Shown here: piece by piece, positions 1 through 64,000 of the stretch | Position numbering within the stretch: the stretch's first letter is position 1 | Layout: the number at the start of each line of letters is the position of its first letter | IMG/VR virus record: IMGVR_UViG_3300009130_000011 | Location: 1 to 64,000 of that record | Strand: one strand, 5' to 3' | Source of the DNA: a virus | Length of the DNA stretch: 64,000 nt | Notes under the pieces: model-generated | The model's database searches: none | Told to the model about the DNA's origin: nothing | What the model saw: the letters and a program-made list of their open reading frames with translations, nothing else | Translations under genes and position numbers: made by a program

Positions 1-69
1 CGTCGGAGTTGGTGTCGCCGTCGGAGTTGGTGTCGGCGTCGGCGTCGGAGTTGGTGTCGGGGTAGACAT
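1..69 (-). CDS. N-terminus of a gene running off the window; Pro-Thr repeat (MSTPTPTPTP...), probably a virion protein
   Basis: ATG at 69, 2 nt after the stop of 72..455; codon-degenerate PT repeat. Confidence 0.6.
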   Translation of the reverse strand, partial: MSTPTPTPTPTPTPTPTATPTPT

Positions 70-71
70 TC

Positions 72-455
72 TTACCCTCCAGTTATTCTTTTATACTCCT
101 CTGAGTTTCGATCTATTACAGGCCTTGACTCAGACGCGATAGTTCCTATTCTTGCGGCATGAAAAGCCTTCCTGAGCTTATTCCTGAGGATCGGACGTGT
201 ACCAGAAGGAAATACTCCAGCCCTAACAGCCAAGGCCTGCATATCCGTCAGATTCATTTCAGCTATTTTTTGATTAAACTCTTCTTCGTCTTCCGTCCTA
301 AAAGGATTTGAACGAGTGATGCCTATTGCTTTTTCTAACCTGCGAAGCTCCTCTATTTTATCTTCCTTAGTTTGCACTTTTCCATCTGCAAACTCCATAG
401 GCTTCTTGGTTTTACTTGCGCGTGGTTTCTTAGTAGTTTTTGATTTCTTTGGCAT
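72..455 (-). CDS. hypothetical protein downstream of the major capsid gene
   Basis: 127 aa ORF with an AGGAG SD-like motif and a GTGTATA motif upstream. Confidence 0.7.
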   Translation of the reverse strand: MPKKSKTTKKPRASKTKKPMEFADGKVQTKEDKIEELRRLEKAIGITRSNPFRTEDEEEFNQKIAEMNLTDMQALAVRAGVFPSGTRPILRNKLRKAFHAARIGTIASESRPVIDRNSEEYKRITGG

Positions 456-496
456 GGTGTAACCTTTCTCCTTTTCTTATTATACCCTATATACAC

Positions 497-527
497 AAAA
501 AATCCACTCAAGAAGAGTGGATTTTTT
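497..527 (-). terminator. Rho-independent terminator after the major capsid gene
   Basis: AAAAAATCCACTC-AAGAA-GAGTGGATTTTTT hairpin with T-tracts on both strands. Confidence 0.85.
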
Positions 528-549
528 GAGAAAGAATGTCTTAACCGAA

Positions 550-1692
550 TTAAGCGGCGTCAACATGCATACCGTACAGTACGCGGTTGTCGAGGATCAT
601 ACGACCTTCTTCAACCGAACCGTAGTAACCAACTTTTTGCTGGCGGCTAACGAACTGATCATCTGGTACCAAGGAAAGCTCGGCTCCATTGTCAGCGTCG
701 CTGGCAACTGCGCGGACCATCATGTCTGCACGGCTACGATCAATACCAAGGATGAGGTCATCTTTGGTGGCATCAAAATCACCTTGAGCAACAGTCGTTA
801 ATCCACCTCCAGAACCATCAAGAAGACCATGATAGATCTTGGTGTACTTGGCTCCGGGACCAAACTCAAGAGATTCTTGAATGTTGATTCCGTAGAACTC
901 AGGAATTCCGCCGTTAGCATAGATGGACTCACGCATGGAATCTGTAGCAGCAATGCCATCTTCAGTATTAGCTGGAGCACCTCCATCAGCAGCTCTTGTA
1001 TTTACTGGATTGTATGCCATCTCGCGAAGGTTTTCAACAACCTCTGGAGAAACGATAAGGTCAGTAATTCCGCTTACTCCACCTACTGGTGTTCCGCCTG
1101 TCCAAGAAGTGTGAATTCTCTTGGAAACGGTAAGCATTTTATTAAAGTCGTGAAGAAGAACGCGGCCTTTTTGCGTGTTTGATAGTGTGTGACTAACGCT
1201 ATTTGTTTTAGCCTTAGAAAGCACCGACAAGATCATATTGGCAGAAGTCGACTCCATTTTAAGGAGAAGTTCTTGAGCCATACGAGTGAATGTCTTACTT
1301 AAAACATCCATCCGAGAGCGTGCGACATACTTCTTATCGAAGCTAAGTGCGCTGTCCAGACGATAAGTCGTGAACTTGAGCTCTTGAGTTGTTGGAGCAA
1401 CTTGATTGCTGGGAAGACCACCGGGGGCATTTTGGCTCCAGATTTCGATGTAATCTTCGTCAGTAATGTCGAAGTACAAATCCAGAGGAATGCTGGGGTT
1501 GTCGTCAGCAGTGAAGCTTAGCGTTTTAAACATGTTGCTCAAAGTAGGAGCTTGCTGGATTACCTCAGCGAGCACAGGCGCAATGAATTCTGCAAGGGCG
1601 GCTTGTGCTTCATAAGCAACGTCCCTGTCCTTGGAGGCCATTGCCTTTACGAGTTCGAGCTGTTCTTCTGTTCTTTTGAGTGTGATATTCAT
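550..1692 (-). CDS. major capsid protein (HK97-fold, inferred)
   Basis: 380 aa; last gene of the terminase-portal-protease-decoration-MCP order; followed by a strong terminator. Confidence 0.75.
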   Translation of the reverse strand: MNITLKRTEEQLELVKAMASKDRDVAYEAQAALAEFIAPVLAEVIQQAPTLSNMFKTLSFTADDNPSIPLDLYFDITDEDYIEIWSQNAPGGLPSNQVAPTTQELKFTTYRLDSALSFDKKYVARSRMDVLSKTFTRMAQELLLKMESTSANMILSVLSKAKTNSVSHTLSNTQKGRVLLHDFNKMLTVSKRIHTSWTGGTPVGGVSGITDLIVSPEVVENLREMAYNPVNTRAADGGAPANTEDGIAATDSMRESIYANGGIPEFYGINIQESLEFGPGAKYTKIYHGLLDGSGGGLTTVAQGDFDATKDDLILGIDRSRADMMVRAVASDADNGAELSLVPDDQFVSRQQKVGYYGSVEEGRMILDNRVLYGMHVDAA

Positions 1693-1723
1693 TGTTATAG
1701 TGTCCCTGAGTTAAAGTTTGAAA

Positions 1724-2398
1724 TTAAAGTTCGATCTTAACCAAGGCAAAAGTACCTTCGTGAATGTCAATATTGGATGGGCCTTGCTTGGTGCGAGAAC
1801 CAATAGCGAGTACTGTTCCGATTCTAACGCCGGTAGAAACTTTCGTTGACATGCATCCGTCGGCCAATGCGTAAATCGCTGCACCAGCTTTTAACGAATT
1901 GTCAGCTTTAGAATCGGCAATTGCCTTGCTATCAACCATGATTAGACCTTTAGTAAGAACTGGAACTACTTGGCCGGGAGATACTGCCATGTACTCATCT
2001 TTCTTTACGGGGTAACGAAGTAAGCTCTCTCCGTTTTCGTCGTACTTAGCAGTTTGGCGAAGGGTGACCCCAAATACAGATTCTCCAGCACTGCCTGCAG
2101 ATGCAGCCATTTCAAGAGAAGCAGATGGGTATCCATTTGATCCCAAGTGGGGGATCGTATGATTGCCCATCATGTAGTTATTGGTATCTGCGCCGTAGGT
2201 TACTGGAGCCTTATTAAGGTCCCAACCTTCGGGGGCGGCGTCCGCAGCATGAGCGGTTGACGTTAATTTTACAACTACTCCGGCGTCACCTTTACCTATT
2301 GTGGTAAGTTTATCGTTTACGTCGGCAGCAGCAAGCGCGAATAAATTAATGACGTCGTGTTCGTCATAATCTCTGAATGGTAGAAGTCGATTAGCCAT
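1724..2398 (-). CDS. capsid decoration/cement protein (putative)
   Basis: 224 aa, Gly/Ala-rich; lies between protease/scaffold and MCP. Confidence 0.55.
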   Translation of the reverse strand: MANRLLPFRDYDEHDVINLFALAAADVNDKLTTIGKGDAGVVVKLTSTAHAADAAPEGWDLNKAPVTYGADTNNYMMGNHTIPHLGSNGYPSASLEMAASAGSAGESVFGVTLRQTAKYDENGESLLRYPVKKDEYMAVSPGQVVPVLTKGLIMVDSKAIADSKADNSLKAGAAIYALADGCMSTKVSTGVRIGTVLAIGSRTKQGPSNIDIHEGTFALVKIEL

Positions 2399-2404
2399 TG
2401 TAGT

Positions 2405-4021
2405 TTAGTAGTTAACAGTTACGTGTTCTTTAGTGAAAGCTTGTTTGAATTTTTGCTTTAGTGTGAGTTCTTCTTCAGAAGCTTCTGCATTGTTATTAGC
2501 AACAACTTCGTCAGTTTCTTCTGCATTTTCCAATGCGGAGTCAACGACTTCTTCTGTTACTTCTTCTGTTGCAGGCTCTTCTGAAGCTGTCGAAAGTTCG
2601 GCGAGACGTTTTTCAACTTCTTCGTCGATTTTTTCTTTCAAAGATTCTTCTTGCTTAGCGATGTGCTCCTTATTCTTATGGGCCCAGACTACAGCAAGTT
2701 TTTCTTGGTATTCCGAAAATGATTCTTCGGACTCGTCAAGCGACTTGATTTCAGCAACAAGAATTTTGCTGTCATCTTCGCTTAGTTCATAAATTTCATT
2801 CACAGCAGCCATGCGGACTTGAAACCTTTCAGCAGCTTCGCGAACCTTGTTATCCTCTTCGAGCTGACTAAGGGACTCTTTCGTGTCCTTCAGTTGGCCT
2901 TCGAGATCAGAAACTTTGGTTTCGAAATCTGCTTGAGCTTTTAATAGATTTTCCTTTTCAGCCTTAGCTTGGTCAATTTCTTGGACGTACTGTTCGTTCT
3001 TTTCCTTAATGGCGTCACGAAAGATTTGTCCGAGATTGGCAACTGCTTCGTCCGAAAAGCTCTTTTCTGACTTTACGTCTTTAAGCGCTTTGGTGAATTC
3101 TTCGATGAGTTGAGAGTTTTCCATAACTTTTTTGGTGTTTGTTGTTTTTACATGCTCTTCGGAGCATTGGGAAATTATTTCTTTATTATTTTTAATTTTT
3201 TTTAAAAATTCTAAATTATTTATATAAAAACTTTTATATTCTGCATAGTCCTCTTCTTTTTCTTCTTGTTTTTCGGGACTGGATTTTTCTACATGAATTC
3301 CTTTTACATCTGCAGCGGGGTTAGTAGTAAAGCCGATACCTAAAGGATAAACGTCTCCACTAAGCAATCTATAAACTGGCGATCCGTCTTTTGTTTGACC
3401 CTCGCCCTGATTGCATTTTAAAAATTTTGAATATTCTTTTATTCCATTTGCTTCTGTAATGATTTCACATTCAGATAGATTCTTGCTTCCTACTGCAATT
3501 ACGTAATCATTGAAGCCTACTTCCCAGCTCGCTGAAATATATTCATTATAGCTACCCTCTGTATTAGCCATCATCTCGATCATTTGAGCGAAAGGCCCGC
3601 CAGCCATTTTATATAAAACAGCGGCCAAAGAAATATTAAAAGGTTGAAAAGTTCCAGAAGCTTCGGTCTTTGATAAAATCTTACTATCTCCATATGTAGA
3701 AAAAGAGCTAGATACAATATGTCCAACTATATTATCTCTTTCGTGTTCTACATTGGTTGGCTTATGATTAAAGTAGTCTACTACGGCAAGAGCTGTTTCA
3801 GTATCTATGCCGTCACCGTTTTTATTAAACATATTTACCACGGCAGCGTTGAATGCAACTGCCACTAAATCAACGTTCTGCTCGAAGTCGATATCATCAG
3901 GGATCAGCGGTCTAAGAGACTCAAGTGAAGCTTCGGTAATATTCATCTGCGGATCATCCACAGAAGAAGAAGCTGTTATTTCCCCAGTAAATTTTGTAAT
4001 ATATTTAAAAGGCCTTTTCAT
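2405..4021 (-). CDS. prohead protease with C-terminal acidic coiled-coil scaffold
   Basis: N-terminal NKNGDG...NVEH...ISASWEVGF...GIGFTTNPA protease-like motifs; C-terminal E/K-rich coiled coil; synteny. Confidence 0.7.
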   Translation of the reverse strand: MKRPFKYITKFTGEITASSSVDDPQMNITEASLESLRPLIPDDIDFEQNVDLVAVAFNAAVVNMFNKNGDGIDTETALAVVDYFNHKPTNVEHERDNIVGHIVSSSFSTYGDSKILSKTEASGTFQPFNISLAAVLYKMAGGPFAQMIEMMANTEGSYNEYISASWEVGFNDYVIAVGSKNLSECEIITEANGIKEYSKFLKCNQGEGQTKDGSPVYRLLSGDVYPLGIGFTTNPAADVKGIHVEKSSPEKQEEKEEDYAEYKSFYINNLEFLKKIKNNKEIISQCSEEHVKTTNTKKVMENSQLIEEFTKALKDVKSEKSFSDEAVANLGQIFRDAIKEKNEQYVQEIDQAKAEKENLLKAQADFETKVSDLEGQLKDTKESLSQLEEDNKVREAAERFQVRMAAVNEIYELSEDDSKILVAEIKSLDESEESFSEYQEKLAVVWAHKNKEHIAKQEESLKEKIDEEVEKRLAELSTASEEPATEEVTEEVVDSALENAEETDEVVANNNAEASEEELTLKQKFKQAFTKEHVTVNY

Positions 4022-4065
4022 GCATTCTAGGTATTATACACAAAAAGATTGTAATTTACAAAAGT

Positions 4066-6108
4066 TTATTCTTCAGAGTGATATAGAATTGCCGAAGGGT
4101 ACTGCTCTAACTCATGGGTAGCAGAAATATCAAGGACTCCTTGTATTGAGGATAGCTTTTCCAGTTCATCAATATTTTTTATGCACGCATCAACAGAAGA
4201 TTCCCATTCATCTTTTTCTTTTGCGCACACAACAGCTTCAACAAAGCTATCAAGCATTTCGCTCTGCTGCTTGTTAAGCCTCTTTACTGAAAATTTATCT
4301 TTAATACTCTTTGTAGCGTGAGATCTCAAAGACTCTATTTTATATACAGTTTCTTGAATATTCTTTCTGCTATAATTTGGCCTACCAGATTCAGACGCAG
4401 TTGCACCCGGCGGACGCCCGTTTTGATTGGGAGTTACCTGCTGATTAAGATTTTGAGGTGCAGCTGGAGCGGGTTTAGACTTTATTGCTTTCTCTTTAAT
4501 CTCTCTTTCTTCTTCAGCGCCAGCAGCTTCAACAGCGGGCACTCCGCCAACCAGAGGATTATAATAACCCTTCTCCCTTTCCTTTGTATATTGTTCTTGA
4601 GCAGGAGACAGCTCTTCTGGCTTCGGATAAATTCCGGTTTTTATTACGTCTACCCCTTGCTGAGGAGTAAGTATACCAATTTCCATAAGTCTCGTAGCCA
4701 CTCTTTGAAGCTGAACTTCGTCCTTTATATCTAGTTGCTCAAATCTTGCTGCAGGAAATTTTCTGAATCCCAGATTTCTACATATTAGTTTTATTTGTGG
4801 CTGAATAAAATCATGAATAAAAGCGTGTCTAGCTTCTTTTAATCTTTCTAAGAATATCTCTGCCTTAACCTGAGTGTTTGCAAATTTTTCATTACCAACT
4901 ACTACATTCTGTAGGCCTTCCCTAATATCATTGTTAACAATTTCATACTTGTCGGGGCCAATTATTTTTGATATATCAGGTATAATAAATTCTGCTTCTG
5001 TAGTATAGTCACTAACCAGCACCCTGCCCACGCTTTCGTTTTGGAAGAGCGCTTGCATCGCATGTAAGTTGTTTGCATTAATACCTCCTTTATCAGGCTC
5101 GGCGCCCATTGTTATAAGGAGTATTACATTTTCAATTGTTCTGCTTACTGCTTGATCAATCTTTTTAAGTTCTAGCTTCCAGTTAATATCATCTAATACA
5201 GGAAACCCAAAAGGCACGGCAAAAGGCTCGTAGTCTTGTTTTTTATAAAAACTATAAGAAAGTTTCTCAGGTTCTAAATCTATATAAATTCCTGTGTCTA
5301 GAAATTGACCCTTTTTAATTTCAGCTTTCTTTTCTTCTGGAAGCGCGTCAAATATTGCCTTATCTTCTTCTGTCGTTGGGTTTCTTAATCGCTCGAGATC
5401 ATACTTCGACAAAACCTTCCTAAAGTTAGACCCAGAAAATGAGGTCTTTGGCTTCATGGCAATATCAAAAGGATTCAAAAGAATATATTTTATTGGAATA
5501 TGATTTGCCTTAAGCTGTCCGGCTGCGCCGTACACTTTAGTCAATTTAGCAAAGTCTTCTGTGCTGAATTTTCCATCAATTCTATATAGAAAAATATTCC
5601 CCGTTTTATAGTATTCCCTAAAATACTGATCTTTTAAGCTCCAGATATTTATTTTCTCAAACCACTTCTCCACAAAAGCTCGAGCTTTTTCTGAGCCTCC
5701 TTCCAACTTTATTTCAGAGTTAGTCAACTCCGACATAATGTCAATAGCGTTCTTGAATATAGAGATATTTGCGTAAGCTTTTTGACATAAATCTATTGTA
5801 TCTTTTATGTTTATTCCATCTGCTCCATACTCATAAGGAAGCATTCCTTTTCTTATGTTAGCGAATCGCCGCTCCTTATCCCCAGATGTAATTGCATTGC
5901 GCCTGCCAAGTGTTCTAGTGCCTTCACTAGTTTTCCTGACATATGATGAGGCATCAGCTTCTATATAATAAGGTTGCCCTGCGGACTGAGGCTCAGTATC
6001 TTCCGCTTTTGTTTTAAAGAAGTCCTCTACAGACCCTACTCCTTCACCCTTGTCTTGATCGAACTTATCCCAATAAGAAGACTTTTTATTATACTTTCTT
6101 TTTGCCAT
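4066..6108 (-). CDS. portal protein (putative)
   Basis: 680 aa between large terminase and protease; EYYKTGNIFLY and PFAVPFGFPVL portal-like segments. Confidence 0.7.
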   Translation of the reverse strand: MAKRKYNKKSSYWDKFDQDKGEGVGSVEDFFKTKAEDTEPQSAGQPYYIEADASSYVRKTSEGTRTLGRRNAITSGDKERRFANIRKGMLPYEYGADGINIKDTIDLCQKAYANISIFKNAIDIMSELTNSEIKLEGGSEKARAFVEKWFEKINIWSLKDQYFREYYKTGNIFLYRIDGKFSTEDFAKLTKVYGAAGQLKANHIPIKYILLNPFDIAMKPKTSFSGSNFRKVLSKYDLERLRNPTTEEDKAIFDALPEEKKAEIKKGQFLDTGIYIDLEPEKLSYSFYKKQDYEPFAVPFGFPVLDDINWKLELKKIDQAVSRTIENVILLITMGAEPDKGGINANNLHAMQALFQNESVGRVLVSDYTTEAEFIIPDISKIIGPDKYEIVNNDIREGLQNVVVGNEKFANTQVKAEIFLERLKEARHAFIHDFIQPQIKLICRNLGFRKFPAARFEQLDIKDEVQLQRVATRLMEIGILTPQQGVDVIKTGIYPKPEELSPAQEQYTKEREKGYYNPLVGGVPAVEAAGAEEEREIKEKAIKSKPAPAAPQNLNQQVTPNQNGRPPGATASESGRPNYSRKNIQETVYKIESLRSHATKSIKDKFSVKRLNKQQSEMLDSFVEAVVCAKEKDEWESSVDACIKNIDELEKLSSIQGVLDISATHELEQYPSAILYHSEE

Positions 6109-6176
6109 AATGAAGTATTATACACGAAAGAACGGGCAAAGTCAAAGTTAAAGTTAAACAAAGTTAAAGTTGACTT

Positions 6177-8054
6177 TTAACTTACGAACATTGGCGTGAA
6201 TGTAACTTGCGTCTCATCCTTGGGCGCGTGCATCATATCATAGTATACTTTTATCATCCAGTTGCCTAGCACCAAAGCAGAGTAAGAGTCTTTTCTTAGC
6301 TTGTCTGGACCCGTCTGTCTTCTTAGCTCTAGGGGTAAATCAAAAGTTTGAGTTCCTTGAGGGGAAGTGGATATCTGAATTAACGCGCATTCAGATTTGG
6401 CAAGATCTATCATATCACTTTGATGTTCTACAAAGTCTATCATTTTTGCAGATTCAGCCTGTTTATCCACATCAGCATGAACGGAAAATTTTATTTTTTT
6501 AATTGGTATTTTCTTTTTTCTTTGTGCGTGGTAGGAATCGTCTACAGCCCGACCGGCAAACTTAATTCTTTTATGGTCGAAGTTTGCTTGCAGGAGTTCG
6601 TTAGCTCTTCTTATCCAAGGGCTAGATGGTTTTTGTAAATAGCAAATTCTTTTATCGGGTAAATTATATTGTTTTTTTGCTTCTTTTATTACGGAGGGAT
6701 AATCAACGACATTTGTAAAATCTACGTCTTTTATTTGGTCGATTTTAAGTTTATCTTTTTTAAATATAGAGCTTTCGTTTGCAGCGCTAAGAAATTGAAC
6801 GCCTCCATTATAGTCTCCAACAATAGATACTATATTAAAATTAGTAAGTAGATAATGAAAGTATTTTATGTGTTCTCTTAATGTTGTCCCCGGCAAAGCA
6901 TAGCCGTGAACCATTGTGCCTATTTTCTTTTCGTCATCGAGTTTAAATACTTGCATTGCAAAATTATCTGAGCTCTCAGATTCTGCCCAGCTCGGGTCAA
7001 AAGATAAAATGTACTTTGATTCTGGCTCGCCTTTTATTTCTACATGAGTTCCTTGCCCATCTGGTATTGTGCAGGCAGCCATTGTTGATGTTTTAAAATA
7101 TCCAGAGCTGTCATCGGTAAATATTGCGCCAAATTCTCTTTCAAACTGACTTTGACTCATGCTAGATTTTGCTTGGGTAATAAGATTTTGATCGTAAAGC
7201 TGTTTTGGCGCGCAATCATAGCTAAACTTCATTATTGCTCTTCTTGCTGAGGCTGGATCCTGAGTCCCGCTCGAAATTAATTCTTCAAATTGCTCATACA
7301 GCTTATACATATACTCAAATTTGTAACACGCAGAAGACAGCATAATTAATTTATTGTTCGGCCAAATATGCTTGTCTTTTCTTTCCATTTTTCCCTGCAA
7401 TATCAACTCTTCTTCGGCTTGGTCAAGATCTTCTCTCTCGGTAGGGTTTTCTACTACGGAAAGGAAGGGCACAATAACCTCATTATAAATTCTTTCTGGC
7501 ATCAATGCAAACTCATCAATGATAATGCGATGAAATCTAAACCCACGGAGCTTATCTCCATCACCAAGTGGAAGGGCTCTTATTCTCGATGACCCAATCT
7601 CCATCAGCCACTCGTCATTGCTTTTGCTTTTCTTTGTTATGCACTGCGCCAGAAATCCAGCTTCAGGCTTTGCGGCAATGTCCTCGATTTTTTTGAAGAT
7701 CATTTTTGCCTGCCTAAAAGACTTTGATAAAATACCTATCTCGACACCTTGGTTTAAAATAGCATCTAAAAAAGCATATATTCCCGTGGTAAAAGATTTA
7801 GACATGCCTCGAGACCAAACTCCCATAAAGTAATCTGATTCAAACATGCTTTTGATTGCAAGATGCTGAAAAGGAAATAGCTTTACCCCAGAAACCAAGT
7901 CAACCGTAAAAGTCATATTGCTCCTCAAGAATTTGTAAAGCGCTATCTTGGCCTCATTCTCATCTAAATACCCTTCGAGCTCCATAAGCTCTTTATTTAA
8001 CTGCTCCGAGCCTTTCGTTACTGGAGTAGGATTGCCTCCCTCTTCCCAAGTCAT
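6177..8054 (-). CDS. terminase large subunit
   Basis: Walker A-like SRGMSKS, LRGFRFHRIIIDE Walker B, FEREFGAIF, C-terminal RNase H-like LSFDPS...RKDSYSA. Confidence 0.88.
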   Translation of the reverse strand: MTWEEGGNPTPVTKGSEQLNKELMELEGYLDENEAKIALYKFLRSNMTFTVDLVSGVKLFPFQHLAIKSMFESDYFMGVWSRGMSKSFTTGIYAFLDAILNQGVEIGILSKSFRQAKMIFKKIEDIAAKPEAGFLAQCITKKSKSNDEWLMEIGSSRIRALPLGDGDKLRGFRFHRIIIDEFALMPERIYNEVIVPFLSVVENPTEREDLDQAEEELILQGKMERKDKHIWPNNKLIMLSSACYKFEYMYKLYEQFEELISSGTQDPASARRAIMKFSYDCAPKQLYDQNLITQAKSSMSQSQFEREFGAIFTDDSSGYFKTSTMAACTIPDGQGTHVEIKGEPESKYILSFDPSWAESESSDNFAMQVFKLDDEKKIGTMVHGYALPGTTLREHIKYFHYLLTNFNIVSIVGDYNGGVQFLSAANESSIFKKDKLKIDQIKDVDFTNVVDYPSVIKEAKKQYNLPDKRICYLQKPSSPWIRRANELLQANFDHKRIKFAGRAVDDSYHAQRKKKIPIKKIKFSVHADVDKQAESAKMIDFVEHQSDMIDLAKSECALIQISTSPQGTQTFDLPLELRRQTGPDKLRKDSYSALVLGNWMIKVYYDMMHAPKDETQVTFTPMFVS

Positions 8055-8989
8055 GACTTCCTTCCTTTCAGCCAGTCACCCATGTAATGCTGTAAATCAA
8101 CGTTCCATATCTTCTCTTGATGGTGCAGAATCCTAGGGATTAAGTCCTCTGAATTTTCTCTACTTCCAGAAAAAACAAATTGGCAGCGCCCCGCGAACTC
8201 GTGCCCGATATCTATAATGTTGTGCCAAAGATACTCGAGATTACTTTTATGTTGCCACCGTTGGTTATTGTTTTTGTAAATATTTTGAATACTACTTTCT
8301 ATCACAATGAACAAATATCCATTTAGATCTACTGCTCGATTGATTTCTTTTTTAAATCTATCTAAATTCTTTTTTACCGTAAAAGTGCTCTTGAAATCGC
8401 TTTCGCTTTTCCGGTCAACGAACGTCAGCGTGCTTTCGTCAGTTAGAGCGTAGTCTCCAATGTCGAGCTTCTTTTTAACAAAGCACGGGAAATTTAAAGG
8501 TTGCTTTTCTCTCGTGTCTACTATAATTTCCATCTCTCTTGAGATCTCTACATCGAAAAAGTCTGCAGGCAGCCTTTCGCTAAATAGAGGTTCGACATTT
8601 ACTAATTCACAAACACGAGTAAAGCTTCCGTAATGCTTTTGGTATTCCTCTATTTCTGGCAGCATTCTTAACTGTAATTCTAGATGGCTTGGCCCGTGAG
8701 ATAAATTCTTTTCTTCTACTCGTGCCCTCAAAAGTTTTAATATATAAGACTTTACAGTTTCATCGGGGTTTGTTTTGCACCATTTTTTAAGTTGAGTTCT
8801 AGTGGTAAAATCTCTGGAGAAATAGTCTTTTTTATTTTTATATGGTAGTCTTTCTCCAGTAAGTAAATTATATCTTGGATGAAAAGTTGTATAGTACTCG
8901 GCCAAGGTTACAGAATGCACCTTAATATGTTTTGTTAAAGCTTCTTCGGAATCGAACTCTTCCTTGCAAATTTTGCATTGAAATTTCAT
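8051..8989 (-). CDS. C2H2 zinc finger plus ERCC4 (XPF/Mus81-like) nuclease domain protein
   Basis: CKIC-x12-HIKVH at the N-terminus; IIVDTREKQP...LDIGDY...VDRKSESDF ERCC4 motifs. Confidence 0.75.
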   Translation of the reverse strand: MKFQCKICKEEFDSEEALTKHIKVHSVTLAEYYTTFHPRYNLLTGERLPYKNKKDYFSRDFTTRTQLKKWCKTNPDETVKSYILKLLRARVEEKNLSHGPSHLELQLRMLPEIEEYQKHYGSFTRVCELVNVEPLFSERLPADFFDVEISREMEIIVDTREKQPLNFPCFVKKKLDIGDYALTDESTLTFVDRKSESDFKSTFTVKKNLDRFKKEINRAVDLNGYLFIVIESSIQNIYKNNNQRWQHKSNLEYLWHNIIDIGHEFAGRCQFVFSGSRENSEDLIPRILHHQEKIWNVDLQHYMGDWLKGRKS

Positions 8990-10035
8990 TAAACCGCATC
9001 GTTCTTAGTTATCCCTAATACCCTAGCTTTCCATTCAGGCATTTTTTCAAGTTCCTCGACCTCTTCTTCGACAGCTTTGCGCTGCAGCTCTGCGATCTTT
9101 ATCATAATCTTTCTCTCCTCTTCGGATTGAAAAACTTGCACTAAATTAAGCAGACTTGCATTCTGTTTTTGCTTTGCTAAAATTCTTTTTGATCTATCTC
9201 CTTGCAATTTTTGAATCAATGACTCCATTCTTTTTTCGCATTGATTGTATTCTTCGCTTTTTGTTTTTAAAAGCTCCGCCAACCTTACGGTCATTTCTTG
9301 CTGAGTTTCTGCATTATCAAACATAGCGTTCAGCTTATCCATCGCCTTGGAAATATGCTTAATATTAATGTATTCCATGCATACATTTATATATAAATTA
9401 ATTTCGTCTGAGGTGAGGTCGGGCTTATCCCATGTTGCTCTAATAAATTCTGATTCAAATAGTTCTCTGTCTAAATCATTTGAGTATCCACTGACCACCT
9501 GAACAAATCTAGGAGATTGCAAATAATTCATCAATTGCTCTATACAGAGCCTTTGCTGCATATTAATCTCTTCTTTTTCTAGAGAAGTTCCTGCGCAGAT
9601 ATTAATTTTACTTAAAACTCCCTCAAAAGCTTTTTCGGGGATATATTTTTTACTTTTTTCTGCGTCGCTAAGACGGTCTTTATTAGATTCTTTTATGTAT
9701 TTCTGAACAACTAAAGTGGGCTTACTTAGAGGCGTTATCTCTCTGCTCGGGAAAACCATCGTCGCAATCTGATAAGAGTTTAGCCCCTCTTCTGAGTAAG
9801 TATCAATTATAGCTTTATCATCGTCGGATAGCTCAATATCTTCGACAAGGTCTACCTTACTTGTTTTATACTCAATGCCTTCCAGCCTCATGAATTCTCT
9901 AACAGCTCTTCCTTCTTTTGTTCTTCCGTCTAGATATGGATCCTCAAAAACATTTCTAGTCATGTCGGTAAGGTTCGGGTATTTTTTAACATTTTCCCGT
10001 ATAAACTTTTTTTGCTCTTCTGATAAATCGCTCAT
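8989..10035 (-). CDS. hypothetical coiled-coil protein (possible terminase small subunit)
   Basis: 348 aa with a C-terminal coiled coil; two genes upstream of TerL. Confidence 0.45.
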   Translation of the reverse strand: MSDLSEEQKKFIRENVKKYPNLTDMTRNVFEDPYLDGRTKEGRAVREFMRLEGIEYKTSKVDLVEDIELSDDDKAIIDTYSEEGLNSYQIATMVFPSREITPLSKPTLVVQKYIKESNKDRLSDAEKSKKYIPEKAFEGVLSKINICAGTSLEKEEINMQQRLCIEQLMNYLQSPRFVQVVSGYSNDLDRELFESEFIRATWDKPDLTSDEINLYINVCMEYINIKHISKAMDKLNAMFDNAETQQEMTVRLAELLKTKSEEYNQCEKRMESLIQKLQGDRSKRILAKQKQNASLLNLVQVFQSEEERKIMIKIAELQRKAVEEEVEELEKMPEWKARVLGITKNDAV

Positions 10036-10751
10036 AAGATTATATCTTGAGTTTGTAGTATATGCTCAGCTTTTTTAGCAAATAATTTTTTAAGGTTTTT
10101 TATTTGTTTGTAGCCTGCTTTTCTTCCTTTTTCAGTAGTTTTAAATCCTAGTATTTCTGCGACCTCTTCTTCGCTTCTGTTTTGGATGAAGAGAAGTTCG
10201 TAAACTAAATATTGCCGATCTGAAAGAACTTCTTTAATTGCTCTATTAAGTCTTCCTCTCGCGGTGTCCATATCGTAAAAGCTTTCTTCTATGTGGTGCG
10301 CTTCATGAACATGATGTTCCAAGGCGACGGGCATTTTTATGTCATATGCATGCTTTTTTGTTTTCTCCCACTTCGCAAATAAGGGGCATTCAGAGTCCTG
10401 AAGCCCGCTACTAGTAAAACCACATAAGCTATCAACTTGCTCTGATTTTGTCGGCCCTGCTTGATTAAAAGGGCAGCTTAAGCATGGGCGTACAAAATTA
10501 CTATAATAATTACGTAGGATGTTCTTCAGTTGATTTGTGATAATTTTATTTATCCACGGAAGAAGGGGCCTTTCTTGATCCCATTGATGCCATTTGTTAT
10601 AGATGTGGGTTCTTATGATTTGAGATACATCGTCATAATCCACCCAAGCCAAAGAGCTTAGAGACCACTTACCCCTCCTTTTTTTGATCTCTTGATCAAT
10701 GGCGGGGAACATTTCCTCGTAGGAAACTTTGCCTTTCTTTTTTTTAGCCAA
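10032..10751 (-). CDS. phage sigma70-family factor (candidate late sigma) with a Cys-rich insert
   Basis: region 2-like DYDDVSQIIRTHIYNKWHQWD...PWINKII; region 4 LSDRQYLVYEL...SEEEVAEILG. Confidence 0.7.
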   Translation of the reverse strand: MAKKKKGKVSYEEMFPAIDQEIKKRRGKWSLSSLAWVDYDDVSQIIRTHIYNKWHQWDQERPLLPWINKIITNQLKNILRNYYSNFVRPCLSCPFNQAGPTKSEQVDSLCGFTSSGLQDSECPLFAKWEKTKKHAYDIKMPVALEHHVHEAHHIEESFYDMDTARGRLNRAIKEVLSDRQYLVYELLFIQNRSEEEVAEILGFKTTEKGRKAGYKQIKNLKKLFAKKAEHILQTQDIIL

Positions 10752-11094
10752 CGTCGGTAGTTCCTCTAGCTGGCCTGCATTCTTTCATGGCTCTCTCTAG
10801 AGGGTCACCGTCCACCGTTTTTCTTGGGATATTCCCAAGCCCCAGCTTCTTTTCTTTCATTATCTCATTCATAGGCTTAGGTCCTTCGGCGTAAGAAACT
10901 TCGTAATCGATTTTAAAGTTTCTGGGTATCCTGACTGTTTTATTTTCTGTAATTTCCTCTTGCTCAACTTCTTCGGTATTTCTAGATGCTTTTGATGTTC
11001 CGTCAAGTGGGGAACCACAAGATGAGCAAAATTTTGGAGGTCTATTAGCGGAAAACTCAATTTTAGAGCCACAATCTGTGCAGAATTTATTCAT
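10744..11094 (-). CDS. zinc-ribbon protein
   Basis: FCTDCG...FCSSCGSPL. Confidence 0.7.
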   Translation of the reverse strand: MNKFCTDCGSKIEFSANRPPKFCSSCGSPLDGTSKASRNTEEVEQEEITENKTVRIPRNFKIDYEVSYAEGPKPMNEIMKEKKLGLGNIPRKTVDGDPLERAMKECRPARGTTDVG

Positions 11095-11133
11095 TTATTT
11101 ATTTTAATTCTTTTTAATTAAATTTCAAATAAA

Positions 11134-11727
11134 TTATATTAGGTATCCACTTACTATTCTGGCCTGCCTTCTCATGAATTTATGGACGTCATCTTCCGGG
11201 CAATTCTCGCATCCTTTAAAATCATTTTTTACATAGTCTACCCCGAGTATCCCTATCACTTTTCCATTAAGAGTTGTAATCGGTACATTGTATATGTATT
11301 TTACTCCTTTGTCTCTAAGCAAAGACTTAAAGCCTTCGTCTGCAATATCATTCGCAGATTTTTCATAATAACCATCTTTAATAAGCTTATGAAGATATTT
11401 ACTATATCTTGATACTTTATAATCTTGAGAATTGTCGGACTCGGCGCTAACGCCGGGCTCAACAAGTTCATATGTAGAACTGAACTTTTGCTGACCTCTT
11501 CCCGAGAAGAAGTGTCCTCCATTGTGAAATTCAAAAACATAAGTTCGGTCAGACCCCATAACTGATTGGATGTACTCCAAGGCAGTGTATACATTCACTC
11601 CGATGCGAGCCTGATTGGCGACGCAAGTTTTTTTTCTATAAGATACTTTATTTCTTAACCAAATGCCCATGAGCGTGGTTACTGCGGATAATATAGCCGC
11701 GATTACTGTTGCTGTTGATGTTTCCAT
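11134..11727 (-). CDS. single-TM GAF-domain protein (holin-like, putative)
   Basis: N-terminal TM helix; DRTYVFEFHNG...NVPITTLNGKVIGILGVDY GAF signature. Confidence 0.6.
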   Translation of the reverse strand: METSTATVIAAILSAVTTLMGIWLRNKVSYRKKTCVANQARIGVNVYTALEYIQSVMGSDRTYVFEFHNGGHFFSGRGQQKFSSTYELVEPGVSAESDNSQDYKVSRYSKYLHKLIKDGYYEKSANDIADEGFKSLLRDKGVKYIYNVPITTLNGKVIGILGVDYVKNDFKGCENCPEDDVHKFMRRQARIVSGYLI

Positions 11728-12059
11728 TAATCTTTCTTTTTGCCCTCCTTTTTAACTTTAAATAATTCATAAACCATGCTACCTGCGCACAAAACAATAA
11801 CGGCAAACATTATATAAGAAAATGTAGTTGTTGGCTCGTTATATTTTAAATTAGATGTGCCTTCTATTTTATTATACTCTTCTATTTCTTTGCGAGTGAC
11901 GTTGCCGTCATTATTGGCATCTATCTCTGCGAAGGATATAGAAGGTCTTAAAGACGGTTGATCAACGCTAGGAGAGGTAATATGCCTATTCATAGATATA
12001 CAGCCTCCTAGAGCCGTCAGGATCGCGGCAAATAAAAAGGGGTTGATTGAGTATTTCAT
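11727..12059 (-). CDS. lipoprotein with an EF-hand loop and C-terminal TM helix (unimolecular-spanin-like topology)
   Basis: lipobox LGGC; DANNDGNVTRKE EF-hand; hydrophobic C-terminal segment then a basic tail. Confidence 0.55.
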   Translation of the reverse strand: MKYSINPFLFAAILTALGGCISMNRHITSPSVDQPSLRPSISFAEIDANNDGNVTRKEIEEYNKIEGTSNLKYNEPTTTFSYIMFAVIVLCAGSMVYELFKVKKEGKKKD

Positions 12060-12063
12060 TTAT

Positions 12064-12498
12064 TTATCTTTTTTTGCTGGGGATAGCATAAAACCCTACA
12101 ACCATAAAACATAAATCCATAAAAGATGTAAGCAACAAACCGCCAGTTAATTTTACTATAACCCAGTCAGTTCCTCCGAACAGCCATCCGAAGAATCCCC
12201 ATTTTGCATTATCCCCTTTGGGAACAATGACATCATAGGATATATTTGGATTCATAGCATAGTACAACATTAAATAACAAAGCGTTAAAGTAATAGATAA
12301 AAATAGTATTCTTCTTGTTACCTTAACAAACGAATCTCCTGCTTGAGTTTTCTGATTATCTATAATGGCTAGCGTAAGCTCTCTGTCCCTTGCGGCAAGC
12401 ATCATTTGGTCCTGCCGTTTTTGCTCTAGCCAGTGATTTATGAGGTTGCAAAGAATCTTGATCCCTGCGCCCATCACTGTGTATAATATAGGTCCCAT
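12064..12498 (-). CDS. membrane protein, holin-like (putative)
   Basis: 144 aa with 2-3 hydrophobic segments; GTGTATA motif upstream. Confidence 0.5.
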   Translation of the reverse strand: MGPILYTVMGAGIKILCNLINHWLEQKRQDQMMLAARDRELTLAIIDNQKTQAGDSFVKVTRRILFLSITLTLCYLMLYYAMNPNISYDVIVPKGDNAKWGFFGWLFGGTDWVIVKLTGGLLLTSFMDLCFMVVGFYAIPSKKR

Positions 12499-12571
12499 GG
12501 TAATTCTATATACACAAAATACAAAAAAAATGTAATTTAGAATTTGATAGCCCCAAAATTAATATATTTAT

Positions 12572-13678
12572 ATGAGCAACTCTATTCCCGAAATTCATGG
12601 ATCAGTAATATTGATCGGCAACGGACCATCTTCTGCGATGTTTGAGCTTGGAGATCAAATAGATCAATTTGACGAAGTTATTAGATTTAACAGATTTAAA
12701 ATAAATGGCTTTGAGAAAAATCTTGGAACAAAAGTTACATTCTGGGCGACCTTCGGAAGGGGAGAAAGACCTCAAGAAACAGATCCGCCAAAAAAGGTAA
12801 TATTAACTCATGAGGGCGCACGAATAAAAGATATCGAAAATCATGATGTTTTTAGGATTCCATATCATTACCATCAAGAAAAAAGAAAAATTATTCAAGA
12901 TATTGTAAAATCAAAAGGAAGAAATGAAGTGCCAATCTTACCTTCAAGTGGATTTCTTACCACATGTTGGTTGCTGGAAAAGGTTGGAGTTGAACAAGTT
13001 ACGCTGTTAGGTTTTGATCACTTTTCTAAAGAACAAAGCTCGCAACATCATTATTGGTTAAAACAATCATTTGGCAAACCTCAAGAGCACGACGGAGAAG
13101 TAGAGCATCTGCTTCTTTCTGAGTTTGGATCTAGAGTTATGTACTTATCAGGAGAAGACAAAAATGAAAAACAAAAATATGAAGGACTTTATTCTGATCC
13201 AAAAACAAAAAATAGATATGGCCGGACAAATCACGGCAAACATGCAATTCCTTACGTCCTCGAGTCTGGATGCAAATCTTTACTCGATGTAGGTTGCGGA
13301 CATAATAACTTTGTAAATAACTTAAAAATACAATCCCCCGAAATTAAAGGTGTTGGCGTCGACTTTGCTGGTGAATGGGCTGATATTACATGTTGCGCTA
13401 CAAAAATGCCTTTTGTGGACAAAGAATTTGATATGCTTACTGCTTTTGACATGATGGAGCACTTAACTCCAGTTCAAGTTGATTCTGTCTTGAAAGAAAT
13501 GAATAGGGTTTCTAAAAACTTTATATTCTCCATATCTTATGTTCCTAGCGTCTGGAAGTGGCAGGGCAAAACTCTACACCCCACTGTTCGATCCGAAGAG
13601 TGGTGGGTAGATAGAATCAAGAAGCATGGAGGCAAAAATATAATAAAAAAGAGAAACTATATAACAGGAAATTGGTGA
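12572..13678 (+). CDS. GT29 (sialyltransferase-like) glycosyltransferase fused to a class I SAM methyltransferase
   Basis: sialylmotif-like VILIGNG...IDQFDEVIRFN, PSSG, GFD, HHYW, HDGEVE; C-terminal LLDVGCG...FDMMEHL. Confidence 0.75.
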   Translation: MSNSIPEIHGSVILIGNGPSSAMFELGDQIDQFDEVIRFNRFKINGFEKNLGTKVTFWATFGRGERPQETDPPKKVILTHEGARIKDIENHDVFRIPYHYHQEKRKIIQDIVKSKGRNEVPILPSSGFLTTCWLLEKVGVEQVTLLGFDHFSKEQSSQHHYWLKQSFGKPQEHDGEVEHLLLSEFGSRVMYLSGEDKNEKQKYEGLYSDPKTKNRYGRTNHGKHAIPYVLESGCKSLLDVGCGHNNFVNNLKIQSPEIKGVGVDFAGEWADITCCATKMPFVDKEFDMLTAFDMMEHLTPVQVDSVLKEMNRVSKNFIFSISYVPSVWKWQGKTLHPTVRSEEWWVDRIKKHGGKNIIKKRNYITGNW

Positions 13679-13692
13679 GCCCCAAAAATATG

Positions 13693-14409
13693 CTAACTTG
13701 CCTTTCCTTCTAGCTTTGATATAATAAATTTCAATATCTCGCTTCTTAAAATATCTTCTTTCCCGAATTTAAAGGCATGTATTCCTCTGTCTTTACTCTC
13801 TGGATCATTAAATAAATCAAACATTGGGCCAAATCCGCTTTTGCCATTAATGTCGCTCTGCATAAAATCGCCGCAGATAAAAAGCTTACAATTCTCTCCG
13901 ACTCTTGTGAGCAATGTAGTAAGTTCCTTATATGTAAAGTTTTGCGCCTCGTCGGCTACAACGACTTTATCAGTCCAGCTTGCTCCTCTTAAATAGTTTA
14001 TAGGCATAGCTGAAATTCTACCGCTCTCTAAAAGTTCTTTTTTGCAAGTATTTGTTTTGGGGAGCATTTCGGTTAGCTTATCTTCTAGAGGCGAAATATA
14101 AGGATTAAACTTATCATCTATATCGCCGGGCAATGCGCCGAGACCTTTATCTGCACTTTCAATTACAGTTCTTATATACAGCAAATCTAATTCTTCTTTA
14201 GCGCTCAATAATCTTAGCGCCGCGTATACTGCCATATAAGTTTTCGTCGACCCTGCCGGCCCAGCAATAAACATTATATTTGTATCTTCATTAAACGCAA
14301 GCGAAATGAATTTTTTTTGCTTCTCTGTTAACTTCAGAGAATTGACGTGAATAGTTTGGGGGAGCTGAGGAATATGTATCTCAGAATGGGTGTTAGACTT
14401 TTTAGCCAT
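13693..14409 (-). CDS. phoH: PhoH-family ATPase
   Basis: GPAGSTKT, GLGALPGD, YLRGASW, DEAQN, GDFMQSD. Confidence 0.92.
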   Translation of the reverse strand: MAKKSNTHSEIHIPQLPQTIHVNSLKLTEKQKKFISLAFNEDTNIMFIAGPAGSTKTYMAVYAALRLLSAKEELDLLYIRTVIESADKGLGALPGDIDDKFNPYISPLEDKLTEMLPKTNTCKKELLESGRISAMPINYLRGASWTDKVVVADEAQNFTYKELTTLLTRVGENCKLFICGDFMQSDINGKSGFGPMFDLFNDPESKDRGIHAFKFGKEDILRSEILKFIISKLEGKAS

Positions 14410-14469
14410 TACTACAAGTAATATACACTATAAATTGAAATAAATTAAAAATAACATAATATAAAATAG

Positions 14470-14661
14470 ATGACTAAAGCCAAGATCATGGAAACTCTAT
14501 CGCAAGTAGCGCCTCCGTACGAAGCGACAGTTTGGTTGAAAACTGAAAATAAAAAACTCAATAATGAGACTCCCGCTAAGCTTATCTTAGAGAATAGAGA
14601 TATAGACAAAGTGCAAGTTGCTATTGAATTTGACTTTCAGAAAAAACTAAATAAAAAGTAG
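14470..14661 (+). CDS. Xre/MbcA/ParS antitoxin C-terminal-like (DUF2384-type) small protein
   Basis: ATVWLKTENKKLNNETPAKLI matches the A..WL...N..L....P..LL pattern. Confidence 0.55.
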   Translation: MTKAKIMETLSQVAPPYEATVWLKTENKKLNNETPAKLILENRDIDKVQVAIEFDFQKKLNKK

Positions 14662-14764
14662 AACAAGCCGCCGAGCTGTTTATTCTGTAGAAAGTGGGTC
14701 GTCGATTTTTTTTGACCCCCATGATTCTATAATATCGTTTTGTGTTTTCATATTGAAGAAAACC

Positions 14765-14827
14765 ACCCCCCGCCGGTTGTCAAGTGATTTGTCAAGCTTT
14801 TTTTTCAAAAAACCGGGGCGGGGGGGT
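14765..14827. repeat. GC-rich imperfect inverted repeat at the late/early boundary
   Basis: ACCCCCCGCCGGTT ... AACCGGGGCGGGGGGGT enclosing two TTGTCAAG copies. Confidence 0.6.
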
Positions 14828-14993
14828 AAGTAGTAGAGCTACTAATGAGTCCATTAGCTGAGCTACAAACGCATCTGATACCGGTTTTTGTTCTCGCTTT
14901 TTTGGGTTTTTCTTGCTATGTTATACTTATGAATCAATCAGTTAGCCTCACCTTAAAACAAGTTGGCAATGATAAATAATTGCAAAAAATAAT

Positions 14994-15028
14994 TTGACTT
15001 TTAACCTCAACCGTGCTACTTTATACAT
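14994..15028 (+). promoter_or_regulatory. sigma70 early promoter with leaderless start (representative of many)
   Basis: TTGACT-17-TACTTT-6-ATG; the same 35-nt distance from -35 to ATG recurs at 15661, 15890, 16532, 16766, 17029, 17390, 17510, 17808, 18189, 18764, 18925, 19814. Confidence 0.8.
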
Positions 15029-15214
15029 ATGAATAACAAAAACAAATTCCAAAAGGGCGATGTCCTTCTCTCACGGGACGGCAAAGTCTTCCAATTCATC
15101 CAAGCCACCAAGCATGATACGCTTGGCACTATCGCCATGGTTCGCCCATACCGCACCAATCGCAAGGTTGGCATCCGTTTTCAGGATGTAAAACTTCATC
15201 CCATTTTTAACTAA
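15029..15214 (+). CDS. hypothetical early protein
   Basis: 61 aa, own promoter. Confidence 0.7.
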   Translation: MNNKNKFQKGDVLLSRDGKVFQFIQATKHDTLGTIAMVRPYRTNRKVGIRFQDVKLHPIFN

Positions 15215-15218
15215 TACT

Positions 15219-15527
15219 ATGAGAAAAGTAACTGAACAAATCAAGCGTGCCTTTGAGCAAGGCACATCCTTAAAAGTCGGCAACACCGAGACAGACGGCA
15301 ACACCGTTTGGCTACATGGCAACGCCATTGTCAAGCGAGATCCTGACGGGCTTGTTCGTTGGAGCTTGGCGGGTTGGAATACGCCCACCACACGCGAACG
15401 CGTCAACGGCATAGTGAACGCGGGCGTTCACCAAGTCGCTTTTGAGCCTGTACTAAACGGGCAAGTCATTAACTCATCTGATTGGTTCGCAAGCAACACA
15501 AAGTTGCCCAATCCTCTTGTGTTCTAA
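15219..15527 (+). CDS. hypothetical early protein
   Basis: 102 aa; LHGNAI...GWNTPTTRERVN. Confidence 0.75.
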   Translation: MRKVTEQIKRAFEQGTSLKVGNTETDGNTVWLHGNAIVKRDPDGLVRWSLAGWNTPTTRERVNGIVNAGVHQVAFEPVLNGQVINSSDWFASNTKLPNPLVF

Positions 15528-15528
15528 G

Positions 15529-15545
15529 TTGGCACGACATCTGAA
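15529..15545 (+). promoter_or_regulatory. sigma54-like -24/-12 motif
   Basis: TTGGCACGACATCTGAA, 28 bp before element 1. Confidence 0.55.
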
Positions 15546-15556
15546 CGGCCCTTTCA

Positions 15557-15623
15557 TAAGTCGTTGACTATCAGCCGGTTAGCCGGCGCAGGGCGGCGTA
15601 AGTCCTTCATTGCCAATGACTTA
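15557..15623. repeat. 67-bp palindromic element, copy 1
   Basis: TAAGTCGTTGACTATCAGCCGGTTA-GCCGGCGCAGGGCGGCG-TAAGTCCTTCATTGCCAATGACTTA. Confidence 0.9.
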
Positions 15624-15695
15624 CAACATACAAAAAAACGAAAAAAAAATAACTTTTTTCTTGCAATTCCACGAAAAATTCTTTAAGTTTATAGT

Positions 15696-15893
15696 ATGTT
15701 AAACAAGAAAATACAAGTAAGAATCCAAGAGTGGTCAACTCATTGGGCAGTTAAAATCTTTGACACAGGAACGGACTACCCTCGTGTTCGGACTGCGTCA
15801 AGCCTTTCCCACCTTCGCACCATAAAGCAAGAGGAAAAGCTTAACTCTCCACGCTTTCAAGTTGTAATGCAACGCAGGCATTTTAATGCTTGA
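15696..15893 (+). CDS. hypothetical early protein
   Basis: 65 aa, leaderless promoter at 15661. Confidence 0.7.
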   Translation: MLNKKIQVRIQEWSTHWAVKIFDTGTDYPRVRTASSLSHLRTIKQEEKLNSPRFQVVMQRRHFNA

Positions 15894-15924
15894 CTTTTAT
15901 AAAAAAATCCTTTAGTTTATACTT

Positions 15925-16179
15925 ATGAATTACTCAAACAGAAATGTCCCAACTCGGAGAGTCGAGTTTCAGAATGTAACGATGGAGCTTACCAAAAGAT
16001 TCCAAGATGACCCTAGCGTGGTCAAGACCCAACGCTTGCGGTTTTCTGCTGACCTAGACCAAGAGCTAGACAATGCCTTCCTAAAGTCTCACGCAGAGAG
16101 TGTTTTCAAGTTTTGGGACATCCTAGATGTCGAGCTTGTCCACTCCTTCGTTGACTCAACCGATCAATACATATACTAA
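15925..16179 (+). CDS. hypothetical early protein
   Basis: 84 aa, leaderless promoter at 15890. Confidence 0.7.
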   Translation: MNYSNRNVPTRRVEFQNVTMELTKRFQDDPSVVKTQRLRFSADLDQELDNAFLKSHAESVFKFWDILDVELVHSFVDSTDQYIY

Positions 16180-16180
16180 G

Positions 16181-16357
16181 ATGATAACAATAAAACAAAA
16201 CCCTAACTTCACCAAGTTCTTCCAAGTCTTTGCCTTTGGGCAGTACATCGACGAGGTCGAGCGTCGCAGTAAAGCCTTGCGTATAGCTACCAAGCTCGCC
16301 AAGCAACACAAGCAAGACTTTATAAATGTTGACGGCTTGATGCAAGAAGTGTCCTAA
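16181..16357 (+). CDS. hypothetical early protein, paralog of 21163..21348
   Basis: MITIKQNPNFTKFFQVFAFGQYIDEV; its stop TAA is the first 3 nt of element 2. Confidence 0.75.
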   Translation: MITIKQNPNFTKFFQVFAFGQYIDEVERRSKALRIATKLAKQHKQDFINVDGLMQEVS

Positions 16358-16421
16358 GTCGTTGATAATCAGGGCCTTAGGCCGCCCTGCGCCGGCTAAC
16401 CGGCTGATAATCAAGGACTTA
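16355..16421. repeat. 67-bp palindromic element, copy 2
   Basis: TAAGTCGTTGATAATCAGGGCCTTA-GGCCGCCCTGCGCCGGC-TAACCGGCTGATAATCAAGGACTTA. Confidence 0.9.
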
Positions 16422-16432
16422 CGAAACCGGCG

Positions 16433-16449
16433 TTCACATAGCGTGCCAA
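16433..16449 (-). promoter_or_regulatory. sigma54-like -24/-12 motif
   Basis: reverse complement TTGGCACGCTATGTGAA, 28 bp from element 2. Confidence 0.55.
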
Positions 16450-16566
16450 CTTAATAGCTTGCGGCAAGTATAAGCCCGGGTGTAATAAGCTATAAGCTAA
16501 GCTAAAAAGAAGCTAATAGTAAAAAAAAATCTTGTAAATATGCGTTTTATGTGCTACCTTATAGGT

Positions 16567-16758
16567 ATGAATGATAAAGATAAGAAAGTAAACGGCTTCA
16601 TCGCCAAAGTTAACATCGTCGACCGCAAGTCGGGCGACATCATCGCACGGAATCAAATCCTCAAGTGTGAGCATCACACCACCATTGATGCCTTGAATCG
16701 TGACCTCGCCAAGTTTGGCTTGCCACGCAAGTTTGAGTTTGTCGATTGGATTGCATAA
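16567..16758 (+). CDS. hypothetical early protein
   Basis: start MNDKD set by the promoter at 16532. Confidence 0.7.
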   Translation: MNDKDKKVNGFIAKVNIVDRKSGDIIARNQILKCEHHTTIDALNRDLAKFGLPRKFEFVDWIA

Positions 16759-16800
16759 AAAAAGCTTGCAATAAAACTTTAAATCCTTAGTCTTATACAT

Positions 16801-17034
16801 ATGAATATAATTGAACAAACCCGCAAAGAATGCAACCGCGAGCTTGACCTCGGTCTTGCTCTTTCCAAAGCTGAGGGAAATCTGAATTTCCTCGCAGGAC
16901 AATCCCACGAGAATAAGCTCGGACTAAATGCCATAACTCAAGACATGGCAATCCTTGACGCCCTTAATGCGGTACAAATCGCCCGCAAAGCTTTTCAAGA
17001 AATACTTTCAGAAAAGCGAAAAAAAAGCTTGTAA
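16801..17034 (+). CDS. hypothetical early protein
   Basis: 77 aa, promoter at 16766. Confidence 0.7.
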   Translation: MNIIEQTRKECNRELDLGLALSKAEGNLNFLAGQSHENKLGLNAITQDMAILDALNAVQIARKAFQEILSEKRKKSL

Positions 17035-17063
17035 TAAACTAAAAAATCCTTACTCTTATACTT

Positions 17064-17264
17064 ATGGAAAATACTGATTCACTCGACCGCACCGCCCACG
17101 CCTTCGGCATGACCGATCTCGAATTTGAGGAACGCTCTCAAGTCGAGGCTGAGATTGCCGCCCAACAAGTCATCCGTAGATGGCAAGAAGAGGAGCAGAT
17201 CCTCAGAGAGTCCTTTGAAGCTCTCAGCCTCTTTGACGAAGAGGAAAACCCCCATCTCTTCTGA
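17064..17264 (+). CDS. acidic early protein; N-terminus shared with 19849..20073
   Basis: DSLDRTAHAFGMTDLEF. Confidence 0.7.
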   Translation: MENTDSLDRTAHAFGMTDLEFEERSQVEAEIAAQQVIRRWQEEEQILRESFEALSLFDEEENPHLF

Positions 17265-17268
17265 CGGG

Positions 17269-17285
17269 TTGGCACGCTTCTTGAA
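17269..17285 (+). promoter_or_regulatory. sigma54-like -24/-12 motif
   Basis: TTGGCACGCTTCTTGAA, 28 bp before element 3. Confidence 0.6.
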
Positions 17286-17296
17286 CGGCCCTTTTA

Positions 17297-17363
17297 TAAG
17301 TCGTTCATAATCAAGGGCTTAGGCCGCCCTGAGCGAGCTAAGTAGCTGATAGCCAAGGACTTA
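17297..17363. repeat. 67-bp palindromic element, copy 3
   Basis: TAAGTCGTTCATAATCAAGGGCTTA-GGCCGCCCTGAGCGAGC-TAAGTAGCTGATAGCCAAGGACTTA. Confidence 0.9.
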
Positions 17364-17424
17364 CGACGCAAAAAAAGTTAAAAAAGTTCTTGACTTTTCG
17401 GGGTTGCTGTGCTATGTTATAGGT

Positions 17425-17483
17425 ATGATTAAGAAAATCCCAAACTAAGAGCCGTAGAATGGCGGGACGTGGCTCCCCGCAGA
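17425..17483 (+). ncRNA. micro-ORF (MIKKIPN*) plus pseudoknot unit, copy A
   Basis: own sigma70 promoter at 17390; GAGCC/GGCTC and GCGGG/CCCGC interleaved helices. Confidence 0.6.
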
Positions 17484-17544
17484 TCACCAAAAAAAACTTA
17501 AAATAATCCTTGACTTTTAGCCCAAACTCCGTTAACTTATAAGT

Positions 17545-17663
17545 ATGAAAATGAAAATCCCCAACTAAGCGCCGTATAAGTCGGGACGTGGCGCCCCGAA
17601 GATTATGAAAATGAAAACCCCCAACTAAGAGCCGTAGAACGGCGGGACGTGGCTCCCCGCAGA
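17545..17663 (+). ncRNA. micro-ORF plus pseudoknot units, copies B (MKMKIPN*) and C (MKMKTPN*), tandem with a 60-nt period
   Basis: promoter at 17510; copy B shows compensatory changes GCGCC/GGCGC and TCGGG/CCCGA. Confidence 0.6.
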
Positions 17664-17669
17664 GTTTGG

Positions 17670-17736
17670 TAACCCTCTTATAATCAAGGACTTACGCCGC
17701 CCCTGTCCGCGTAAGCGGTTGAATACCAAAGACTTA
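17670..17736. repeat. 67-bp palindromic element, copy 4
   Basis: TAACCCTCTTATAATCAAGGACTTA-CGCCGCCCCTGTCCGCG-TAAGCGGTTGAATACCAAAGACTTA. Confidence 0.88.
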
Positions 17737-17747
17737 TGAAACATAAG

Positions 17748-17764
17748 TACAGAAATCATGCCAA
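17748..17764 (-). promoter_or_regulatory. sigma54-like -24/-12 motif
   Basis: reverse complement TTGGCATGATTTCTGTA, 28 bp from element 4. Confidence 0.5.
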
Positions 17765-17842
17765 TTCATGCGATAGGATAGTGCAAAAAATTAGTTGAAA
17801 GTTTTTCTTGACTTTTGGCGTTTTTTGGGTTATGTTGTAGAC

Positions 17843-17938
17843 ATGAAATTAACTGAAAGAGAAAAAATCCTCCTCGCAATCGTCCTTCCTAAAAAGGAAA
17901 AAAAAGCAAAAAAAAGTTTGCAATTCCGCCAAAACTAG
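17843..17938 (+). CDS. 31-aa leaderless small protein (MKLTEREKILLAIVLPKK...)
   Basis: TTGACT at 17808, ATG 35 nt later; below the ORF-track cutoff. Confidence 0.5.
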   Translation: MKLTEREKILLAIVLPKKEKKAKKSLQFRQN

Positions 17939-17984
17939 TTTAGCTTATATACATACAACAAAGATAACCTAACTCAAAAAAATT

Positions 17985-18173
17985 ATGACCAAGTCCGAAA
18001 TGCTCAAAGAAATCTCCATCCTCCACGAAACGCTGAAAGATTGCGTTCTCACCATCGCTGACCGCGTTGCGATCCGCAACGAGATCGGTGACCTGCAGGA
18101 CAGGGTCGCCCTCCTCGACTTCCAAAACGAAGGCGAGGACTTCGACTTCGGTCATCACTCCGAATGGGAGTAA
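17985..18173 (+). CDS. hypothetical early protein
   Basis: 62 aa, promoter at 17918. Confidence 0.7.
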   Translation: MTKSEMLKEISILHETLKDCVLTIADRVAIRNEIGDLQDRVALLDFQNEGEDFDFGHHSEWE

Positions 18174-18223
18174 AAAGCAAAAAAAAGTTTGCAATCACCT
18201 AAAAAATCGTTTAAATTATACTC

Positions 18224-18445
18224 ATGAATAAAGCAGAATTAAATCAAAAATTCGAGCTTCTCAATCGAGAAGTAAATGCCCTTTGGGATTCTTCAAAGTC
18301 TTTGCAAGATCAATCTGCCGAGTACAGCCAAGCTTGGCAAGCTCGTTTCGAGGTTTCTCGTGAACTTCGCAACTTTCGGGAGCTTGGCGGTTCTCGCTCT
18401 CGTTGCCATGATATGGCTTTTAAGATCCGCGAGCAAAACGCTTAA
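18224..18445 (+). CDS. hypothetical early protein
   Basis: 73 aa, promoter at 18189. Confidence 0.7.
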   Translation: MNKAELNQKFELLNREVNALWDSSKSLQDQSAEYSQAWQARFEVSRELRNFRELGGSRSRCHDMAFKIREQNA

Positions 18446-18471
18446 AGTCTAACCTCAACAGAAAGGAAAAT

Positions 18472-18624
18472 ATGTTCATCCTCAAATCTATTCTCAACCA
18501 AGCGGGCGCCGTTTGGAAAGTTGAAAGCATCGCAATGCGCGAGCGTGACGCAAGGCGTCTCCTCCGTAGGCGTCAAGCACAAAATGACGGCAGTCGCCGT
18601 TACGGGCTTTTCCCTGCCAAGTAA
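18472..18624 (+). CDS. 50-aa small protein (MFILKSILNQAGAVWKVES...)
   Basis: GAAAGGA SD; below the ORF-track cutoff. Confidence 0.6.
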   Translation: MFILKSILNQAGAVWKVESIAMRERDARRLLRRRQAQNDGSRRYGLFPAK

Positions 18625-18641
18625 TTGGCACGCTTCTTGAA
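18625..18641 (+). promoter_or_regulatory. sigma54-like -24/-12 motif
   Basis: TTGGCACGCTTCTTGAA, 28 bp before element 5. Confidence 0.6.
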
Positions 18642-18652
18642 CGGCTGTTTCA

Positions 18653-18719
18653 TAAGTCGTTGACTGTCAGGCGGTTAGGCCGACAGGGGCGGCGTAAGTC
18701 ATTGATAGTGTGACACTTA
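18653..18719. repeat. 67-bp palindromic element, copy 5
   Basis: TAAGTCGTTGACTGTCAGGCGGTTA-GGCCGACAGGGGCGGCG-TAAGTCATTGATAGTGTGACACTTA. Confidence 0.88.
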
Positions 18720-18798
18720 CGACACGCAAGAGAATAGTGTAAGAAAATAGTTGAAAGTTTTTCTTGACTTTTCGCATTTTTTGGCTTATGTTATAGGC

Positions 18799-18906
18799 AT
18801 GAAAGTTAAAGTGAGAAAGACAATCCTTATGCCCAAAAGCATTCCGCACAAGCGGAAAAACAAAGTCTTGCCACGCAAGGCAAAGCACAAGGGAATTGTG
18901 CAATAA
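18799..18906 (+). CDS. 35-aa basic peptide with an ArfA-like RKxKH motif
   Basis: MKVKVRKTILMPKSIPHKRKNKVLPRKAKHKGIVQ; promoter at 18764; paralog at 25918..26037. Confidence 0.6.
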   Translation: MKVKVRKTILMPKSIPHKRKNKVLPRKAKHKGIVQ

Positions 18907-18959
18907 AATAGTTGAACATTTTTCTTGCAATTTTACAAAAAATCCTTTATATTCTTAAT

Positions 18960-19103
18960 ATGAAAACAAAAGAACAACTTCTTAAAGACCTTGCCTTTTG
19001 GCAGGATAAGGTCAATCGTTCACGCAAGGAGTCTCTCCGCTCCATCAGAGTTCTGCACCTTCAGCATGTGCAGGATGAACTCAAGAAACTTCAAGAAAGT
19101 TAA
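18960..19103 (+). CDS. hypothetical early protein
   Basis: start MKTKEQ set by the promoter at 18925. Confidence 0.65.
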   Translation: MKTKEQLLKDLAFWQDKVNRSRKESLRSIRVLHLQHVQDELKKLQES

Positions 19104-19149
19104 GTTTCGGGGTTGACTTTATCGCTACAAACTGACAAAATATAATCTT

Positions 19150-19341
19150 ATGAAAATCACTAACGGAAAACTATACTTCTCAAAATCTAACGCTTGTGTT
19201 GTCCGAGTCTTGCGGGCAGACCAAACCCAAAAGGTTGCAACGCTGAAGCATCACGCTTCTGATATGGTGGAATCCGAGGTCTTGTTTAAGGACTTGACTC
19301 CCGCCACTTCCGAGCAAGTAAAATCCTACTTGGGCAAATAA
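19150..19341 (+). CDS. hypothetical early protein
   Basis: 63 aa, promoter at 19114. Confidence 0.7.
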   Translation: MKITNGKLYFSKSNACVVRVLRADQTQKVATLKHHASDMVESEVLFKDLTPATSEQVKSYLGK

Positions 19342-19410
19342 GATGATTGAAATGATTCTTATAATCGCCTTCGCTCTAGTAATCCCAACGCTTGCAAAAG
19401 CGAACGCACA

Positions 19411-19671
19411 ATGAGCGAAGCAGAAGTTGCACGATACAACGAAACACTTGCAGATCTCTCTCAAAGCATTGATCTGGGTTGGAAAAAGTTTTGGCAAGAG
19501 CGAGGAATAAACGCGGCTCTTGCTTGTAAGGATATAAATACGGGCGGACCTTGGTACTCCCGAGGCTATGGCGAGCAGGACGCCACAGGCGTTTTCGCCC
19601 ACATGCTAGAACCCGCCGAGCTTATCACCCGAGCAGTCACCCGCAAGAAAACCTTAAAGCAGTTTCATTAA
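19411..19671 (+). CDS. hypothetical early protein
   Basis: 86 aa; stop overlaps element 6. Confidence 0.65.
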   Translation: MSEAEVARYNETLADLSQSIDLGWKKFWQERGINAALACKDINTGGPWYSRGYGEQDATGVFAHMLEPAELITRAVTRKKTLKQFH

Positions 19672-19734
19672 TCCTTGATAATCAAGGGTTTACGCCGCCC
19701 TGAGCGACATAAGTCGTTGAACACCAAGACCTTA
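19668..19734. repeat. 67-bp palindromic element, copy 6
   Basis: TTAATCCTTGATAATCAAGGGTTTA-CGCCGCCCTGAGCGACA-TAAGTCGTTGAACACCAAGACCTTA. Confidence 0.88.
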
Positions 19735-19848
19735 CGGAAACATAGTTAAAATCAAAATTCTGCCCGGGGTAGTTATTTGGTATTGTATTTGTTAAAATTT
19801 GTTTAAAAATCTCTTGACTTTTCCCCGTTTCCCCCTTATGTTGTTCTT

Positions 19849-20073
19849 ATGATTAACGAAAACGATTCCCTCGCCCGCACCGCCCACGCCTTCGGCATGA
19901 CTGATGTCGAATTTACCGCCCGCCACGGGTTCGCCCCCGTGGACGATCTCCCGCTCCCGCCTCCTCCTGCGGGCTTCACGGTCTCGCCCAGCGGAGCCAT
20001 CCGCGAGGCTAGCCCCGAGGAACTCAGCGACTGGGTCGCTGAGGATATCCTCAACGGAGAGTTTGACGACTAG
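19849..20073 (+). CDS. acidic early protein; N-terminus shared with 17064..17264
   Basis: DSLARTAHAFGMTDVEF; promoter at 19814. Confidence 0.7.
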   Translation: MINENDSLARTAHAFGMTDVEFTARHGFAPVDDLPLPPPPAGFTVSPSGAIREASPEELSDWVAEDILNGEFDD

Positions 20074-20077
20074 GCCC

Positions 20078-20144
20078 TAAGTCGTTGACAATCAAAGGGT
20101 TAGCCCGCCCTGAGCGGCGTAAGTAGCTAATGATCAACGACTTA
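20078..20144. repeat. 67-bp palindromic element, copy 7
   Basis: TAAGTCGTTGACAATCAAAGGGTTA-GCCCGCCCTGAGCGGCG-TAAGTAGCTAATGATCAACGACTTA. Confidence 0.9.
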
Positions 20145-20201
20145 CAAAAAGTATTGTTCTGTCGCCCGCCCGCCCGCAAAATTGTTATTTAGCTATTTGC
20201 G

Positions 20202-20243
20202 AAAAACCCCCCATCCGCCTTTCCGAAGGGCGAATGAGGGGCT
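20202..20243 (-). terminator. hairpin terminator where the + and - early blocks converge
   Basis: CCCCCCATCCGCCTTTCCGAAGGGCGAATGAGGGG stem with a T-tract on the minus strand. Confidence 0.6.
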
Positions 20244-20355
20244 TCAATAACTAATAACCTAACCAATAATAACTAACCACTAAAAATTTTCATTGCAATG
20301 CCACATAAAAGCGAAAGCTAAAGCCCACGGCAAGAAAATAAAAAGATCTGCCCAC

Positions 20356-20607
20356 TCACCCATTGCCCAAGATTCCTTCAACAACGGGTTTTGCCACAAG
20401 GTTTCTGATGGCAACACCATCTCCGTACTGACTACCCCTAACGGCAGACTTGAACTTGCGAGTGCTATACTCATAAAAAGCATTGACCACTACGCCCGCC
20501 TTGTTGACATAAGAGAAACAAAGCTTGTCCCCTTGCTTGTTTACATTTTGCGGTTGGTACTTTGCCACCGCATTAGCTTTTTCTATGAATGAGAATTCTG
20601 ATTGCAT
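20356..20607 (-). CDS. hypothetical early protein
   Basis: 83 aa, AGGAGG SD. Confidence 0.7.
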   Translation of the reverse strand: MQSEFSFIEKANAVAKYQPQNVNKQGDKLCFSYVNKAGVVVNAFYEYSTRKFKSAVRGSQYGDGVAIRNLVAKPVVEGILGNG

Positions 20608-20621
20608 AATATGTTTCCTCC

Positions 20622-20909
20622 TTAGTTGTTGTTGTTGTAAACTTCACGCATCTCGGAGCTTACTCCGAAAGATTCGTCTTCCTCGTCAATGTCTTCAGCA
20701 GAGTCGCTGAACAAAAACTGAGACTCGTCCTCCAAGTCTTCTTTTTGACTATCGAGCAAACCATGCTCGACAACCAATTCTTCGGTCTTCACATCCTCGA
20801 CAAACTCTTGGGCTTGATCGCTAAGTGCGACTCCCTTGGCTTGCTCGAAAGCTTGACGGATGATCTCGATGCGTTCTTCTTGAGTGAGTTGTTCTTGTGT
20901 TAATTCCAT
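20622..20909 (-). CDS. highly acidic early protein
   Basis: 95 aa D/E-rich; TTGACT-17-TATATT promoter, leaderless. Confidence 0.7.
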   Translation of the reverse strand: MELTQEQLTQEERIEIIRQAFEQAKGVALSDQAQEFVEDVKTEELVVEHGLLDSQKEDLEDESQFLFSDSAEDIDEEDESFGVSSEMREVYNNNN

Positions 20910-20924
20910 AGTGTTTAATATAGT

Positions 20925-21122
20925 TTAGTTTGAGAATAAAGTCAAGCTTTCGTTTTCTAATTGTATGCGAATATATGGCTCAGAATATTCGTCTGTGTCC
21001 ATGTCTGCATAATTACAATCAACAAAATCGGAAACTTCGTTTACTCCGTTGTTGTTTTCTGATTCATTAACTACGAATGAGCAAATGTCATTTCCAAAGT
21101 AATCTTCAATTTTTATCTTCAT
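20925..21122 (-). CDS. hypothetical early protein
   Basis: 65 aa, leaderless promoter. Confidence 0.65.
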   Translation of the reverse strand: MKIKIEDYFGNDICSFVVNESENNNGVNEVSDFVDCNYADMDTDEYSEPYIRIQLENESLTLFSN

Positions 21123-21162
21123 GTGTTTAATATAGTTTAGTTGTGATCAGTAGTCAAGCCCA

Positions 21163-21348
21163 TTAGGCATTTTCTTGAACTTTTTTTACTTCGCCAAAAG
21201 CGTGAATGTGGGCGACTCCGTTTTGTTTTGCAATGGTCTTTGCTAGACGCAATGCCTTTGCGTTACTTTGCACCTCGTCAATTAAATTACCGAAGGCGAA
21301 GACTTGAATCCACTTGGGAAAGTTAGCGTTTTTCTTAATAGTTATCAT
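21163..21348 (-). CDS. hypothetical early protein, paralog of 16181..16357
   Basis: MITIKKNANFPKWIQVFAFGNLIDEV. Confidence 0.75.
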   Translation of the reverse strand: MITIKKNANFPKWIQVFAFGNLIDEVQSNAKALRLAKTIAKQNGVAHIHAFGEVKKVQENA

Positions 21349-21452
21349 ACATAAGATACTAAGGACTTTTGAGTAAACCACAACAAAAAAAAATGTAAAA
21401 TAATCACTTTATCCGCCCGCTTATATCCTTCATAAGTTTCTCTAATAATACG

Positions 21453-21519
21453 TAAGTCTTTGTCTTTCAATGACTTGCGCCGCCCAGAGCGCCCTAAGTG
21501 CCTGAGTATCAATGACTTA
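21453..21519. repeat. 67-bp palindromic element, copy 8
   Basis: TAAGTCTTTGTCTTTCAATGACTTG-CGCCGCCCAGAGCGCCC-TAAGTGCCTGAGTATCAATGACTTA. Confidence 0.9.
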
Positions 21520-21681
21520 GTAGCCTAACCAAACCAAAACCTCTTGTGCTTCATACTCTTCCCTGTCTCCCAAGTCATCAAAGAATTGCTCGATATCTTC
21601 GCAATGATGCCTTGCCAATTCAAGCAAAGCTCTTTCTCTCGTTATAGTTAAACCTTCGGCTGAATCGTAATAGTCCATCAT
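21517..21681 (-). CDS. 54-aa protein (MMDYYDSAEGLTITRERA...WLGY)
   Basis: overlaps the stop of the GP88-like gene; its own stop lies in the last 3 nt of element 8. Confidence 0.65.
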   Translation of the reverse strand: MMDYYDSAEGLTITRERALLELARHHCEDIEQFFDDLGDREEYEAQEVLVWLGY

Positions 21682-22394
21682 GAATTTATACCTTCTTTAA
21701 CGAATCCTGTCAAATCTTTTTTGGCAAGACCTTTTTCGATAAGCCCGACGACCACGCCTTGCTTGTCAAGAAATCGCAAGTCCGATTCGTCGCCATTGAT
21801 AACCTCGACACCATTCCAAGTTTCAGGTAATTGGTTACGAAAGACAACGGCAACATTACCGCCCATTTCCAAAACTAGCTTGGCGATCTTTTCATTCGTT
21901 TCGGAGCATGAAAAAGTCAAGTGGTAGTTGCTTGGCAACTCGCCATTGAGAAAGCGTTGCATCCTCTTAAATGACTTGGTATAATCATAAAATTGAGTCT
22001 TGCCGTGCTTTTCAAAGAGGGTTACCCCATCTTCGTTTATAATGTTTTCCCATGCAATATCGCTTGTAAGGTTAGGACGGAAAACCGCTTGCAAACCTTT
22101 CTTGCTTGCCGACTTAATAGTTGAAGTAATTTCCTTTGATAGCTTGGCAAGGAAATCGAACCTTTGCTCGAAAAAGAGCTTAGTCTTTGCAATTCGTGAA
22201 TCTTGAACAGAATTCATTTGCCCACGACCTGCCGTATTCAAACAAGCCATGGTGCAACCTTTGGAACGCCATTGGCAAACTTCATAACCCGACAAATTAG
22301 CGGGAGCTAAGTGGATGCCTTTAGTTAAATATCCGAACGCCTCGCCTTTTGTGATCTTGGCGTTCCCTGCGGTGAGTAGAGTTGTTTTAATCAT
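21678..22394 (-). CDS. GP88-like phage protein
   Basis: C..RSKGC...CL, RPNLTSDIAWE, QFYDYTK, NYHLTFS, GDESDLRFLD. Confidence 0.7.
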   Translation of the reverse strand: MIKTTLLTAGNAKITKGEAFGYLTKGIHLAPANLSGYEVCQWRSKGCTMACLNTAGRGQMNSVQDSRIAKTKLFFEQRFDFLAKLSKEITSTIKSASKKGLQAVFRPNLTSDIAWENIINEDGVTLFEKHGKTQFYDYTKSFKRMQRFLNGELPSNYHLTFSCSETNEKIAKLVLEMGGNVAVVFRNQLPETWNGVEVINGDESDLRFLDKQGVVVGLIEKGLAKKDLTGFVKEGINS

Positions 22395-22421
22395 AATAGA
22401 ATACTAATTGAATTAGTTTGA

Positions 22422-22622
22422 CTATGCAAGCCTAAAAATAAAATCTTCAAAGTAATCGGGTTCAAGCCCGAACTCACTCATAAAGGTATGCTCCCATTCG
22501 GAAAGGTCGCCGCCGGCTTCCCAATCAGCTTTCATTTCGTTGAAGAATTGGATAACTTGCTTGACCGCCTCGGCTTGCGTTAAGCCGTCGCGGGACATTA
22601 GGACTTTTACTGTTTCTTTCAT
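22422..22622 (-). CDS. hypothetical early protein
   Basis: VLMSRDGLT...FGLEPDY; start MKETVK set by promoter spacing. Confidence 0.7.
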   Translation of the reverse strand: MKETVKVLMSRDGLTQAEAVKQVIQFFNEMKADWEAGGDLSEWEHTFMSEFGLEPDYFEDFIFRLA

Positions 22623-22687
22623 TCCTATATACTGACAGATTCTCAGTAAAACACAAGAAAAAAATTGCAACTAAGTGAAAATAGTTG

Positions 22688-22754
22688 TAAGTCCTTGAAT
22701 ACCAACGCTTTCCGGCGCCCAGAGCGACGCAAGTCGCTGATTGTCAACGACTTA
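22688..22754. repeat. 67-bp palindromic element, copy 9
   Basis: TAAGTCCTTGAATACCAACGCTTTC-CGGCGCCCAGAGCGACG-CAAGTCGCTGATTGTCAACGACTTA. Confidence 0.88.
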
Positions 22755-22982
22755 GTCGTCTTCTCTTAGCTCATCGAAATACTCTTCGAGCCTTGGGAGG
22801 TCAAGACTGCTGTCGTTGTAAGCTACCCTGTCGGGAGTCTCGGTATAGCCCACCTCTCGCATTTGCTCAACAAAGTTTGCGTAAGTTCCGCACTCTTTGG
22901 CGAAACTATACATTCCCTCGTCGTTGCCGATCCAAAGAGCGATATTCCAAGTTTCTCTGTTTTTCCATCCGTTGTAGCTCAT
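22752..22982 (-). CDS. hypothetical phage protein (YNGWKNRETWNIALW)
   Basis: 76 aa; stop lies in element 9. Confidence 0.75.
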   Translation of the reverse strand: MSYNGWKNRETWNIALWIGNDEGMYSFAKECGTYANFVEQMREVGYTETPDRVAYNDSSLDLPRLEEYFDELREDD

Positions 22983-23272
22983 GAGTTTGCCTTTCCAATT
23001 GTGTAGGGTGAATGTTGGGTGAACTTGTCGATGTGAGATTCAAGCTGTCTTATGATCCAAACTGCACGCTCGATGGAGCAAGGATCAAAGCCTTCCATGG
23101 GTTGTCCGTTTTTTAATATAATATACATATCTTATAGGTTCTCCGTGTTATGTCCTGCTCTCCTCATTGAGTGCAAGGCTTCTTGCTTTGTCATGTTGAA
23201 TCGGGACATGAGATACATGAGCAAGTCATGCCCTGTGAGTTGTTGGTTTCGATCTGTCATGGTAGTATTCTC

Positions 23273-23710
23273 TCAGTATTGGTCTAAGTTGTCAAGACCT
23301 AATTCTTTGTTATGTTGTTGTCTTGCGTCAGTAAGAAGGCAGACCCAAGCGAAGTCGTTAAGATGTGCTTGATGCATTAGCTTAGTGATCTGCGTGGGAG
23401 TTTGCCACGCAAGAACATCATCACCAATAGACAAGGGAAGCATGGTGTCTCTACCATCATACCACATTGCGACCTCGTAAGTGTTGTCTGAATGGTCGCC
23501 ATACAATCCAGTACCATCTGCAATGTTTTGCACGGCTGAGATGGTGAATTGATTCCTTGAACCAAAATCAAGCATGGCTTGAATAGCTTTGCCATCGGCA
23601 AATCCCGCGTGAGACTTGAAAACTAAATCATCAAACCCCTTGAGGTTGCTCCTTGGGGCAGAGGCTTGATAATCTGAAATGTAGTTTGGTATATCGTAGT
23701 TAATAATCAT
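23273..23710 (-). CDS. hypothetical protein
   Basis: 145 aa, leaderless promoter. Confidence 0.7.
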   Translation of the reverse strand: MIINYDIPNYISDYQASAPRSNLKGFDDLVFKSHAGFADGKAIQAMLDFGSRNQFTISAVQNIADGTGLYGDHSDNTYEVAMWYDGRDTMLPLSIGDDVLAWQTPTQITKLMHQAHLNDFAWVCLLTDARQQHNKELGLDNLDQY

Positions 23711-23787
23711 AAATAGATACTAAGCCCGTTTTGTCTTAATTGCAAGAAAAAAGATGCTAAATCGCAAAAAAGGTTTGCTTAATGCTG

Positions 23788-23854
23788 TAAGTCATTGTCT
23801 GGCAAGGACTTGTGCCGCTCAGGGCGGCATAAACCCTTGAGTCGCAAAGGCTTA
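23788..23854. repeat. 67-bp palindromic element, copy 10
   Basis: TAAGTCATTGTCTGGCAAGGACTTG-TGCCGCTCAGGGCGGCA-TAAACCCTTGAGTCGCAAAGGCTTA. Confidence 0.9.
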
Positions 23855-23859
23855 TGAAA

Positions 23860-24066
23860 TTAGAACTTCAATGCCTTTAGGCTCGTGTTGTTCTTTAGCC
23901 ACCTGCGAAGCGGGTGAAATGCTTTGGCAGACATATGAGCCAAGTATTGCTCTCCGTTCTTTGCCATGATCATATACCCATTTGCAGTTGCCCGAATCTC
24001 CTGAATATCGGGGCATTTCTTTATTTGCTTTAGAACTTTGCGATTACCGCTCTCTGAATGTTTCAT
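23860..24066 (-). CDS. small basic protein
   Basis: 68 aa, TTGACA promoter. Confidence 0.65.
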   Translation of the reverse strand: MKHSESGNRKVLKQIKKCPDIQEIRATANGYMIMAKNGEQYLAHMSAKAFHPLRRWLKNNTSLKALKF

Positions 24067-24374
24067 GATATAAATCTAAACAATTTTTTATTGATTGTCA
24101 ACCACTAAGCCCAAGAAAATGAACTATTGCGATGGCAATCATGATGATTAAGAATGCTAGTGAGAATGTTTGTTGTTGCGTCATAATAAAGTGAATTGAG
24201 AGCCACGGAGCCGCCCGTGGTAAATGCTACCCCGTCTTACCGAGGATGTGACACTAGGTGCCTATAAGGCTTGGTACTGCACTCTCAAAATTGTGAACCT
24301 TTTTCTCTCTCCCGAAGGTTGTAGGCGTGTGCTGACGCCTCGTTGTTCAATGCTTTCGCATCTACAGAAAAAGC

Positions 24375-24491
24375 AGCCCTCTGTGAGATTCGAACTCACC
24401 TCTTTGACTCTAAAACGATGATCGGTCGCTCGCAGGCTTAACTAGTATACTGCCGAGAGCCATTGTTTTCACCAATGTAAACTAAGAGGGC
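24375..24491 (-). ncRNA. tRNA-like RNA with a 44-nt insertion in the anticodon loop
   Basis: acceptor GCCCTCT/AGAGGGC, D-arm GTTT..TGG..AAAC, stem TGGCTCT/AGAGTCA, T-arm GTGAG-TTCGAAT-CTCAC; sigma70 promoter upstream. Confidence 0.7.
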
Positions 24492-24574
24492 ACAAATGAA
24501 ATTGATTATCAAAAGAACTAAATACAATTGTGACAGAATACCGAGCGAAGTCAATACTTTTTTTCTTTTTGTCA

Positions 24575-24641
24575 TAAGTGTCTGTTAATCAATGGTTTGC
24601 GCCGCTCAGAGCGCCATAAGCCCTTGACCATCAATGACTTA
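24575..24641. repeat. 67-bp palindromic element, copy 11
   Basis: TAAGTGTCTGTTAATCAATGGTTTG-CGCCGCTCAGAGCGCCA-TAAGCCCTTGACCATCAATGACTTA. Confidence 0.88.
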
Positions 24642-24660
24642 CAGAAAGTAAATGCCCAAT

Positions 24661-24689
24661 AAAAAAGCCCCCTCGGGGTGAGGGGGCTT
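24661..24689 (-). terminator. Rho-independent terminator after the DUF932-like gene
   Basis: AAAAAAGCCCCCTC-GGGGT-GAGGGGGCTT. Confidence 0.85.
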
Positions 24690-24714
24690 ATTTGCCTATT
24701 TGGCGACTGACCCT

Positions 24715-25644
24715 TTAGAAGGGGTAGTCATCCTCTGCATCATATAGATCGGCAGGAACTTCGCCATCTATGTTTCCTGCTACCTCAAGAACTTGAGGGG
24801 CAGGGGCATGAGCAACTTCGACAAGTTCAGCTTCCTCGACTTGAGAATCGAAAGCTGAAAGATCGAAACCGACCTCAGAGTCAAGAACAGAGTGCAATGC
24901 CTCAGAGCGTTGAGGCAAGGCAACAAGATTGCCCTTGTATACCTCGGTAAAGGCATTATAAAGGGAGTTCATGTTTCTGTCCCAAAACTCGGTGTGGTCA
25001 GACTTTTCCCATTGGTCAACCACATCAGCAATCTTAGTCTTGCTGACTGCACCTGCTTTGTAGGCACGAATCACAAGATCGTTGACTTGAGCGTTGGTCA
25101 AATCAAAATCCTTGTAGGATACGATGCGTTGATCTTGACCCATCCAAAAATTGAACAACTTGCCCAAAGTGCGAGAGATCACATGATCTAGCTCGGAAAG
25201 GATGTTCTTAGTGTGCCTGCGAGCCAACTTGACCGAATTGGTAAAGATGAGGTTGTCGCAAACAAATGGAGCGTCACCTGCACACAATCCTGCAGGGAAG
25301 CACTTGTCGTGAGCATTACGCAATCCAACGATTGTGCCTCTCTCGGTGTTTTCCCTGTTTGGGTGAGTGACCTCAAACAATCCAAAGTAGCGTTTGCCAC
25401 CTCTTGCGAGGTTGTGGCACTCGTCTACAACTTCAAACCCACCTTGCTCAAGATGGTTACGAGTCTTGTCAATCAAGAGATTGTGCGAAATAGGCTGATA
25501 AGAAACGGAGTGCGTTCCGTCCTTGTTCGCCTCTTTGCGATACTCGATATCGGGAGTCACTACATCAGCGACTTCCCCTAGCGTTACTACCTTATGCTCG
25601 CCTCCGCAGATGGCGAGATTAATTTTGTTTTTCGTGTTAGACAT
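24715..25644 (-). CDS. DUF932-family protein
   Basis: YQPISH, GKRYFGL, GLRNAHDK, FVCDNL, RRHT, SLYNAFTE. Confidence 0.7.
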   Translation of the reverse strand: MSNTKNKINLAICGGEHKVVTLGEVADVVTPDIEYRKEANKDGTHSVSYQPISHNLLIDKTRNHLEQGGFEVVDECHNLARGGKRYFGLFEVTHPNRENTERGTIVGLRNAHDKCFPAGLCAGDAPFVCDNLIFTNSVKLARRHTKNILSELDHVISRTLGKLFNFWMGQDQRIVSYKDFDLTNAQVNDLVIRAYKAGAVSKTKIADVVDQWEKSDHTEFWDRNMNSLYNAFTEVYKGNLVALPQRSEALHSVLDSEVGFDLSAFDSQVEEAELVEVAHAPAPQVLEVAGNIDGEVPADLYDAEDDYPF

Positions 25645-25682
25645 GATTATATTCTCTCAGTTTTTTTGTTAATTGTCAAGGG

Positions 25683-25928
25683 TTAATTTCTGTAAAAGTC
25701 TTGTGTGGTATCTTCTGACATCAACTTTTCGTAAAGTGATGCTTGTTCCGAAACGATCTTGAAGCTTATGCCGATAAGGCTAATCATTGCTAAGTCTTCC
25801 TCGTTGAGCTTGCCCATTTCATTCATGGGGTTGATGAGCTTCTCGAATATGAAATCCATACCCGAAGACATTACCTCTTCTGCTTGGGGGCATTCAAATT
25901 CGTTTGTGAAATCTTCATTAATATTCAT
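25683..25928 (-). CDS. hypothetical protein
   Basis: 81 aa. Confidence 0.6.
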   Translation of the reverse strand: MNINEDFTNEFECPQAEEVMSSGMDFIFEKLINPMNEMGKLNEEDLAMISLIGISFKIVSEQASLYEKLMSEDTTQDFYRN

Positions 25929-26037
25929 AGCGTTTTTTATGTTTGAGTTTTCTGTCTAAGGTTTTGTTCTTCATCTTGAAGGGGCGAGCCTTAGTGAAAA
26001 GGATCGGCTTTCTAATCTTAATTTCCCTTGCTTTCAT
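25918..26037 (-). CDS. 39-aa basic peptide with an ArfA-like motif, paralog of 18799..18906
   Basis: MKAREIKIRKPILFTKARPFKMKNKTLDRKLKHKKRYEY; leaderless promoter. Confidence 0.6.
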   Translation of the reverse strand: MKAREIKIRKPILFTKARPFKMKNKTLDRKLKHKKRYEY

Positions 26038-26142
26038 AATATATATTCTGACAGATTTTGAGTAAACCGCAAGAAAAAAAAAGTTTTTAAGTGAAGTTTT
26101 TTTTGTCGCTTATAGCTAGAATAAGCTGAGCTTATGATTCCG

Positions 26143-26209
26143 TAAGTCGTTGGGTCGCAAGGACTTACGCCGCCCAGAGCGCCCTAACTCGTTGGTATGG
26201 AGCGACTTA
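26143..26209. repeat. 67-bp palindromic element, copy 12
   Basis: TAAGTCGTTGGGTCGCAAGGACTTA-CGCCGCCCAGAGCGCCC-TAACTCGTTGGTATGGAGCGACTTA. Confidence 0.9.
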
Positions 26210-26539
26210 TGCCATCGCGTTGTGCATAGATTCGTAGAAACCTTTGTCTGCCGTCCCATCGTCTTTGCGAACTTGAAGCTCCTCCGTTTCAGCAGGGAAG
26301 ACATGGCAAGGTTCGTCAGCACCATTTTGCTTAATGTACCAAGCGGGTGGATCGAAAGGTTGAACAAGCATTCCAATGAAGCCATACTCCACAAAATACT
26401 TCAAAACTTTTGATCGACCAATGCCATTGATCTTTACATTAACTTCTGATCCTACAGCAGGTATGGGTTGATCTGATCCCCATGCTAGTTTCTCAAACTC
26501 GGTGTAGGAGTTTACGGGTTGTTCGATTTTTTCGTGCAT
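26207..26539 (-). CDS. hypothetical protein
   Basis: 110 aa; stop lies in element 12. Confidence 0.7.
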   Translation of the reverse strand: MHEKIEQPVNSYTEFEKLAWGSDQPIPAVGSEVNVKINGIGRSKVLKYFVEYGFIGMLVQPFDPPAWYIKQNGADEPCHVFPAETEELQVRKDDGTADKGFYESMHNAMA

Positions 26540-26570
26540 AATAGTATTCTCTCAGTTTTTGTTGTGATTG

Positions 26571-26792
26571 TCAATTACAAAATGGATCGGGTTTCCCAAG
26601 AGTATAATCCCATGAGATAGTTGGGTCGCAGTCTAGCATCTCTAATACTTTCTGCCAAGTTTCAGCTACCTGCGTAGTAAATTCACTCTCTCCCATTTCG
26701 GGGTAGACATGACTTATGTCGTTTGGATCGTAGACATTAAGGACATCAAAGATTACCTCAAGGTCGGCTCGGTTTAGGCTAACTTTATCCAT
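26571..26792 (-). CDS. hypothetical protein
   Basis: start MDKV chosen from the overlap with the upstream gene. Confidence 0.55.
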   Translation of the reverse strand: MDKVSLNRADLEVIFDVLNVYDPNDISHVYPEMGESEFTTQVAETWQKVLEMLDCDPTISWDYTLGKPDPFCN

Positions 26793-26967
26793 TTTGCTTT
26801 GCTTCTTCATTTTTAACTTTGCTAAGTTGGTCAATAGTCTTCGCAAGAAATATAAGTTCTTCCCTTGCAGTCCTCTTCCCCTCAAATGAGGCGTTTTCGT
26901 TTTCGAGAACCGCAATGTAAATCTTTACTGCGGATTCCCAAGTCGGAGTCATATCAATCGTTTTCAT
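26785..26967 (-). CDS. hypothetical protein (IDMTPTW)
   Basis: 60 aa, leaderless promoter. Confidence 0.65.
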   Translation of the reverse strand: MKTIDMTPTWESAVKIYIAVLENENASFEGKRTAREELIFLAKTIDQLSKVKNEEAKQNG

Positions 26968-27007
26968 AGTATAAATCTTAAAAAATTTTCGTTAAGTTGT
27001 CAAGCGT

Positions 27008-27427
27008 TTACCACCAAGAAGAGTAAAATACTTTCTTGCCTTGTGCTATGGCTTTGTACGCATCAGATATAAACTGCAAGTCAGTTTCCTTGTAATAGTA
27101 ATCACCATCTTCGTAGGGCGTTCCATCCTCCTTCTCCCAAGAGTAAGAATCACTACCAAAGAAGAAACCGCCTGTTTCGGGCATATGCTTTTGATTGATA
27201 ACTGCCTCAAGTTGCTCAAGGTCAGTAAGCGTTAGCTCGACAGGAACACAATTAAATTCTCCCATGCCCCCGCTATCTAAATCATCTAAATTACCTTCGT
27301 ATGGTCTGCCCTTGTCCTCCCAAAGTTGCTCCATGTATCCTTGGAGGCGGTTGTGCTTTCTCCAATCAACGAGATGCTCGGTTTCTCCGTTCTTGTCTTT
27401 TGCGTATGCGTATTGATCTAGTCCCAT
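27008..27427 (-). CDS. hypothetical phage protein (MGLDQY...WRKHN...GFFFG...YSSWW)
   Basis: 139 aa, AGGAG SD. Confidence 0.75.
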   Translation of the reverse strand: MGLDQYAYAKDKNGETEHLVDWRKHNRLQGYMEQLWEDKGRPYEGNLDDLDSGGMGEFNCVPVELTLTDLEQLEAVINQKHMPETGGFFFGSDSYSWEKEDGTPYEDGDYYYKETDLQFISDAYKAIAQGKKVFYSSWW

Positions 27428-27523
27428 GATTTTCTCCTTATGTTTAAGTTAATTTGTATATATGAGTATGACAGGTCATAAGTAAAACGCAAGAAAAAAA
27501 ATCAAATAAAGTTAAAATAGTCA

Positions 27524-27590
27524 TAACCCGTTAGCTATCAAGCACTTACGCCGCTCAGGGCGACGCAAGCCGCTGATAGTCAACGACTTG
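27524..27590. repeat. 67-bp palindromic element, copy 13
   Basis: TAACCCGTTAGCTATCAAGCACTTA-CGCCGCTCAGGGCGACG-CAAGCCGCTGATAGTCAACGACTTG. Confidence 0.88.
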
Positions 27591-27641
27591 CGAAGTTTCT
27601 CATTAACCCTACAACACGAACATACTCAAAGGCTTATTTGG

Positions 27642-27875
27642 TTAGGCTCTATTTAGTGATACGATTCTATCATATCGAAAAGAGCGAATGCCATTCTTGT
27701 TATGGCAGTATGCCCTGAAGCCCGCAGTAACAAGCTTCTCACTTACATTGCCAAACTCATTGACATGCAAAGGCTTCTCAATGGTGTACATTTCGGTGCG
27801 TCCATCCTTAGTGGTATAGACCAAGCTATACAATGGGTTGAACATTCTTTTAATTTTATTAATTATCTTCTTCAT
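27642..27875 (-). CDS. small WYL/Sm-like fold protein (putative)
   Basis: FRAYCHNKNGIRSFRYDRI resembles the WYL-domain RxFRxDRI motif. Confidence 0.45.
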   Translation of the reverse strand: MKKIINKIKRMFNPLYSLVYTTKDGRTEMYTIEKPLHVNEFGNVSEKLVTAGFRAYCHNKNGIRSFRYDRIVSLNRA

Positions 27876-29291
27876 TTGTATTATCCTCCGTTATTGGGTT
27901 TGCGTTATAAAAATTGTAAACATCACACGCTTCTTGAGAGTTATCACATGTCACGCCTATGACATCCCTTGGCTCTTCAATGGGACTCCAAGGTGTCTCC
28001 GACTCTTCAAAATATACTGCCCACAATTCTGCGTCTTCATCATATTCGGGAAGACCAAGAGGTTTGCCGACACATACTGCTTCTACATGTTTATTCATAA
28101 ATCCCACTCTCCCGCTTTTACATTGTCAATATCTTGCATCGCCTTATCATAGGCGGTGCTTTCGCTAGTGTCTTGAATCTCGTCATCGTATAGTTCAAGT
28201 ATATCATTTGCATACTGAATGTTAAAATTTTCTTCTTTAACTAATCGTTCTAGTTCTGTTTTTAATTGTTTTCTCATAGTGCTAGTCTCGTAAGTTTTGG
28301 TTCGTAGTTATGAAGGGTTACTCCGAAGTGAGATGCAAGCTCGGCAATCAAATCGTTGTAGTGCCAAGTGTCGTAGGCATGATTAAGCAAGGCTTCTTGT
28401 TCGTCTGCGGTGTGACCATCTCTAAGTTCGTCATAAATCTCGAATATGTTCATGTTGCCATCCCACATATTCACTTGCCATTCGATGTCTGCTTTATCCA
28501 TTTTTAACCTCCTTGATAATTTTTTCCATTTGTTCTAAGACGGACTTCTTGTTACCTTTTAATCCGTACTCGGCTTTTACGATTGAATATGCTGATTGAC
28601 CTCTTCTGCTCATTCCAAGGCACTCCAACTTGAGAGCGGATCTGAGACTGAGGAATCGAAACATATCGATTTGTTCGGGTGTGTCTAATGTAATCATGGT
28701 TAAAATACTATTGAATTAATGCGTCTGTGTCAACACTTTTCTCATTGTTTTTCTTTAATTCCCAACTAATATCATAGAGGTACTGACTGATGAAGTCGAG
28801 CGATCCCGCTATGTTTTTTAATTGAAACAAAGTTTCATCGTTGTTCTTTCTCATCTCGTAGAGTTCGTCTGCAATTCCATTGATTGCTACGACATCTTCG
28901 GATAGTTCGTGTCCTCTTTTAAGGATCTGCTTTGCTTTTTCCATAGTCTTATTCATTTGACATTTCCTCCTCGTCTAGTACTTTTTGTTTTAGCTCCTCT
29001 AGCAATTCAAAGGTTGAGTACCAAGGATCTGTCTTGTCTACCTCACCCTCCATTTCACTATATAAAATATAATCTTTAACTTCCTCAATACATTGGGAAA
29101 CAGGAATCTTAATCCTAAGCATTCTCATTTTGCTCCTCCTCTTCTCTGACTTTCATTAATAGCACGGCAAGCGTGGCAAATGTTTCTCCCCAAGGACTAT
29201 CGTCATTAGTCGCTCCAAGGCGTTGTAGTTTCATCATCACTTGTTCAACGGCAAGTGAGAGATGGTATTCGTTGTCTTGTTCAATCTTCAT
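27859..29291 (-). other. run of small overlapping hypothetical genes (27859..28107, 28095..28277, 28274..28501, 28494..28697, 28708..28956, 29115..29291)
   Basis: co-oriented, tightly packed ORFs with internal TTGAC promoters. Confidence 0.65.
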
Positions 29292-29346
29292 ACCTATTAG
29301 TTTGACAGATTCTTGGGTTAAGTCAACACCTTTTTTCAAATAAACG

Positions 29347-29413
29347 TAACTTACTGAATACCAACAACTTGCGCCGCCCAGAGCGCCGTAACCCCTTGAC
29401 CTTCAGTGACTTA
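29347..29413. repeat. 67-bp palindromic element, copy 14
   Basis: TAACTTACTGAATACCAACAACTTG-CGCCGCCCAGAGCGCCG-TAACCCCTTGACCTTCAGTGACTTA. Confidence 0.85.
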
Positions 29414-29548
29414 GGCCAAAAAGCTACGCGCTTGATTATAGTATTGCAAATTTTAATTCATAAGATTATTTGTTCTAATATACATTGCTATTCCAATTGC
29501 TATAGATATTAAGATTATTTCCATATATTTGGTTTGTTGTTTAGATTG

Positions 29549-29947
29549 TTATCGCTCGGGCCCATAGTCTACCAAGACTTTGTTGTGCGATAGTTTGACT
29601 GAGTGGGAGGCGTAGATTGGGTTCTCTGAGCTCTTGTATACGAAAGTCTCATACTTGTAGGGGTTGTATGTTACTTCAATGCCATTATCGTACGATGCGA
29701 TAGGGTCTTCATCGATGTAACCCTTGATTCCTGCGTGAACATTCTTACGCTTCTCCTCTAGAACTTTTTTCCTGCCGCGTGAGTTTACCTGAAACGCGCA
29801 ATCCCAAAGCTCCACTTCTGCGGTATGAGCTTTTACTAAACCGGCTTGTTTTATAGACCAACAGTCTCTATGTAAATTCTTATAAACAAAGACCTTTTTA
29901 TTATAATCAATTTTGTATCTAATATCGTTTTGATTTCTTAATTCCAT
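29549..29947 (-). CDS. hypothetical phage protein (VYKNLH...KRKNVHA...YNPY)
   Basis: 132 aa. Confidence 0.75.
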   Translation of the reverse strand: MELRNQNDIRYKIDYNKKVFVYKNLHRDCWSIKQAGLVKAHTAEVELWDCAFQVNSRGRKKVLEEKRKNVHAGIKGYIDEDPIASYDNGIEVTYNPYKYETFVYKSSENPIYASHSVKLSHNKVLVDYGPER

Positions 29948-30198
29948 TACTCTACTCCTAATACTGATTTTAATTGGCGGAAGTTGTCCACTTGAATGAA
30001 GACTTCACGAACATAGTCGTCTGACTCGGATTCTACCTTCTCGATACGATCAGCAACATCGCAAGCTTGGCAGATCTCTCTCTGACGCATTCCCCACTTG
30101 ATAACCAATGGAGTGTTTGGAAAATACTTAACCAACTCTTTAAGTTGAATAGAATTAACAAACCCCCAACAATCTATAATTTCTTTTAATGTATTCAT
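29947..30198 (-). CDS. hypothetical protein
   Basis: 83 aa, leaderless promoter. Confidence 0.65.
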   Translation of the reverse strand: MNTLKEIIDCWGFVNSIQLKELVKYFPNTPLVIKWGMRQREICQACDVADRIEKVESESDDYVREVFIQVDNFRQLKSVLGVE

Positions 30199-30443
30199 GC
30201 TTTATATACTGACAGAATAACCCGCAAAGTCAACAACAAAAAAACCCCCACCTGCGATAAATTAAACAGGTGAGGGTCGGAGGAGTGGGAAAGTGTTCCA
30301 CGCTTTTATGTAGTTACGGGAAAGGCGATGAAATAACCAGACTACGAAATCCGCTACAATACCTTTTACATACCCCATCAACGAAAGGAGGTCGATTTGG
30401 TCGTTTCAGTCCAAATGCAACCTATACTATGAGAATAAATAGA

Positions 30444-30631
30444 TGTGGGGGAGGACTACTGAATACCTCCAACTTTTCGGCGTGAACATCAGTTCAATGG
30501 TGTACCTACTTCGAACTACAGACTAGACTTGGTATTTGTCTTTTGGCTCATCCGATTGGACTCTGCCATCCCCACCACAGGGGTCTGCATACCTTAACCC
30601 GCTCACGACAGGTTTATTCGAGTCACCCACA
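30444..30631 (-). ncRNA. candidate structured ncRNA
   Basis: GC-richer stretch with no convincing ORF, downstream of TTGACA-17-TATGAT (30726-30754); terminal TGTGGG/CCCACA pairing and internal helices. Confidence 0.4.
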
Positions 30632-30767
30632 GGAAGGATTATAAGCCCTTCCAAAGTGTTTAAAATGTTAAAGATCAATTTATTTTATTTATTTGAGTTT
30701 GGTTCTCAATTTTGATTATTTATATATCATACTACATTATTTGATATTTGTCAAGTATTATTTTTTA

Positions 30768-31384
30768 TTATTTGCTTCCTCCGTTGATTGCGTCAAGTGC
30801 ATTATTTTTTTCTTGTAGTTTCCTTGCTTCCTGCTTTTGTATTTGAACCATCTTGTCGATGTGGCTCAAGTCCTCAACTTCTGTTTCAAGATACTCATCT
30901 ATTAATTGAGCAATTTTTTCTATTAAATCATTTTCTTGTGAATTATTCATATTTAGTTATTTATTTGTTTGTTTTTCTGCAACTAGATCGCAGGTTGGCT
31001 TGAATCCATAATAATACATTTCATCAAAAATTCTCTGCATTCTCCTGTCAATCTCTTCTTTAGCCCACACAACTGATCGTGCGATACTAATGTCATCATA
31101 GTCACCTGCTAGATCATTCATGTTTACTTGCAACAAATTTTCTGCAAATTCTCTATAATATTTGTAGCCCATGTCTATTCGATTCATGCTACCCCCTTTG
31201 CCATTCTAACTGCTCTCTCAGCTTGGATTTGTTTAAGGCGAAGATCGGCTTGCCTCTGTTGGGCAAGAATACCTTCCGTTGCCTCGTTGTATCCCATGAA
31301 CCTGCGATTAAAGGCGTGAGGGTCTTTGCCCTTTACCTTGTTCATTACCGCAGTTGCTCTTGCGCATTTTGCTATGTTTGCCAT
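30768..31384 (-). other. three small hypothetical genes (30768..30950, 30957..31187, 31184..31384)
   Basis: co-oriented ORFs with SD or overlaps. Confidence 0.65.
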
Positions 31385-31430
31385 ATACTTTTTCCTCCTG
31401 TTTTAATTGTTATTCTATAAGTCTGACAGA

Positions 31431-31688
31431 TTATTCAACAAAGTCAACACCTTTTTTATTATTTTTTAACCACATAGAATTATTTATATAATAAGGTATT
31501 CCTATTGGTGGAAGTGGAATAAAGTCGGGCGGTGAAGGTGGAATGAAATCGGGGGCATTATTTGGTGGAGTTATATTTGGGGGTCTAGATGGCGCTTCCG
31601 CATAGTGCGGATGTTGCCCTAAATAATCAAACTGATCGGTCGAGCGACAACTACATAAAAAAAATAGTATTATTAAAACATATTTCAT
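31431..31688 (-). CDS. Pro-rich lipoprotein (putative)
   Basis: signal peptide ending LCSC; PDFIPP repeats. Confidence 0.55.
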   Translation of the reverse strand: MKYVLIILFFLCSCRSTDQFDYLGQHPHYAEAPSRPPNITPPNNAPDFIPPSPPDFIPLPPIGIPYYINNSMWLKNNKKGVDFVE

Positions 31689-32191
31689 TCTTCTTCTCCC
31701 CTTTCTTTACGCTCATAGTATTCTCTCAATTTTTTCATGAATTCTTCTTGTGAAAGTCCCTCATATTTATTACTATCTAATTTATTTTTTAAGTCATTTA
31801 ACTTATCCGCCTGTGGTCGGGGGATTGACCTGCGGGAAGGTCTTATTTCCGAGATATTAATTTCGGGTTTTATTTTATTTGATTTTGTTTGTTTTTTACT
31901 CTTTACCCCATTGGGTCGTTCCTTATCTTGTAATAGATCATTAATATAGAAAGGATTATTAAAAATATTTCTAACATTCTGTCCTTGGTTTGTAAGTTTA
32001 TTTAGGTCGTCAGTAATGCGCTCGATAACACCTTCTGCTACCTTTATCGCATCATCACGAGACATAGTATCACCTGTTTCGGTATTTGTCAAGGACGCAT
32101 CAGAAGAAACTTCTTCCCTCAACTTATTTATTTCATCCTTAATTGACAATATTTCATCTAATTTTTTATTAATTTCTCTTGCTAAACTCAT
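31685..32191 (-). CDS. hypothetical coiled-coil protein
   Basis: probable start MSLARE. Confidence 0.6.
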   Translation of the reverse strand: MSLAREINKKLDEILSIKDEINKLREEVSSDASLTNTETGDTMSRDDAIKVAEGVIERITDDLNKLTNQGQNVRNIFNNPFYINDLLQDKERPNGVKSKKQTKSNKIKPEINISEIRPSRRSIPRPQADKLNDLKNKLDSNKYEGLSQEEFMKKLREYYERKERGEEE

Positions 32192-33009
32192 ATTGATATT
32201 TGGGTTCTCATTGTTTATCCTAAAGTCTGACAGAATTATCCATAATGTCAAACAAAAAAATCACTATACAAAAAACACAAAAAAAATTATAAAATTAACT
32301 TGGGGCGCAGGTTCTTTATTTGATAAAATATTATTTGGATTCTTTTGGTTTGAACGGAGGAAACAAACATACTATATTTGATTCAGTTAAACCATACTCC
32401 TCACACATTTCACCCATAGTTGCCATTGCTCTTATTTCGCCCTCAAACTCCCATTCTATCCAATCCACATCTAAAACTAATAATTCAGACATTATTTGAT
32501 TAAATTCAGTATCCATCATCAACTGAAGAAATTCTGCTGATTCAGTCTCGATGTCCATCTTATTTCCGCACAAAATCTTTTGCAATTAAATTATTTGTAC
32601 TTTATATATTTCTTTATTTAATTATTTCCGCGTTTGCATCTCATTCGGGCGATTATTTCGCAGATGCTTATTTGTGTTTATTTTAAATTATTTTAAATTT
32701 AATTAAATGCGCTCTAATCTTATGAAAATTATTATAAATCTTTATTAAGTTCTATTATTTAGCGAAAATTTGATTAGTAATTTTATCTATTTAAAAATAG
32801 GAAATCCATAATCATTTCTTTGCAGTCTCTTCGGGCGCTGAGTATTTGTTTTATTTTGATTTATTTTGTTTTGCTTTCTCCTCGCTCTCAGCTTGCCCCA
32901 CAAAACCATCGAACATAACATCGGTAAAGTTTTCATTAATTTAAAATTCCTTATTTTATCTTATTTTTTATATATTTAAAAACTCCACATCGCAAACCCA
33001 TATATTTTA

Positions 33010-33255
33010 TTACTTCTTATTTTCCTTATTATATACGCTATTAGCATTATTGTTATATTTCTTATGGGAGAAGTTGTGGATGACTCGCAAAGTCTCTGAT
33101 TCAGAGGACTTTAGCAAAATTAACCCATGAATATGCTTGGCGGTCATCTTAGCCCAATTAAGGGCATCGGCTTGACTCCAATTACGACAATCAATGTCGT
33201 ATCCTGCGTGAAAATTGCCTTTGGCATCATATACTTGGTAAGCGTTGTGACTCAT
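33010..33255 (-). CDS. hypothetical protein
   Basis: 81 aa. Confidence 0.6.
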   Translation of the reverse strand: MSHNAYQVYDAKGNFHAGYDIDCRNWSQADALNWAKMTAKHIHGLILLKSSESETLRVIHNFSHKKYNNNANSVYNKENKK

Positions 33256-33637
33256 TATAAAATTTAGTTTGAGTTATTTTAAATTATAATTAAATTATAT
33301 TAATAAATAAGAATCTTTTGTCTATTTGTTTTTTCTTTCTTCGGTGGATTGTCTAATCATTCCAATTTTAATTATCTTGTTTTCTTCGGCTAATTTGCTT
33401 ATTGGTTTATTGTCTTCTTTGTCTAATGATTTGGGTACTTCTGCCCTCAAGTTTTTCAAATCGTCTATTGCTTTGAATCTAACATTACTTATCATATTTT
33501 TGTATTTAATTAACTAGCGCCCCGAATTTGGCTCTTCCGTTCGTCTTTCTTGTTTTCGCTCTACCACAAATGACAATTTTTTATTATGTAAAATAAATTA
33601 TATTAAATTTAAATTAATTGTCTATGTTGGTTAAAGT

Positions 33638-33880
33638 TTATTCAAAATTTGTTATAGTAAACTCTACCTTATCTGAACTCTCTTCATTGACTTTATTTGG
33701 AGTAACAGAACTTTCTTTGTACCCAAGTGCGTTAAGCCACTTTCTACTGACAGGAATTGTAACTCCATCCTTAACTAGATTCTTGAGCGTAGAGAGTTTG
33801 ATTTCAACGAAAGAAGTAGAACCTTTTGTCTTTCCACTCCCCTTCTTGCGAGGAGTACCATCTTTATTTAAAGTAACCAT
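33638..33880 (-). CDS. small basic protein, possibly DNA-binding
   Basis: GTPRKKGSGKTKGSTSFV...IPVSRKWL. Confidence 0.6.
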   Translation of the reverse strand: MVTLNKDGTPRKKGSGKTKGSTSFVEIKLSTLKNLVKDGVTIPVSRKWLNALGYKESSVTPNKVNEESSDKVEFTITNFE

Positions 33881-33930
33881 TTTAACAAAATTAATTTATG
33901 CCCCAATCTTACGAAATAACTAGAGCAGAG

Positions 33931-34170
33931 TCAAGAATATTTTTTCAAACTCGCATCAATCATATTGCGAGTATGCTGATCGTAAATTCTACCTTCATTA
34001 CTAGATGGACATTCTTTTAGAAAAGCGTCATAATCCATGTCTAGCACAAAACTAATGCAACGAACTTTTCTTAGAATACCCATGTCCTTATATTTCAAGA
34101 TCGCCCAACAAGCGTCAATTTGAGTAACTGACGCTTGCTTGAGCGAACTTTCTAATAGAGAAATTGACAT
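33931..34170 (-). CDS. hypothetical protein
   Basis: 79 aa, coupled to the rIIB-like gene. Confidence 0.6.
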   Translation of the reverse strand: MSISLLESSLKQASVTQIDACWAILKYKDMGILRKVRCISFVLDMDYDAFLKECPSSNEGRIYDQHTRNMIDASLKKYS

Positions 34171-34171
34171 A

Positions 34172-35302
34172 TCAGTTTCTTACAACTAACTTATCGGTAA
34201 GAGAACCATTTCCCTCTAAATTAAACCCTAATTGATCTAAAATGTCTCCAACTTGTGAAGTCCCCAATCCTGCATCACGAACAACTTGTAGAGAACGAAC
34301 TTGCTTGACAGAGGGATTGATCCCTTGTTCATGCTTATTATCTACATAATTTCGTATAGCTAAGTGAGTCAAGCTGAAATCGTTTTCTGACTCCGTTTGA
34401 TCCATGTCGTAATCGTCATCCATTCCATCATCATCATAAAGATAATCACGACCTTCATCGTCATCGTCATCATAGTCATCGGAATCGTAATCATTATCTG
34501 ACCCATAGATAGGCTTATTAGCCTCGTAGACAGGTTTATTCATCTCTTTTCTATGTTCAGTAATGTCTTCGACTACCTTGTACTTGGAAACCCTCAATTT
34601 CTGAAAATCACAATCGGTAGGAACGCTAACTGCATCAGCAGGGTCAAACTCGACTACAAGCAATCTTCCACCTTCCCCTGCCCAAGAATCTGCATAGTCG
34701 TAAGAACCGACATGAAGTCCAAAAGAACAATGATTGTCTTTGTTGTCATCCACGCATCTGCGCTGAACTTCAATGGTTGCGCCAACTTCATTCAAAATTT
34801 GATGCCTTTCGTTTGTCTCTCCTTGAAGAACGATGGTATCTGCATTACCTGTGGTTGACCAATAATCAGATTGAACTCCCTTGTATCCCAAAACCTTGCC
34901 TTCGGGGGTATTCGGAAGCATCTTATAATTCATAAAAGAATAAAGTTCAGTTACTGAATTAGCGCTTGGATTGGCTTGCAAGCGAGAAATAAAATTAGTA
35001 AGAGGAGCAGAGTCTCTCATTCCTGCACGAAGCATTTCAAGCAACTTATTGACCACAACTCCATGCAAACGATGTCCCTTGTAGTAAACTACTTCGTCAC
35101 GAACTTCGATGTCGCCTTCAACAAAGTTTTCTACTGCCTTAACGATGTCAAGATATTGTGGAATATCCTCATATCTAGCGTCAAAGATCGCTTGCTTCAA
35201 ATTTTCAAAGTTTACATTGTCTTTGCGAATGGTGTAAGGCTTGCCTTCCCAAAAGACGCAGATTGAACTTTCGCTTAATGTATATGGTACTCTTTCACTC
35301 AT
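34172..35302 (-). CDS. rIIB: RIIB-like protein
   Basis: ANPS...ELYSF...GKVLGYKGV...CSFGLHVG...PADAVSVP.D...KLRVSKY; directly downstream of the rIIA-like gene. Confidence 0.75.
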   Translation of the reverse strand: MSERVPYTLSESSICVFWEGKPYTIRKDNVNFENLKQAIFDARYEDIPQYLDIVKAVENFVEGDIEVRDEVVYYKGHRLHGVVVNKLLEMLRAGMRDSAPLTNFISRLQANPSANSVTELYSFMNYKMLPNTPEGKVLGYKGVQSDYWSTTGNADTIVLQGETNERHQILNEVGATIEVQRRCVDDNKDNHCSFGLHVGSYDYADSWAGEGGRLLVVEFDPADAVSVPTDCDFQKLRVSKYKVVEDITEHRKEMNKPVYEANKPIYGSDNDYDSDDYDDDDDEGRDYLYDDDGMDDDYDMDQTESENDFSLTHLAIRNYVDNKHEQGINPSVKQVRSLQVVRDAGLGTSQVGDILDQLGFNLEGNGSLTDKLVVRN

Positions 35303-35475
35303 AATTTTTTATCTCTATTTCTTAATGTTATTGCTATACTATACTAAAAATTTTTGATTCTGTCAAGTTTATTTTTGGTGATTTTAAATTTTAAAAAAGT
35401 TGTTTTCTCTAAGTATTCCTATAATTATGTGGATGTATATGAACTTGTCAACAAAAAATGTGAGGGAAGGGAAAA

Positions 35476-37818
35476 TTAATTCCCAACCCCCACTTTATCG
35501 CACAAATTTATGTAGTTAATCATGTTGTCTCCAAGGTTTCCCTCTTCCATACTTCTCCATCCGTAAACCCCTTCAGAGATATTGACGAGCAATGGGTATT
35601 GCTTTGAAATTTCTAAGCATTTATTATCGAATTCATTCACATCATAATCTGACTGAATATTTTCCTTAACCCATTCTTCGTCCTGTTGCTTCAAGAAGTT
35701 TACTAAACGATAAATAGTTGTAAGTTTCTGCTCTTCTGCGCCTTCCACGATCATCAACTCAACATCTTCCATGAGTTCAGACCAAATGTGATCGGAAGGC
35801 AAATTAGCTTGGACGCATTTTCTCCAATTAGGATTATCCAATAAAGAATGAAGTAAGCGATAATTTTCCATGTTGTACTGATTATCCTTGAATGCCATTG
35901 CTTTCTCAGATTTTGCAATTACATCCTTATGGTCTACTAGATAAGACTTTGCAAAAGATTTCTTGTAATCATCCCATGATTGCCAATGCGCTTTATTAAG
36001 TTTACTGCAATCTTTTTTGCGTACACCTAGTATCAAGGGTTGACTGAATGAATCGTCTGCTTCTTTCTGCATATTGAAAACTGCTCTGACATCTCTCTCG
36101 AAAGAATCCAATCCCATGATTGCCTCTTGACCTGCTTCTTTTTCATTGACAATCTTGTAATTAGAGATAGGAACATAAATTAGCGTATCCCCACCTTCTG
36201 ATGCAATGGATTCTAATTCATCAATTTTTTCTATGCAATTAAGCCAATAGTCTGCGTTCTTGTGTTTCCACTTGTTTTTGCCATCTGCATCAAATTCAAA
36301 AAGAGGAACATCTGCTCGACTCTCTCCCGAAAAACCTCTGCCTCTCGATTGCAACTTTGCCTTATCAATAGTAGAAAGGTCGATAATCCTACTCTTCTTG
36401 ATTTTGTTAAACTGCATACCATCAATATCATAGAGATGCTCTTCTCCTACTTCAGTAGCGTAAACGCAAGTAACTTTATCAAGATTTTCGTTCTGTTGGA
36501 ACAAGGTTCTAACTCTTTGAGCGTTCCCATGAGGATGCTTGTTGAAGCAACGACAAAGTTGAGTATTCTCATGCGGAAGAATTCTGTGGACTTTTGAAGA
36601 ACGAACTCTGTAACCATCAGTCGCATCTGCATCCGAATCCTTGTAGTAATCAGTAATAGTAATTTCGTCTTGAAACTTGTAATTCCTACTGATTTCTATT
36701 CCTTTGATCTTGATACCATCCCATTCAAAAGAATTTTGAAATAAGTTTTTAAGACCATAAGGAAGAGCATTAATTACTTGGGCATACTTGGCTTTTGCGT
36801 CCCACAAATCTTCTGCATCACCAAGTTTTTTCTTTGCAATCTTCTCAATATCCTTTTGGACATCCATCAAAACAGATAGAATTTCTTTTTGAGTTTGCTT
36901 ATTGTACTCCAAGGATTCTCTGCTATGATGCAATTTGAGTTGACCAATATCAAAACGAATGTAAAGATTTTCGTGTGAAGCTAACTCTTTCAAGTTTTTA
37001 GCTAGAGATTCATCTCCATCTGTAATTGATGAGAAATTAATTGCATTTGTGTTAAGCGGATAGTGAACTCTACCCATAACTGCATGAGATTCACTATGAC
37101 TTCTTCTCCAATACTCTCTTTCATCCTCAAGAATCCACCAAGATTTATCATCTGCTTCCATTACAACCTTGTATGAGTCAAAGAACTTTTCATCTTCTCC
37201 AACACCAATAAACTTAGGCATTTCTTCTTCAGAGAAAAAGCGAAAAAATTGCTTGCAAACATCTCTAAAAGTGTCTACATCTTCATCTGCAACTGCAACT
37301 TCTATCACTAAGCCACTTGGTTCATCAGATGGTTGAGGCTTTTGCAACTCAACAATCTTGGTATCATCATCGTCATTAACAAAAATATTGTATGTAGCTT
37401 TCGTACCATTGTGATAAGATACGCAAGTGAAGTTGTCACCATAAGAAAGAGGCGCAAACTTGCCAATGCCAAAAGCACCGATATAATTATTGCTATCCCT
37501 TTTCGTTGATTTTCCATACTTGGAGTAAAGACCGAAAATATCTTCCTTACTAAGTCCACCCCCGAAATCACGAACAACAAAATGGGGGTTGAGAGTTGAT
37601 GGAATAGTAACTTCAATCCTGCGACTTGAATTTGCTTCAAGGTTTGCGTCAAGCGCATTTGCAGTAATCTCACGAACTACTGCGAGAGGTGGATTGGAGT
37701 AATTGTTTCTCAAAAGAGATGCGACATAGCGCATATCCTCTGCATCAATCGTGCAATTTACTTGCTCGAAATCATGGGATTGAATTACTTGTTTAGATTT
37801 GTCTTGTGTTATAATCAT
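35476..37818 (-). CDS. rIIA: RIIA-like protein with an N-terminal GHKL/Hsp90-type ATPase
   Basis: YSNPPLAVVREITANALDA, VRDFGGGLS, YGKSTKRDSN..IGAFGIG, SRESLEY. Confidence 0.8.
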   Translation of the reverse strand: MIITQDKSKQVIQSHDFEQVNCTIDAEDMRYVASLLRNNYSNPPLAVVREITANALDANLEANSSRRIEVTIPSTLNPHFVVRDFGGGLSKEDIFGLYSKYGKSTKRDSNNYIGAFGIGKFAPLSYGDNFTCVSYHNGTKATYNIFVNDDDDTKIVELQKPQPSDEPSGLVIEVAVADEDVDTFRDVCKQFFRFFSEEEMPKFIGVGEDEKFFDSYKVVMEADDKSWWILEDEREYWRRSHSESHAVMGRVHYPLNTNAINFSSITDGDESLAKNLKELASHENLYIRFDIGQLKLHHSRESLEYNKQTQKEILSVLMDVQKDIEKIAKKKLGDAEDLWDAKAKYAQVINALPYGLKNLFQNSFEWDGIKIKGIEISRNYKFQDEITITDYYKDSDADATDGYRVRSSKVHRILPHENTQLCRCFNKHPHGNAQRVRTLFQQNENLDKVTCVYATEVGEEHLYDIDGMQFNKIKKSRIIDLSTIDKAKLQSRGRGFSGESRADVPLFEFDADGKNKWKHKNADYWLNCIEKIDELESIASEGGDTLIYVPISNYKIVNEKEAGQEAIMGLDSFERDVRAVFNMQKEADDSFSQPLILGVRKKDCSKLNKAHWQSWDDYKKSFAKSYLVDHKDVIAKSEKAMAFKDNQYNMENYRLLHSLLDNPNWRKCVQANLPSDHIWSELMEDVELMIVEGAEEQKLTTIYRLVNFLKQQDEEWVKENIQSDYDVNEFDNKCLEISKQYPLLVNISEGVYGWRSMEEGNLGDNMINYINLCDKVGVGN

Positions 37819-37893
37819 TTTGTGCGAATTTCTATTTTTCTTTGTGTGATAAATTTGATTGAGCCTCTACTATTACATAAAGGATAATGCCTG

Positions 37894-38205
37894 TCAAGAC
37901 TTTTTTTCCATTTTAGGAAGAAAAGTTAAAATTGTGTTTGTGGTAGGATCAAAAACAACCCTAAATCTCTTTTTCTTGTGTGGAAGAGAGACGACTTTTC
38001 TACCGCCCTTAGCTTTCCTTTTGATTGGAGCGTTGAGAGCCTTCAGACAGAGTTCTCTATAAACCTTAATATCTATCTCAATTCCATGCCTCTCTAACGC
38101 TCTTTTCTGTGCATGGCGAAAAGCTGAATAGTCTCCCCATCCACCTGTTTCTGTGCCTCTTAAAATTTTCTTTAATGTTTTCTTGTCTAAATCTTCCTTC
38201 ATCAT
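37894..38205 (-). CDS. hypothetical protein (possible BECR/RelE-like RNase fold)
   Basis: HAQKRALERHGI...RFRVVFD...ILTFLP. Confidence 0.4.
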   Translation of the reverse strand: MMKEDLDKKTLKKILRGTETGGWGDYSAFRHAQKRALERHGIEIDIKVYRELCLKALNAPIKRKAKGGRKVVSLPHKKKRFRVVFDPTTNTILTFLPKMEKKS

Positions 38206-38596
38206 GCTAATAAGTTTGACAAGATTTTTGGAAATGTCAAACACTTTTTTAACCTACCAAAAGATTTTTATCTCCCTCTAGCAAAAACTTAGTCTGAATT
38301 AGGCAATTTATCTCATGGATATATCTCTCCTCGTTCTCTTGAGTGTCTATTGCATAATTTTCAATCTCTTCAATTTTTTTGTCAATTAACTCTATTAGTT
38401 TATTCATTTTCTTTTATTTGTCTCTTGCGCTTTTCTAACTTTTTGAGTAACCATGACATTATCATCATAAAGAGATTGAGTCAAGCGTAAAGCGCCTGTG
38501 TGCGACATTTTCTTTGAAACCATGTTTAGTTTTGCGCTCTGCTCTTTTGCAGTCATACCTTTTTTTGTAGCTTTCTTTCCCATAATTTAATTTAAT

Positions 38597-41073
38597 TTAA
38601 TTTAATTTATTATTATTTTTAAATTTACTACCCCACTCTTCTACATCATCATCATTTAAATCGCAAGCAATTTCTATGTTAGTAATATTATGCCATGCTT
38701 CATCTGCAAAGGTGCTACCATCGGGATTGAGACTTGGTTTTTTGAAAATATAGTCTTTGTCATATCGACAAATATGGTTTTCAATAATTTCAAGATCAGC
38801 AGAAATGCAAGACAAGCGATGTTTAAGCTCAAAGTTTTCTTTAATTAATCTTTCTAAATTATCTTTAGTTATCTGTTGTTCTGCTTCTGTCATATAAGCG
38901 TAGGTTGAATCTTTCTTATTGCAAACATTATGGTTGCCATCTAAAACATTTGCTTCTGTGCAACCACATTCCATTCTCCATGTATTTGTCTCGTCCAAGT
39001 ACATTCCTTCCTTTTCTCTTTCTGCAAGCGTTTGCTTGACTGAATCTTCGTAAGTTGGGTAATCGTCTCCTATAATTTCTTTATTCATAAACTTTTTCGT
39101 GTTCAATTATCCCTTCGATATGATCTCTAAGTATTTCGTGCATAAGTTCAACATCATAAACTCTTTTACCTTCATCTGTCAAGGAAAAAAGAACAGGAAT
39201 TAAAATCTTATCGTGATGGGGATAATCGTTATCCTTATGTATTTGAATTGTGTGTGAATTTCTCATCGTTAATTAATTCTATTAAAATTTCTTGATTATT
39301 AAATATTTCCTCTGCTAAAGTATTTATTTGGTCATCACTTAAAATAGAGTCTATTTCATAAAGAAAGTTTTGTATTTGTACTATTGTCATTCGCCATGCC
39401 CCTCTGTATTTATAATAATATTTATGTGATCTAGCGCCCTCTCGATAGCTAAGTCTTCGCCATGCTCTTCTGACTCTTTATCGTAATCATCAAGCATTTG
39501 TTGCGCTCTTTTGCTAGGAACGAGTTTATTTGAAACTAAATCTTTAAGTTTTGCTATGAGGTAATCTCTCATTAGAATATGCTTTGATTTTGACAAAATT
39601 CATTGAGATAAATTCCTTCTTGAATTAATTCGTCTTCGGTAAACTCCATAGGTTCTTCCCATTCTTCATCATGGAGAAAGTAAGTGCCTGTGTAGGTATC
39701 GTAATAAAATTTTTCTTCAACTGAATCGTCTTCGTATATATAATTAATGTTCATATTCGTACTCTAGTATATTAAAATGATTCTGTCAACACTAAATCTC
39801 CTGCTTCCCACATATCCCAATGAGATTCATAAGCATGATGCCAATCCTCATACTCTCCATTTTCTACGGAAATGGTTGCTTCTCGTTTAATTAACTCGTC
39901 ATCAATTTCTTCCCAATTAAAATCGAGAGACATTTGATCTTTGTGGTAAACTATTTCTTCTGTATCATTCATGCGTAAACTCTATTCTAATTCTGATTCT
40001 TTGTCAAGCCCCAATTTTTTTACTTGTTCTTCAAATTCTTCACTATCTTGGTCAAATCGAAAGAAGTAATCCTCGCATACATACGCTTGCAAGTCTGCTA
40101 AAGACATATTTAAAACAACTTTTTCTGCAACTAATTGCATATTGTCATCTGTATATTCCATTATGCTATCTCCAATCTATAATATCCATTCTCTATTTGC
40201 TCTACTTCTGTGAGAGTTTCAAGACCATTGTAATCTTCATAAACTTCACGAATGTAATCTAAATCCTTACCAATGTAAAAAGTGGGTTGATATTCCTCTG
40301 ACGCTCTTCCATTTGCTTTGTCTGCCTCAAGAATATAATCTAACATTTTTTGTGGCTCAATATTCCAAACTTTTCTTACATATTTCATTGTATATATTCT
40401 CTTTCTCTTAGGTTTTCTTCAAATTCTTTGTTAAATTCATTTAGCCAATTAGGATTAGTTGCAACTTGTGCGACAATCTCCCAAGGATCGACCATCCATC
40501 CATCGGGAAAAAACTCTTCAAGGTCTACATCGTAATGAAATTTTATTTGATCTGTCAATGACATATCTTTCGTCCATTCTTTAAATGTTGGTAAGTCCAT
40601 GATTACATTATCATAATATTCGCACTCATCTTCGTTTGTGCCATCGTATATAGGTTGTTTCATATTTTCTAAACTAGGTTAATTTGCATGGTATGTCAAG
40701 CATTTTGTTGTGTTTTCGATAAAAAAATAGTATTTATATAGTTAAACAATTATTTTGCATCTTTTATCATGCGTTGTGAGTCATTTTTGCAACTTTTGAT
40801 TAACAATTTGATTTATTCATCATCCATGATGCACAAAATTCATTGCAATCTACCCCCTGCATCTAATACATTGCGAAGGCAACTTGATTGACCTGCTCTT
40901 GCGGTAACTTTCTTAGCATACTCAAATGAGCTTGGATCACTAAAGGTTTGCATAACCATAGTTGATTTGTCAAGATAGACATTAAGACCCTTCTTGGGAA
41001 TGGAATTTGCTATCTTCTCTGCGCTTTTGATTGATTGTTCTATATCTGCTAAAAATGCTTGTGCGGTATTCAT
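38597..41073 (-). other. run of small hypothetical genes (38597..39106, 39081..39266, 39387..39596, 39572..39754, 39772..39972, 40161..40388, 40385..40663, 40840..41073)
   Basis: co-oriented ORFs, many acidic, several preceded by TTGACA. Confidence 0.6.
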
Positions 41074-41114
41074 ATAAAGGGAAGACTAATTTCTTTTTCC
41101 GTATTTGTCAAGAA

Positions 41115-42335
41115 TTATTTGAAAGGAGTATTGATTTTTCTCGCAATATATTTCGTGTACTCACGCTCAACAGGGTCTTCTCCGTTTTCGCCCAACACTT
41201 TAGGGTAATAATATTTCTTACCCTTCTCCATGTTCACATACCTGTCATTTTTATAGATGCGGAAATAAGGTAACTTGCCTAAAAATTTTCGTTTTTCTTT
41301 TGAAGTGTTATTTGAAGATGCGCTATTCTCATATTGGACTTTAGGTACATAAATAATTTTATTCACTTCGCCTTTTGGTCTGCCCTTTATCTTTGCTTTG
41401 CCATCTTTTAAAGTGGATTGGGGTACATCATGTCGAATATGCGTAGGATCGCAATGAGCATAAACCATAGATTTCAAACAAGTAACGACTCCACTAACTA
41501 AATGAGGAATTTCCTCTTTCGTAAGTTCTGCGCCATCTTTTGAGTTAAGCGTTAATTTGGAAGTTGTGTCGGAATTTACAACTGAAAGTAATTCATCATA
41601 ATTTCTTGAGAATAAGAATGGTAAAGTCTCATTGTCAACGCTGAATAGAACTGAGCCTAGAGTAGGAGTTTCTGCAAAAAAATGAATTCCTTCTTCTCGC
41701 TCACCAAGAAATTTATATGGGATGTTGAACTCATTTACTAATCCATCAAAAGAACCTCTGTAAACTAAAAAAGTAGGCAAATCCGAATCTTCAAAGAAAA
41801 ATTCAATAACTTTATGATGAAACCAAGGTATATCTGAAACGCTAGTTATTTGAGAACTATCACAAAACAAAGCATCTCTTGAGACTTCTTTCTGAATTTG
41901 AAATTGACAAGAGTTTCGCAAGTGCATTATTTTTGATAAAATAAAATAGAAATCAATCTCCCCCATAAACTTATTTAAATCTAAAGCAAAATTTATGAAA
42001 TCTTTTCTTGTATGCTTCTTTGAAAGATTGTCAGCAAAATTTGCAAAATAAAAATCTAAATGCTTTACTAGAGGCTCAATCCCATCGTAAGTGGAATGAG
42101 AAACATAGGTTCTGTTGTCTATTGGATAATAGTTTCCGTTTTTTTGAATGCCATAATTCTTGAAGGGCTTTTGTATTTTCCCGCACTCTTCAAAAAATTT
42201 TATGCTAATTGGATTATCTGTCATAATTTTTGTATCTCTCATCCATTGTGTTCTAGTTTTACCTTGGTATAGCGTCTTGTCTTCGTAAACAGACCTATCA
42301 AACCCAAACTCTTTGTAGAAATCTTCGTAACTCAT
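41115..42335 (-). CDS. hypothetical protein
   Basis: 406 aa, TTGACA promoter upstream. Confidence 0.7.
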   Translation of the reverse strand: MSYEDFYKEFGFDRSVYEDKTLYQGKTRTQWMRDTKIMTDNPISIKFFEECGKIQKPFKNYGIQKNGNYYPIDNRTYVSHSTYDGIEPLVKHLDFYFANFADNLSKKHTRKDFINFALDLNKFMGEIDFYFILSKIMHLRNSCQFQIQKEVSRDALFCDSSQITSVSDIPWFHHKVIEFFFEDSDLPTFLVYRGSFDGLVNEFNIPYKFLGEREEGIHFFAETPTLGSVLFSVDNETLPFLFSRNYDELLSVVNSDTTSKLTLNSKDGAELTKEEIPHLVSGVVTCLKSMVYAHCDPTHIRHDVPQSTLKDGKAKIKGRPKGEVNKIIYVPKVQYENSASSNNTSKEKRKFLGKLPYFRIYKNDRYVNMEKGKKYYYPKVLGENGEDPVEREYTKYIARKINTPFK

Positions 42336-42359
42336 AACCTTTACAATAACATTGTTTAT

Positions 42360-42884
42360 CTAGTTGTCAAGCCCAAAAAGTTCTTCCATTAAATAATCAG
42401 CAGTAACCTTTGCTGATAGCCATTCCTTTTTTCTTTTGGAATTAAAAAGAGGTTCTCTGCATTTTGGGCAACGATATTTTACCCCTTTTCTTATTCTATG
42501 CCTTTTGTAGGTAATCTTGCACCCACAAGTATCTACATATTTGTGATGATTGTCGGGGTATTCTACTATTCCCTTATGCAATCTTTCGGGAGTTGCGCCA
42601 ATCTCTATGCAAACTTGTTTCCATAGCTTGCCATGACCCTTGGCTTTTTTGCCATATCTTGTCCACGATAAAGCGTGAGCAATTTCGTGTAGGATGGTAT
42701 CCTCTACATCTTTTTCATTGTTTAACTCTACATACCACTCGGACAAAGAAATCTTTCTTTTTGTATAATGACATCGACCAAGAGAGCGTTTGCAATCTTC
42801 AAAACCAAAATGCCAAAGTTCATCAAAAAGCCCATGTTCGTCCATGTGAAGTAGGGCAAGTGCTTTTGCGTCATTTGTGTCCAT
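42360..42884 (-). CDS. SprT-like zinc metalloprotease
   Basis: LGRC, DTILHEIAHAL, GHGKLWK, C-terminal Cys cluster. Confidence 0.85.
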   Translation of the reverse strand: MDTNDAKALALLHMDEHGLFDELWHFGFEDCKRSLGRCHYTKRKISLSEWYVELNNEKDVEDTILHEIAHALSWTRYGKKAKGHGKLWKQVCIEIGATPERLHKGIVEYPDNHHKYVDTCGCKITYKRHRIRKGVKYRCPKCREPLFNSKRKKEWLSAKVTADYLMEELFGLDN

Positions 42885-42926
42885 GCTTAAAACACTAGAC
42901 TAAATCTTGAATTATGTCAAGAACTT

Positions 42927-44541
42927 TTAACCATAGCTATTGGAAATTTCTTCAAGTATAAAATCTATATGACCATTCTTCATTGGAAACCCATGCCTGT
43001 TTTTGACGACATGATATTTGTCGCCTTCAACAACAATGACTTTTTGCATAGACCAAGTTAATTTCTCAACCAAATCTTTTGGTAGATTATTGTCTTTTTC
43101 TAAGATTAATGTTGACACTCTTCTTCTAGTCTTCTTCATGCACTTCTTCTTCCATTATTTTGTTAATTGCTCCATATATTTCATAGAGAAAATCTTTTTT
43201 AATATTATATAAATTAGATTTGCCTACTTTATATATATCTTCACCTTCGCAATCTGATAGTTGCCTATCAATATCTCTTAATGCAAGTTTTGCCATGCAG
43301 AATCCATGCCTTGCCCCACTATTAAATTCATCGTGCGCCATTACTTCTTAAATTTATTATCTATCCAAACCTTGTAAGTATAAAGCGCCATCAACATAAA
43401 TGTCAACAATAAACCATCAGTCCAAGATAAATCCCATAACTCTTTTATTTCACTCATTGTTATTTGACTCTATTTTTTCTGCAATTAATTCCATTGCTTC
43501 TTTAAGGATTTCTTGTTCGCAGTCCATGTTGTTATATGCCCTCTGTAAATGCCTAATAAGGACGATAGACTTAGTGTATCCATCAAGCAAGCCTTTCTTG
43601 TAACCTGCATCATAATCATCCATTATCGGCATATTTAATTATTTCTCCATTTAAATTTAATTCTCTTTCAATTTCCTTGGCAACATTTTCACCAACAGAT
43701 ATTTCATGGTCTTTCGATAGGGTATCTAATAATTCAATTAAATTTTTTCCTGTTTTATCTCTACCTTCTTCTCCTACTAGGAATAAATTCTCAGCAGTTA
43801 TTAACATAAGATCATCTATCTTGATGATGATATGATTGATTGCATCTGTGTTTCCTCGTATTCCTAATTTTATTTTCATTTTTTACTTTTAAAATTAAAT
43901 CTGTTCTTAAACTTTCTTTAGTTTCTACATTCTCCCATACAATGTAATCTTTGTCAAGACTAATACTAACTAGCATTAACCATCTATATATCGGATAAAA
44001 AATTACCCCTGTTAAATTATACCGCAAAAGATGAGAAATTAAGTCTCCTAAAAAATAGAAAACTTTACTCAAATATGTTTTCATTGATTTCTTCTATCTG
44101 TCTGTTGCTTAATTAACTTAGATATATTTTTAATAAAATTAATTTGTTGTTGCATTGGTTGGCTCATGTCAATATTTGATTCCGATACTTATACACCATG
44201 TTTACCACTAATCCTAGCAATATCTCGCAAGACTTTTTCGTGATCTTTGATGTATTGCAACATCGGAAGCAACACATTATTTATTAGATTAATAGTTTCT
44301 TCGCTATGGTCACTACTTAATCTTTCAATTTCTTTTTTAATTTTATTTTCTAAAGTCATTCTTTCTTTTTAATTGGCGGGAATCTGCCCCAATCTCCCAT
44401 ACCATCATAATCTGCTTCGTCACCCAACTGAACCAATACATCTTTATTTATTTCAATTAACTCATCTATTTGCGCAACTGACAATTTAGATTGTTTTTCC
44501 CTGCGAAATAAACGCACTAATCTTTTTACAAAATTAATCAT
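42927..44541 (-). other. run of small hypothetical genes
   Basis: 42927..43139, 43126..43341, 43450..43632, 43616..43879, 43812..44084, 44356..44541. Confidence 0.55.
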
Positions 44542-44625
44542 GCGAAGAGATCATCAATAAAAAAACAACAACTAATGCAATGGTTATTGCGGTAAAATTC
44601 ATCTGCAATATGTCAAAGACATCCA

Positions 44626-45246
44626 TTATGCAACTAGCGCTAAATCTTGTGATAGAATACCTCTTTTGAGTGGCAAGACTCTATCTACAAGAAATTTTCT
44701 GACTGATTCAGTAATATCAGCAATCTCAATCAATTCTCTATGGGTTAGATAATTATTATCTCCTTGACCCCCATAGGCAATTCTATAACCTTCATCATCA
44801 GCAAGAGAGACTTTATTTGTCTTTTTCATGCTATAATTACCGCTTGAGTCCTTTACCCACTCATGCCTATCATGGAAAGAACCAATGTAAACTAAAGCGT
44901 CAAGAGATGCAAGGTGATTACCTTGGCTATCTTTTTTTTCTAGGTAATTAATGAAATCTAAATTCGCAGTAACATATTCTTTCTTAACATTCGTAAGTTG
45001 AACAAAAACTCCTTTGTAGCTATTTCTAGGGTAGTAAGTATAAACTTGCCCATTCCACCTCTGAGTATGGTGAGGAGTTGCGCCTGTTTTCTTTGCGATT
45101 GCCTCATGCCTACTCGTTTTGGTCGTCCAAGACAAAACATTGTCTTCGGGCAATAGCTTTTTGGTTATAGCATTGCTTTTGAAAAAGATGTCTTTAGGAC
45201 TAAATTGATTCCAATGAATTGGTTGATTTGCGAAATAATTATTCAT
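44626..45246 (-). CDS. hypothetical protein
   Basis: 206 aa, AAGGA SD. Confidence 0.7.
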   Translation of the reverse strand: MNNYFANQPIHWNQFSPKDIFFKSNAITKKLLPEDNVLSWTTKTSRHEAIAKKTGATPHHTQRWNGQVYTYYPRNSYKGVFVQLTNVKKEYVTANLDFINYLEKKDSQGNHLASLDALVYIGSFHDRHEWVKDSSGNYSMKKTNKVSLADDEGYRIAYGGQGDNNYLTHRELIEIADITESVRKFLVDRVLPLKRGILSQDLALVA

Positions 45247-45411
45247 TTTTTTTCCTTTAATGTTTGATTGATATTTTCTGTAATAAGTTTCTCTATTTCA
45301 AGATCACTATACCCATCTAATACTAAATCGTAAGCATAGTCAAGAAAAATTTGCGCTTCAGAGTAAGAAAGTTTATTTTCTTCTAGTAAATCTGATATAT
45401 ATACGCTTGCT

Positions 45412-46957
45412 TCATTCATTAGTTTCCCAATTTTTTAATTGACCAAAAGTTTGCTCCCATTCATCTTTTACTTGAAGGTCGGGACATTCATCAAGTGGCT
45501 CAACTCCATAGATTAGCATTTCAATAATATTTGAGACACTCATGTTCATCGCTTCATATTCTGCGAGGTCATATCGCATTTCATCAATGGTAGGATTGCC
45601 TTCTCTTATTTCTCTTTGTGTAGTTCTCATATTTTAAGTTCCATTGTTATGGGGATGCTTTAAAGCGAAATCCCTAACTTCTTTAAGAGCTTGACAGAAC
45701 TCATCTACTTTGTCAAGAGGAATATCAAAATTTTTCCAATAAGACTCTCCATCCCTTGAGTGAGCGGTGCATTGAACTGAGCCTTCAACTAAAGAATCAT
45801 TGTATTGCCCTAGATTTGTAATGGTAAACCCGCCAAGACGACAAGAATCCTTGCTACTACTCCAATAAGTAAAATGGGGGGCATCTGCTTTCTTGCGCCC
45901 CTTTGCCCAAGACACTTCTCTGCGAATTATTTTTGACATAATTAATCTTCCCCTCTTTCTTTTTGTTTGCTTCTTGTCGCATTATATTCTAGTTCTGTAA
46001 GGTAAGAATAACCCGAAAGAAATTCTTCTTTACTTAAAGTATTAAAATCTTTCATTTTTTCTTCGTCATCGCAAAAGTCACCATATTCAACAGGAGCATA
46101 TCTTTTAGGAGTTTCGTCTTTAGTAAAACCTTCGGGTAAATATTTTACAAATTGATTAACTATCTCACACGCTTTTAAGATTCGCAAATGTTCGTCTGTG
46201 CGCTCACCGATAGCAGAAACTTCTGCTTCGTTTACGACTATATTCAATGCTTCTTTAAAATTCATCTTTATTATCTTCTGCGGTAGCAACAACCAATAGC
46301 TTTACATCTTTCCCATTGCCTGTCAACCCTAAAGTTTTTACAACTTCTCCAAAAATTGATCCATCTTCGGGGCGAATACTTACCCAAGCACAATTTTGCT
46401 TACCATCATCGGTAGTATAAACATCCCATTCATGTTCAAGCAATCTAGCTTTTTGATATTTAGTTAATCTCATTATTCAATTTCTTTAATCGCAAGAAAT
46501 TCAACATCTAGTTTTGTAACTCTTGCATATTGTTCATCTAAAACTTTTTGTAGCCTAGCAATGTATTCTACTTCATCGGGTTCTCTTGAGTGCATCCATT
46601 CCAATTCTGCTTCCAAGTCTTTAATGTGAGAACAGGCATCTCTTATTTCGCTCTTTAAATCTTCTTCTTTCTTTAAACCTTCCATAGCTTTTTTATTCAT
46701 TATGTTTCGTAAGTAGGATCATCACCATAAAGATCATCTATGCGTTTGTCAAGCCAATTACATTCATCGGCTTTTATTTTCCATGCAATCTCTCCATTTG
46801 TAGGATCAGCATATTCAATATTAAAATCACAATCGTCAAGAGTTTTGTATGGGTCATACTCTCGCACTATTTGTTCTGCCTCGTCTCGACTTTCTGCCTC
46901 GACATAAAAGCAATTAATTATTTTAATTCCAACACAATATTCTCTTTTTTTACTCAT
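45412..46957 (-). other. run of small hypothetical genes
   Basis: 45412..45630, 45634..45939, 45942..46292, 46255..46473, 46473..46700, 46700..46957. Confidence 0.6.
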
Positions 46958-47240
46958 TATTAAATTGTTCTATTCTTTCTTTTAATGCTTGCTCTACAAA
47001 TTGATTAAAACTTAAATTTTGTTCGTGTGCGCACATCATGTATAATAACAACTCTTCTTCGCTAAAGTCAAGCTCAATCGTTTCATATTTAACTTTTGTT
47101 AAGAGAAATCCACCATCTTTTTCTATAAATTTAATTTCATCGCCCTCTTCCCAACCTAAGCGATTTAAAACATCATCGGGGATAGTAAAATATAAATCGC
47201 CATCCTTATTTTCTTTTATTTCTAATTGTGATAATTTCAT
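46950..47240 (-). CDS. AbrB/MazE-like DNA-binding domain plus RHH-like C-terminus
   Basis: LYFTIPDDVLNRLGWEEGDEIKF; AHEQNLSFNQFVEQAL. Confidence 0.65.
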   Translation of the reverse strand: MKLSQLEIKENKDGDLYFTIPDDVLNRLGWEEGDEIKFIEKDGGFLLTKVKYETIELDFSEEELLLYMMCAHEQNLSFNQFVEQALKERIEQFNNE

Positions 47241-47746
47241 TTTAATTCCATTGAATCTTCTTTAGATTCTTTTTCTTGTTCTTCTATAAAGCTAACTTCA
47301 GCATTTTGTTTCCACGCTTTACTTATTTCCCAATCGGCATCTAATTCTTCAAATGCTCTTTTCTCTGCCTCGTCTTGCGATTCTGCATCAATAAAATAAG
47401 TGCGATAAGTTGTGCTTGCTATTTCTATTTCAAATGTTTTCATTATTTATTCCTCGTACATATAAATTGGAGTGTATTCGCCAAGATAAGCGCACTCCAT
47501 ATTAAAATTAAAATAATCTATTGCTTCATCGGGAGTCATACCATCTCTATTAACAAGAGTTCCTACGATCATATCAACGGAATAAACGACTTTCCCATCA
47601 CTAGAATACCCCATAATCGACTCATCAAAACCATCAGCGAATAATGCTTCGGGATTATGCTCAGAAATAGTCTGCCTTAATCGTTCCGCACGATCAGCAC
47701 GAATTTTTCTAATTTTATCTATTGTATCTTTTTCACTCATATTCAA
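47237..47746 (-). other. two hypothetical genes (47237..47443, 47447..47746)
   Basis: ADGFDESIMG-type phage protein and an AESQDEAE-motif protein. Confidence 0.6.
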
Positions 47747-47783
47747 AAGACTAAAGTAAATTAATTAAAGAGTCAAGACTTTT

Positions 47784-48782
47784 TTAGGCGAAAGCTAAGT
47801 TTTTTCTCATTAAGCGAATAGCTTTGTCTTTTTGCTTTACTTCGCACTCCCACTTGGCTTCCTTATTTGGCTCGATAGCAATAACAGGTGGAATATTACC
47901 TAGAGCAAAATACTCTGCATGAGAACGAGGTTTTTCGGGAGTGCCTTCAGACCAATGAAAGACAGGAGCAATAAAGTTATGATCTCCTTCTCCTTGGTTG
48001 ACCCATGTATAAGCGCAACGCTCTGCTTGAAATACGACATTGTGATCTTCTGATGGATTGCAAAAATCATGTAAGTTGTCGTAGCAAACAGGAATACCTA
48101 CCCCGAATGCATTAAATAAATGGTCGCTAAATTTAATACAATTATCTACATTAAAGAAACCTTTGTCTTCGTTCTCGATAGTCAAGCGTTTGTAAACACC
48201 TTTATCGCACATAGAAAGATTGCGAAAGAATCTAGTAGCAACTAACTCTAGCGTTTCATCTGCTTTTGGAGTATAGTTTATGTGAATGTTCATTGGTGCA
48301 GTATGATCTTGTGGAAGACCTAGCATATCAAGAACACTTGCTTGAAAATTTAACTCATTAATTGTGCGAGCGACCTTATCTCTATCGGGAGACGCAAGAA
48401 CATTGAACTGATCGGGGTGAGAGCCGATAGATATATTAAAATCTTTAGCGATTTTACCTGCAAATTCTAACTCTTCTTGTATAAGAGTTTTATCGGGTAA
48501 ATCATCGAAAGTAACTTCTGTCTTTTCGTCAGTAACAAGAGGAAAGAGAGCAGAACTAAGACGATAATGTAGGATGTTATTACTAATGCAATGGCGAATA
48601 ATGTAGCGAGTAGTGCGAGCATTATGCAGAATCCTTTCTGATAGTTCTTTAATAGCTTCATCTTTGCCATCTCTTACACAAAGGTCGTTAAACCTTTTGC
48701 GAGTCATAGTTTTAAAAGAATACTTTTTCTTATCCTTCTGTTTTAATTCTTCGCTAATACAAGTTAAGCCTAATATTGTCAT
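47784..48782 (-). CDS. uvsE: UV damage endonuclease
   Basis: LGLTCI, YRLSSALFP, HPDQFNVLAS, RLTIENED, DNLH, HWSE, SHAEY, EVKQKD. Confidence 0.88.
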   Translation of the reverse strand: MTILGLTCISEELKQKDKKKYSFKTMTRKRFNDLCVRDGKDEAIKELSERILHNARTTRYIIRHCISNNILHYRLSSALFPLVTDEKTEVTFDDLPDKTLIQEELEFAGKIAKDFNISIGSHPDQFNVLASPDRDKVARTINELNFQASVLDMLGLPQDHTAPMNIHINYTPKADETLELVATRFFRNLSMCDKGVYKRLTIENEDKGFFNVDNCIKFSDHLFNAFGVGIPVCYDNLHDFCNPSEDHNVVFQAERCAYTWVNQGEGDHNFIAPVFHWSEGTPEKPRSHAEYFALGNIPPVIAIEPNKEAKWECEVKQKDKAIRLMRKNLAFA

Positions 48783-48821
48783 AGAGTATAATTATCTTAC
48801 AAAACAAAATAAATGTCAAGG

Positions 48822-50691
48822 CTAATCCCAAGATTGCCTTTCTTTTTCTGCAATAAAGTCGCATAACCAATTTGCAAAATCTTTTAAGTCGTAATAAAAT
48901 CTTTCTCGATTATCCTTGCTCATCCAAAACAAAGCATTATTTAAAAAACTTTTCATTCTTCTTTGGACTATAATTAAATCCTTCGGCTCTAATTTCTTTA
49001 GACAATTATCAACCAAATGCGAAACATTGTTTACCAACTTATTTATCTCTTCGTCATCGCTATGCCATTTTTTAAACATCTTTAGGATAAGCGTATGGCT
49101 TTTGTGGGGTGACAATCGCTTCAATTAAATCAAGAAAGTATGGTTGGAGTTTTTCTTCTACTTTATCTGCAACCATTTGCCTACCCGCTTCAGCGCCAAG
49201 ATTGATCTGCACCTCTGATAGAGACTCAAGAGACTCTAAGATTGCCTTATTTAAATCGCTCTTTTCCATTAATCAAAAATCCTCTCGTATTCTTCATTAA
49301 ATTCTTCGTCTGATAAACTCATCAACCATGCCTCAACCTTATCTAAGGCATATTCCATTAGAGTTTCCATGTCCCATGAGTTTACTATTTCGTTAGATAG
49401 TTTTTCTAACTTTTCTGTACTAATATTTTCGGTAATCATTTCTATTTATATTACTATTTGTTTTTTATATAGTCAAGCTCAAAATGGAACTTGATGCGCA
49501 GGGTCGTCCTGCTCAGATTCTTCTGCTTTATAAGCAACACCTTGACCGCCATTAGGAAAAATTACTTTTGCTTTCTTTGTTTGAAATGGGTTTTGAGATA
49601 TGATTGTTTCATTTGTTCCGTATAAATCATCTAGCGCAAGAGTCATTGTCTCTAAAGCGTAGCGAGAATGTGTCATACTGCCATAAACACCCTTATTATC
49701 ACAAAGAGTATATATTTTCATTAGATATTCTTTTGCGTCAATATGATTGCCTATTTTTGACGCACACAAAAATTCTTTCCAAAAACGATAAGTTTCTCTT
49801 TTTCGGTAGCGTTTTTTTATTTGCTCTTCAATATTTTCTGATGGTGGATTAAAGTCTAATTCAGTTTGAACGGATTCAAAAACTTTTTTAGGAATTTTAT
49901 AATTGCCATCTTTTGTTTGCAAACAATTCATGTAAACTAATTGTAAGACATTCTCAAACCTTCTTAAAATTTTATCTTTATCTATATTGCCTTGGAGTCT
50001 TGCTCCGCTCATTGTCATACTCATATTAAATTAAATATTTTTAAAAGAATAATAATTTGCAAAAACATTGTCATTGCAATCATTATAGTTTTTGCTTGCT
50101 CTGTGTCAAACTTTTTTTTGGATTCCACTACAACTTCTTTCGGCTTTGGGTTATCTAAATGCTTTCCGTTTATATCTTTCCAATTTGCTATTGCTTGATT
50201 TTTTTTGCTTGGCATAGCATTAGTTCCAATCAAAATCTGCGGATATTGCAAAAGCTAATCTATCTTTCCAAGGATTGCCGTATTTATCGAACTGAGTTGG
50301 ATCACTAATTTTTACTATAATATTTGCGCCCCAAGCGTTTAGTTCTTCTCCATCGGTGCAATAATCGCAATCAATATTTAATGAGGGAGTGTCTTCTACA
50401 TGAGTATCTTCTTGGTAATCAAGAAACCAAACAGGTACAGACAAACCTTCTTCTACTAAATCTTCTCTAATTGTTAAATGACTATCTTTTACGCTCATAT
50501 TACTTTTTGTTTAAATTATTTAAGGTTAATCCAAATTCTTCTCTTACATACCTTTTACTTTCGCCATTCAAAACCAACTGCTTATTTAAATTAAATGCTT
50601 CAAATTTTGTAAGAAGAATTGGTCTTTTGGGTAGAATTGGATTTGGTTTATCCCAATTAACCATGATGTAAGGTTTTAAGCTCAATTCCAA
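48822..50691 (-). other. run of hypothetical genes
   Basis: 48822..49124, 49072..49269, 49479..50024, 50021..50251, 50220..50498, 50500..50691. Confidence 0.55.
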
Positions 50692-50869
50692 TCTTTCTCC
50701 AACACATATTTTTTTCTTACTCCATTTAATCCGAAAGCATAGTTTTTTGTTTTAGCTTCATATTCTGTTAGCTTTGCTCTCTTGAGAAAAGCGTAGCATG
50801 ACTTTAAGTTTAAGTCGATTAAAACATAAGTGTGTAATGATGAATTATCTAAGTGCATAATATAAAAAA

Positions 50870-52063
50870 TTATTCATAGTTTCTAAATCCGATTGCATAC
50901 GGAAATCTAGGTATCCCATCGGGAGTAAGCTGAAAAAATTTGATAGTCGCTAACTGACCAATATAATTCTTGCGATTATCATAAATTTCTTTAAGGTAAT
51001 CGAATGAACCTTTAATATTTGAATTGAAAGTTTTTTGAGTATTCTCGCAAAAGCATACTAGGTGCTTTGCAGTCCCACTACGATTACCATTACCTACATC
51101 AATGTCGATAACTCGATATTCTGCATCAATAAATTCTTTGCGTTTAAGAAGAGTTTTACTGCGCTTGTTCTCATAGCCTTCGTCCTTGCGAACCATTTGA
51201 CCTTCGTAGCCTAAGTCGATATACTGACCATATAAATCGTCAAGCTCATCTTCACTATCAACTTTAGATGTTTCTACAAGCAACACATTATGTTGAATAA
51301 TGTTTGCACTTTTGTTGAAAGCGTTTTTAAGTTGATTAAAGCGCATATCGAATGTAGTATTCTCTGTGCAGTAATGATTAAGATAAGGTGCATCATACAC
51401 ATGGTACTCAATAGTCTCTTCTGCCTCTGCAAGCCTCTCTTCATAATCAACGACTTTTTTTGCAAAAACATTGTCGCTCATCTTATCTGATTGAGTTGGT
51501 TTTTGTTTGCGAACAAGCGAAGTAATCTTATTGAAATTATCCCTCAAATCGTGATTATACAACTCTCCATCAAGAATGGCATTTGGGTAGTCAAGAAAGA
51601 AGCTATTGAGGCTTTTGAGAATATGAGGAATACACTCTATCTCCTTGCCGTTACGAGTGCGTCCTACGAGCGCATCATCTTCCATACGAACAACGCAACG
51701 AATACCATCAAGCTTTGGTTGGGAGTATATTGGATACTCAAGTTCACCCTTGCGATCTTTATAATTATGCGCAAGCATTGGTTCATAAAACTTCTTCTCT
51801 TGCGCATCTATTTCATTGAACGCATAGCCCGAATCTAATTTCTTCTGAAACTTTGCTTGAGCCTCAAGCTCCGCTTGCTCTTCGGGGGTTGTTTCATTTG
51901 ACCTACCGACATTTTTAGCGATTGTAGTCGTAGCCTTGTCTTGAGTCTTTTTGCCTTCGACAAGACCTTTGACTGCATAGAATGAATTGCCATCAATGTG
52001 CATAGTCCACTCACGCAACTTGCCTGTTGAATCTACTTTATATAGTGTGTCTAGTTTTTTCAT
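50870..52063 (-). CDS. ATP-dependent DNA ligase
   Basis: PMLA, QPKLDGIRC, LDGELY, GYEGQMVR, KRSKTLLKRK, GIPRFP. Confidence 0.92.
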   Translation of the reverse strand: MKKLDTLYKVDSTGKLREWTMHIDGNSFYAVKGLVEGKKTQDKATTTIAKNVGRSNETTPEEQAELEAQAKFQKKLDSGYAFNEIDAQEKKFYEPMLAHNYKDRKGELEYPIYSQPKLDGIRCVVRMEDDALVGRTRNGKEIECIPHILKSLNSFFLDYPNAILDGELYNHDLRDNFNKITSLVRKQKPTQSDKMSDNVFAKKVVDYEERLAEAEETIEYHVYDAPYLNHYCTENTTFDMRFNQLKNAFNKSANIIQHNVLLVETSKVDSEDELDDLYGQYIDLGYEGQMVRKDEGYENKRSKTLLKRKEFIDAEYRVIDIDVGNGNRSGTAKHLVCFCENTQKTFNSNIKGSFDYLKEIYDNRKNYIGQLATIKFFQLTPDGIPRFPYAIGFRNYE

Positions 52064-52105
52064 TACTCAATAATATTGACATAGATTTAAGGTGATGTCA
52101 AGATA

Positions 52106-53745
52106 TTATTTAAAATAATCAAACCTCTCAAGCTCATCTTCAGCCTCTTTCCCAAGATGAAAGAGCGCAACTGAAATTCTGTTATCATGGTTACTAATCA
52201 TTAAAGAATATCCATCTATTCTAAGCCAAGCGTTGTGACCTGTCAAGACAAAATCTTCTCCACCAAAAGAACCATCATCGTTCCCTACCGAATCATGTTT
52301 AATGTCGGGTTGGATGTTCATTTCAAAATTTACTGATTCAGATACAACACTCATTTTTATGCTCCATTATTTTTTTAATTTCATCTCTAGCTTGCTCCCA
52401 ATAGAAGCGTTTCATTTCATCGGTTTGACCAAATTGCTCGGCTCTAACCATGCACATTCCATAATGATGCCATATTTTGCATATCTTGTCAATGTTTTTA
52501 TCATCGGGTTTGACATTAAAATGATTCCAACAATTTTCTCCATCAATAGTTTCTGTTTCTATCCATTCAGCAGGAAAACCTTTAGCAAAATACATAAGAC
52601 CATTGTGGTCTGCAAACTTTCTAGCAAGAGAAACAAAACTATCTTCTACTTCATGTGACTCGTACAAGTTTGCATCCTCATACCAAGACTCGTAGACACT
52701 AATTTCAAATTGAAAAGTATCTTTAATTGCAACATATTCTTGTTGAAATTTTGGTCGATTGTCGTCACCATGCTCTAGTATGTCAACACTATGAAGTTTG
52801 CCATACCATTTCATGTGCTTCATTACTCGACTACTATAAATAATCTTTTGGAACTCTTCAAGGAGTTCGCTATTAGACTTCGTAGTCGCTTGCGTTCTTC
52901 TAAAACTTACTGATAAACCTTCTCCACTCATAATATAATATATAATAAAAAACTAAGGGTGAGTATATTGATAACAATAGCGTATGTCAACAAAAAAATA
53001 TCTTTTTTGCTCCAAGAGTTATCTTTTGGATCGTGAAATTGATTCATCAAAATGCTGAACACCACAAGGTAATGGTGATTGTTGCAATGATGAGTAATTC
53101 AATAAAAAAATTCACATCATTATGTACACTATATTTATTCACTTGTCCAAGTTTCTTCAAGGGTAGCGTTCATATAATCTTTATGAGTGATTTCTCCAAG
53201 AGTACCCATAATGTCCATACCGCCCTCTTCTTCCAATAGCTTCCTTGCTTCATCTTCGGAATCTGCATCTATTTCATAAAAATAAGTTGCAGGGACGCTG
53301 AATACATAAGTATTTTTTTTGGTTAAATCCATTCTATCGTAATAATTGCCATGACTCATTTTTCAAATTCTACCTCTTTATTTCCTTTTTTATTATAACT
53401 AAATAAATATTGTTCTCTATCTGTATCAATCTGATGATAGGGATTATCTTTAGTTGGTGGATCAACTGCATAAGCACAAACATCCCAAGACCATGTACTA
53501 GGGTCAGTATATTCATACTCTCCCGAACCATCTTGCTTAACTACGCACCACTCGTCTCCACAATGAATATTATAATCTATATAATTACCATCTCCTAAAT
53601 CATAGCTATTCCAATAGTCAAAGTTATCTCCTTCGGTTTCAATTTCGGGATTAAGCTCAACTTTTTTAATGTGAGTTAATGCTAAATCAATAATCGCTAG
53701 AGCGACTTCTTGAGGCGCTTTCCAAGTTTCTATTGTATTAATCAT
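52106..53745 (-). other. hypothetical genes (52106..52354, 52338..52931, 53135..53359, 53356..53745)
   Basis: co-oriented ORFs. Confidence 0.6.
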
Positions 53746-54695
53746 TTTGTTTCTCCTTCTAATATTCTTGCTATTAATTTTCTGCCATTTGGGGTTAGCT
53801 TTCTTTTGCCATCAATCTCAATAAAAGACTTTCTCAATAAGTACATTTCGTGATCTTGCATTAGCGCAGTCTTGCTTAAACCTGTTTTTGCTGATAAAGA
53901 TGTTAATGTGCAACACCCATCTTTGTGTAATATTTCTAAGATTTCCTTTTCTGTTCTTGATATTCCAAATGGAAGAATATCTAAAGTATCTCTTAAATCT
54001 TCTAAATCGTCAAGAGAAAAATTATCTTTTCCTTTAGCTTCGCAATAAAGATGGACTTCTTTAGCTCTCTTTACCGCATTTCTCGCGTTGCCCCTAGTCG
54101 TCTTACTAAGTTTTTCTAAAACCTCGTCATCAATATTAATGTCATCACTAATATTCAAAGCCATAATATTTGAAAGCTCATTGTAAGAATAAGGCTCAAA
54201 GTCTATTGGGGTCAACCTGTCTTTTAAAGGTGGAAACAACTTATCTGTTTCAGTCGTTGCAAACATATAGGTTTGTCTTGTAAAATCAAAATGACAAACA
54301 GACTCTTGCCAAATAAATTCTTTATTAGCGCTACTTTCAGTATTAAAAATAGTCAAAAAAGCATTGGTTAAATCTTTAGGTAATTCATGCGCCTCGTCAA
54401 ACAAAATTGAAACTTCATTATTATTAATAACAGGCAAGAAGACTTGCTCAAAGAATGTGTCCACATTAGACAATGTAGAACAATTCAATTCTAGTAATGG
54501 TCTTTTGCTCCCACTTTGATTGTGAAGCTCATTAGCAAACGCTTTAGCAAACTCTGTCTTGCCCAAGCCTTTCGCACCTGCAAAAAGCAAAAATGGGCAT
54601 AAGCTAGTTTGATTGAAAGCCGATTTGTAAAAAGCTAATTTTCTTTTGACGCTTGATTGTCCTACCAAGCCACGAAACATTGTATCTGATTCCAT
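53742..54695 (-). CDS. ruvB: RuvB-like Holliday junction branch-migration ATPase
   Basis: LVGQ, GAKGLGKT, ILFDEAH, ATTE...PLKDR, RGNARNA, winged-helix C-terminus with EMYLL. Confidence 0.8.
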   Translation of the reverse strand: MESDTMFRGLVGQSSVKRKLAFYKSAFNQTSLCPFLLFAGAKGLGKTEFAKAFANELHNQSGSKRPLLELNCSTLSNVDTFFEQVFLPVINNNEVSILFDEAHELPKDLTNAFLTIFNTESSANKEFIWQESVCHFDFTRQTYMFATTETDKLFPPLKDRLTPIDFEPYSYNELSNIMALNISDDINIDDEVLEKLSKTTRGNARNAVKRAKEVHLYCEAKGKDNFSLDDLEDLRDTLDILPFGISRTEKEILEILHKDGCCTLTSLSAKTGLSKTALMQDHEMYLLRKSFIEIDGKRKLTPNGRKLIARILEGETK

Positions 54696-54730
54696 AATAC
54701 CTTTCTATATTGAGCGAAAAAAAATAATTG

Positions 54731-55260
54731 TCAAGAACTTTCGTCTCCAAATAAATCGTCCATGACATTTATGCTAAAATCTTCTACGGAGTGACCTTTG
54801 GGCATGAGGGATTGTATGTACGCTACAACTTTCTTGCCTACTTCGTCATGTATAGTAGAAAAAGTATAAGTAGTCATATCTTTATCACTACCATAACCAA
54901 ACTCTATTACGATATGACAATCATCAAGCACATCTTTATTTGTTATTGGGCAAGTCAAATTTAAATCCTCATCGTAGAATGGATCATTTTTTTTACTCAT
55001 TTTATAATTTTATTTTTAATTAAATCTTCAAAAACATGAAAAAGTTTTTCTTGCCTAGATTTATGCAACTCTTTCGCCCCAATTAACATATTTAGTATTT
55101 TGTCTTCAGAGGGATGCCCCACAAAAGCCGTAGGCGAGTCGGAAAAAGAATACATTATTGTATCTATATCATCCTCTACCATAGCCATTTTCTGAATTGC
55201 TTCCTCTAAATCAAACCTGTCATATAATCCATTTTCTTTCATTTTAAATAAGACTCCCAT
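54731..55260 (-). other. two hypothetical genes (54731..55000, 54997..55260)
   Basis: co-oriented ORFs. Confidence 0.6.
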
Positions 55261-55622
55261 CTATTTTTCATTAAGTTAATTGTTTCTTGTGGTACTCCAT
55301 GTATATTTTGAAAAGAGTTTTGACACTCAATAACAAAAGGGGAATAATTAAATTCTTTAGCTAAAATAAAATATGGCTCTGCTTCCCACGCTTGAGAAAA
55401 AGTATTTGCTACTGCAATCACATTAGCTTTTTGGGTCATAGCATATTTAACATTTCTTTGGCAATTCTCATGTGCTATCTTTAATTTGCTTGCATCAAAG
55501 TTGTAGTTACCTGCTTGATCTGTAAACCAATCATCCGCAGAGTAAACCACAGGAGATAGCTTGTGGGCAAGGGTAGTTTTACCACTCCCCGAAAGACCTC
55601 TGATTATGTATAAAATGTTCAT
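55239..55622 (-). CDS. P-loop kinase (AAA_33-like)
   Basis: IIRGLSGSGKTT, SADDWF, AH..C, VANT, NIHGVP. Confidence 0.8.
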   Translation of the reverse strand: MNILYIIRGLSGSGKTTLAHKLSPVVYSADDWFTDQAGNYNFDASKLKIAHENCQRNVKYAMTQKANVIAVANTFSQAWEAEPYFILAKEFNYSPFVIECQNSFQNIHGVPQETINLMKNRWESYLK

Positions 55623-55668
55623 TACGCTATATAAACTAAGAAAAAAAAATTTAAATGTCAAGCAAAAA

Positions 55669-55753
55669 TGGTGCGGATGGTGGGAATCGAACCCACACTC
55701 CCAAGGGAAACGGATTTTAAGTCCGTAGCGTCTACCAATTCCGCCACATCCGC
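55669..55753 (-). tRNA. tRNA-Leu(TAA)
   Basis: GCGGATG...ACGGA-CTTAAAA-TCCGT, long variable arm, GGTTCGATTCC, encoded CCA. Confidence 0.95.
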
Positions 55754-56275
55754 CTACGCTAAATCAAACTTAACTATATAGCATTGTATCGGAGAGTCAA
55801 GAAAAATATCTTCAATCATTGCTTTTATAATGCCCCAATTTCCCCCCGCTAAACCGCAAGAAATTCCGTATGGCAATCCAAGAACAGGGGGTGGACTTCC
55901 ATCGTATTCATGTTTATTTACATTCATCTCAAAAAGGTCTTGCTCTACTTTTTTTAATGCTTGCCAAAACTTTTCGTAATGAACTTGTCTTGAGCCATCT
56001 CCAATACTTGCTTGGTTATACATATTGTATATATATTTGTCGCCATTTATTTTGGCTTTTGAGAATTTTCCGAGCCAATGAACATATTGTCCATTGTGGT
56101 CGTACTCTTGGTTAAATGCCTTCCAATCTGCTTCGTATGCTTCGGGATAGCGATCTTTAATCTGTTTAGCTATACCTGCTCCCATGATGTGCATAGTATT
56201 GCAGGAATGGGCGATAGTATTAATATCGTTTGGAAAATCGAGGAGATTGCCTTCTATCTGTGTTACTTCTGCCAT
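55754..56275 (-). CDS. macrodomain (ADP-ribose hydrolase, TARG1/Poa1p-like)
   Basis: IEGNLL, IAHSCN..HIMGAGIAKQI...YP, PYGISCGLAGGNW. Confidence 0.85.
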   Translation of the reverse strand: MAEVTQIEGNLLDFPNDINTIAHSCNTMHIMGAGIAKQIKDRYPEAYEADWKAFNQEYDHNGQYVHWLGKFSKAKINGDKYIYNMYNQASIGDGSRQVHYEKFWQALKKVEQDLFEMNVNKHEYDGSPPPVLGLPYGISCGLAGGNWGIIKAMIEDIFLDSPIQCYIVKFDLA

Positions 56276-56320
56276 AATTGCTCGACTATACATGAAGAAG
56301 CAAAGGATGTCAAGAACTAT

Positions 56321-56793
56321 TTACCAACTATTTATTGAGATGTTTTCTCTGTTGTCCTTATCTCTCTCCATTTTATTCAAGAGTCTTTTGAGAGTTCCTT
56401 CCCCCGACTTTAAGTAGTCTTTGCTATTAAGCATATCTCTAATCATCTGTCGGTAATATCTCCCTTTATAAGACCAACCTAAATCAAAGCCTCTATGCAA
56501 GCCTTTCTGATGAGCTTCTTCAAACTCATTACTTATACCGCTATCAAACATAATAAATTTATTTAAATTAATTTTTCTACATATTAATCTTTTTCAAATT
56601 GTTTTAAAACTTCTAATCTCCCCTGCGCATCATCGAGCAAACATAGGGCTTCTTTGGCATTGTTGTAAAAATCTTCTGTCGAATGATCTCCTATGCCAAC
56701 TGCTTTTTCTCCGAGTAAATGGAGACTTAACTTCGCTTTATCTACATCTGCTTGCGCAGAGTTTTTTAACATATTGTATAATAATTTATTCAT
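56321..56793 (-). other. two hypothetical genes (56321..56551, 56584..56793)
   Basis: ORFs; the second carries VGIGDHS. Confidence 0.55.
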
Positions 56794-56883
56794 CGTTTGT
56801 AAATAATAATATAAAACTAGCAAAAATGCAATAACAAAATACCCCAATCACACAAATAGTATCCCATGCCCATTCTAAAAATT

Positions 56884-57303
56884 TCATAAGTTGCTTTGTG
56901 CCTCAGCGATTCTTTGCCTTAATTCTGTGCTTGAGAACTCATGTGATCTTTCGTTGTAATAAATCTCAATGCCTTTTGATTGACAAATGTCAAGCCCCGA
57001 AAAATTATCACCTTTATAGTCAGCGCCAATAATTCTCACATCAATAGGGTAAGCCCATAAAATATCATGCAAATCTTTTTCAAGATTATATGGTATAACT
57101 TCATCAACATATTCTACTGAAGATAATTGAATATAGCGCTCAACCACACTTTGAATAGGTTTATTTTTCTGAGGGCGCTCGATCTGAGGGTCAATGTGAA
57201 GACCACAAATAAGATAATCGCAAACAGATTTTGCTTCTTTTAGCATTAAGATATGACCTGCATGAAGAAGATCAAAGGTTGAAAATGTAATTCCTGTTTT
57301 CAT
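56884..57303 (-). CDS. cytidylyltransferase (TagD/glycerol-3-phosphate type)
   Basis: TFDLLHAGH, YLICGL, KPIQSVVER, VDEV, GADY, RSHEFSSTELR. Confidence 0.85.
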   Translation of the reverse strand: MKTGITFSTFDLLHAGHILMLKEAKSVCDYLICGLHIDPQIERPQKNKPIQSVVERYIQLSSVEYVDEVIPYNLEKDLHDILWAYPIDVRIIGADYKGDNFSGLDICQSKGIEIYYNERSHEFSSTELRQRIAEAQSNL

Positions 57304-57564
57304 CGCTTAATTTTTTTTATGCACTCTATATTTGATTTGTACATTTCTTTTTGTCTTCTTAGTTCGTTCCCTGCTCCTTGCAAGGTGCTAATGGCTTTAT
57401 TTTCGGTCATTCTACCATCAAGCACCATGCCGACACAAATTGTCACCTCTCTTGCATTAACTCGATAAGGGAAATTCCTGCAAAGAAATTTATAAAAGCG
57501 ACCGCTTATTTTCCCATGCTTTAATTTTTTATGCAAAAATCTTCTGTAATTGCAATTTTTAGTA

Positions 57565-57876
57565 TTATGTAATGTTTTCATAACTTATAGGCTTTTTTAA
57601 TTTATTTATTTGAAGTTTAGTTTCTTCAAAAAATTCTCTATCTGCGTCAACTCTCCACTCTGCACCTTCACCTTCGGGGTAATCAATATAGCAATAATGA
57701 GTGACATCTCCTGTTAAGAACCCTGCATCGCTACCAAATACATGGTTATTTGAATCGTGATAATCTTCGTCTCTACCATAGTAAAAACCTGTCCACACTC
57801 CTGTTCCCTCAAAGAAGTAAAGCAATCTTACACCTTCTTCGGGAATCTCGTCTTCAATTTTAATCCAATTTATCAT
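57565..57876 (-). CDS. DUF551-like protein
   Basis: WIKIEDEIP...VTHY. Confidence 0.55.
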   Translation of the reverse strand: MINWIKIEDEIPEEGVRLLYFFEGTGVWTGFYYGRDEDYHDSNNHVFGSDAGFLTGDVTHYCYIDYPEGEGAEWRVDADREFFEETKLQINKLKKPISYENIT

Positions 57877-59280
57877 TTTCTTCTTCTGAGAACCATTCGT
57901 ATTCTGTGTTAAATAATTCGTCTACATTTTTAGGATGAAAGCCCATGCTTACCATTAAGCCCTTAAACATATCTGCCAAGCCTTCTGCATCTACATCTTC
58001 ATTGGATTCAACGCTATAAGTTTTATTATAATTAGTAATTGATATTTTCATTTTTTCTGCCCCCAAAATCCGCAAAGACAGGGTTGGTTATCTTTCTGAT
58101 TTGCGCCTTCTTTGTAGCCCTTATCGTACGCCTCTGTTTGATTTTTTAGCATACTTTTTTCAAAATTTTTAGCAAGATATTCTTGTGCATCTGCCCACCC
58201 TTTATCGTAGCCTTTTTGATAGTTTATTTCTTCGCTTATTTGTTCAATCATTTTTTTCAAATTATTTTTTTATAGAGCGTATAATTTGCTCTATTCCATG
58301 TGAATTTTTTGTAACAATAGATTCCCCATTTGATAAAGCTATTCTGTAGAAAATAGAGTCTCCATGCGCTTTTTCTTTTACATACATAACCTGCTTTGGA
58401 TTTATATGGTACTTTTCATTATTTGAATCTTCAACTTGAATAATATTTTTCATAATATTTTTTATTTAAATTAATTTTTAAGTTCTTTAAATTTTAAAAT
58501 CCATTTCTCAACATCTTTAATTTCTGAAAATATTTCATTTAAATTTTCTTTCTTTGGCTTATTTACGCAATGTAAAACTTCTACCGATAGCTCGTTCAAT
58601 TCTTCCGCAAGTTTAAGTAGGATATGCCTTTCTCTGCGCCTGTTTTCAATTTCTCTCATTTAAATCGTTAATTAGTTGTTTGATTTCTTCGCCTGTAACC
58701 CTGTGGTTTTCTAATAAATCGATAGTAGCAACCCTCAAAGCGTAAAGTGTATTAATGTCAATTTCTCTTTCTGGTGGAATGTCTATATTTTCTTCATGCA
58801 AGGGGATTATGTCATCCAAGCAAACTAATTGCTTGCCGTAGAATAAATCTAAATCTTTGTTTATTTGCAAAAATGCCGTTAGTAATTTATGTGGATTGTT
58901 TACTTCCTTTTTTAATTGTTTAATGTTCTCGTAAAGTATTTCGTTTTCTTGCTCAAGAGGATATATTTTCTCTAGTAAAAAATCATGGGTCATCCATAGC
59001 AGTTCTATCTGTTCCTTTCTGCTCACCATTAAAAAGCTCCGTACACCTCTTGTCGATCTTCTTCTGTAAAGCCAAAATCATTTTCATGCAAATTATTGTG
59101 GGCTTGATATGCCTTTTGAAGCTTTACGCGGAAATCGTCTAATGTTTCATTATTTATGTAATGCTTATTTGTAAATTCAGCAATCGCTTCCGCAACCAAC
59201 TTCATTTCAAATGGGCTGGATATGAAATTGGCTTCCATGGTTTGGTGCGCAGAATTTATATAAATAACTTCGGTTTTCAT
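57860..59280 (-). other. run of small hypothetical genes
   Basis: 57860..58075, 58048..58260, 58262..58453, 58471..58659, 58646..59029, 59029..59280. Confidence 0.55.
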
Positions 59281-59569
59281 TATAAAAATTTATATAGTAT
59301 ATTTAGCTGAGAAGTACCAAGATACCTTGTAACATAAGCGCAAAATTCTGCGACCCTAGAAGCGCTCCACTTCTCTTCGTTAATAATATTTCCGACTTCA
59401 GAAAAGCCGCCGTCTTGCCATAGTTCTGTAAGTTGTACAAACGATGTATTATCCATTTTTTTATATATTTGAGTTTTTATTGTTTTGCTTTTGAGACTTT
59501 TATCTCATTGACTAAGAACAATAATGCATATTCGGCAGGCAAAGTCAAGCTTTTTGTGTATTTTTTTAT

Positions 59570-59746
59570 ATGAGGAACAGGATAATCGATTATTTGACTG
59601 TGGAAATTATGGCTGACAAAAGCTTTAAAGTCCATTACGCGGTAAGGGTTAGAGCTGCTTGGGCGCTTGCTGAAAAAAAATATGAGACGCTGACTGAAGA
59701 AGAAAAGGAGGAAATTATAAAAAAAATAAAACAACAGGGCGGTTAA
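59570..59746 (+). CDS. 58-aa protein on the opposite strand (MRNRIIDYLTVEIMADKSF...)
   Basis: open frame preceded by a GTGTAT late-type motif. Confidence 0.45.
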   Translation: MRNRIIDYLTVEIMADKSFKVHYAVRVRAAWALAEKKYETLTEEEKEEIIKKIKQQGG

Positions 59747-59747
59747 A

Positions 59748-59823
59748 TGGAGCCACCTGTCAGGATCGAACTGACGACATCCTCATTACAAGTGAGGTGC
59801 TCTACCATCTGAGCTAAGGTGGC
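59748..59823 (-). tRNA. tRNA-Thr(TGT)
   Basis: GCCACCT...CCTCA-CTTGTAA-TGAGG...GTCAGTTCGATCCTGAC AGGTGGC TCCA. Confidence 0.95.
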
Positions 59824-59829
59824 AATATA

Positions 59830-60075
59830 TTAATCCAAAACTTGCTGGACATCTTCTAGAACCCATTTATCTGCATAGGGATCTTTTCTTTCCACGCTAA
59901 TGGTTTGGCTAATGAAATTCTTTCTTTCCATCATTGCAAAATGAAATTCTAAGGCTTGCTCGGCATTTATTGCTTGAAAATAATGAAACGAATCATTCGC
60001 TTCATGACCTGCACCTGCGTTATATTTGACGCGAAAGGTGTAGAGCTTTGGTTGTTCATATTTCTTTTTTTTCAC
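59830..60075 (-). CDS. hypothetical protein
   Basis: 81 aa. Confidence 0.6.
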   Translation of the reverse strand: MKKKKYEQPKLYTFRVKYNAGAGHEANDSFHYFQAINAEQALEFHFAMMERKNFISQTISVERKDPYADKWVLEDVQQVLD

Positions 60076-60106
60076 ACTATATTATAAAATTTTTAAGAGA
60101 AAATTT

Positions 60107-60292
60107 CTAAGTAAATGACTCGTCTTTATGCCCTTTATTAGGGCAAGTTGCATCATGAAACCAAACTGAAGCCACACTAGCTTTTGTGGAATTAAACGGA
60201 AGAATCACCCAATAAAGCATTTCTGAGACAGGATGCCCGATGACATTATGAATAAACCAATTTCTGAATATCTTGTTTGTTATAGTTTTCAT
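60107..60292 (-). CDS. hypothetical protein
   Basis: WFIHNVIGHP...WFHD. Confidence 0.55.
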   Translation of the reverse strand: MKTITNKIFRNWFIHNVIGHPVSEMLYWVILPFNSTKASVASVWFHDATCPNKGHKDESFT

Positions 60293-60911
60293 GTTTGTTT
60301 AATAATTTAATTATATTTACTAAAGCTTTGTCTGCAATTTCGTCTTTTTGTTGGCGATTGCAATTTGGAAAAGCGCAATTATATATTAAAATATTTTTTG
60401 AATTGTAAGTTTTACTAAGCTTAAAGCAGAGAGAGCATAGCAAAATTAATACGATCTTAAATTTTAATTTAGGGTGTTTTATTTTCAGGTAAGCACTTAA
60501 CTCTTCGCATTCATGTATATCATTTTTTATCGACCAATCATGTTTTGTCGCATATTCTGCATTATGATGAGATTCTAGATGACCCCGTTTAAGGAAAATT
60601 AATTGATCATCTTTCAGTTCAAGCAATTCCATAAAACGGACAATTCTTCTTTTCATGGCTTGTTCGTCCTTAGGAAACGTATTATGAGGAAAAATTAATT
60701 TAGACTCTAAATTCATCGGATGCTCATCTCCGTGTGAATTTATAAATTTATCTTGAGGTAAAAAATTTTTAAAATTATTTTTAATTATGTTTGAAACTCC
60801 TCCGTGTGGTATTACCCAGTCGAAGGGCAAAGAAAAATTCCTTAAGTTTAAATCTCGAAGTTTTTCAGCTATTTGACATCCATAGCCCAAAGAAATGTAG
60901 ATATTTTGCAT
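60246..60911 (-). CDS. DUF1796-type papain-like cysteine peptidase
   Basis: ISLGYGC...LR..SLPFDW...FPH...RRIVRF. Confidence 0.7.
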   Translation of the reverse strand: MQNIYISLGYGCQIAEKLRDLNLRNFSLPFDWVIPHGGVSNIIKNNFKNFLPQDKFINSHGDEHPMNLESKLIFPHNTFPKDEQAMKRRIVRFMELLELKDDQLIFLKRGHLESHHNAEYATKHDWSIKNDIHECEELSAYLKIKHPKLKFKIVLILLCSLCFKLSKTYNSKNILIYNCAFPNCNRQQKDEIADKALVNIIKLLNKHENYNKQDIQKLVYS

Positions 60912-60913
60912 AC

Positions 60914-61705
60914 TTATATTGAGTAGGGAAACCCCTGATAGTTAATAACTCTCCTATTTGGGTCGTTAGGTTTATCTAATTTTGTTGGAAATGTTGATTT
61001 ATTAAGATTCGGCTCGCCTTTTATGTCTGCCTTCCTTATGTATGTCATTTCAAAACACTCGGCAACTCTTGTGGAAACTTCATCATTAACATGATAGCAA
61101 ACAGAACCACAATTATTGGGGTTAAAATGAATTGCCCAATGGCTTGAAGATAATCTTTCTAAGCACCTCCATTTGTATCGCTCATATGGCTCATGGAACT
61201 CAATGGCGATTTGCTTGAATTTAGATAGCTGGTCATCATCAAGGCTATTTAGCCAAATATATTCGTCTCCTTCTATGTCCATCTTTAAAAAAATGTCATC
61301 ATAGTCTTTCAACAAGTTAGATAAATTATCTTCTTTTTTAGAGTTTTTATCTGAGATATTCTTGCTGTAGAATTTTATTCTTCTATCTTTTGTAGGCATC
61401 TTCTCTATAGAGCCATCAAAAGCGTAAGCTGGAACATCATTGAGAGATAGAAAATCTTGCTCAAAAGAGTCATCGTCATTGACTCCTGCACTAATTAAGC
61501 AATCGTAAGTCAAACCCTCTGCAATTACATAGCCTCCATCTCCATCTCTGCCAACACGAATTTTATTGAAAGGTGATTCATGTATTAAAATAGAAGCTAA
61601 TGGAAAATCTTTATTAATGAACTTAAACTTGTCTAGCCTAACAATATCTGCCACATCTATACCCATTTGTTGAGCAAAAGATAGATAATAACTTGGTAGA
61701 TTCAT
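60914..61705 (-). CDS. FkbM/Methyltransf_22-like methyltransferase
   Basis: RVGRDGDGGY, SAGV..DDSFE, FLKMDIEGDE, QIAIEFH, H.NN. Confidence 0.75.
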   Translation of the reverse strand: MNLPSYYLSFAQQMGIDVADIVRLDKFKFINKDFPLASILIHESPFNKIRVGRDGDGGYVIAEGLTYDCLISAGVNDDDSFEQDFLSLNDVPAYAFDGSIEKMPTKDRRIKFYSKNISDKNSKKEDNLSNLLKDYDDIFLKMDIEGDEYIWLNSLDDDQLSKFKQIAIEFHEPYERYKWRCLERLSSSHWAIHFNPNNCGSVCYHVNDEVSTRVAECFEMTYIRKADIKGEPNLNKSTFPTKLDKPNDPNRRVINYQGFPYSI

Positions 61706-61707
61706 AT

Positions 61708-62268
61708 TTATTTAAATATATTAAAAAATTCTTTTGGATGAATTAATTCTGAATAAGGAAGGTTATACATGTCAACTTTTGTGGTAAAGTCATTGCTATT
61801 GTCCACATCTCCTTTCTTCCATAGTTTAGCTTTTTTAAAATACTCGTCTCTTTCCATGAAGCCACAAAACCATACGCTTAATGGGTTGTAATACTGCCTA
61901 GGATGTTCTTTTGTTGAGCGTTGAAAGGTTATACTTAAAAATAAGTAATAATTAGGTTGTTGGTGCTTGCTTGTGTCTGCTATAGAAGCATCGTAATAAG
62001 ACTTAGGATTGGCAGTCCTGCGCTTAGTCTTTACTTCAAGATCAATCTCTGTAGAGCCTTTGTATTTTATTAAATCTCTGTCATATTTGGATCTACCAAG
62101 TTCGCAACTAACATTATTTGCCTTAATATGTTTTGCAATTGAAAACTCCCCTAAATATCCAGCCCTATTACCCCCACCTTTAGTTATTGAATTATTTATT
62201 TCTCCAAGTTCTTCAGCCTTTTTTTTGGCTTCTGCGATCATTGCGTGAGTAAATGGTATTTCAATCAT
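61708..62268 (-). CDS. hypothetical protein, PD-(D/E)xK nuclease-like
   Basis: GYLGE...YDRD...EVKTK. Confidence 0.5.
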   Translation of the reverse strand: MIEIPFTHAMIAEAKKKAEELGEINNSITKGGGNRAGYLGEFSIAKHIKANNVSCELGRSKYDRDLIKYKGSTEIDLEVKTKRRTANPKSYYDASIADTSKHQQPNYYLFLSITFQRSTKEHPRQYYNPLSVWFCGFMERDEYFKKAKLWKKGDVDNSNDFTTKVDMYNLPYSELIHPKEFFNIFK

Positions 62269-63146
62269 AAATCTTTATGCCATGTCTGTAGGCTTTGGTG
62301 AATGAAGAAAGTATTCGGATGGTCTTCTGCTTTAACAGTAAAGGGTAGAAATCTTGACCAAGCTGCAGAAGCTGGGTTGTCATTATCAACTTTACTTAGA
62401 TTTTTTGGATGAAAACTATCATAAACCACCCAAGGGTTTTCTTTGTCAATACTTGGAACTCTAGGCAGATTAACGCAGAACCAAGGAAATACATTAACTC
62501 CGTTTCCTGTTGCTAAATTTTCTGTTGCGTTTTTATACTTTATGTACGCTTCTCTTAGAAATCTTGGGCCAGTACTCCTTAATACGTTTTGGGTTTTAGG
62601 GTTCACATGAGGATTTGCTTTTAATTTTTTTTCTTGCTGAAATTGATAAGCTTGCAAACAAAAATGAACGAAAGGCCAAAACGGATCGCCTTTTGAAGAA
62701 ACCATAATCCCGTTAAAAATTGTTTTTTGCAGGAAGAAAGCATTAGGGTATTCTTCAAAAAGAAATACTGATTTAGCACCTGCCCCAGATCTGTCGAGCG
62801 GCTGAATGACCCCTTTGTCTAGAAAATTAATCATTCTAGCAATGGGCTGAACTGCCTCCATGTCTAAGTCTAAATAAATGCCTCCATAGCGGTGCAAATA
62901 AAAATATCTGCAAGCATCAGCTTTTTGCACTGGCCATTTATAAGAATCATATGTGGGGAGAAACCAATTATAATGATCTTTAATTAAATTGTAATTATCT
63001 TCGTCGGACCAAAACTTATATTCAAAATTAGGATTAATTTTTAACAAGCGTTCGCGGTAAAGGCTTTCTTCTTTAGTTATTGAGTCTTCATCCTTCTGAC
63101 TCTGGTGAATAATTTTTGGAATCATCTTATCTTTTTCTCGGGCCAA
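62265..63146 (-). CDS. GT32 (DXD, Och1-like) glycosyltransferase
   Basis: [31 protein letters not shown]. Confidence 0.85.
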
Positions 63147-63411
63147 AACTTCTTTTTGGAGATTGTTTGTTTGAGACGGGGTTTCTGAGTCGATATATGA
63201 TTCTGGCTTTGTCCAGATCTAAGGGGCTCATCTCCATCTTAACAAGATCGCCAACAGTAATCTTAATAAAATGTTTTCTAAGTTTTCCAGATATGTGAGC
63301 TAAGACCTCATGACCATTTGAAAGCTCTGCGCGGAACATGGTGCTCGGTAGAACTGCAGTTATTTTTCCCTCAACCTCCACCATCCCTTGACTTTTTTTA
63401 TTCGGACTCAT
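63127..63411 (-). CDS. infA: translation initiation factor IF-1
   Basis: [57 protein letters not shown]. Confidence 0.93.
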
Positions 63412-63928
63412 TGTATTTATTTAAAATTTTTTTAGCTTTATGAATGGTTCTTCGTCGATAGCTGTATATATTGCGCATTGAATACCCTGTTTCGTGAGAC
63501 ATTTGTTTTGGACTCTTGCCTTCCAGCATTTTATCAAACATAATTAAAGACTTTGAAGAAAGATTTGACCTAATTACTTCTATCAAGCGCATTCTCTCCA
63601 TTTTTATTTCATGCAAAATTTTCTCTTCAAGTTTTTCATCCGCCAAGAATTCATATAGAGGCTCTGCTCCATACGAAACTCTTTTCAATTCTCTAGCCCT
63701 CTTTTTTTTAAAAGCCATGAGAGTGAAACGAGCTACAGAAAAAGCCCAAGGCAAAAAGTCTCTAGAATCGTCAAAGTTATCCCGTTTTTTGATGAGAGTC
63801 AAATTAGTCTCTTGTAAGATGTCATTAACTTCGTCAGCATAATAATGCATTGAAGATAGAAAGCTTTTTAGCTTAGTCTGGCTGTCAGACATATTTTTGA
63901 AATAAGCGTCTTTAACTAACTTGGACAT
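63398..63928 (-). CDS. ECF-type sigma70 factor (Rhodopirellula/Verrucomicrobium-like)
   Basis: [16 protein letters not shown]...[12 protein letters not shown]; region 4 [12 protein letters not shown]. Confidence 0.75.
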
Positions 63929-64000
63929 AAATTAATGGATGCAAGCTCCTCCTTTTTTTAGAAAAGCCATAAAATCCGATAAAAAAGTTTTGTTACCGCT

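Follow-up and report, generated by a model that had tools for sequence, protein, structure and literature searches.

Boxes and palindromes in the early region

The window, i.e. the whole 64,000-nt stretch analysed here (positions 1 to 64,000 of the IMG/VR record IMGVR_UViG_3300009130_000011), belongs to a phage genome of 102,754 bp and contains an early region in which palindromes lie between small genes. Each of these double-dyad elements is a 67-bp palindrome composed of a 25-nt arm, a 17-nt GC-rich centre and a second 25-nt arm, and five of them are accompanied by a short box. A megablast search of the phage against phage records gave no match, and the best tblastn hits of its TerL, to Bacillus phages, reach only about 25% identity. 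The features are as follows.

15219-15527, + strand: Kyano_Gp96-like early gene (PF23790, E = 4.9e-8)
15529-15545, + strand: box 1 (TTGGCACG-N5-TGAA), predicted +1 at 15556
15557-15623, no strand: double-dyad element 1, beside box 1
16355-16421, no strand: double-dyad element 2, beside box 2
16433-16449, - strand: box 2, predicted +1 at 16422
17269-17285, + strand: box 3, predicted +1 at 17296
17297-17363, no strand: double-dyad element 3, beside box 3
17670-17736, no strand: double-dyad element 4, beside box 4
17748-17764, - strand: box 4 (TTGGCATG-N5-TGTA), predicted +1 at 17737
18625-18641, + strand: box 5, predicted +1 at 18652
18653-18719, no strand: double-dyad element 5, beside box 5
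19668-29413, no strand: nine box-less double-dyad elements, starting at 19668, 20078, 21453, 22688, 23788, 24575, 26143, 27524 and 29347

An earlier note on this DNA had described five sigma-54-type motifs, and a scan with the pattern TTGGCAYG-N5-TGNA recovered exactly the same five sites on the same strands, compared with 0.09 expected (dinucleotide shuffles: mean 0.09, maximum 1), the whole genome containing no further copy. The geometry given in that note was reproduced as well: all five boxes start 28 nt before the TAAGT edge of the palindrome and are aimed into it, the predicted +1 is a purine (A, G, A, A and A in boxes 1 to 5) preceded by a pyrimidine (C, C, T, C and C), the C of the -12 element is replaced throughout (A, A, A, T and A), and boxes 1/2 and 3/4 face each other as inward-facing pairs.

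Box 1, in sense orientation, begins 1 nt past the stop codon of the gp96-like gene, box 3 begins 5 nt past that of the gene at 17064-17264 and box 5 begins 1 nt past that of the gene at 18472-18624. Box 2 is antisense to the early genes and stands back to back with an early promoter at 16532, and box 4, likewise antisense, is separated by 43 nt from the -35 of a divergent early promoter. Distances between a box and the neighbouring divergent early promoter range from 40 to 86 nt with no fixed spacing. The downstream flank of element 5 (18723-18860) and the flank of element 4 (17767-17904) are paralogues (repeat D6), yet the box-plus-dyad module as a whole has opposite orientations at these sites. 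In element 3 the GC-rich centre is reversed relative to the box, unlike in copies 1, 2, 4 and 5.

Strong sigma-70-type promoters abut the leaderless start codons of the early genes, the promoter repeats D2, D4 and D5 end on ATG, and 20 promoter-like sites were found versus 7.7 +/- 2.7 in shuffles. With an early sigma-70-type promoter and a palindrome between small early genes, and with modular shuffling, the region being mosaic relative to the related contig G001, these borders have the features of the PeSL cassettes of T4-type phages, in which small early genes each possess a strong early promoter of their own with a stem-loop between them (PMC2839356, PMC4122927). None of the palindromes was called as an intrinsic terminator and T-runs are absent from their flanks; the terminator reading was rejected for this lack of a U-tract, which also means that the palindromes are not self-sufficient intrinsic terminators.

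Recurrence and selection of the module

The box-plus-dyad module was found in 23 distinct copies on about 14 related viral contigs, with the consensus aaR-TTGGCAYG-N5-TG[A/T]AC-N5-TTTC-R-TAAGT. TTGGCA (whose invariance is partly imposed by the scan patterns), Y at position 7, TG at positions 14-15 and the offset to TAAGT are invariant, and position 8 is G(A); positions 16-18 and TTTC were free in the second scan pattern and are still conserved. The offset of 28 nt, which is 29 nt in one contig, held also where the scan pattern did not require a palindrome. Its loss in homologues had been named as a refutation of the sigma-54 proposal; it was instead kept in 23 copies on about 14 contigs.

Five close orthologous pairs differ at nine positions, and all nine fall within the N5 spacers or on +1, leaving the 17 box positions free of changes; the chance of this is (11/28)^9, or about 2e-4. 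The orthologue of box 1 in G001 retains every box position and box 2 is conserved there too, and even between contigs with RIIA proteins of only about 45% identity the spacers diverge while the box positions are invariant. The box motif is thus real, under purifying selection and at a fixed distance from the dyad.

A box is carried by 26 of about 75 dyads, on a single side every time, and each box adjoins a dyad, none being free-standing. Transposon ends or MITEs were considered and set aside, as there was no sign of target duplications and no element has a box at each end. Contigs of the metatranscriptome run X20 break at the repeats, so that they hold no start, end or strand information.

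Most box copies run counter to the early genes, with no gene ahead of them. In 8 contigs homologues of the gp96-like gene are followed by a box-bearing module, with the box beside the stop codon in four and flipped in the other four, and apart from this gp96-like neighbour on either side no conserved target gene was found downstream of the box. A search upstream of the boxes for an enhancer gave no conserved element.

Dyad arms, sigma-54 likeness and candidate hosts

The arms of the palindromes had been called IHF-like, and 10 of the 17 genome matches to the IHF consensus WATCAANNNNTTR do fall within the elements. Conservation extends well past the IHF consensus to GACTTA/TAAGTC, and the arms resemble a specific dyad site. 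With regard to structured RNA, RNAalifold returned no consensus structure for the elements, an Rfam search at a permissive threshold gave no match to them, and pairing was not in excess of shuffles either between arms (77.2% versus 79.1%) or within arms (79.2% versus 80.8%), nor were compensatory changes. This lack of covariation led to the rejection of RNA helices and makes the arms look more like DNA to which a protein binds.

The polarity of the dyad goes with the box. The fold of the box strand is more stable than that of its complement in 20 of 25 copies (21 of 24 in another count), with 56 G:U-type versus 26 A:C-type pairs, and in box-less elements the fold is not biased with regard to the gene strand. 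For the most part the G:U excess can be put down to the conservation of forward half-sites and the decay of reverse ones, for which a ratio of about 1.5:1 is expected versus the 2.15:1 observed. The GC-rich centre is self-complementary above shuffles (mean z = -1.2, 86% below 0).

Regarding the sigma-54 consensus, GG at -25/-24 within TGGCAC is present in all 23 copies as TTGGCA followed by C/T and then G(A). At -13/-12 the G has exactly the right spacing, whereas the base at -12 is A in 14 copies, T in 9 and C in none of the 23. In the GG-N10-G spacing, in the R-Y upstream and in the degeneracy (C/T and G/A) the boxes resemble real sigma-54 sites. The missing -12 C is not disqualifying, since the established sigma-54 promoters of pspA (..TTGTAT), pspG and hydN, as well as the intergenic Salmonella site STM0649.S (..TTGATT), carry TGT or TGA there and all four are listed as sigma-54 ChIP-enriched in Salmonella (PMC3844500). 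A conserved AC after -12 has no explanation in the consensus. Of the proposed sigma-54 character, what stands is that a unit kept at a constant distance from the palindrome is conserved and selected, and resembles sigma-54 sites in its sequence, its spacing and its degeneracy.

Other sigma factors were tried as readers. A sigma-70 promoter (TTGGCA as -35, 17 nt, TTTCRT) was rejected because the -10 would lack A at position 2, and an ECF-sigma promoter (TGAAC ... CGT) because of the varying AA (TGTAC, TGTGC, TGTCC), an unconserved CGT and a spacing of 13-15 nt instead of 16-18. The phage encodes two Sigma70_r2 proteins of its own, which more plausibly serve GTGTA-type promoters without a -35 elsewhere in the genome. 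Genes for a bEBP (PF00158), sigma-54 (PF04552) or HU/IHF (PF00216) were not found in the phage record, which is only about 76% complete.

A single auxiliary gene, encoding a DUF1501 protein about 50% identical to Verrucomicrobiota proteins, points to this phylum as the likely host. Sigma54_DBD was found in 5/5 and 60/61 sampled Verrucomicrobiota genomes, so that candidate hosts from the phylum suggested by DUF1501 nearly always encode rpoN, as the proposal had demanded of the host; a cyanobacterial host would, to our knowledge, lack sigma-54. The motif TGGCACG-N5-TGMW was barely above the reversed control in five Verrucomicrobiota genomes and is uninformative, and a tmRNA BLAST against 301 genomes of the phylum matched the universal 3' end alone, which carries no host information. 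If sigma-54 is the reader, the motif requires rpoN-positive hosts and could therefore help to assign hosts.

Possible roles and comparison with known systems

We tentatively favour the reading that the module, set within PeSL-like early cassettes, joins a sigma-54-type box, serving as promoter or docking site, to a dyad that resembles an operator or enhancer. The dyad elements, together with the sigma-70-type promoters on leaderless starts, would form PeSL-like borders between small, shuffled cassettes. Host sigma-54 holoenzyme would dock on the box and start transcription from the purine that borders the dyad, and the two conserved 25-bp dyads downstream might bind a protein, as operator or as downstream enhancer, which would control the firing of this polymerase. 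The module of 95 bp appears autonomous and to work in either orientation, hence its output is probably local; it could be a polymerase held poised, or else a short transcript that runs into the dyad and into the 3' end of the cassette before it. Sigma-54 as the reader, the firing of the promoter and the role of the box are what we infer.

Sigma-54 might not be the reader at all if the box were the third recognition block of a composite site (box, TGWAC and dyads) and its -24 likeness convergent, the reader being a phage-encoded or other host DNA-binding protein that acts as early-gene regulator or as recombination or architecture factor. We regard this as doubtful though deserving serious consideration. 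Sequence-conserved arms without covariation mean that a sequence-specific protein surely reads the dyads, sigma-54 does not account for the conserved blocks TGWAC and TTTC (TTTC mirrors the far-side YGAMA flank and thus belongs to the dyad), C is missing from -12 throughout, either orientation of the module works and the phage has many unannotated early proteins. However, the 8-nt block matches the -24 element including its C/T and G/A degeneracy, the upstream R-Y and the exact 10-nt gap to TG, and no further factor known from bacteria or phages turned up with such a site. Rather unlikely is a holoenzyme which docks and never fires, serving as a boundary (a roadblock or insulator) that separates cassettes, or drawing off host sigma-54 as a sink. 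It would agree with the stability and silence of sigma-54 closed complexes without a bEBP (PMC3844500, PMC5095919), with neither a bEBP gene in the phage record nor an enhancer having been found, with a DNA-level role as suggested by orientation independence and cassette-border position, and with palindromes which, lacking U-tracts, do not terminate by themselves. A decoy, on the other hand, needs neither a fixed dyad distance nor a pyrimidine-purine step at +1, five sites per genome are a small sink, and a non-consensus -12 should weaken rather than strengthen the closed-complex lock (as may be deduced from PMC5095919).

The predicted start is also the first base of the hairpin, which would suit a small-RNA gene whose product is a hairpin RNA of about 70 nt made of the palindrome. 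The stabler box-strand fold (21/24 and 20/25 copies) with its G:U excess, the orientation independence expected of an autonomous RNA gene and the self-complementary centre are in line with this, and sRNAs driven by sigma-54 exist, namely Qrr and GlmY/Z. We nevertheless give it a slim chance, considering that RNAalifold found no structure, that pairing and compensatory changes do not exceed shuffled controls, that the G:U excess is largely due to half-site decay, and that the hairpin has neither a terminator behind it nor an Rfam match. It is highly improbable that the box is a functionless repeat fragment copied along with some palindromes; although it occurs only within the repeat family and on one third of the elements, spacers drift where box positions stay fixed, even with RIIA only about 45% identical, and close orthologues have 0 of 9 substitutions in the box.

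A wider version of the favoured sigma-54 reading, which we consider distinctly unlikely, would be that this phage lineage recruits host sigma-54 polymerase to early-cassette borders via a variant box. Without the C that helps to lock the closed complex, the -12 element could open a transcription route independent of both activator and sigma-70, or hold a poised polymerase as a boundary or sink, with host sigma-54 stress regulons being blunted as well. We know of neither use in any virus.

Almost nothing is known so far about early-gene control in uncultured marine phages. If the box is indeed of the sigma-54 type, its union with the cassette-border element would bring a second polymerase form, enhancer-dependent or deliberately unlocked, into phage early regulation, and PeSL-type gene shuffling would be linked to a regulatory module.

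The box shares with bacterial sigma-54 promoters (PMC3844500) YTGGCAYG at -24 and TG exactly in the -14/-13 register, and with pspA (TTGTA) and STM0649.S (TTGAT) the A or T in place of C at -12, the predicted purine start in the phage following about 12 nt further. It differs from them in being predicted from sequence with no identified enhancer or bEBP, in lying on phage DNA at gene-cassette borders and mostly antisense, and in its conserved AC at -11/-10 and dyad from +2. Downstream enhancers of Vibrio cholerae FlrC were reportedly described by Correa and Klose in 2005 at the sigma-54 promoters of flaA and flgK. Dyad-type protein sites downstream of the start, putative ones in the phage, are common to both, whereas the phage dyads start at +2, occur also without a box and have no bEBP known to bind them. 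Like PeSL cassettes, the phage region has a promoter for each small early gene, palindromes in between and a mosaic structure among close relatives; its palindromes differ in being 25-17-25 double dyads with sequence-conserved arms and no U-tract, one third of them with a sigma-54-like box, which PeSLs as described do not have. The claim that sigma-54 sites are rarely described in phages has to be tempered, as a sigma-54-like promoter is reported for Pseudomonas phage YuA (Ceyssens et al. 2008, as cited in bioRxiv 10.1101/2023.10.13.562163). Going by that citation, YuA resembles the present case as a phage genome with a promoter attributed to host sigma-54, but it has a single promoter before genes, whereas here a repeated, palindrome-tied module is conserved across an uncultured marine phage lineage.

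The box and the element to which it is joined

The sigma-54-type motif TTGGCAYG-N5-TGNA (hereafter the box) is present in five copies in the window, compared with 0.09 in shuffled sequences, and a pattern scan found no further copies elsewhere in the whole genome. The sites are exactly the five motif positions claimed in the earlier note, whose observation that the boxes stand at a fixed distance from palindromic elements is correct: each copy makes up 28 nt of flank beside a 67-bp element whose two 25-nt arms enclose a 17-nt GC-rich centre, with TAAGTCNTTGAT-A-ATCAANGACTTA as the ideal arm. Sequence inspection also agreed with the +1 bases predicted there and with the pairs being inward-facing. 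Only the first five of the 14 elements found in 15.5-29.4 kb carry a box. In element 3 (17297-17363) the 17-nt centre is inverted relative to its box when compared with the other four copies, as would be expected if an element's two inverted arms had recombined with each other.

The -24 half of the box fully matches R-Y-TGGCAYG, with C/T and G/A degeneracy as at real sigma-54 sites, and its TG lies in the exact -14/-13 register (GG-N10-G). Sigma-70 and ECF readings of the box fitted more poorly than sigma-54. The C at -12, already reported missing from the five boxes, is likewise absent from all 23 copies collected among relatives (A in 14, T in 9). Intergenic sigma-54 sites without this C are, however, listed in a Salmonella ChIP table, namely pspA (TGGCACGCAAATTGTATT), pspG, hydN and STM0649.S (TGGCACGCCTTTTGATTA) (PMC3844500), so its loss is unusual but not disqualifying. 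The stable closed complex and its fork junction are described as depending largely on the -12 element (PMC5095919), so a systematically non-GC version of it could alter how tightly the polymerase is locked.

Conservation and placement among relatives

IMG/VR was scanned twice, the first scan requiring TGAAC and TTT and leaving the palindrome free, the second requiring only TTGGCANG, TG and TAAGT. Between them the scans recovered 23 distinct copies of a box joined to a dyad, from about 14 contigs. The offset was kept at 28 nt (29 nt in one contig), which bears out the earlier note on the conservation test that it had proposed. Conservation extends to positions that the second scan left free: W at 16, A at 17, a C at 18 that never varies, AAR upstream and TTTC ahead of the start. 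Nine substitutions separate the members of five close orthologous pairs; every one falls within the two N5 spacers or on the +1 base, leaving the 17 box positions untouched (chance probability ~2e-4), so the box is held by purifying selection rather than carried along as repeat baggage. In the related contig G001, whose RIIA is 91% identical and whose early region is a mosaic counterpart, only the elements homologous to 1 and 2 retain the box.

The relatives yielded about 75 dyad elements, 26 of them with a box, which always adjoins a dyad and lies on one side of it, never on both. Box copies are mostly antisense to the flanking early genes (20 vs 5 by promoter context, 12 vs 4 by ORFs); the antisense ones stand back-to-back with the following early promoter, at no fixed distance (40-86 nt). 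Downstream of the homologue of gene 15219-15527 in eight contigs, the box abuts the stop codon in four and the module is flipped in the other four; within the window its orientation is inverted between two paralogous flanks (17767 and 18723). Given these flips and the variable gene context, the 95-bp module behaves as an autonomous unit, with a function independent of the genes lying ahead.

In 21 of 24 copies (20 of 25 in a second analysis) the box strand gives a more stable fold than the complementary strand, and G:U-type arm pairs exceed A:C-type pairs (56 vs 26) in sense and antisense copies alike, whereas 40 box-less elements show no such bias relative to the gene strand. The strand polarity of the dyads is real, yet it is no proof of RNA: it is explained by the forward half-sites (TAAGTCNTTGA, box direction) being better preserved than the reverse ones, and transitions in decaying half-sites alone would yield about 1.5 G:U per A:C. 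RNAalifold found no consensus structure for the element copies, and compensatory changes in the arms showed no excess over shuffles. Pairing was no better than with partners shuffled among copies, either between arms (77.2% vs 79.1 +/- 1.0) or within arms (79.2% vs 80.8 +/- 0.9), so that the arms fit a common consensus and not each other, which looks like the signature of protein-binding DNA. The GC-rich centre, which element 3 shows can be flipped, has modest self-complementarity (mean z = -1.2). Across the dyad, YGAMA is the mirror counterpart of the conserved TTTC that precedes the start, so TTTC belongs to the dyad, not to the box.

Phage genome, early cassettes and host

The virus record comprises 102,754 bp (37% GC; the window covers the first 64 kb), and the phage occurs in marine metagenomes. 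Genes for TerL, rIIA/rIIB, DNA ligase, PhoH and a Kyano_Gp96-like protein are present, as are two tRNAs, one tmRNA and two Sigma70_r2 proteins:

63398-63928, minus strand: Sigma70_r2 protein of 176 aa (36.9 bits)
10032-10751, minus strand: Sigma70_r2 protein of 239 aa (19.2 bits, below cut-off)

Many late-gene ATGs have a GTGTATAAT-type, -35-less promoter 8-12 nt upstream, which these two proteins could plausibly recognise. The tmRNA is one-piece (genome 89785-90182, minus strand; L061:5785-6182 on the piece beyond the window) and its very basic tag of 30 residues ends in LALAA. An Rfam tRNA match at 24375-24491 (minus strand; 38.6 bits, 117 nt against a 71-position model, no ARAGORN call) could represent either a tRNA interrupted by an insertion or intron or some tRNA-like element; beside it, near 24650, is a canonical hairpin-plus-T-run terminator.

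At ~14.4-20.1 kb small genes lie on the plus strand, and nearly each has a TTGACT/TTGCAA-N17-TAnnnT promoter ending 6-7 nt upstream of its ATG (20 promoter-like sites vs 7.7 +/- 2.7 in shuffles); these units are leaderless early cassettes (repeat families D2, D4 and D5). Within 14400-21400, contigs from several marine metagenomes break or rejoin at dyad elements and promoters (for example joints 15672>15902, 19799>20092 and 15201>17388), which points to natural gain and loss of cassettes among co-occurring relatives. Between the inward-facing modules 3 and 4, three units (repeat families D9, D10 and D12) occupy 17390-17663, in each of which a leaderless micro-ORF of 7 codons precedes a GC-rich repeat; one RNA-library contig links 17480 to 17600, a copy-number variant.

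The host was assigned from one gene, the sole clue used: a DUF1501-type gene (genome 86449-87720, minus strand; L061:2449-3720) whose closest relatives are Verrucomicrobiota proteins (~50% identity; 31-43% to Planctomycetota proteins). Sigma54_DBD was found in 5/5 Verrucomicrobiota genomes and then in 60/61 sampled across the phylum, whereas a Synechococcus control genome was without it.

Possible functions of the module

The most economical reading, which we hold as possible rather than probable, joins a sigma-54-type docking or promoter box to a double dyad resembling an operator or enhancer, in PeSL-like cassettes (PeSL, promoter-early stem-loop); a docked sigma-54 polymerase may then fire from the box. 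No genes for sigma-54, bEBP or HU/IHF were found in the phage record, and the missing bEBP gene favours a polymerase that would stay poised at the box, as a boundary or sink; we regard this as quite improbable. That a protein other than sigma-54 reads the box would fit the uniform lack of the -12 C, the membership of TTTC in the dyad and the protein-binding character of the arms, and is rather unlikely when the box is judged by its sequence and set beside the Salmonella sites.

A literature search found no paper on the box-plus-dyad module, of which the present analysis covered the layout, the orientation and whether it acts as DNA or as RNA. For the favoured sigma-54-type box fused to a double dyad, a sigma-54-like promoter is on record in phage YuA, as cited in bioRxiv 10.1101/2023.10.13.562163, and the cassettes in which the modules lie can be likened to PeSL cassettes (PMC2839356, PMC4122927).

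Follow-up and report, generated by a model that had tools for sequence, protein, structure and literature searches.

A repeated arm-core-arm element between the early genes of an uncultured marine phage: a possible transcription-unit boundary with predicted IHF-type sites

Introduction

What purpose could be served by a 67-bp sequence that recurs 14 times between the early genes of an uncultured marine phage? The element consists of an arm of 25 bp, a core of 17 bp and a second arm of 25 bp. We studied it in a window of 64,000 nucleotides (positions 1 to 64,000 of IMG/VR record IMGVR_UViG_3300009130_000011), to which all coordinates below refer. The phage is not T4-like, and its terminase is 24–27% identical at most to anything cultured. 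It carries early genes of the L5 gp82 and GP88 families, together with a gene pair of the DUF1501 and PSCyt2/PSD1 families, which are expanded in PVC bacteria.

Results

Fourteen copies at the ends of transcription units

All 14 copies reported in the first-pass annotation were recovered with the 25-17-25 layout and without indels. Copy 1 (15557–15623) has its core in inverted orientation, and the first TAA of copy 2 (16355–16421) is the stop codon of ORF 16127–16357. Copies 3 (17297–17363), 4 (17670–17736) and 5 (18653–18719) are missing in the relative G001. Copy 6 lies at 19668–19734, copy 7 (20078–20144) occupies the convergent junction of the + and − gene blocks, and copy 8 (21453–21519) stands among genes on the − strand. 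The others are copies 9 (22688–22754), 10 (23788–23854), 11 (24575–24641), 12 (26143–26209), 13 (27524–27590) and 14 (29347–29413). Searched with a profile built from the 14 copies, the entire genome of 102,754 bp gave no others (next best E = 0.68), which extends the earlier statement that no copy lies elsewhere in the window. The core pattern gave 9 matches, versus 0 in 100 shuffles. Start-to-start distances widen along the array as described; they are 373–1015 bp for the first copies and reach 1823 bp.

Most elements were said to lie between a gene end and the next promoter, and our results agree: they stand at transcription-unit 3' ends and ahead of the promoter that comes next. At copies 2, 6, 8, 9 and 12 the end of the element overlaps with the stop codon of the ORF before it (ORF ends 16357, 19671, 21517, 22752 and 26207; the ORF at copy 6 is 19411–19671). 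The next promoter begins 26–110 bp past most copies (about 31 nt past copy 9, on the − strand), and this distance is not fixed. Most promoters of the + strand block have no element. The ratio of convergent to divergent positions was 88:47 for elements versus 185:207 for intergenic regions generally, a bias towards gene 3' ends. Distant relatives keep the position of the element as well: it follows DUF932 in 37 of 46 loci and a Kyano_Gp96-like gene in 19 of 22.

Conserved arms and variable cores in related phages

The element is common in a large clade of related phages and is not private to this one. We counted 559 two-arm elements in fetched viral loci, which came from relatives that have the early genes of the phage in common. 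The 25-bp arms are kept across this family. The GC-rich core is lineage-specific in both sequence and length, ranging from 11 to 37 nt with modes at 17, 25 and 33. The claim that spacing does not drift therefore stands within this genome and its close relative, but fails across the family. The element had also been taken for an undescribed system of the phage. It matches no Rfam family and its sequence was not found in the literature searched, but it is clade-wide and has close functional analogues (PeSL and BIME-1/RIB, see Discussion).

Arm sequence and the IHF consensus

We compared the arms with the IHF consensus WATCAANNNNTTR, as quoted in PMC9452768 and PMC10380432. Each arm is made of two inverted half-sites that match this consensus and have its central base in common. 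Fifteen of 100 half-sites were exact matches and 42 had one mismatch, so that 57 of 100 had one mismatch at most. Positions T1, A3, T9, C16, A17, T23 and T24 of the arm are invariant, as are their mirror images, and they correspond to CAA and TT in WATCAANNNNTTR. Half-site positions are under purifying selection, with the 75 substitutions between orthologous copies avoiding the invariant ones. The arms also keep more than IHF requires, namely GTC and GAC within the NNNN block and a flanking CG. Because the half-sites of one arm overlap, a heterodimer of the E. coli type could occupy only one of them at a time. Two inverted half-sites around a common central base would be well matched to a homodimeric protein of IHF type from a PVC host; the HU/IHF-family protein encoded by PVC genomes has equal scores against IHF alpha and IHF beta, both of them above its score against HU.

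The same half-site occurs in Stenotrophomonas phage DLP6 as 14 pairs of ATCAACGACTTA direct repeats with 25 bp spacing; after each pair come a stem-loop and an early promoter. These pairs indicate that the half-site functions as an independent unit, and at 25 bp apart they would also crowd two IHF footprints.

No HU/IHF gene was found in the phage. We infer that the arms are probably sites for a protein that the phage does not encode, with a host IHF-type bending protein as the most likely binder. The earlier suggestions of a nucleoprotein scaffold and of a decoy array may be sub-variants of protein binding.

One phage-encoded candidate, a pair of 379-aa proteins with two Fis/LuxR-type HTHs each, was tested and rejected; of 17 contigs with arms, 16 lack it, among them five with a completeness of 99–100%.

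Core hairpins, terminators and RNA folding

The element might instead act as RNA, that is, as a structured 3' UTR that serves in termination, in protection of mRNA from exonucleases or in RNase III cutting, like the early-region sites of T7 or REP hairpins. Its place at gene 3' ends means that it is transcribed, and all copies would fold. In addition, a subfamily of other phages with 33-nt cores has a real terminator: the core is a GC stem with a tetraloop and a T run, the textbook form of an intrinsic terminator, and it is oriented as the upstream gene in 32 of 38 cases. On a by-eye reading, the palindrome in Kiloniella and in a Prevotella MAG makes up the stem of a hairpin that has a T run and lies immediately past a tRNA-like 3' end, and 22 of 194 single chromosomal arms have flanks that extend the palindrome by at least 4 bp.

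In contrast, pairing in the elements themselves was at chance level. The first-pass annotation had described the mismatches as mostly uncompensated, and indeed 72.9% of cells pair in a model of three hairpins versus 74.4% in shuffles; for one long hairpin the values were 71.0% and 72.6%. Covariation was found in none of the 25 copies of two close genomes and in none of the four possible helices across 510 elements, and in 917 unique arms the Watson-Crick fraction observed was that expected from the columns. Since no helix showed covariation in 25, 510 or 917 sequences, the arms are not selected hairpins. Minimum-energy folds vary from copy to copy (energies from −12 to −33.5 kcal/mol) and have no common form. 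What is conserved is specific bases, not pairs, and the DLP6 half-sites, being direct repeats, are unable to pair at all. Past the element in the sense direction there is no U tract. An RNA function is accordingly improbable, and the preference already expressed for protein sites on DNA over a folded RNA is upheld: the arms behave like sequence-specific sites on double-stranded DNA.

The cores of the window do not have the form of an intrinsic terminator, as only 3–6 bp pair and a sense-strand U tract is lacking; what comes after the hairpin is the arm (4 T in 9 nt) and then A-rich DNA. A canonical GC hairpin with a T run lies at 24665–24689 on the − strand, after the DUF932 gene and directly upstream of copy 11 in the sense of transcription, copy 11 being 24 bp downstream of it. 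Thus, ordinary U-tract terminators also occur in this phage. Given the weak core hairpin without a U tract and the canonical terminator beside copy 11, any terminator role of the element itself is only putative.

Sigma54-type motifs and chromosomal palindromes

About 10% of family members, including copies 1–5 of the window, are adjoined by a sigma54-type promoter motif that reads into the element. Across the phage family, 34 such motifs stand at a fixed 11 nt from the element versus ~0.9 expected. The −24/−12 motif TGGCACG-N4-CTGAA lies on the + strand at 15530–15545, 17270–17285 and 18626–18641, 11 nt before copies 1, 3 and 5, respectively, and on the − strand at 16433–16448, 11 nt from copy 2. 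A weaker version, TGGCATG-N4-CTGTA, lies at 17748–17763 on the − strand, 11 nt from copy 4. Relative to the genes, the motifs are sense at copies 1, 3 and 5 and antisense at copies 2 and 4.

Chromosomes of PVC bacteria have the palindrome in similar surroundings. In three Planctomycetes genomes it stands between a TGT-N10-ACA palindrome and a GG-N10-GC sigma54 promoter, a position that is classical for IHF. An Akkermansia genome holds 36 such palindromes, versus 0 in the control; 10 of the 19 examined stand 9–19 nt from a −24/−12-like box, which in one case is a perfect sigma54 promoter. Among Verrucomicrobiota the strict palindrome has a patchy distribution, occurring in 5 of 121 genomes searched.

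These motifs suggest two further ways in which the element might work. It is conceivable, though unlikely, that the elements are parts of a phage regulatory array run on host sigma54 and IHF, which would be a control system of an as yet undescribed kind in a phage of PVC bacteria. The arms would be occupied by the IHF-like protein and the adjoining −24/−12 promoter by sigma54 RNA polymerase, with a predicted start at the first base of the element. Activation would then produce element-initiated sense or antisense RNAs that switch the early cassettes; alternatively, a parked closed complex and the bent DNA would form a reversible roadblock.

Somewhat less doubtful is the idea that the arms serve a dedicated sequence-specific regulator, in place of a general bending protein, as operators or enhancer sites. 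The regulator would be either a host sigma54 activator with a Fis-type HTH or a phage protein, and the array would work like L5 stoperators or tandem activator sites. The conservation of the arms beyond the IHF consensus, their close tie to sigma54-type promoters in hosts and in the phage family, the patchy distribution of the palindrome in bacteria and the L5 gp82 and GP88 genes are all consistent with this idea. However, no regulator co-occurs with the arms, no DNA-binding protein is common to DLP6 and this phage, and the sites are palindromic and orientation-independent, unlike stoperators.

Comparison with relatives and recombination

The elements had further been compared to attC or other recombination sites that shuffle early-gene cassettes. 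We assessed synteny against G001, which is 88% identical. All 11 elements of this relative are positional orthologues, and no solo gain or loss was seen. About 2 of 20 synteny breakpoints fell within 25 bp of elements, which is the share expected from coverage. Breakpoints are thus not enriched at elements and give the attC idea no specific support, even though the edge of an element is exactly where some mosaic junctions lie. Copy 7 has a left arm strongly unlike its orthologue, placing a mosaic breakpoint inside that copy. In contigs of natural relatives, homology ends exactly at element edges (16355 and 22687), or the left arm of copy 2 is joined to the right arm of copy 5.

Such joins, the frequent gain and loss of cassettes in the region, and cores that are homogeneous within a genome and different between lineages would fit elements that are mainly recombination linkers or selfish mobile cassettes, PeSL-like or MITE-like. 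We consider this very unlikely. Indels end mostly at promoters, and the arms are kept where the cores diverge completely, which argues for a sequence-specific function. There are no target-site duplications, the CG flanks belonging to the palindrome; without these, and without presence/absence polymorphism among the 11 elements of the relative, the element does not resemble a MITE. Pfam scans of ~200 ORFs (genome 76% complete) revealed no integrase or transposase, in line with the earlier remark that no recombinase is visible in the window. Recombination at the repeats does occur, and we read it as a by-product.

Discussion

Judging from sequence comparison, we put at about one half the probability that the element is a DNA-level boundary module which stands at the end of early or middle transcription units and is bound by a host IHF-type bending protein. 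The two arms would be high-affinity sites for the DNA-binding protein. They flank a short GC-rich palindrome that is a genuine terminator in sister lineages and would have degenerated here to a hairpin of 3–6 bp. Once the arms were occupied, the nucleoprotein complex, being sharply bent, would halt or insulate against transcription that runs on from strong leaderless promoters of the early genes upstream, as a hairpin-assisted roadblock, a topological barrier or both. The bound element would also influence the shape of the DNA that precedes the next promoter. It is in this sense that we infer a termination or insulation function.

Several known systems resemble parts of this arrangement. Termination, stabilisation of mRNA, topological insulation and IHF binding have all been ascribed to REP/BIME elements (PMC3333891). 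Like E. coli BIME-1/RIB (RIP), the phage elements are repeated intergenic composites of GC-rich palindromes and a (here predicted) IHF site at the 3' ends of transcription units. However, the putative IHF-type sites flank one GC palindrome here, whereas in BIME-1 two REPs flank one IHF site. The phage elements also differ in their phage location, in having no REP-like sequence and in the lack of a RAYT transposase, no Y1 transposase being found in Pfam scans.

In T4-type phages, indels between relatives end in PeSL repeats (PMC4122927; PMC2839356). PeSLs consist of an early sigma70 promoter preceded by a stem-loop or terminator and recur among small variable genes in hyperplastic regions, an arrangement that the phage elements may share. 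PeSLs have neither conserved flanking palindromes nor IHF-type sites; in the elements described here the stem-loop is weak and the promoter distance variable. DLP6 joins both features, with half-sites upstream of a PeSL-like unit. Its repeats were predicted by PHIRE as 'paired phage promoters' (PMC5349666), a label taken from repeat finding alone. They have the same half-site, adjoining GC hairpins and a position before gene clusters, but are direct repeats with a strand bias (29 forward, 5 reverse). The real DLP6 promoter appears to be TTTACT-N16/17-TATAAT after the hairpin, which would correct the published annotation of these repeats as phage promoters.

The phage elements are also like the stoperators of mycobacteriophage L5 in being many copies of one putative protein site between phage genes. 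Stoperators, which Brown et al. are said to have described in 1997, reportedly lie in many copies in short intergenic spaces and are thought to stop transcription; they are said to be 13-bp, asymmetric, orientation-dependent sites bound by the phage repressor. In contrast, the sites studied here are palindromic, and no phage-encoded binder was found.

If the boundary-module reading is true, a large clade of uncultured marine phages has in common a module that punctuates the plastic early region and recruits an architectural protein of the host. The element would then be a signature by which transcription-unit boundaries could be recognised in phage dark matter. It would also offer a candidate for the sequence recognised by the IHF-like proteins of Planctomycetes and Verrucomicrobia, which have been little studied, with the ~36 chromosomal sites in Akkermansia among its occurrences, and a testable link between IHF, sigma54 and the control of phage early genes.

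The element in the early region and in a close relative

A repeat finder recovered 14 copies of the 67-bp element (copies 1–14, along 15557–29413 of the window), each at exactly the coordinates reported in the first-pass annotation. Every copy had a 25-nt arm, a 17-nt core and a second 25-nt arm with zero indels. A profile built from the 14 copies and scanned over the whole 102,754-bp genome, whose first 64 kb is the window, returned no additional copy (next best match, E = 0.68). The genes around the elements formed a + strand block (14.9–20.1 kb) and a − strand block (20.2 to ~31 kb). Read in the direction of transcription, each block showed the sequence gene end, element, A/T-rich stretch, promoter and next gene, which agreed with the earlier placement of the element between a gene end and a promoter, and the upstream stop codon overlapped the element at copies 2, 6, 8, 9 and 12, as had been described. 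The − strand also contained canonical hairpin and T-run terminators, one flagged by a scan (24665–24689) and a second read by eye from the sequence (near 20195–20250); thus, the elements are not the phage’s ordinary terminators.

The early/middle promoters of the window (14890–19860, + strand; 20900–31200, − strand) had −35 and −10 boxes separated by 17 nt, with the ATG 6 nt after the −10 box. This fixed layout implies leaderless mRNAs. A second promoter class in the − strand block was marked by a conserved TCTGTCA immediately 5′ of its −10 box, and the phage encoded an IF-1 homologue. Between copies 3 and 4 (17424–17663) we observed three tandem units, each pairing a 7-codon micro-ORF (MIKKIPN, MKMKIPN, MKMKTPN) with a GC-rich hairpin downstream; two of the units had their own promoter, and all were absent from G001, a close relative. 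A full-length manA RNA motif (Rfam RF01745, 85.9 bits) was located just past the last element (30440–30652, − strand).

G001, a 104,956-bp viral contig, is syntenic with the phage at ~80–92% identity. It carried 11 elements, each a positional orthologue of a window copy, and copies 3, 4 and 5 were within insertions specific to the window. Orthologous copies were 89.8% identical, and the 75 substitutions between them spared T1, A3, T9, C16, A17, T23, T24, the core centre and the mirror positions.

A family of elements across a viral clade

Searched with the arm pattern alone, viral contigs gave >119 matching stretches and bacterial genomes or MAGs gave >120, both lower bounds. In the loci that we fetched we counted 1108 arms, of which 917 were unique, and 559 two-arm elements, so that the system is not confined to this phage but belongs to a large family. 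The viral loci shared early genes with the window, including DUF932 (48 loci), an L5 gp82-like gene (43), GP88 (39), PhoH and others. We concluded that the arm-bearing viral loci belong to a single broad clade of uncultured phages. Public runs containing the phage came from seawater, showing that it is marine, and its cassettes varied among DNA runs. Phage words were present in only one RNA run (6% of sampled words, as contigs), where possible DNA carry-over makes the data uninformative on transcript ends; one contig of this run ended inside copy 2 and another spanned copies 2 and 3.

Across the clade the arm sequence was maintained, and the core (76% G+C) varied by lineage in both sequence and length (modal lengths, 17, 25 and 33 nt). 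The 33-nt core of one subfamily formed a textbook terminator of GC stem, tetraloop and T run, whose orientation agreed with that of the upstream gene in 32 of 38 cases. Among relatives whose proteins were just 60–78% identical, the element lay 3′ of DUF932 in 37 of 46 loci and 3′ of a Kyano_Gp96-like gene in 19 of 22. Junctions at elements favoured convergent over divergent gene pairs (88:47, versus 185:207 in the background). We concluded that the element is real, under selection and widespread.

Megablast and blastn searches of cultured phages yielded no match beyond short stretches of Stenotrophomonas phage DLP6 (KU682439.2), and the arm sequences appeared in the literature only in primers and in DLP6. 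The element is therefore undescribed in the searchable literature, the DLP6 annotation aside, as had been claimed; its logic resembles that of known punctuation elements.

DNA site or folded RNA

If the element acted as a folded RNA, its paired positions should covary. Among 25 copies from the two close genomes, pairing was 72.9% for a three-hairpin fold (74.4% when shuffled) and 71.0% for one long hairpin (72.6% when shuffled), in keeping with the earlier observation that mismatches were uncompensated. For 917 arms and 510 elements we examined four helices, formed by either arm folding on itself, by the two outer halves pairing or by the two inner halves pairing. The Watson–Crick fraction was no higher than column compositions predicted for any of the four. 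Because no excess pairing was found, the palindromic appearance reflects four independently conserved half-sites and not selection on pairing. Predicted folds differed from copy to copy, and no Rfam family matched the elements. Together, the missing pairing excess, common fold and Rfam match favour a protein-binding DNA site over a folded RNA, as first proposed. We also considered the core as a selected hairpin. Its folding energy (−7.6 versus −6.7 kcal/mol in shuffles, with 55% of cores below the shuffled mean) was just slightly under that of shuffles and was not decisive.

The half-site and its candidate binder

Each half-site, (W)ATCAA-NNNN-TTA, reproduces the IHF consensus WATCAANNNNTTR, with conservation falling precisely on CAA and TT. 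The same half-site, lacking its inverted partner, occurred in DLP6 as 14 pairs of direct repeats of ATCAACGACTTA spaced 25 bp apart (29 forward, 5 reverse). Downstream of each pair lay a GC hairpin and a TTTACT-N16/17-TATAAT promoter. These repeats were published as PHIRE-predicted ‘phage promoters’ in groups of two (PMC5349666). In examples at 45311–45420, 48054–48170 and 74440–74550 of DLP6, the stem-loop tail overlapped the T4-type early promoter. The DLP6 unit thus resembles the promoter-early stem-loop (PeSL) of T4-type phages, with direct repeats of an IHF-like half-site upstream of the stem-loop and early promoter.

A phage-encoded HU/IHF-type binder was rejected, as the phage has no HU/IHF gene. 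Two adjacent paralogues of 379 aa each were found on the − strand of G000, the whole phage genome, at 80586–81725 and 81722–82861 (L269:16586–17725 and 17722–18861). Both carry two HTH motifs of the Fis/LuxR/sigma-region-4 type; their family comprises 116 clusters, mostly from marine metagenomes, and is absent from relatives without arms. These double-HTH proteins were rejected as the general arm binder because they were missing from 16 of 17 arm-bearing contigs, five of them 99–100% complete (only 1 of 3 had them in another comparison). No DNA-binding protein was common to the phage and DLP6. Together with the lack of an HU/IHF gene and the exclusion of the double-HTH pair, this is evidence for a host factor as the predicted binder.

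PVC genomes, the proposed host group, encode an HU/IHF-family protein with equivalent scores against IHF alpha and IHF beta and a lower score against HU; a homodimer on a symmetric site would fit. These scores, the contexts of the palindrome in host chromosomes and the DUF1501 and PSCyt2/PSD1 genes of the phage are evidence for an IHF-type factor as the predicted binder. Four features call for caution with this reading: arm conservation extends to GTC/GAC and to flanking CG, beyond the needs of IHF; the two half-sites within one arm overlap; the strict arm is scarce among Verrucomicrobiota; and in a few bacteria the palindrome belongs to a terminator-like hairpin.

The palindrome in bacterial chromosomes

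In three Planctomycetes genomes the palindrome had TGT-N10-ACA, itself a palindrome, on one side and a GG-N10-GC promoter on the other, and stopped 28–30 nt short of the −24 box. In this conserved regulatory region (L166:3001–3200, L210:6679–6880, L220 ~2560–2760), two arm-like palindromes flanked TGT-N10-ACA, and downstream of the promoter were a small ORF and then a Ser/Thr kinase gene.

A relaxed form of the palindrome had 36 copies in one Akkermansia genome (MAG G005), versus 0 for the control. In 10 of 19 Akkermansia copies examined, a −24/−12-like box lay 9–19 nt from the palindrome, and one box was a perfect TTGGCACG-N4-TTGCA. In 8 of the 19, a second palindrome, TGCATT-N5-ATGCT(GTA), followed exactly 9 nt after the arm palindrome, just upstream of gene starts; the two constitute a putative composite regulatory motif. 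The Akkermansia loci were from G005 (L292–L311) and elsewhere (L157, L186, L254, L256). The strict arm was present in just 5 of 121 Verrucomicrobiota genomes, and we rejected it as a phylum-wide or general PVC host motif.

In Kiloniella (L180:566, L211:7537, L255:936) and a Prevotella MAG (L162:139), the palindrome was inside a terminator-like hairpin with 3–6 extra complementary bases and a T run, directly after what appeared by eye to be a tRNA 3′ end. It could be a terminator or the remnant of an integrated element.

The phage itself carries a DUF1501 and PSCyt2/PSD1 (DUF1549/DUF1553) gene pair (G000 86449–89759, − strand; L270:2449–5759), near five sulfotransferases and several glycosyltransferases. 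The pair is in line with a PVC host (Planctomycetota or Verrucomicrobiota).

A sigma54-type motif abutting the elements

A sigma54-type −24/−12 motif, TTGGCAYG-N4-YTGNA, pointed into the element, its end lying exactly 11 nt short of the arm; therefore, the predicted start is the element’s first base. By a strict count, 34 family members had the motif at 11 nt, compared with ~0.9 expected (~38-fold enrichment). Approximately 50 elements in 25 loci carried it, including window copies 1 (15530–15545, +), 2 (16433–16448, −), 3 (17270–17285, +), 4 (17748–17763, −) and 5 (18626–18641, +), with alternating orientation. This arrangement is opposite to that in the hosts, where the palindrome is upstream of the promoter, whereas the motif of the phage family fires into the element. 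The abutting motif may yield element-initiated RNAs, or may hold a parked closed complex that serves as a roadblock.

Recombination and proposed function

Recombination at the repeats is real: one breakpoint relative to G001 fell inside copy 7, and natural variants lost homology exactly at 16355 and 22687. Breakpoints relative to G001 were, however, no more frequent at elements than element coverage predicts, and many were at promoters instead, so that the suggested shuffling of early-gene cassettes at the elements gains no specific support. We therefore rejected the element as a recombination hot spot.

BIME-1/RIB repeats, located at transcription-unit 3′ ends in E. coli, combine GC palindromes with an IHF site; roles in termination, mRNA stability and topological insulation have been attributed to them (PMC3333891). 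The phage element similarly places a GC palindrome and IHF-type sites at transcription-unit 3′ ends. The PeSL cassettes of T4-type phages (PMC4122927) are a second analogue. From its position and these two analogies, we favour the element as a boundary module, in which the arms would be bound and bent into nucleoprotein on either side of a vestigial terminator hairpin. Bound in this way, the module would curb either read-through or supercoil spreading that originates at the closely spaced leaderless promoters; it would also prepare the next promoter.

Follow-up and report, generated by a model that had tools for sequence, protein, structure and literature searches.

What is a 67-bp sequence doing that a phage repeats again and again between its early genes, and which protein, if any, reads it? 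The question is raised by the window, the 64,000-nucleotide stretch of DNA that we analyzed, which comprises bases 1–64000 of a 102,754-bp uncultured virus record (G000) rated 76% complete. The record contains a terminase gene and a PhoH-like gene. No DNA similarity to cultured phages was found for it, and its large terminase is only ~25% identical to Bacillus phage terminases. An initial annotation had described an element at 16355–16421 and had read each of its two arms as a pair of back-to-back sites for the DNA-bending protein IHF. The element is indeed real: it is composed of a 25-bp arm (16355–16379), a 17-bp GC-rich core (16380–16396), and a second 25-bp arm (16397–16421). Arm 1 is an imperfect palindrome with its half-sites mirrored about a central A. 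Its half-site 16355–16367 matches the IHF core exactly on the minus strand, and its TAA (16355) is at the same time the stop codon of the ORF 16127–16357. Arm 2 contains AATCAAGGACTTA at 16409–16421, which is, just as had been claimed, an exact match to the E. coli IHF core WATCAANNNNTTR.

Fourteen ungapped 67-bp copies were found, all within 15557–29413 and all intergenic among early genes; a weight matrix of the arm scores 28 hits in the window and does not find a single arm after shuffling. The rest of the 102,754-bp record yielded no further copy at ≤3 mismatches, and a reversed control pattern also gave zero hits. The region around them, ~14.9–30 kb, holds many small ORFs, on the plus strand up to 20.1 kb and on the minus strand beyond, and most of these lie directly 3' of a TTGACT-N17-TAnnnT-N6-ATG promoter. 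Altogether ~35 sigma70-type promoters are present on both strands between 14.9 and 30 kb; the predicted transcript start is at or adjoining the ATG, and the early genes are therefore apparently largely leaderless. Copy 1 (15557–15623) shows the arm-core-arm order over 67 bp and has an orthologue in the close relative G001. The focal element is copy 2, while copies 3 (17297–17363), 4 (17670–17736), and 5 (18653–18719) fall in stretches of the window that are missing from G001. Copy 6 (19668–19734) overlaps the stop codon of the ORF 19411–19671, and copy 7 (20078–20144) marks the point where the plus- and minus-strand early genes converge. Further on, the last TTA of copy 8 (21453–21519) is the stop codon of the minus-strand ORF 21517–21681, and copies 9 (22688–22754) and 12 (26143–26209) overlap the stop codons of the minus-strand ORFs 22752–22982 and 26207–26539. 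Copy 11 (24575–24641) follows a strong canonical terminator (24689–24665, minus strand), and copies 10 (23788–23854), 13 (27524–27590), and 14 (29347–29413) display the arm-core-arm anatomy. The cores point one way along the genome in ten of the 14 copies when judged by eye, a count too small to carry meaning.

Two other features of this part of the genome deserve mention. Just downstream of copy 11 and of a promoter-like site (24554–24527), Rfam gives a tRNA match at 24375–24491 on the minus strand (38.6 bits, full model, 117 nt) that is missing from the ARAGORN output; a tRNA gene interrupted by an insertion or an intron could account for it. Additionally, a 780-aa protein (35476–37818, minus strand) carries a GHKL-type ATPase domain (HATPase_c_3) and could, from this domain, be a DNA-topology or MORC-like enzyme.

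The elements are found 3' of gene ends, with the five that start at 16355, 19668, 21453, 22688, and 26143 overlapping the upstream stop codon, and they precede the leaderless sigma70-type early promoters, although only every second or third promoter has one. The distance of the nearest arm centre to the downstream start, computed by hand from the coordinates, ranges from -68 to -158 without phasing, which argues against a classical IHF-assisted promoter. A scan for intrinsic terminators called none of the 14 elements. Its sole strong call in 16 kb was 24689–24665, before the element at 24575, and a T-run is missing from 13 of the 14 cores.

Some copies are accompanied by a flank motif, TTGGCACG-N5-TGAAC, at 15529–15547 (plus strand, the TGGCAC starting 27 nt before element 1), 16431–16449 (minus strand, beside the focal element), 17269–17287 (plus strand, before element 3), and 18625–18643 (plus strand, before element 5). 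As TTGGCACG-N5-TG(A/T)AC, it keeps a fixed distance of 27 nt and points into the element in the window phage, in G001, and in the relatives L068 and L069, despite their differing core lengths. In L079 and L080, TGGCAC is instead located inside the core and adjoins a terminator hairpin. The motif resembles the -24 box of a sigma54 promoter, for which we took GG at -24, GC at -12, and ten bases between as the criterion; at the -12 place, however, G000, G001, L068, and L069 have TGA or TGT, not TGC. A sigma54 promoter combined with an IHF site was consequently rejected: the motif is directed towards the inside of the element, has no GC at -12, and in L079 and L080 is located within the core beside the terminator.

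How close do the arms come to an IHF site? Compared with the IHF core, the 56 half-sites of the window comprise 10 exact matches, 23 with one mismatch, 18 with two, and 5 with three or four. The proposed count of up to four sites per element and about 56 in the region is thus an overcount, as WATCAANNNNTTR is present exactly in only 10 of the 56. Exact matches number 15 in the whole window, compared with 8.0 ± 3.1 after shuffling, and 10 of them are inside elements. The consensus of the 56 half-sites reads T-A-A-G-T-C-n-T-T-G-A-t-w. Its information peaks at T-A-A and T-T-G (1.1–2.0 bits), the following A, T, and W reach 0.7, 0.3, and 0.4 bits, and three of the four positions written as N in the IHF core (G-T-C) carry 0.8–0.9 bits within the window genome. 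The best-conserved positions named by the initial annotation, T/C-A-A and T-T-G-(A) together with their mirror images, could be confirmed, including the terminal T/C (A/G) variation that TTR allows.

We then turned to a family sample of 304 half-sites from 76 distinct elements of the phage and its relatives. Constrained are Y1 (T 231, C 70), A2, A3, Y8 (T 223, C 76), T9, G10, and A11. On the opposite strand, Y1 A2 A3 and Y8 T9 G10 A11 read TCAR-N4-TTR, and both purine degeneracies are present. Conservation does not extend to the W-A of WATCAR, where positions 12 and 13 carry 0.2 bits. Full-core exact matches occur in 50 of the 304 half-sites, and TCAR-N4-TTR is conserved in all four half-site classes. 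The description of the arm as an IHF consensus mirrored about a central W is thus supported for TCAR-N4-TTR, in both halves of every arm. With an IHF-like core on both sides of the dyad, the arms have two-fold symmetry and in this depart from the asymmetric site that is typical of E. coli IHF. Other binding sites with some likeness were set aside. The Fur-box sequence TGATAATCA is confined to a few arms, those that have TAA at the centre by chance, and the FNR/CRP-type site is TTGAT-N4-ATCAA, compared with which the arm centre, TTGA-N3-TCAA, is 3 bp too short.

The G-T-C bias at N4, which amounts to 0.5–0.9 bits within genomes across the 56- and 304-half-site sets, needs attention here, because conservation of the N positions as strong as that of the consensus positions had been named as a sign of a different binder. 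The comparison with G001, in which 11 elements have orthologues, separates the two by evolutionary rate. Orthologous copies are 95.1% identical at the consensus positions and 93.6% identical in the core, compared with 84.5% in the 30-nt flanks, 83.5% at the N4 positions, and 71.2% at the central three bases of the arm. N4 evolves like the flanks and is therefore free of constraint, as it is in an IHF site, and the IHF reading survives with 83.5% at N4 vs 95.1% at the consensus. The bias within each genome is best explained, as far as these alignments tell, by common descent of the copies.

The geometry of known complexes suggests how many proteins an arm would hold. When IHF is bound to H', 6 bp separate the T of TTR from the closest kink, and the two kinks of HU and IHF are ~9 bp apart (PMC5829579). 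With TTR at 43–45, published structure data place the kink between the last two WATCAR bases. Transferred to the mirrored arm, the kinks would fall at steps 8/9 and 17/18, again 9 bp apart and with the shared W on the dyad. Mirrored cores with this kink distance overlap the footprint of a single dimer, so that each arm should take up at most one dimer. This would give two dimers per element and 28 putative sites in the region, not 56, and would make the arm what a symmetrised IHF site is expected to look like. That both halves carry the core fits a homodimer. The inner blocks TTGA and TCAA, ~7 bp apart from centre to centre, appear unsuited to a helix-turn-helix dimer in successive major grooves.

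We next consider how the element is built in related phages. A 309-aa DUF932 protein encoded at 24715–25644 (minus strand) led to 19 related viral loci at 46–99% identity, and most of these loci have the same arms with different cores. Core lengths across the relatives are 17, 20, 21, 23, 25, 28, and 35 bp, with unrelated sequences. The arm spacing is 42 bp in the window phage, in G001, and in L128, whose core is different and perfectly palindromic; it is 45 bp in L176 (one triple arm included), 46 bp in L077 and L084, 48 bp in L069, 50 bp in L068, 53 bp in L172, and 55 bp in L133. In L079 and L080 it reaches 60 bp, and the core there is a canonical two-way terminator of A-run, GC-hairpin, and T-run with TGGCAC before it. 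Spacing is constant in most lineages; in L070, L079, and L127 it varies by a few bases or more. Between lineages the spacings share no common helical phase. When the contig fragments were compared, L172, L176, L127, and L133 had no detectable protein in common with the window phage. Judged from these alignments, the arms are the universal part of the element, and the core differs in sequence and length from lineage to lineage but is nevertheless under constraint. That the same arms occur with differing cores, and also on contigs without detectable protein similarity to the window phage, fits a conserved trans-acting factor. L128 (CAZSAT010000176.1, 11.9 kb) is a related phage fragment with nine paired-arm elements and a DUF932 protein of 78% identity. 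It is binned in an 'uncultured Enterobacterales' MAG, which is probably a binning artefact, and L128 therefore gives no reliable host information.

Which host could supply such a factor? A DUF1501 auxiliary gene of the record (with a neighbouring 675-aa ORF; G000 86449–89759, beyond the window) finds its closest counterparts, at ~50% identity, in Verrucomicrobiaceae MAGs and then in Planctomycetota, a weak lead by which the host is possibly a member of the Verrucomicrobiota. The HU-family proteins of three Verrucomicrobiaceae genomes reach ~61 bits with the IHF-alpha model (cut-off 120 bits), and one of them is as close to solved HU chains as it is to solved IHF chains, so that they can be assigned to neither type. 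The host may thus be without true IHF, and the IHF consensus used here is that of E. coli. The arm palindrome was not found at ≤2 mismatches in the three candidate-host genomes. A phage-encoded HU or IHF, which the initial annotation had suggested looking for, was found neither in the window record nor in five records of relatives, of which two have a completeness rating of 100%.

Taken together, we favor a reading to which we give a probability of roughly 40%: the arm is a symmetric putative site for one host bending dimer of the HU/IHF type, and the element would be a boundary between early transcription units. Each 25-bp arm would be a two-fold symmetric, double-stranded site for one dimer of a DNA-bending protein, most likely a host protein of the HU/IHF family. 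TCAR-N4-TTR contacts, which E. coli IHF makes on one side of its site only, would be on offer in both halves of the arm. Two such sites, at a distance fixed in most lineages, would flank the lineage-specific GC-rich core and form a module between the end of the upstream gene and the next early promoter. This module would then most likely delimit strongly transcribed early units by blocking read-through, by hindering the spread of supercoils, or by both. A second factor may sit on the core, which is 93.6% conserved in close relatives and replaced in other lineages. Against a host bender that binds each arm independently stands the strictly fixed spacing of most lineages (42–60 bp classes), which would need further explanation.

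This spacing also speaks for the reading that we regard as the most serious competitor, though still a tentative one. Here, a dimeric regulator of phage or host origin that does not belong to the HU/IHF family would use the arms as operators and bridge both arms and the core in a higher-order complex, for example as a stoperator-like roadblock that shuts off or gates early transcription; the IHF likeness would be coincidental. In most lineages the arm spacing is strictly fixed, but its value changes from one lineage to another, and this, together with a core that is conserved in close relatives and replaced in others, suggests a co-evolving phage factor. The absence of covariation fits a protein site of this kind too, the G-T-C bias at N4 is a further point in its favor, and the many small early ORFs of unknown function provide candidates. 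However, none of the 20 scanned ORFs of the region was found to have a DNA-binding domain, and the arms stay unchanged while cores and most proteins change, even on contigs without protein similarity. Moreover, the 7-bp offset of the inner blocks would be awkward for common dimeric folds, and N4 evolves like flanking DNA. Far less probable is the version of the initial annotation, in which every element would carry four IHF dimers, 56 over the whole region, and the array would serve to compact the entering DNA, to draw it in, or to keep IHF from sigma54 transcription or CRISPR adaptation of the host; we consider it very improbable, and no result speaks for any of these roles. IHF-core-like positions are indeed present in all four half-sites, and a sigma54-like -24 motif adjoins some copies. 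E. coli cells contain thousands of IHF dimers, against which 28 sites on one entering genome are few, and nothing shows that this region enters the cell first. The mirrored cores, with only 10 exact matches among them and kinks 9 bp apart, share one 25-bp stretch, and there is therefore no room for separate occupancy; a cognate IHF site spans ~35 bp (bioRxiv 10.1101/382655).

Most of the weight that remains after the HU/IHF reading and the other regulator goes to an RNA-level hairpin or to cassette exchange, and we judge each of them unlikely. The element might act as RNA or single-stranded DNA, as a long imperfect hairpin or as three hairpins, and serve as a two-way terminator, an RNase III-type site, or a 3' mRNA stabiliser, comparable to REP or to the RNase III sites of T7. 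Its palindromes are nested and lie at gene ends, the predicted fold of most copies is more stable than that of shuffled versions (z from -1 to -5), the cores of L079 and L080 are canonical terminators, and just one other canonical terminator exists in 16 kb. The pairing itself speaks against this idea, since the pairs that form are due to the conserved letters alone. In the long-hairpin model only 19–24 of 33 pairs form, with 3–10 mismatches that are neither wobble nor A-C pairs, and no covariation was found at the variable columns of the 14 copies. Across 76 elements, Watson-Crick pairing at variable positions showed no excess over within-locus shuffles, either within or between arms, apart from one excess at the arm ends (1/25, between arms, z 3.2), which arises because inner half-sites often start with C. 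In bacterial hairpins with the same palindrome, used as positive control, the free position was paired in 53% and the flanking pair in 50% vs ~25% by chance. G-U pairs have no preference for the transcribed strand, the local hairpin of the focal copy is broken without compensation in the G001 orthologue, Rfam gives no match to the elements, 13 of 14 cores are without a T-run, and a long hairpin would not need the self-symmetry of each arm. As no compensatory pairing is seen, the arms therefore behave as double-stranded protein sites and not as hairpins. The slightly less probable alternative is that the elements are mainly exchange joints, which serve cassette swapping by homologous recombination in the manner of PeSLs or are themselves mobile (MITE-like or attC-like). 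Small gene cassettes were indeed gained, lost, and reordered between 15.6 and 19.1 kb relative to G001, three elements (17297, 17670, and 18653) lie in the window-only stretches, the element ends are TAA...TTA, and PeSL terminator/promoter motifs play this role in T4-type phages (PMC4122927). Several of the cassette breakpoints are, however, in the repeated promoters and not in elements, and the tyrosine recombinase (PF00589) and Y1 transposase (PF01797) families are absent from the five records G000, G001, G005, G007, and G008 (60–100% complete). The copies are restricted to orderly intergenic places in one 14-kb region, and specific positions are under purifying selection, which calls for some role other than providing homology.

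The palindrome that served for the pairing control, YAAGTC-N-TTG-N5-CAA-N-GACTTR, has matches in >120 bacterial contigs (L086–L205). Planctomycetota (~27) and Gemmatimonadota (~15) are over-represented in a hand count of the record titles. The palindrome often stands directly beside tRNA or tmRNA genes and occurs in a repeat family of Treponema and Desulfovibrionaceae as well. We do not regard these bacterial copies as counterparts of the arms, since they are generic perfect hairpins with extra complementarity and without the TTGA/TCAA signature.

With a symmetric site for an HU/IHF-type dimer as the preferred reading, the closest known systems can be compared. The E. coli IHF site (WATCAR-N4-TTR, as in lambda H') shares with the arms the TCAR and TTR blocks, their 4-bp spacing, both purine degeneracies, implied kinks 9 bp apart, an A/T-rich site, and a flexible centre. 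The known site is, however, asymmetric, with the consensus in one half and often an A-tract in the other, and is bound by a heterodimer, whereas the phage arms carry the core in both halves, do not conserve the W-A, and stand in rigid pairs around a GC core, in a host that may lack true IHF. In the BIME-1/RIB/RIP elements of E. coli, which stand at the 3' ends of transcription units, a pair of inverted REPs encloses an IHF site; such elements have been proposed to terminate transcription, to stabilise mRNA, and to act as topological insulators (PMC3333891). They, too, are a dispersed extragenic mosaic of GC-rich palindromes and IHF-type sites at the ends of transcription units. In the phage the order is inverted, with two IHF-like sites flanking one GC palindrome, and the phage elements form 14 copies in 14 kb, without sequence similarity and without a detected REP-associated Y1 transposase. 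The PeSLs of T4-type phages combine a terminator stem-loop with a promoter in plastic early regions that undergo cassette swapping (PMC4122927, PMC2839356). Common to both are repeated composite motifs near the promoters of small early ORFs of unknown function, in places where close relatives have gained, lost, or exchanged cassettes; PeSLs, in contrast, have no rigidly spaced pairs of 25-bp protein-site palindromes, and many promoters of our phage are without an element. The phage elements thus belong to neither the BIME-1/RIB nor the PeSL family, and these two are their closest analogues.

More distant parallels exist. Stoperators of cluster A mycobacteriophages are 13-bp, asymmetric, orientation-dependent sites bound by a phage repressor. 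They resemble our elements as many dispersed intergenic protein sites over an early or lysogeny-controlled region that could block an elongating polymerase, and they differ from the arms, which are symmetric, paired, and 25 bp long and for which no repressor is known. Integron attC sites share an imperfect palindrome with conserved outer parts, a centre of variable length, and a location at the 3' end of gene cassettes. Yet attC is read as a folded single strand with conserved structure in the presence of an integrase, while the phage elements have neither covariation nor a tyrosine recombinase, and the genes have their own promoters. The injection-stop region of T5 consists of a single non-coding block of 1.6 kb whose basis is paired DnaA boxes (bioRxiv 10.1101/866236); we rejected this likeness, as the T5 region is not made of dispersed intergenic modules and the arms fit the DnaA box poorly. 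A search of the open-access full-text literature returned no description of such elements. In that literature, the paired-arm elements are so far undescribed, and they recur in many related phages.

In summary, a phage early region is punctuated by 14 elements whose two symmetric 25-bp arms are conserved where an IHF-type protein would make its contacts. It is possible, and no stronger wording is intended, that they represent a widespread class of phage cis-elements: two symmetrised HU/IHF-type sites at a lineage-fixed distance around a lineage-specific GC core, which is bound by a phage factor or forms a hairpin, would build a nucleoprotein boundary or switch that partitions the early region in many uncultured phages of non-model hosts. 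If the arms recruit a host bending protein, the phages would possess a compact and portable way to shape and insulate their earliest transcription units. The elements would then also offer an unusual way to approach the DNA-bending proteins of hosts that have been little studied, as the symmetric arm predicts the sequence preference of a homodimeric relative of IHF and HU, and the rigid, lineage-specific spacing and core would point to a second, co-evolving partner. Finally, the elements mark a plastic part of the genome in which relatives swap small early genes, and they may help to explain the diversification there.

What the first reader, a model, noticed from the sequence alone, without database searches (positions are those of the whole stretch)
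17390..17663. Three 7-codon micro-ORFs each fused to a covarying RNA pseudoknot
Seen: units at 17425 (MIKKIPN*), 17545 (MKMKIPN*) and 17605 (MKMKTPN*). A and B each have a sigma70 promoter with a leaderless ATG, and B-C are tandem with a 60-nt period. Directly after each TAA is a 34-35 nt segment with interleaved helices S1 (GAGCC/GGCTC) and S2 (GCGGG/CCCGC). Copy B changes both helices compensatorily (GCGCC/GGCGC and TCGGG/CCCGA), which is direct evidence for selected RNA structure. The units occupy their own cassette between elements 3 and 4. Inference: a small-RNA effector. One option is a mimic of type III toxin-antitoxin RNA, since ToxI-type antitoxins are tandem pseudoknot repeats and phage pseudo-ToxI mimics are known. 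Others are a ribosome stalling or sponging unit, or an exonuclease-resistant RNA.
Basis: partly seen in the sequence, partly recalled or inferred. Interest (0 to 1): 0.78.

Follow-up and report, generated by a model that had tools for sequence, protein, structure and literature searches.

The report
Tandem heptapeptide mini-genes with RNA folds
An uncultured marine phage carries, behind strong early promoters, repeated 60-base units that each encode a conserved seven-residue peptide and end in a compact, covarying two-helix RNA fold touching the stop codon; no such combination has been described, and its purpose is unknown.

Summary
Three units lie at 17425, 17545 and 17605. Each has a 7-codon ORF, a TAA stop, and two interleaved helices, and copy B is compensated in both helices. 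The units are not a local oddity. A covariance model finds 99 units (67 distinct) in 37 marine viral and metagenomic loci, in arrays of 1-5 tandem units, always directly behind a promoter. None was found in 185,000 prokaryote genomes or in Rfam.

Helix S1 is paired in 100% of distinct units, and all five pairs show double-sided changes. The S2 core (GGG/CCC) is invariant, and its extensions covary.

The main new result is that the micro-ORF is under peptide-level selection:
- ATG is present in all units and TAA in nearly all.
- 60 of 65 distinct full units have exactly 7 codons.
- Third-position entropy is 1.07, against 0.45 and 0.47 at positions 1 and 2.
- 59% of single-base codon differences are synonymous in frame, against 9% and 21% out of frame.
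- The consensus peptide is M-x-x-K-I-P-N.

So this is not a purely non-coding RNA, and the ToxI-mimic reading finds no support.

The best reading is an autonomous, heavily expressed mini-cistron whose terminating ribosome must open S1 and stops just before S2. This resembles the 7-codon microcin C precursor gene mccA, whose ribosome-bound transcript is translated repeatedly. The peptide's target is unknown. Whether the two helices form a true pseudoknot or alternate is unresolved, because the third loop is only 0-1 nt.

The parts
17297..17363 (.). 67-bp quasi-palindromic element ('element 3') that closes the upstream cassette
17390..17418 (+). Promoter of unit A: -35 TTGACT, 17 nt, TG-extended -10 TATGTT. 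The ATG lies 6 nt downstream, so the transcript is predicted to be leaderless.
   Evidence: Consensus scan; same layout at about 14 promoters in the region.
17425..17448 (+). Micro-ORF A, 7 codons plus TAA (MIKKIPN*)
   Evidence: family-wide coding signature.
17449..17480 (+). Fold A: S1 17449-17453 with 17471-17475; S2 17462-17466 with 17476-17480; L1 8 nt, L2 4 nt, L3 0 nt
17510..17538 (+). Promoter of units B-C: TTGACT, 17 nt, TAACTT, then 6 nt to the ATG
   Evidence: Sequence; repeat D7 aligns it with promoter A; conserved in relatives L103, L104 and L143.
17545..17568 (+). Micro-ORF B (MKMKIPN*)
17569..17599 (+). Fold B: S1 17569-17573 with 17590-17594; S2 17581-17585 with 17595-17599. 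Both helices are compensated relative to A and C.
17605..17628 (+). Micro-ORF C (MKMKTPN*). It has no promoter of its own and lies 5 nt after fold B.
17629..17660 (+). Fold C: S1 17629-17633 with 17651-17655; S2 17642-17646 with 17656-17660
17670..17736 (.). 67-bp quasi-palindromic element ('element 4') that ends the unit cassette
   Evidence: Repeat D5 and inverted repeat I1. In relatives, 15 of 38 arrays end at such an element.

Best explanation
Each unit is a self-contained mini-cistron, and the array stands in the place of an early 'gene'. What follows is partly shown and partly inferred.

Shown by comparison:
- The 7-codon ORF is translated, and its product M-x-x-K-I-P-N is under purifying selection.
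- Two interleaved helices that start at the base after the stop codon are also under selection.

Inferred mechanism:
1. A ribosome loads on the 5'-terminal AUG, or on an AUG behind a purine-rich leader of roughly 15-20 nt.
2. The ribosome translates seven codons and terminates at UAA.
3. A ribosome with codon 7 in its P site covers mRNA to about +15, which is nt 34 of the unit. It must therefore melt all of S1 (nt 25-29), but it stops just short of S2, whose 5' arm begins at nt 34-38.
4. The fold therefore toggles between a closed state (S1, perhaps together with S2) and a ribosome-engaged state (the S2 hairpin alone).
5. The fold keeps neighbouring units from mispairing, caps the short message, and blocks forward sliding of the terminated ribosome. 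This favours repeated rounds of translation on the same 24-nt ORF, as measured for the 7-codon mccA message.
6. Strong early promoters, up to five tandem units in one array, and up to three promoters in series then give a very high output of one formylated heptapeptide early in infection.

I take the peptide, free or as a nascent chain in the ribosome, to be the effector. Its target is unknown.
For: Structure:
- S1 is paired in 100% of 66 distinct rows.
- All 5 S1 pairs show double-sided changes, and there are 7 helix types.
- The covariation score is 0.413, against 0.106 in shuffles and at most 0.115 in slid controls.
- S2 extensions covary: G-C/U-A in one unit type and A-U/G-C in another.

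Coding:
- There are 43 distinct 24-nt ORFs. All start with ATG and 41 end in TAA.
- 60 of 65 distinct full units have exactly 7 codons.
- Entropy in codons 4-7 is 0.45, 0.47 and 1.07 at codon positions 1, 2 and 3.
- The synonymous share of single-base codon differences is 0.59 in frame, against 0.09 and 0.21 out of frame.
- Serine at position 6 is written both as AGC and as TCC.

Expression design:
- Every array starts directly behind a promoter, either leaderless or with a short purine-rich leader.
- Arrays hold 1-5 tandem units, and loci such as L132, L135 and L142 have several promoters in series.

Autonomy:
- 25 of 38 arrays are followed by a cassette-end palindrome or by the next promoter rather than by a gene.
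- The other arrays precede at least 5 unrelated small genes.

Geometry:
- The AUG-to-S1 distance is fixed at 24 nt, and S2 starts at nt 34-38.
- The ribosome 3' edge at about +15 from the P site is established knowledge from toeprinting.

Precedent:
- ORFs of 2-8 codons are translated reiteratively. The mccA message gave about 71 rounds per ribosome (PMC6495379).
- The mccA transcript is ribosome-bound, very stable and abundant, with a ribosome-controlled downstream hairpin (PMC4231749).

Specificity: the model gives no hit at E<=0.01 in the 79 other PhoH-neighbour loci searched; the only hits in that 1.15 Mb were the three units of L023.
Against: - There is no direct evidence of transcript ends, ribosome occupancy or peptide. 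Metatranscriptome contigs cover the units, but DNA carry-over cannot be excluded.
- Internal units have no Shine-Dalgarno sequence, so their translation must rely on re-initiation or processing, which is untested.
- Free heptapeptides are normally short-lived in cells, and no target is known.
- Residues 2-3 vary while residues 4-7 are conserved. This pattern also fits a nascent-chain (arrest) role rather than a free effector.
- The cassette is dispensable: the closest relative (95% PhoH identity) lacks it.
- Nested folding energies are unremarkable. Both helices forming at once is sterically doubtful with L3 = 0-1 nt.
Confidence: 0.4

Rival explanations
1. Cis-acting leader. The heptapeptide is an arrest or sensor peptide. 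A ribosome paused at the end of the ORF switches the RNA from S1 to S2, and this controls translation, stability or read-through of what lies downstream (logic of erm/cat/tnaC leaders or attenuators).
For: The C-terminal residues K-I-P-N are the conserved ones, as in arrest peptides. S1 and S2 interleave like attenuator segments and may exclude each other, since L3 is 0-1 nt. S1 abuts the stop codon. 10 of 38 arrays lie in the 5' leader of small genes that lack a Shine-Dalgarno sequence.
Against: 25 of 38 arrays have no gene before the cassette end or the next promoter. Five tandem copies and serial promoters are unusual for a regulator. The S2 hairpin has no U-tract and hides no start site. 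The downstream genes belong to unrelated families.
Confidence: 0.2
2. Host-shutoff minigene. Massive translation of a very short ORF ties up ribosomes, release or recycling factors, or tRNA (peptidyl-tRNA drop-off at the last codon, mostly Asn), as the lambda bar minigenes do in Pth-limited cells.
For: The units are very short ORFs behind strong early promoters in many copies. Minigenes of 3-8 codons sequester tRNA and inhibit protein synthesis (PMC2490762). The last sense codon is Asn in 38 of 43 distinct ORFs.
Against: Selection acts on the whole C-terminal half of the peptide, and the length is fixed at 7 codons, whereas shorter minigenes are the more inhibitory ones (PMC2490762). The phage's own translation would suffer as well. 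The model does not explain the fold.
Confidence: 0.15
3. The RNA fold is the effector: a decoy or sponge for a host RNA-binding protein or endoribonuclease. This includes the first reader's type III antitoxin mimic. The ORF would serve only to help folding or stability.
For: The units are tandem structured repeats behind a promoter with no protein gene, with strong covariation. Stand-alone cassettes exist.
Against: Helix and loop sequences differ freely between units, so there is little sequence for a specific partner to read. The ORF shows a peptide-level signature. There is no Rfam ToxI match and no look-alike in 185,579 prokaryote genomes. Units are 56-60 nt, against 34-45 nt for known antitoxin repeats (from my own knowledge).
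Confidence: 0.12
4. Precursor of a microcin C-like peptide-nucleotide: a 7-residue peptide ending in Asn that is adenylated by an MccB-type enzyme.
For: The length of 7 residues, the N-terminal Met and the C-terminal Asn in most units match the MccA class (PMC6495379). There is an RNA structure after the ORF (PMC4231749).
Against: No ThiF/MccB-family gene was found in the window's genome or in a 95%-complete relative that carries units. Five of 43 distinct ORFs end in Thr, His or Ile, and Thr-ended units occur in three adjacent copies. There is no strong Shine-Dalgarno sequence and no terminator.
Confidence: 0.04

Closest known systems
mccA, the 7-codon microcin C precursor gene with its ribosome-controlled downstream hairpin (PMC4231749, PMC6495379)
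   Same: Both have a 7-codon ORF, usually ending in Asn, with an RNA structure just downstream whose state depends on a ribosome on the ORF. Both need very high output. mccA shows that such a message is ribosome-bound, stable and translated many times without the ribosome leaving.
   Different: The phage units have no MccB partner, no strong Shine-Dalgarno sequence and no intrinsic terminator. The terminal Asn is not invariant. The residues K-I-P are conserved, whereas MccA sequences are not conserved. The units form tandem arrays in a phage and have two interleaved helices rather than one hairpin.
Lambda bar and synthetic toxic minigenes (PMC2490762)
   Same: Both are phage-borne, very short ORFs expressed from a strong early promoter, with possible effects on tRNA and ribosome pools.
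   Different: bar has 2 codons and no conserved peptide or conserved downstream fold. Here the length is fixed at 7 codons and the peptide sequence is under selection.
Type III antitoxin RNAs (ToxI, CptI, TenpI) and the phage pseudo-ToxI
   Same: Both are tandem repeats behind a promoter, carry pseudoknot-type pairing, and are carried by a phage.
   Different: Known antitoxin repeats are non-coding, 34-45 nt, nearly identical within an array, and read sequence-specifically by the toxin (from my own knowledge). These units are 56-60 nt, coding, and divergent in their helices. There is no Rfam match.
Arrest-peptide and attenuator leaders (ermC, cat, tnaC, leaderless short ORFs of actinobacteria)
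   Same: Both have a short translated ORF with a conserved peptide, and overlapping helices within reach of the ribosome.
   Different: Most arrays have no regulated gene. They run to five tandem copies. No start site or terminator is hidden by the helices.

Membership tests
Type III antitoxin RNA / phage pseudo-ToxI | Match to the curated ToxI covariance model | tested here: not met
   No hit at gathering score in the window and none at E<=10 in 17200-17900.
Type III antitoxin RNA / phage pseudo-ToxI | Non-coding, near-identical tandem repeats of about 34-45 nt | tested here: not met
   The period is 56-60 nt. 34 of 43 adjacent pairs differ in S1. The ORF is under peptide-level selection.
Type III antitoxin RNA / phage pseudo-ToxI | Sequence likeness to a host antitoxin array next to a ToxN-type toxin gene | tested here: inconclusive
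   There were no pattern matches in 185,579 prokaryote genomes, but the host is unknown and the patterns are strict. The ToxN family search of the phage records found nothing, but its controls were silent too.
Type III antitoxin RNA / phage pseudo-ToxI | Cleavage into units by the toxin, and neutralisation of the toxin | not testable with these tools
   This needs co-expression with ToxN, CptN or TenpN.
MccA-type peptide-nucleotide precursor | ORF of 7 (rarely 8) codons | tested here: met
   60 of 65 distinct full units have 7 codons and two have 8.
MccA-type peptide-nucleotide precursor | Invariant C-terminal Asn | tested here: not met
   38 of 43 distinct ORFs end in Asn. The others end in Thr, His or Ile.
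MccA-type peptide-nucleotide precursor | MccB (ThiF-family) adenylyltransferase gene in the same cluster | tested here: not met
   No ThiF match in G000, G002 (95% complete), G003, G006 or G007. The controls rang.
Arrest-peptide / attenuator leader | Translated short ORF with a conserved peptide | tested here: met
   Codon-periodic and mostly synonymous variation.
Arrest-peptide / attenuator leader | A downstream gene whose expression the leader controls | tested here: inconclusive
   10 of 38 arrays precede a gene and 25 do not. Read-through was not measured.
Classical H-type pseudoknot | Two interleaved helices, each supported by covariation | tested here: met
   S1: 5 of 5 pairs show double-sided changes and 100% are paired. 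S2: the three core pairs are invariant and two extension pairs covary.
Classical H-type pseudoknot | Loop lengths that allow both helices at once (third loop long enough to cross S1) | tested here: not met
   L3 is 0 nt in 38 and 1 nt in 26 distinct units, and L2 is 3-4 nt. By Pleij-type loop rules this does not fit the classical stacked form. No 3D test was possible.
Any curated RNA family (Rfam 15) | Covariance-model match | tested here: not met

The most novel reading that the evidence does not exclude
A new class of phage early 'gene': arrays of ribosome-gated mini-messages. The product of each is a seven-residue peptide, or the ribosome held on it. The peptide is made in bulk by repeated translation of a 24-nt ORF fenced by a two-state RNA fold, and it acts on a host process such as translation or a defence enzyme. 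It would be the first dedicated heptapeptide-producing RNA array known in a virus.
Probability: 0.3. Interest if true: 0.88.

Novelty: new variant of a known kind. Interest (0 to 1): 0.76.

Why it matters
Genes of seven codons are invisible to annotation. Here comparative data show one under both peptide-level and RNA-structure selection, repeated in arrays and driven by the strongest early promoters of a widespread uncultured marine phage group. If the peptide is an effector, it would add to the short list of directly translated peptides this small with a function; mccA and the lambda bar minigenes are the only comparable ones found here. It would also be a new host-takeover tool. If the ribosome is the target, it would be a natural ribosome trap. 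In either case the unit is a compact, testable model of how a terminating ribosome and an RNA fold placed exactly at its leading edge act on each other. It also gives a search image (fixed-length ORF plus abutting fold) for finding similar hidden mini-genes elsewhere.

Tried and rejected
- blastn of 17200-17900 against 50,697 phage records found no match.
- An exact scan for the conserved S2/S1 core in IMG/VR gave 8 loci, all chance matches in GC-rich DNA.
- An ORF-only pattern in IMG/VR added 12 loci. All are AT-rich chance matches without the fold.
- Two pattern scans of 185,579 prokaryote genomes found nothing. This says nothing about hosts that have no genome in the set.
- Nested-structure folding of single units gave z-scores from -0.8 to +1.0 on either strand. 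This is uninformative, because the program cannot form interleaved helices.
- Recoding was considered from the sequence. The CCCAAAC string in some units resembles a slippery heptamer, but most units have a non-slippery form, and the -1 and +1 frames through the fold are not conserved between A, B and C. Rejected.
- No intrinsic terminator lies after the units on the + strand.
- The ToxN family search of three phage records found no hit, but the control genomes were silent too, so it carries no weight.
- Sequencing runs: two metatranscriptome runs hold parts of the stretch as contigs. One is a 91-nt contig made only of two tandem units, and another is a 1.2-kb contig running from the upstream gene into unit A. 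Contigs cannot show strand, ends or level, and DNA carry-over is possible. I count this as no more than a hint of expression.
- No cultured relative was found: the large terminase is at most 27% identical to any phage record. The host is therefore unknown.

Full report
**1. What is in the window**

The window is the first 64 kb of a 102.7-kb IMG/VR virus record. The phage is uncultured and of marine type. It carries a PhoH gene, a manA RNA and two tRNAs, and a terminase that is at most 27% identical to any cultured phage.

Between about 14.4 and 20.1 kb lies a plus-strand region of small genes. Each gene has its own promoter with a fixed layout: TTGACT or TTGCAA, 17 nt, TAnnTT, 6 nt, ATG. The transcripts are therefore predicted to be leaderless. 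The cassettes are separated by 67-bp quasi-palindromes.

Their ORFs, stop codons, helices and compensatory changes are all as described. B differs from A and C at six positions of the fold, and four of those are the two compensated pairs.

Interleaved 5+5-bp helices as such are frequent by chance in this genome. The case therefore had to be made with homologues.

**2. Homologues**

- Rfam has nothing here, even at E<=10.
- A covariance model built from the three copies found units in two related viral contigs.
- Looser DNA patterns, run on IMG/VR and once on the metagenome collection, brought in 35 more loci, all from marine samples.
- A second model then gave 99 units, 67 of them distinct.
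- That model gave no hit at E<=0.01 in the 79 other PhoH-neighbour loci. The only hits in that 1.15 Mb were the three units of L023. It found no further hit in the phage's own genome.
- Pattern scans of 185,579 prokaryote genomes were empty.
- The closest relative of the window (PhoH 95% identical) lacks the cassette. A recombination joint replaces window 17204-17849 there. The module is therefore accessory and moves with the cassette shuffling typical of this region.

**3. The RNA fold**

S1 is the five bases after the stop codon paired with five bases 15-18 nt downstream.

- S1 is intact in every distinct unit, in seven different sequence versions.
- All five S1 pairs show changes on both sides.
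- No shuffle out of 500 reaches the observed covariation, and sliding the partner by 1-3 columns collapses pairing from 88% to 34-46%.

S2 has an invariant GGG/CCC core, which says nothing either way. Its extensions covary in at least two independent lineages: G-C against U-A in one unit type, and A-U against G-C in another.

Loop lengths are constrained: L1 is 4-8 nt and grows with S2 length, L2 is 3-4 nt, and L3 is 0-1 nt. With essentially no third loop, the classical stacked H-type geometry is not available (an inference from the standard loop rules). Either the fold is an unusual pseudoknot, or S1 and S2 are alternative states. Covariation cannot tell these apart.

Apart from the GGG/CCC core, a GAC before it, and a short ...GAU tail, loops and helices vary freely. 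Neighbouring units in an array usually carry different helix sequences (34 of 43 adjacent pairs). This would keep tandem copies from mispairing.

**4. The ORF is a real coding sequence**

Among 43 distinct ORF sequences:

- ATG is invariant.
- The stop is TAA in 41. In the other two, a CAA moves the stop three codons on.
- 60 of 65 distinct full units have exactly seven codons.
- In codons 4-7, variation is concentrated at third positions (entropy 1.07, against 0.45 and 0.47 at positions 1 and 2).
- 59% of single-base codon differences are synonymous in the ORF frame, against 9% and 21% in the other two frames.
- Position 6 is Pro (CCC or CCA) or Ser, and Ser is written both as AGC and as TCC.

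The consensus is M-[I/K/L]-[M/K/L]-K-I-P-N. The first unit of every array sits either at the predicted transcription start or behind a short purine-rich leader. This fits translation of both forms.

**5. Context**

There are 38 distinct arrays, with 1, 2, 3 or 5 tandem units (9, 19, 8 and 2 arrays). Some loci chain two or three promoter-plus-array blocks. What lies downstream is:

| Downstream feature | Arrays |
|---|---|
| Cassette-end palindrome | 15 |
| Next promoter | 10 |
| Small gene without a Shine-Dalgarno sequence (at least five unrelated families) | 10 |
| Cut by the end of the contig | 3 |

The module is therefore autonomous. It can ride in front of a gene, but most often it is the only content of its cassette. 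Many copies and many promoters point to a product needed in quantity.

**6. Mechanism proposed**

The AUG-to-S1 distance is fixed at 24 nt, and the S2 5' arm starts at nt 34-38. A ribosome with codon 7 in the P site reaches to about nt 34 (established footprint and toeprint geometry). The terminating ribosome must therefore open S1 completely but need not touch S2, whereas an initiating ribosome leaves the whole fold intact.

I read the unit as a ribosome-gated mini-message. The fold insulates and caps the unit and stands at the leading edge of the terminating ribosome. The 24-nt ORF is translated over and over.

The precedent is mccA. It is also seven codons and also mostly Asn-terminal. Its transcript is ribosome-bound, very stable and abundant, with a downstream hairpin controlled by the ribosome (PMC4231749), and it is translated about 71 times per ribosome without release (PMC6495379).

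Membership in the microcin C family fails, however. No MccB-type gene is present in the phage or in a 95%-complete relative, and the terminal Asn is not invariant. My confidence in this mechanism is about 0.4. The descriptive core, a translated conserved heptapeptide ORF plus a selected two-helix fold in arrays, I hold at above 0.9.

**7. Rivals**

- *Cis-acting arrest or attenuator leader (0.2).* This fits the conserved C-terminal residues and the interleaved helices, but not the stand-alone arrays.
- *Host-shutoff minigene in the manner of lambda bar (0.15).* This fits the dosage, but not the fixed length or the peptide-level selection (PMC2490762).
- *RNA decoy, including the ToxI mimic (0.12).* This fits the repeats, but not the coding signature, the free variation of helix and loop sequence, or the absence of any Rfam or genomic look-alike.
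- *Microcin-C-type precursor (0.04).* See section 6.

**8. Expression**

Two marine metatranscriptome runs contain contigs that cover the units. One is a 91-nt contig made of two tandem units only. This is a hint and no more.

**9. Verdict**

The interpretation as a small-RNA effector is only partly right, and the ToxI-mimic option is not supported. The element matches no curated RNA family and nothing in the literature I could search. I class it as a new variant of the 'translated minigene with ribosome-coupled RNA structure' kind. There is a real chance (about 0.3) that it is a new class of phage early gene. The scan had not noted it on other DNA.

Noticed in passing
window 14990-19860, and many minus-strand genes out to about 56 kb: Nearly every early gene has its own promoter with the ATG 6-7 nt after the -10 box, so the transcript is predicted to be leaderless. 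Most larger genes also lack a Shine-Dalgarno sequence. This suggests a host in which SD-independent or leaderless initiation is the norm.
   Followed up: partly
window 15557, 16355, 17297, 17670, 18653, 19668, 20078, 21453 (each about 67 bp): Quasi-palindromic elements separate the early cassettes. In relatives, arrays that end at such an element almost always end with one particular unit type (S1 5' arm CGCCC, S2 GAGG/CCTC). This hints at a functional link between that unit type and the element.
   Followed up: partly
window 17269-17290 and 18625-18646: A repeated TTGGCACG-N4-TTGAAC string (sigma-54-like -24/-12 spacing) lies just upstream of two of the palindromic elements (repeat D6).
   Followed up: no
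window 17204-17849 versus L011: The closest relative (PhoH 95% identical) lacks the unit cassette. There the 5' part of the 17064 gene region is joined directly to the 3' part of the 17845 ORF region. This is an example of cassette-level recombination in the early region.
   Followed up: partly
window 17064-17264 and 19849-20073: Two small early ORFs are paralogues that share an N-terminal motif (window 17064-17150 and 19849-19915). Each has its own leaderless promoter.
   Followed up: no
window 30440-30652 (-): manA RNA motif, 85.9 bits against a gathering score of 55.2. This motif is known from marine phages and bacteria.
   Followed up: no
window 55669-55753 (-) and 59748-59823 (-): tRNA-Leu(TAA) and tRNA-Thr(TGT) genes.
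   Followed up: no
L092 4766-4821 (-), L102 1109-1164 (+): In the last unit before the AFWQDK-family gene, the stop codon is replaced by CAA and the ORF runs three codons further (…PNQGL*) to a stop inside loop L1. A ribosome there would reach into S2. This may be a natural variant of the gating.
   Followed up: no
L142 89-147 (+): One unit has a 1-nt insertion that breaks the 7-codon frame, while the fold is intact. It may be a decaying copy or a sequencing error.
   Followed up: no
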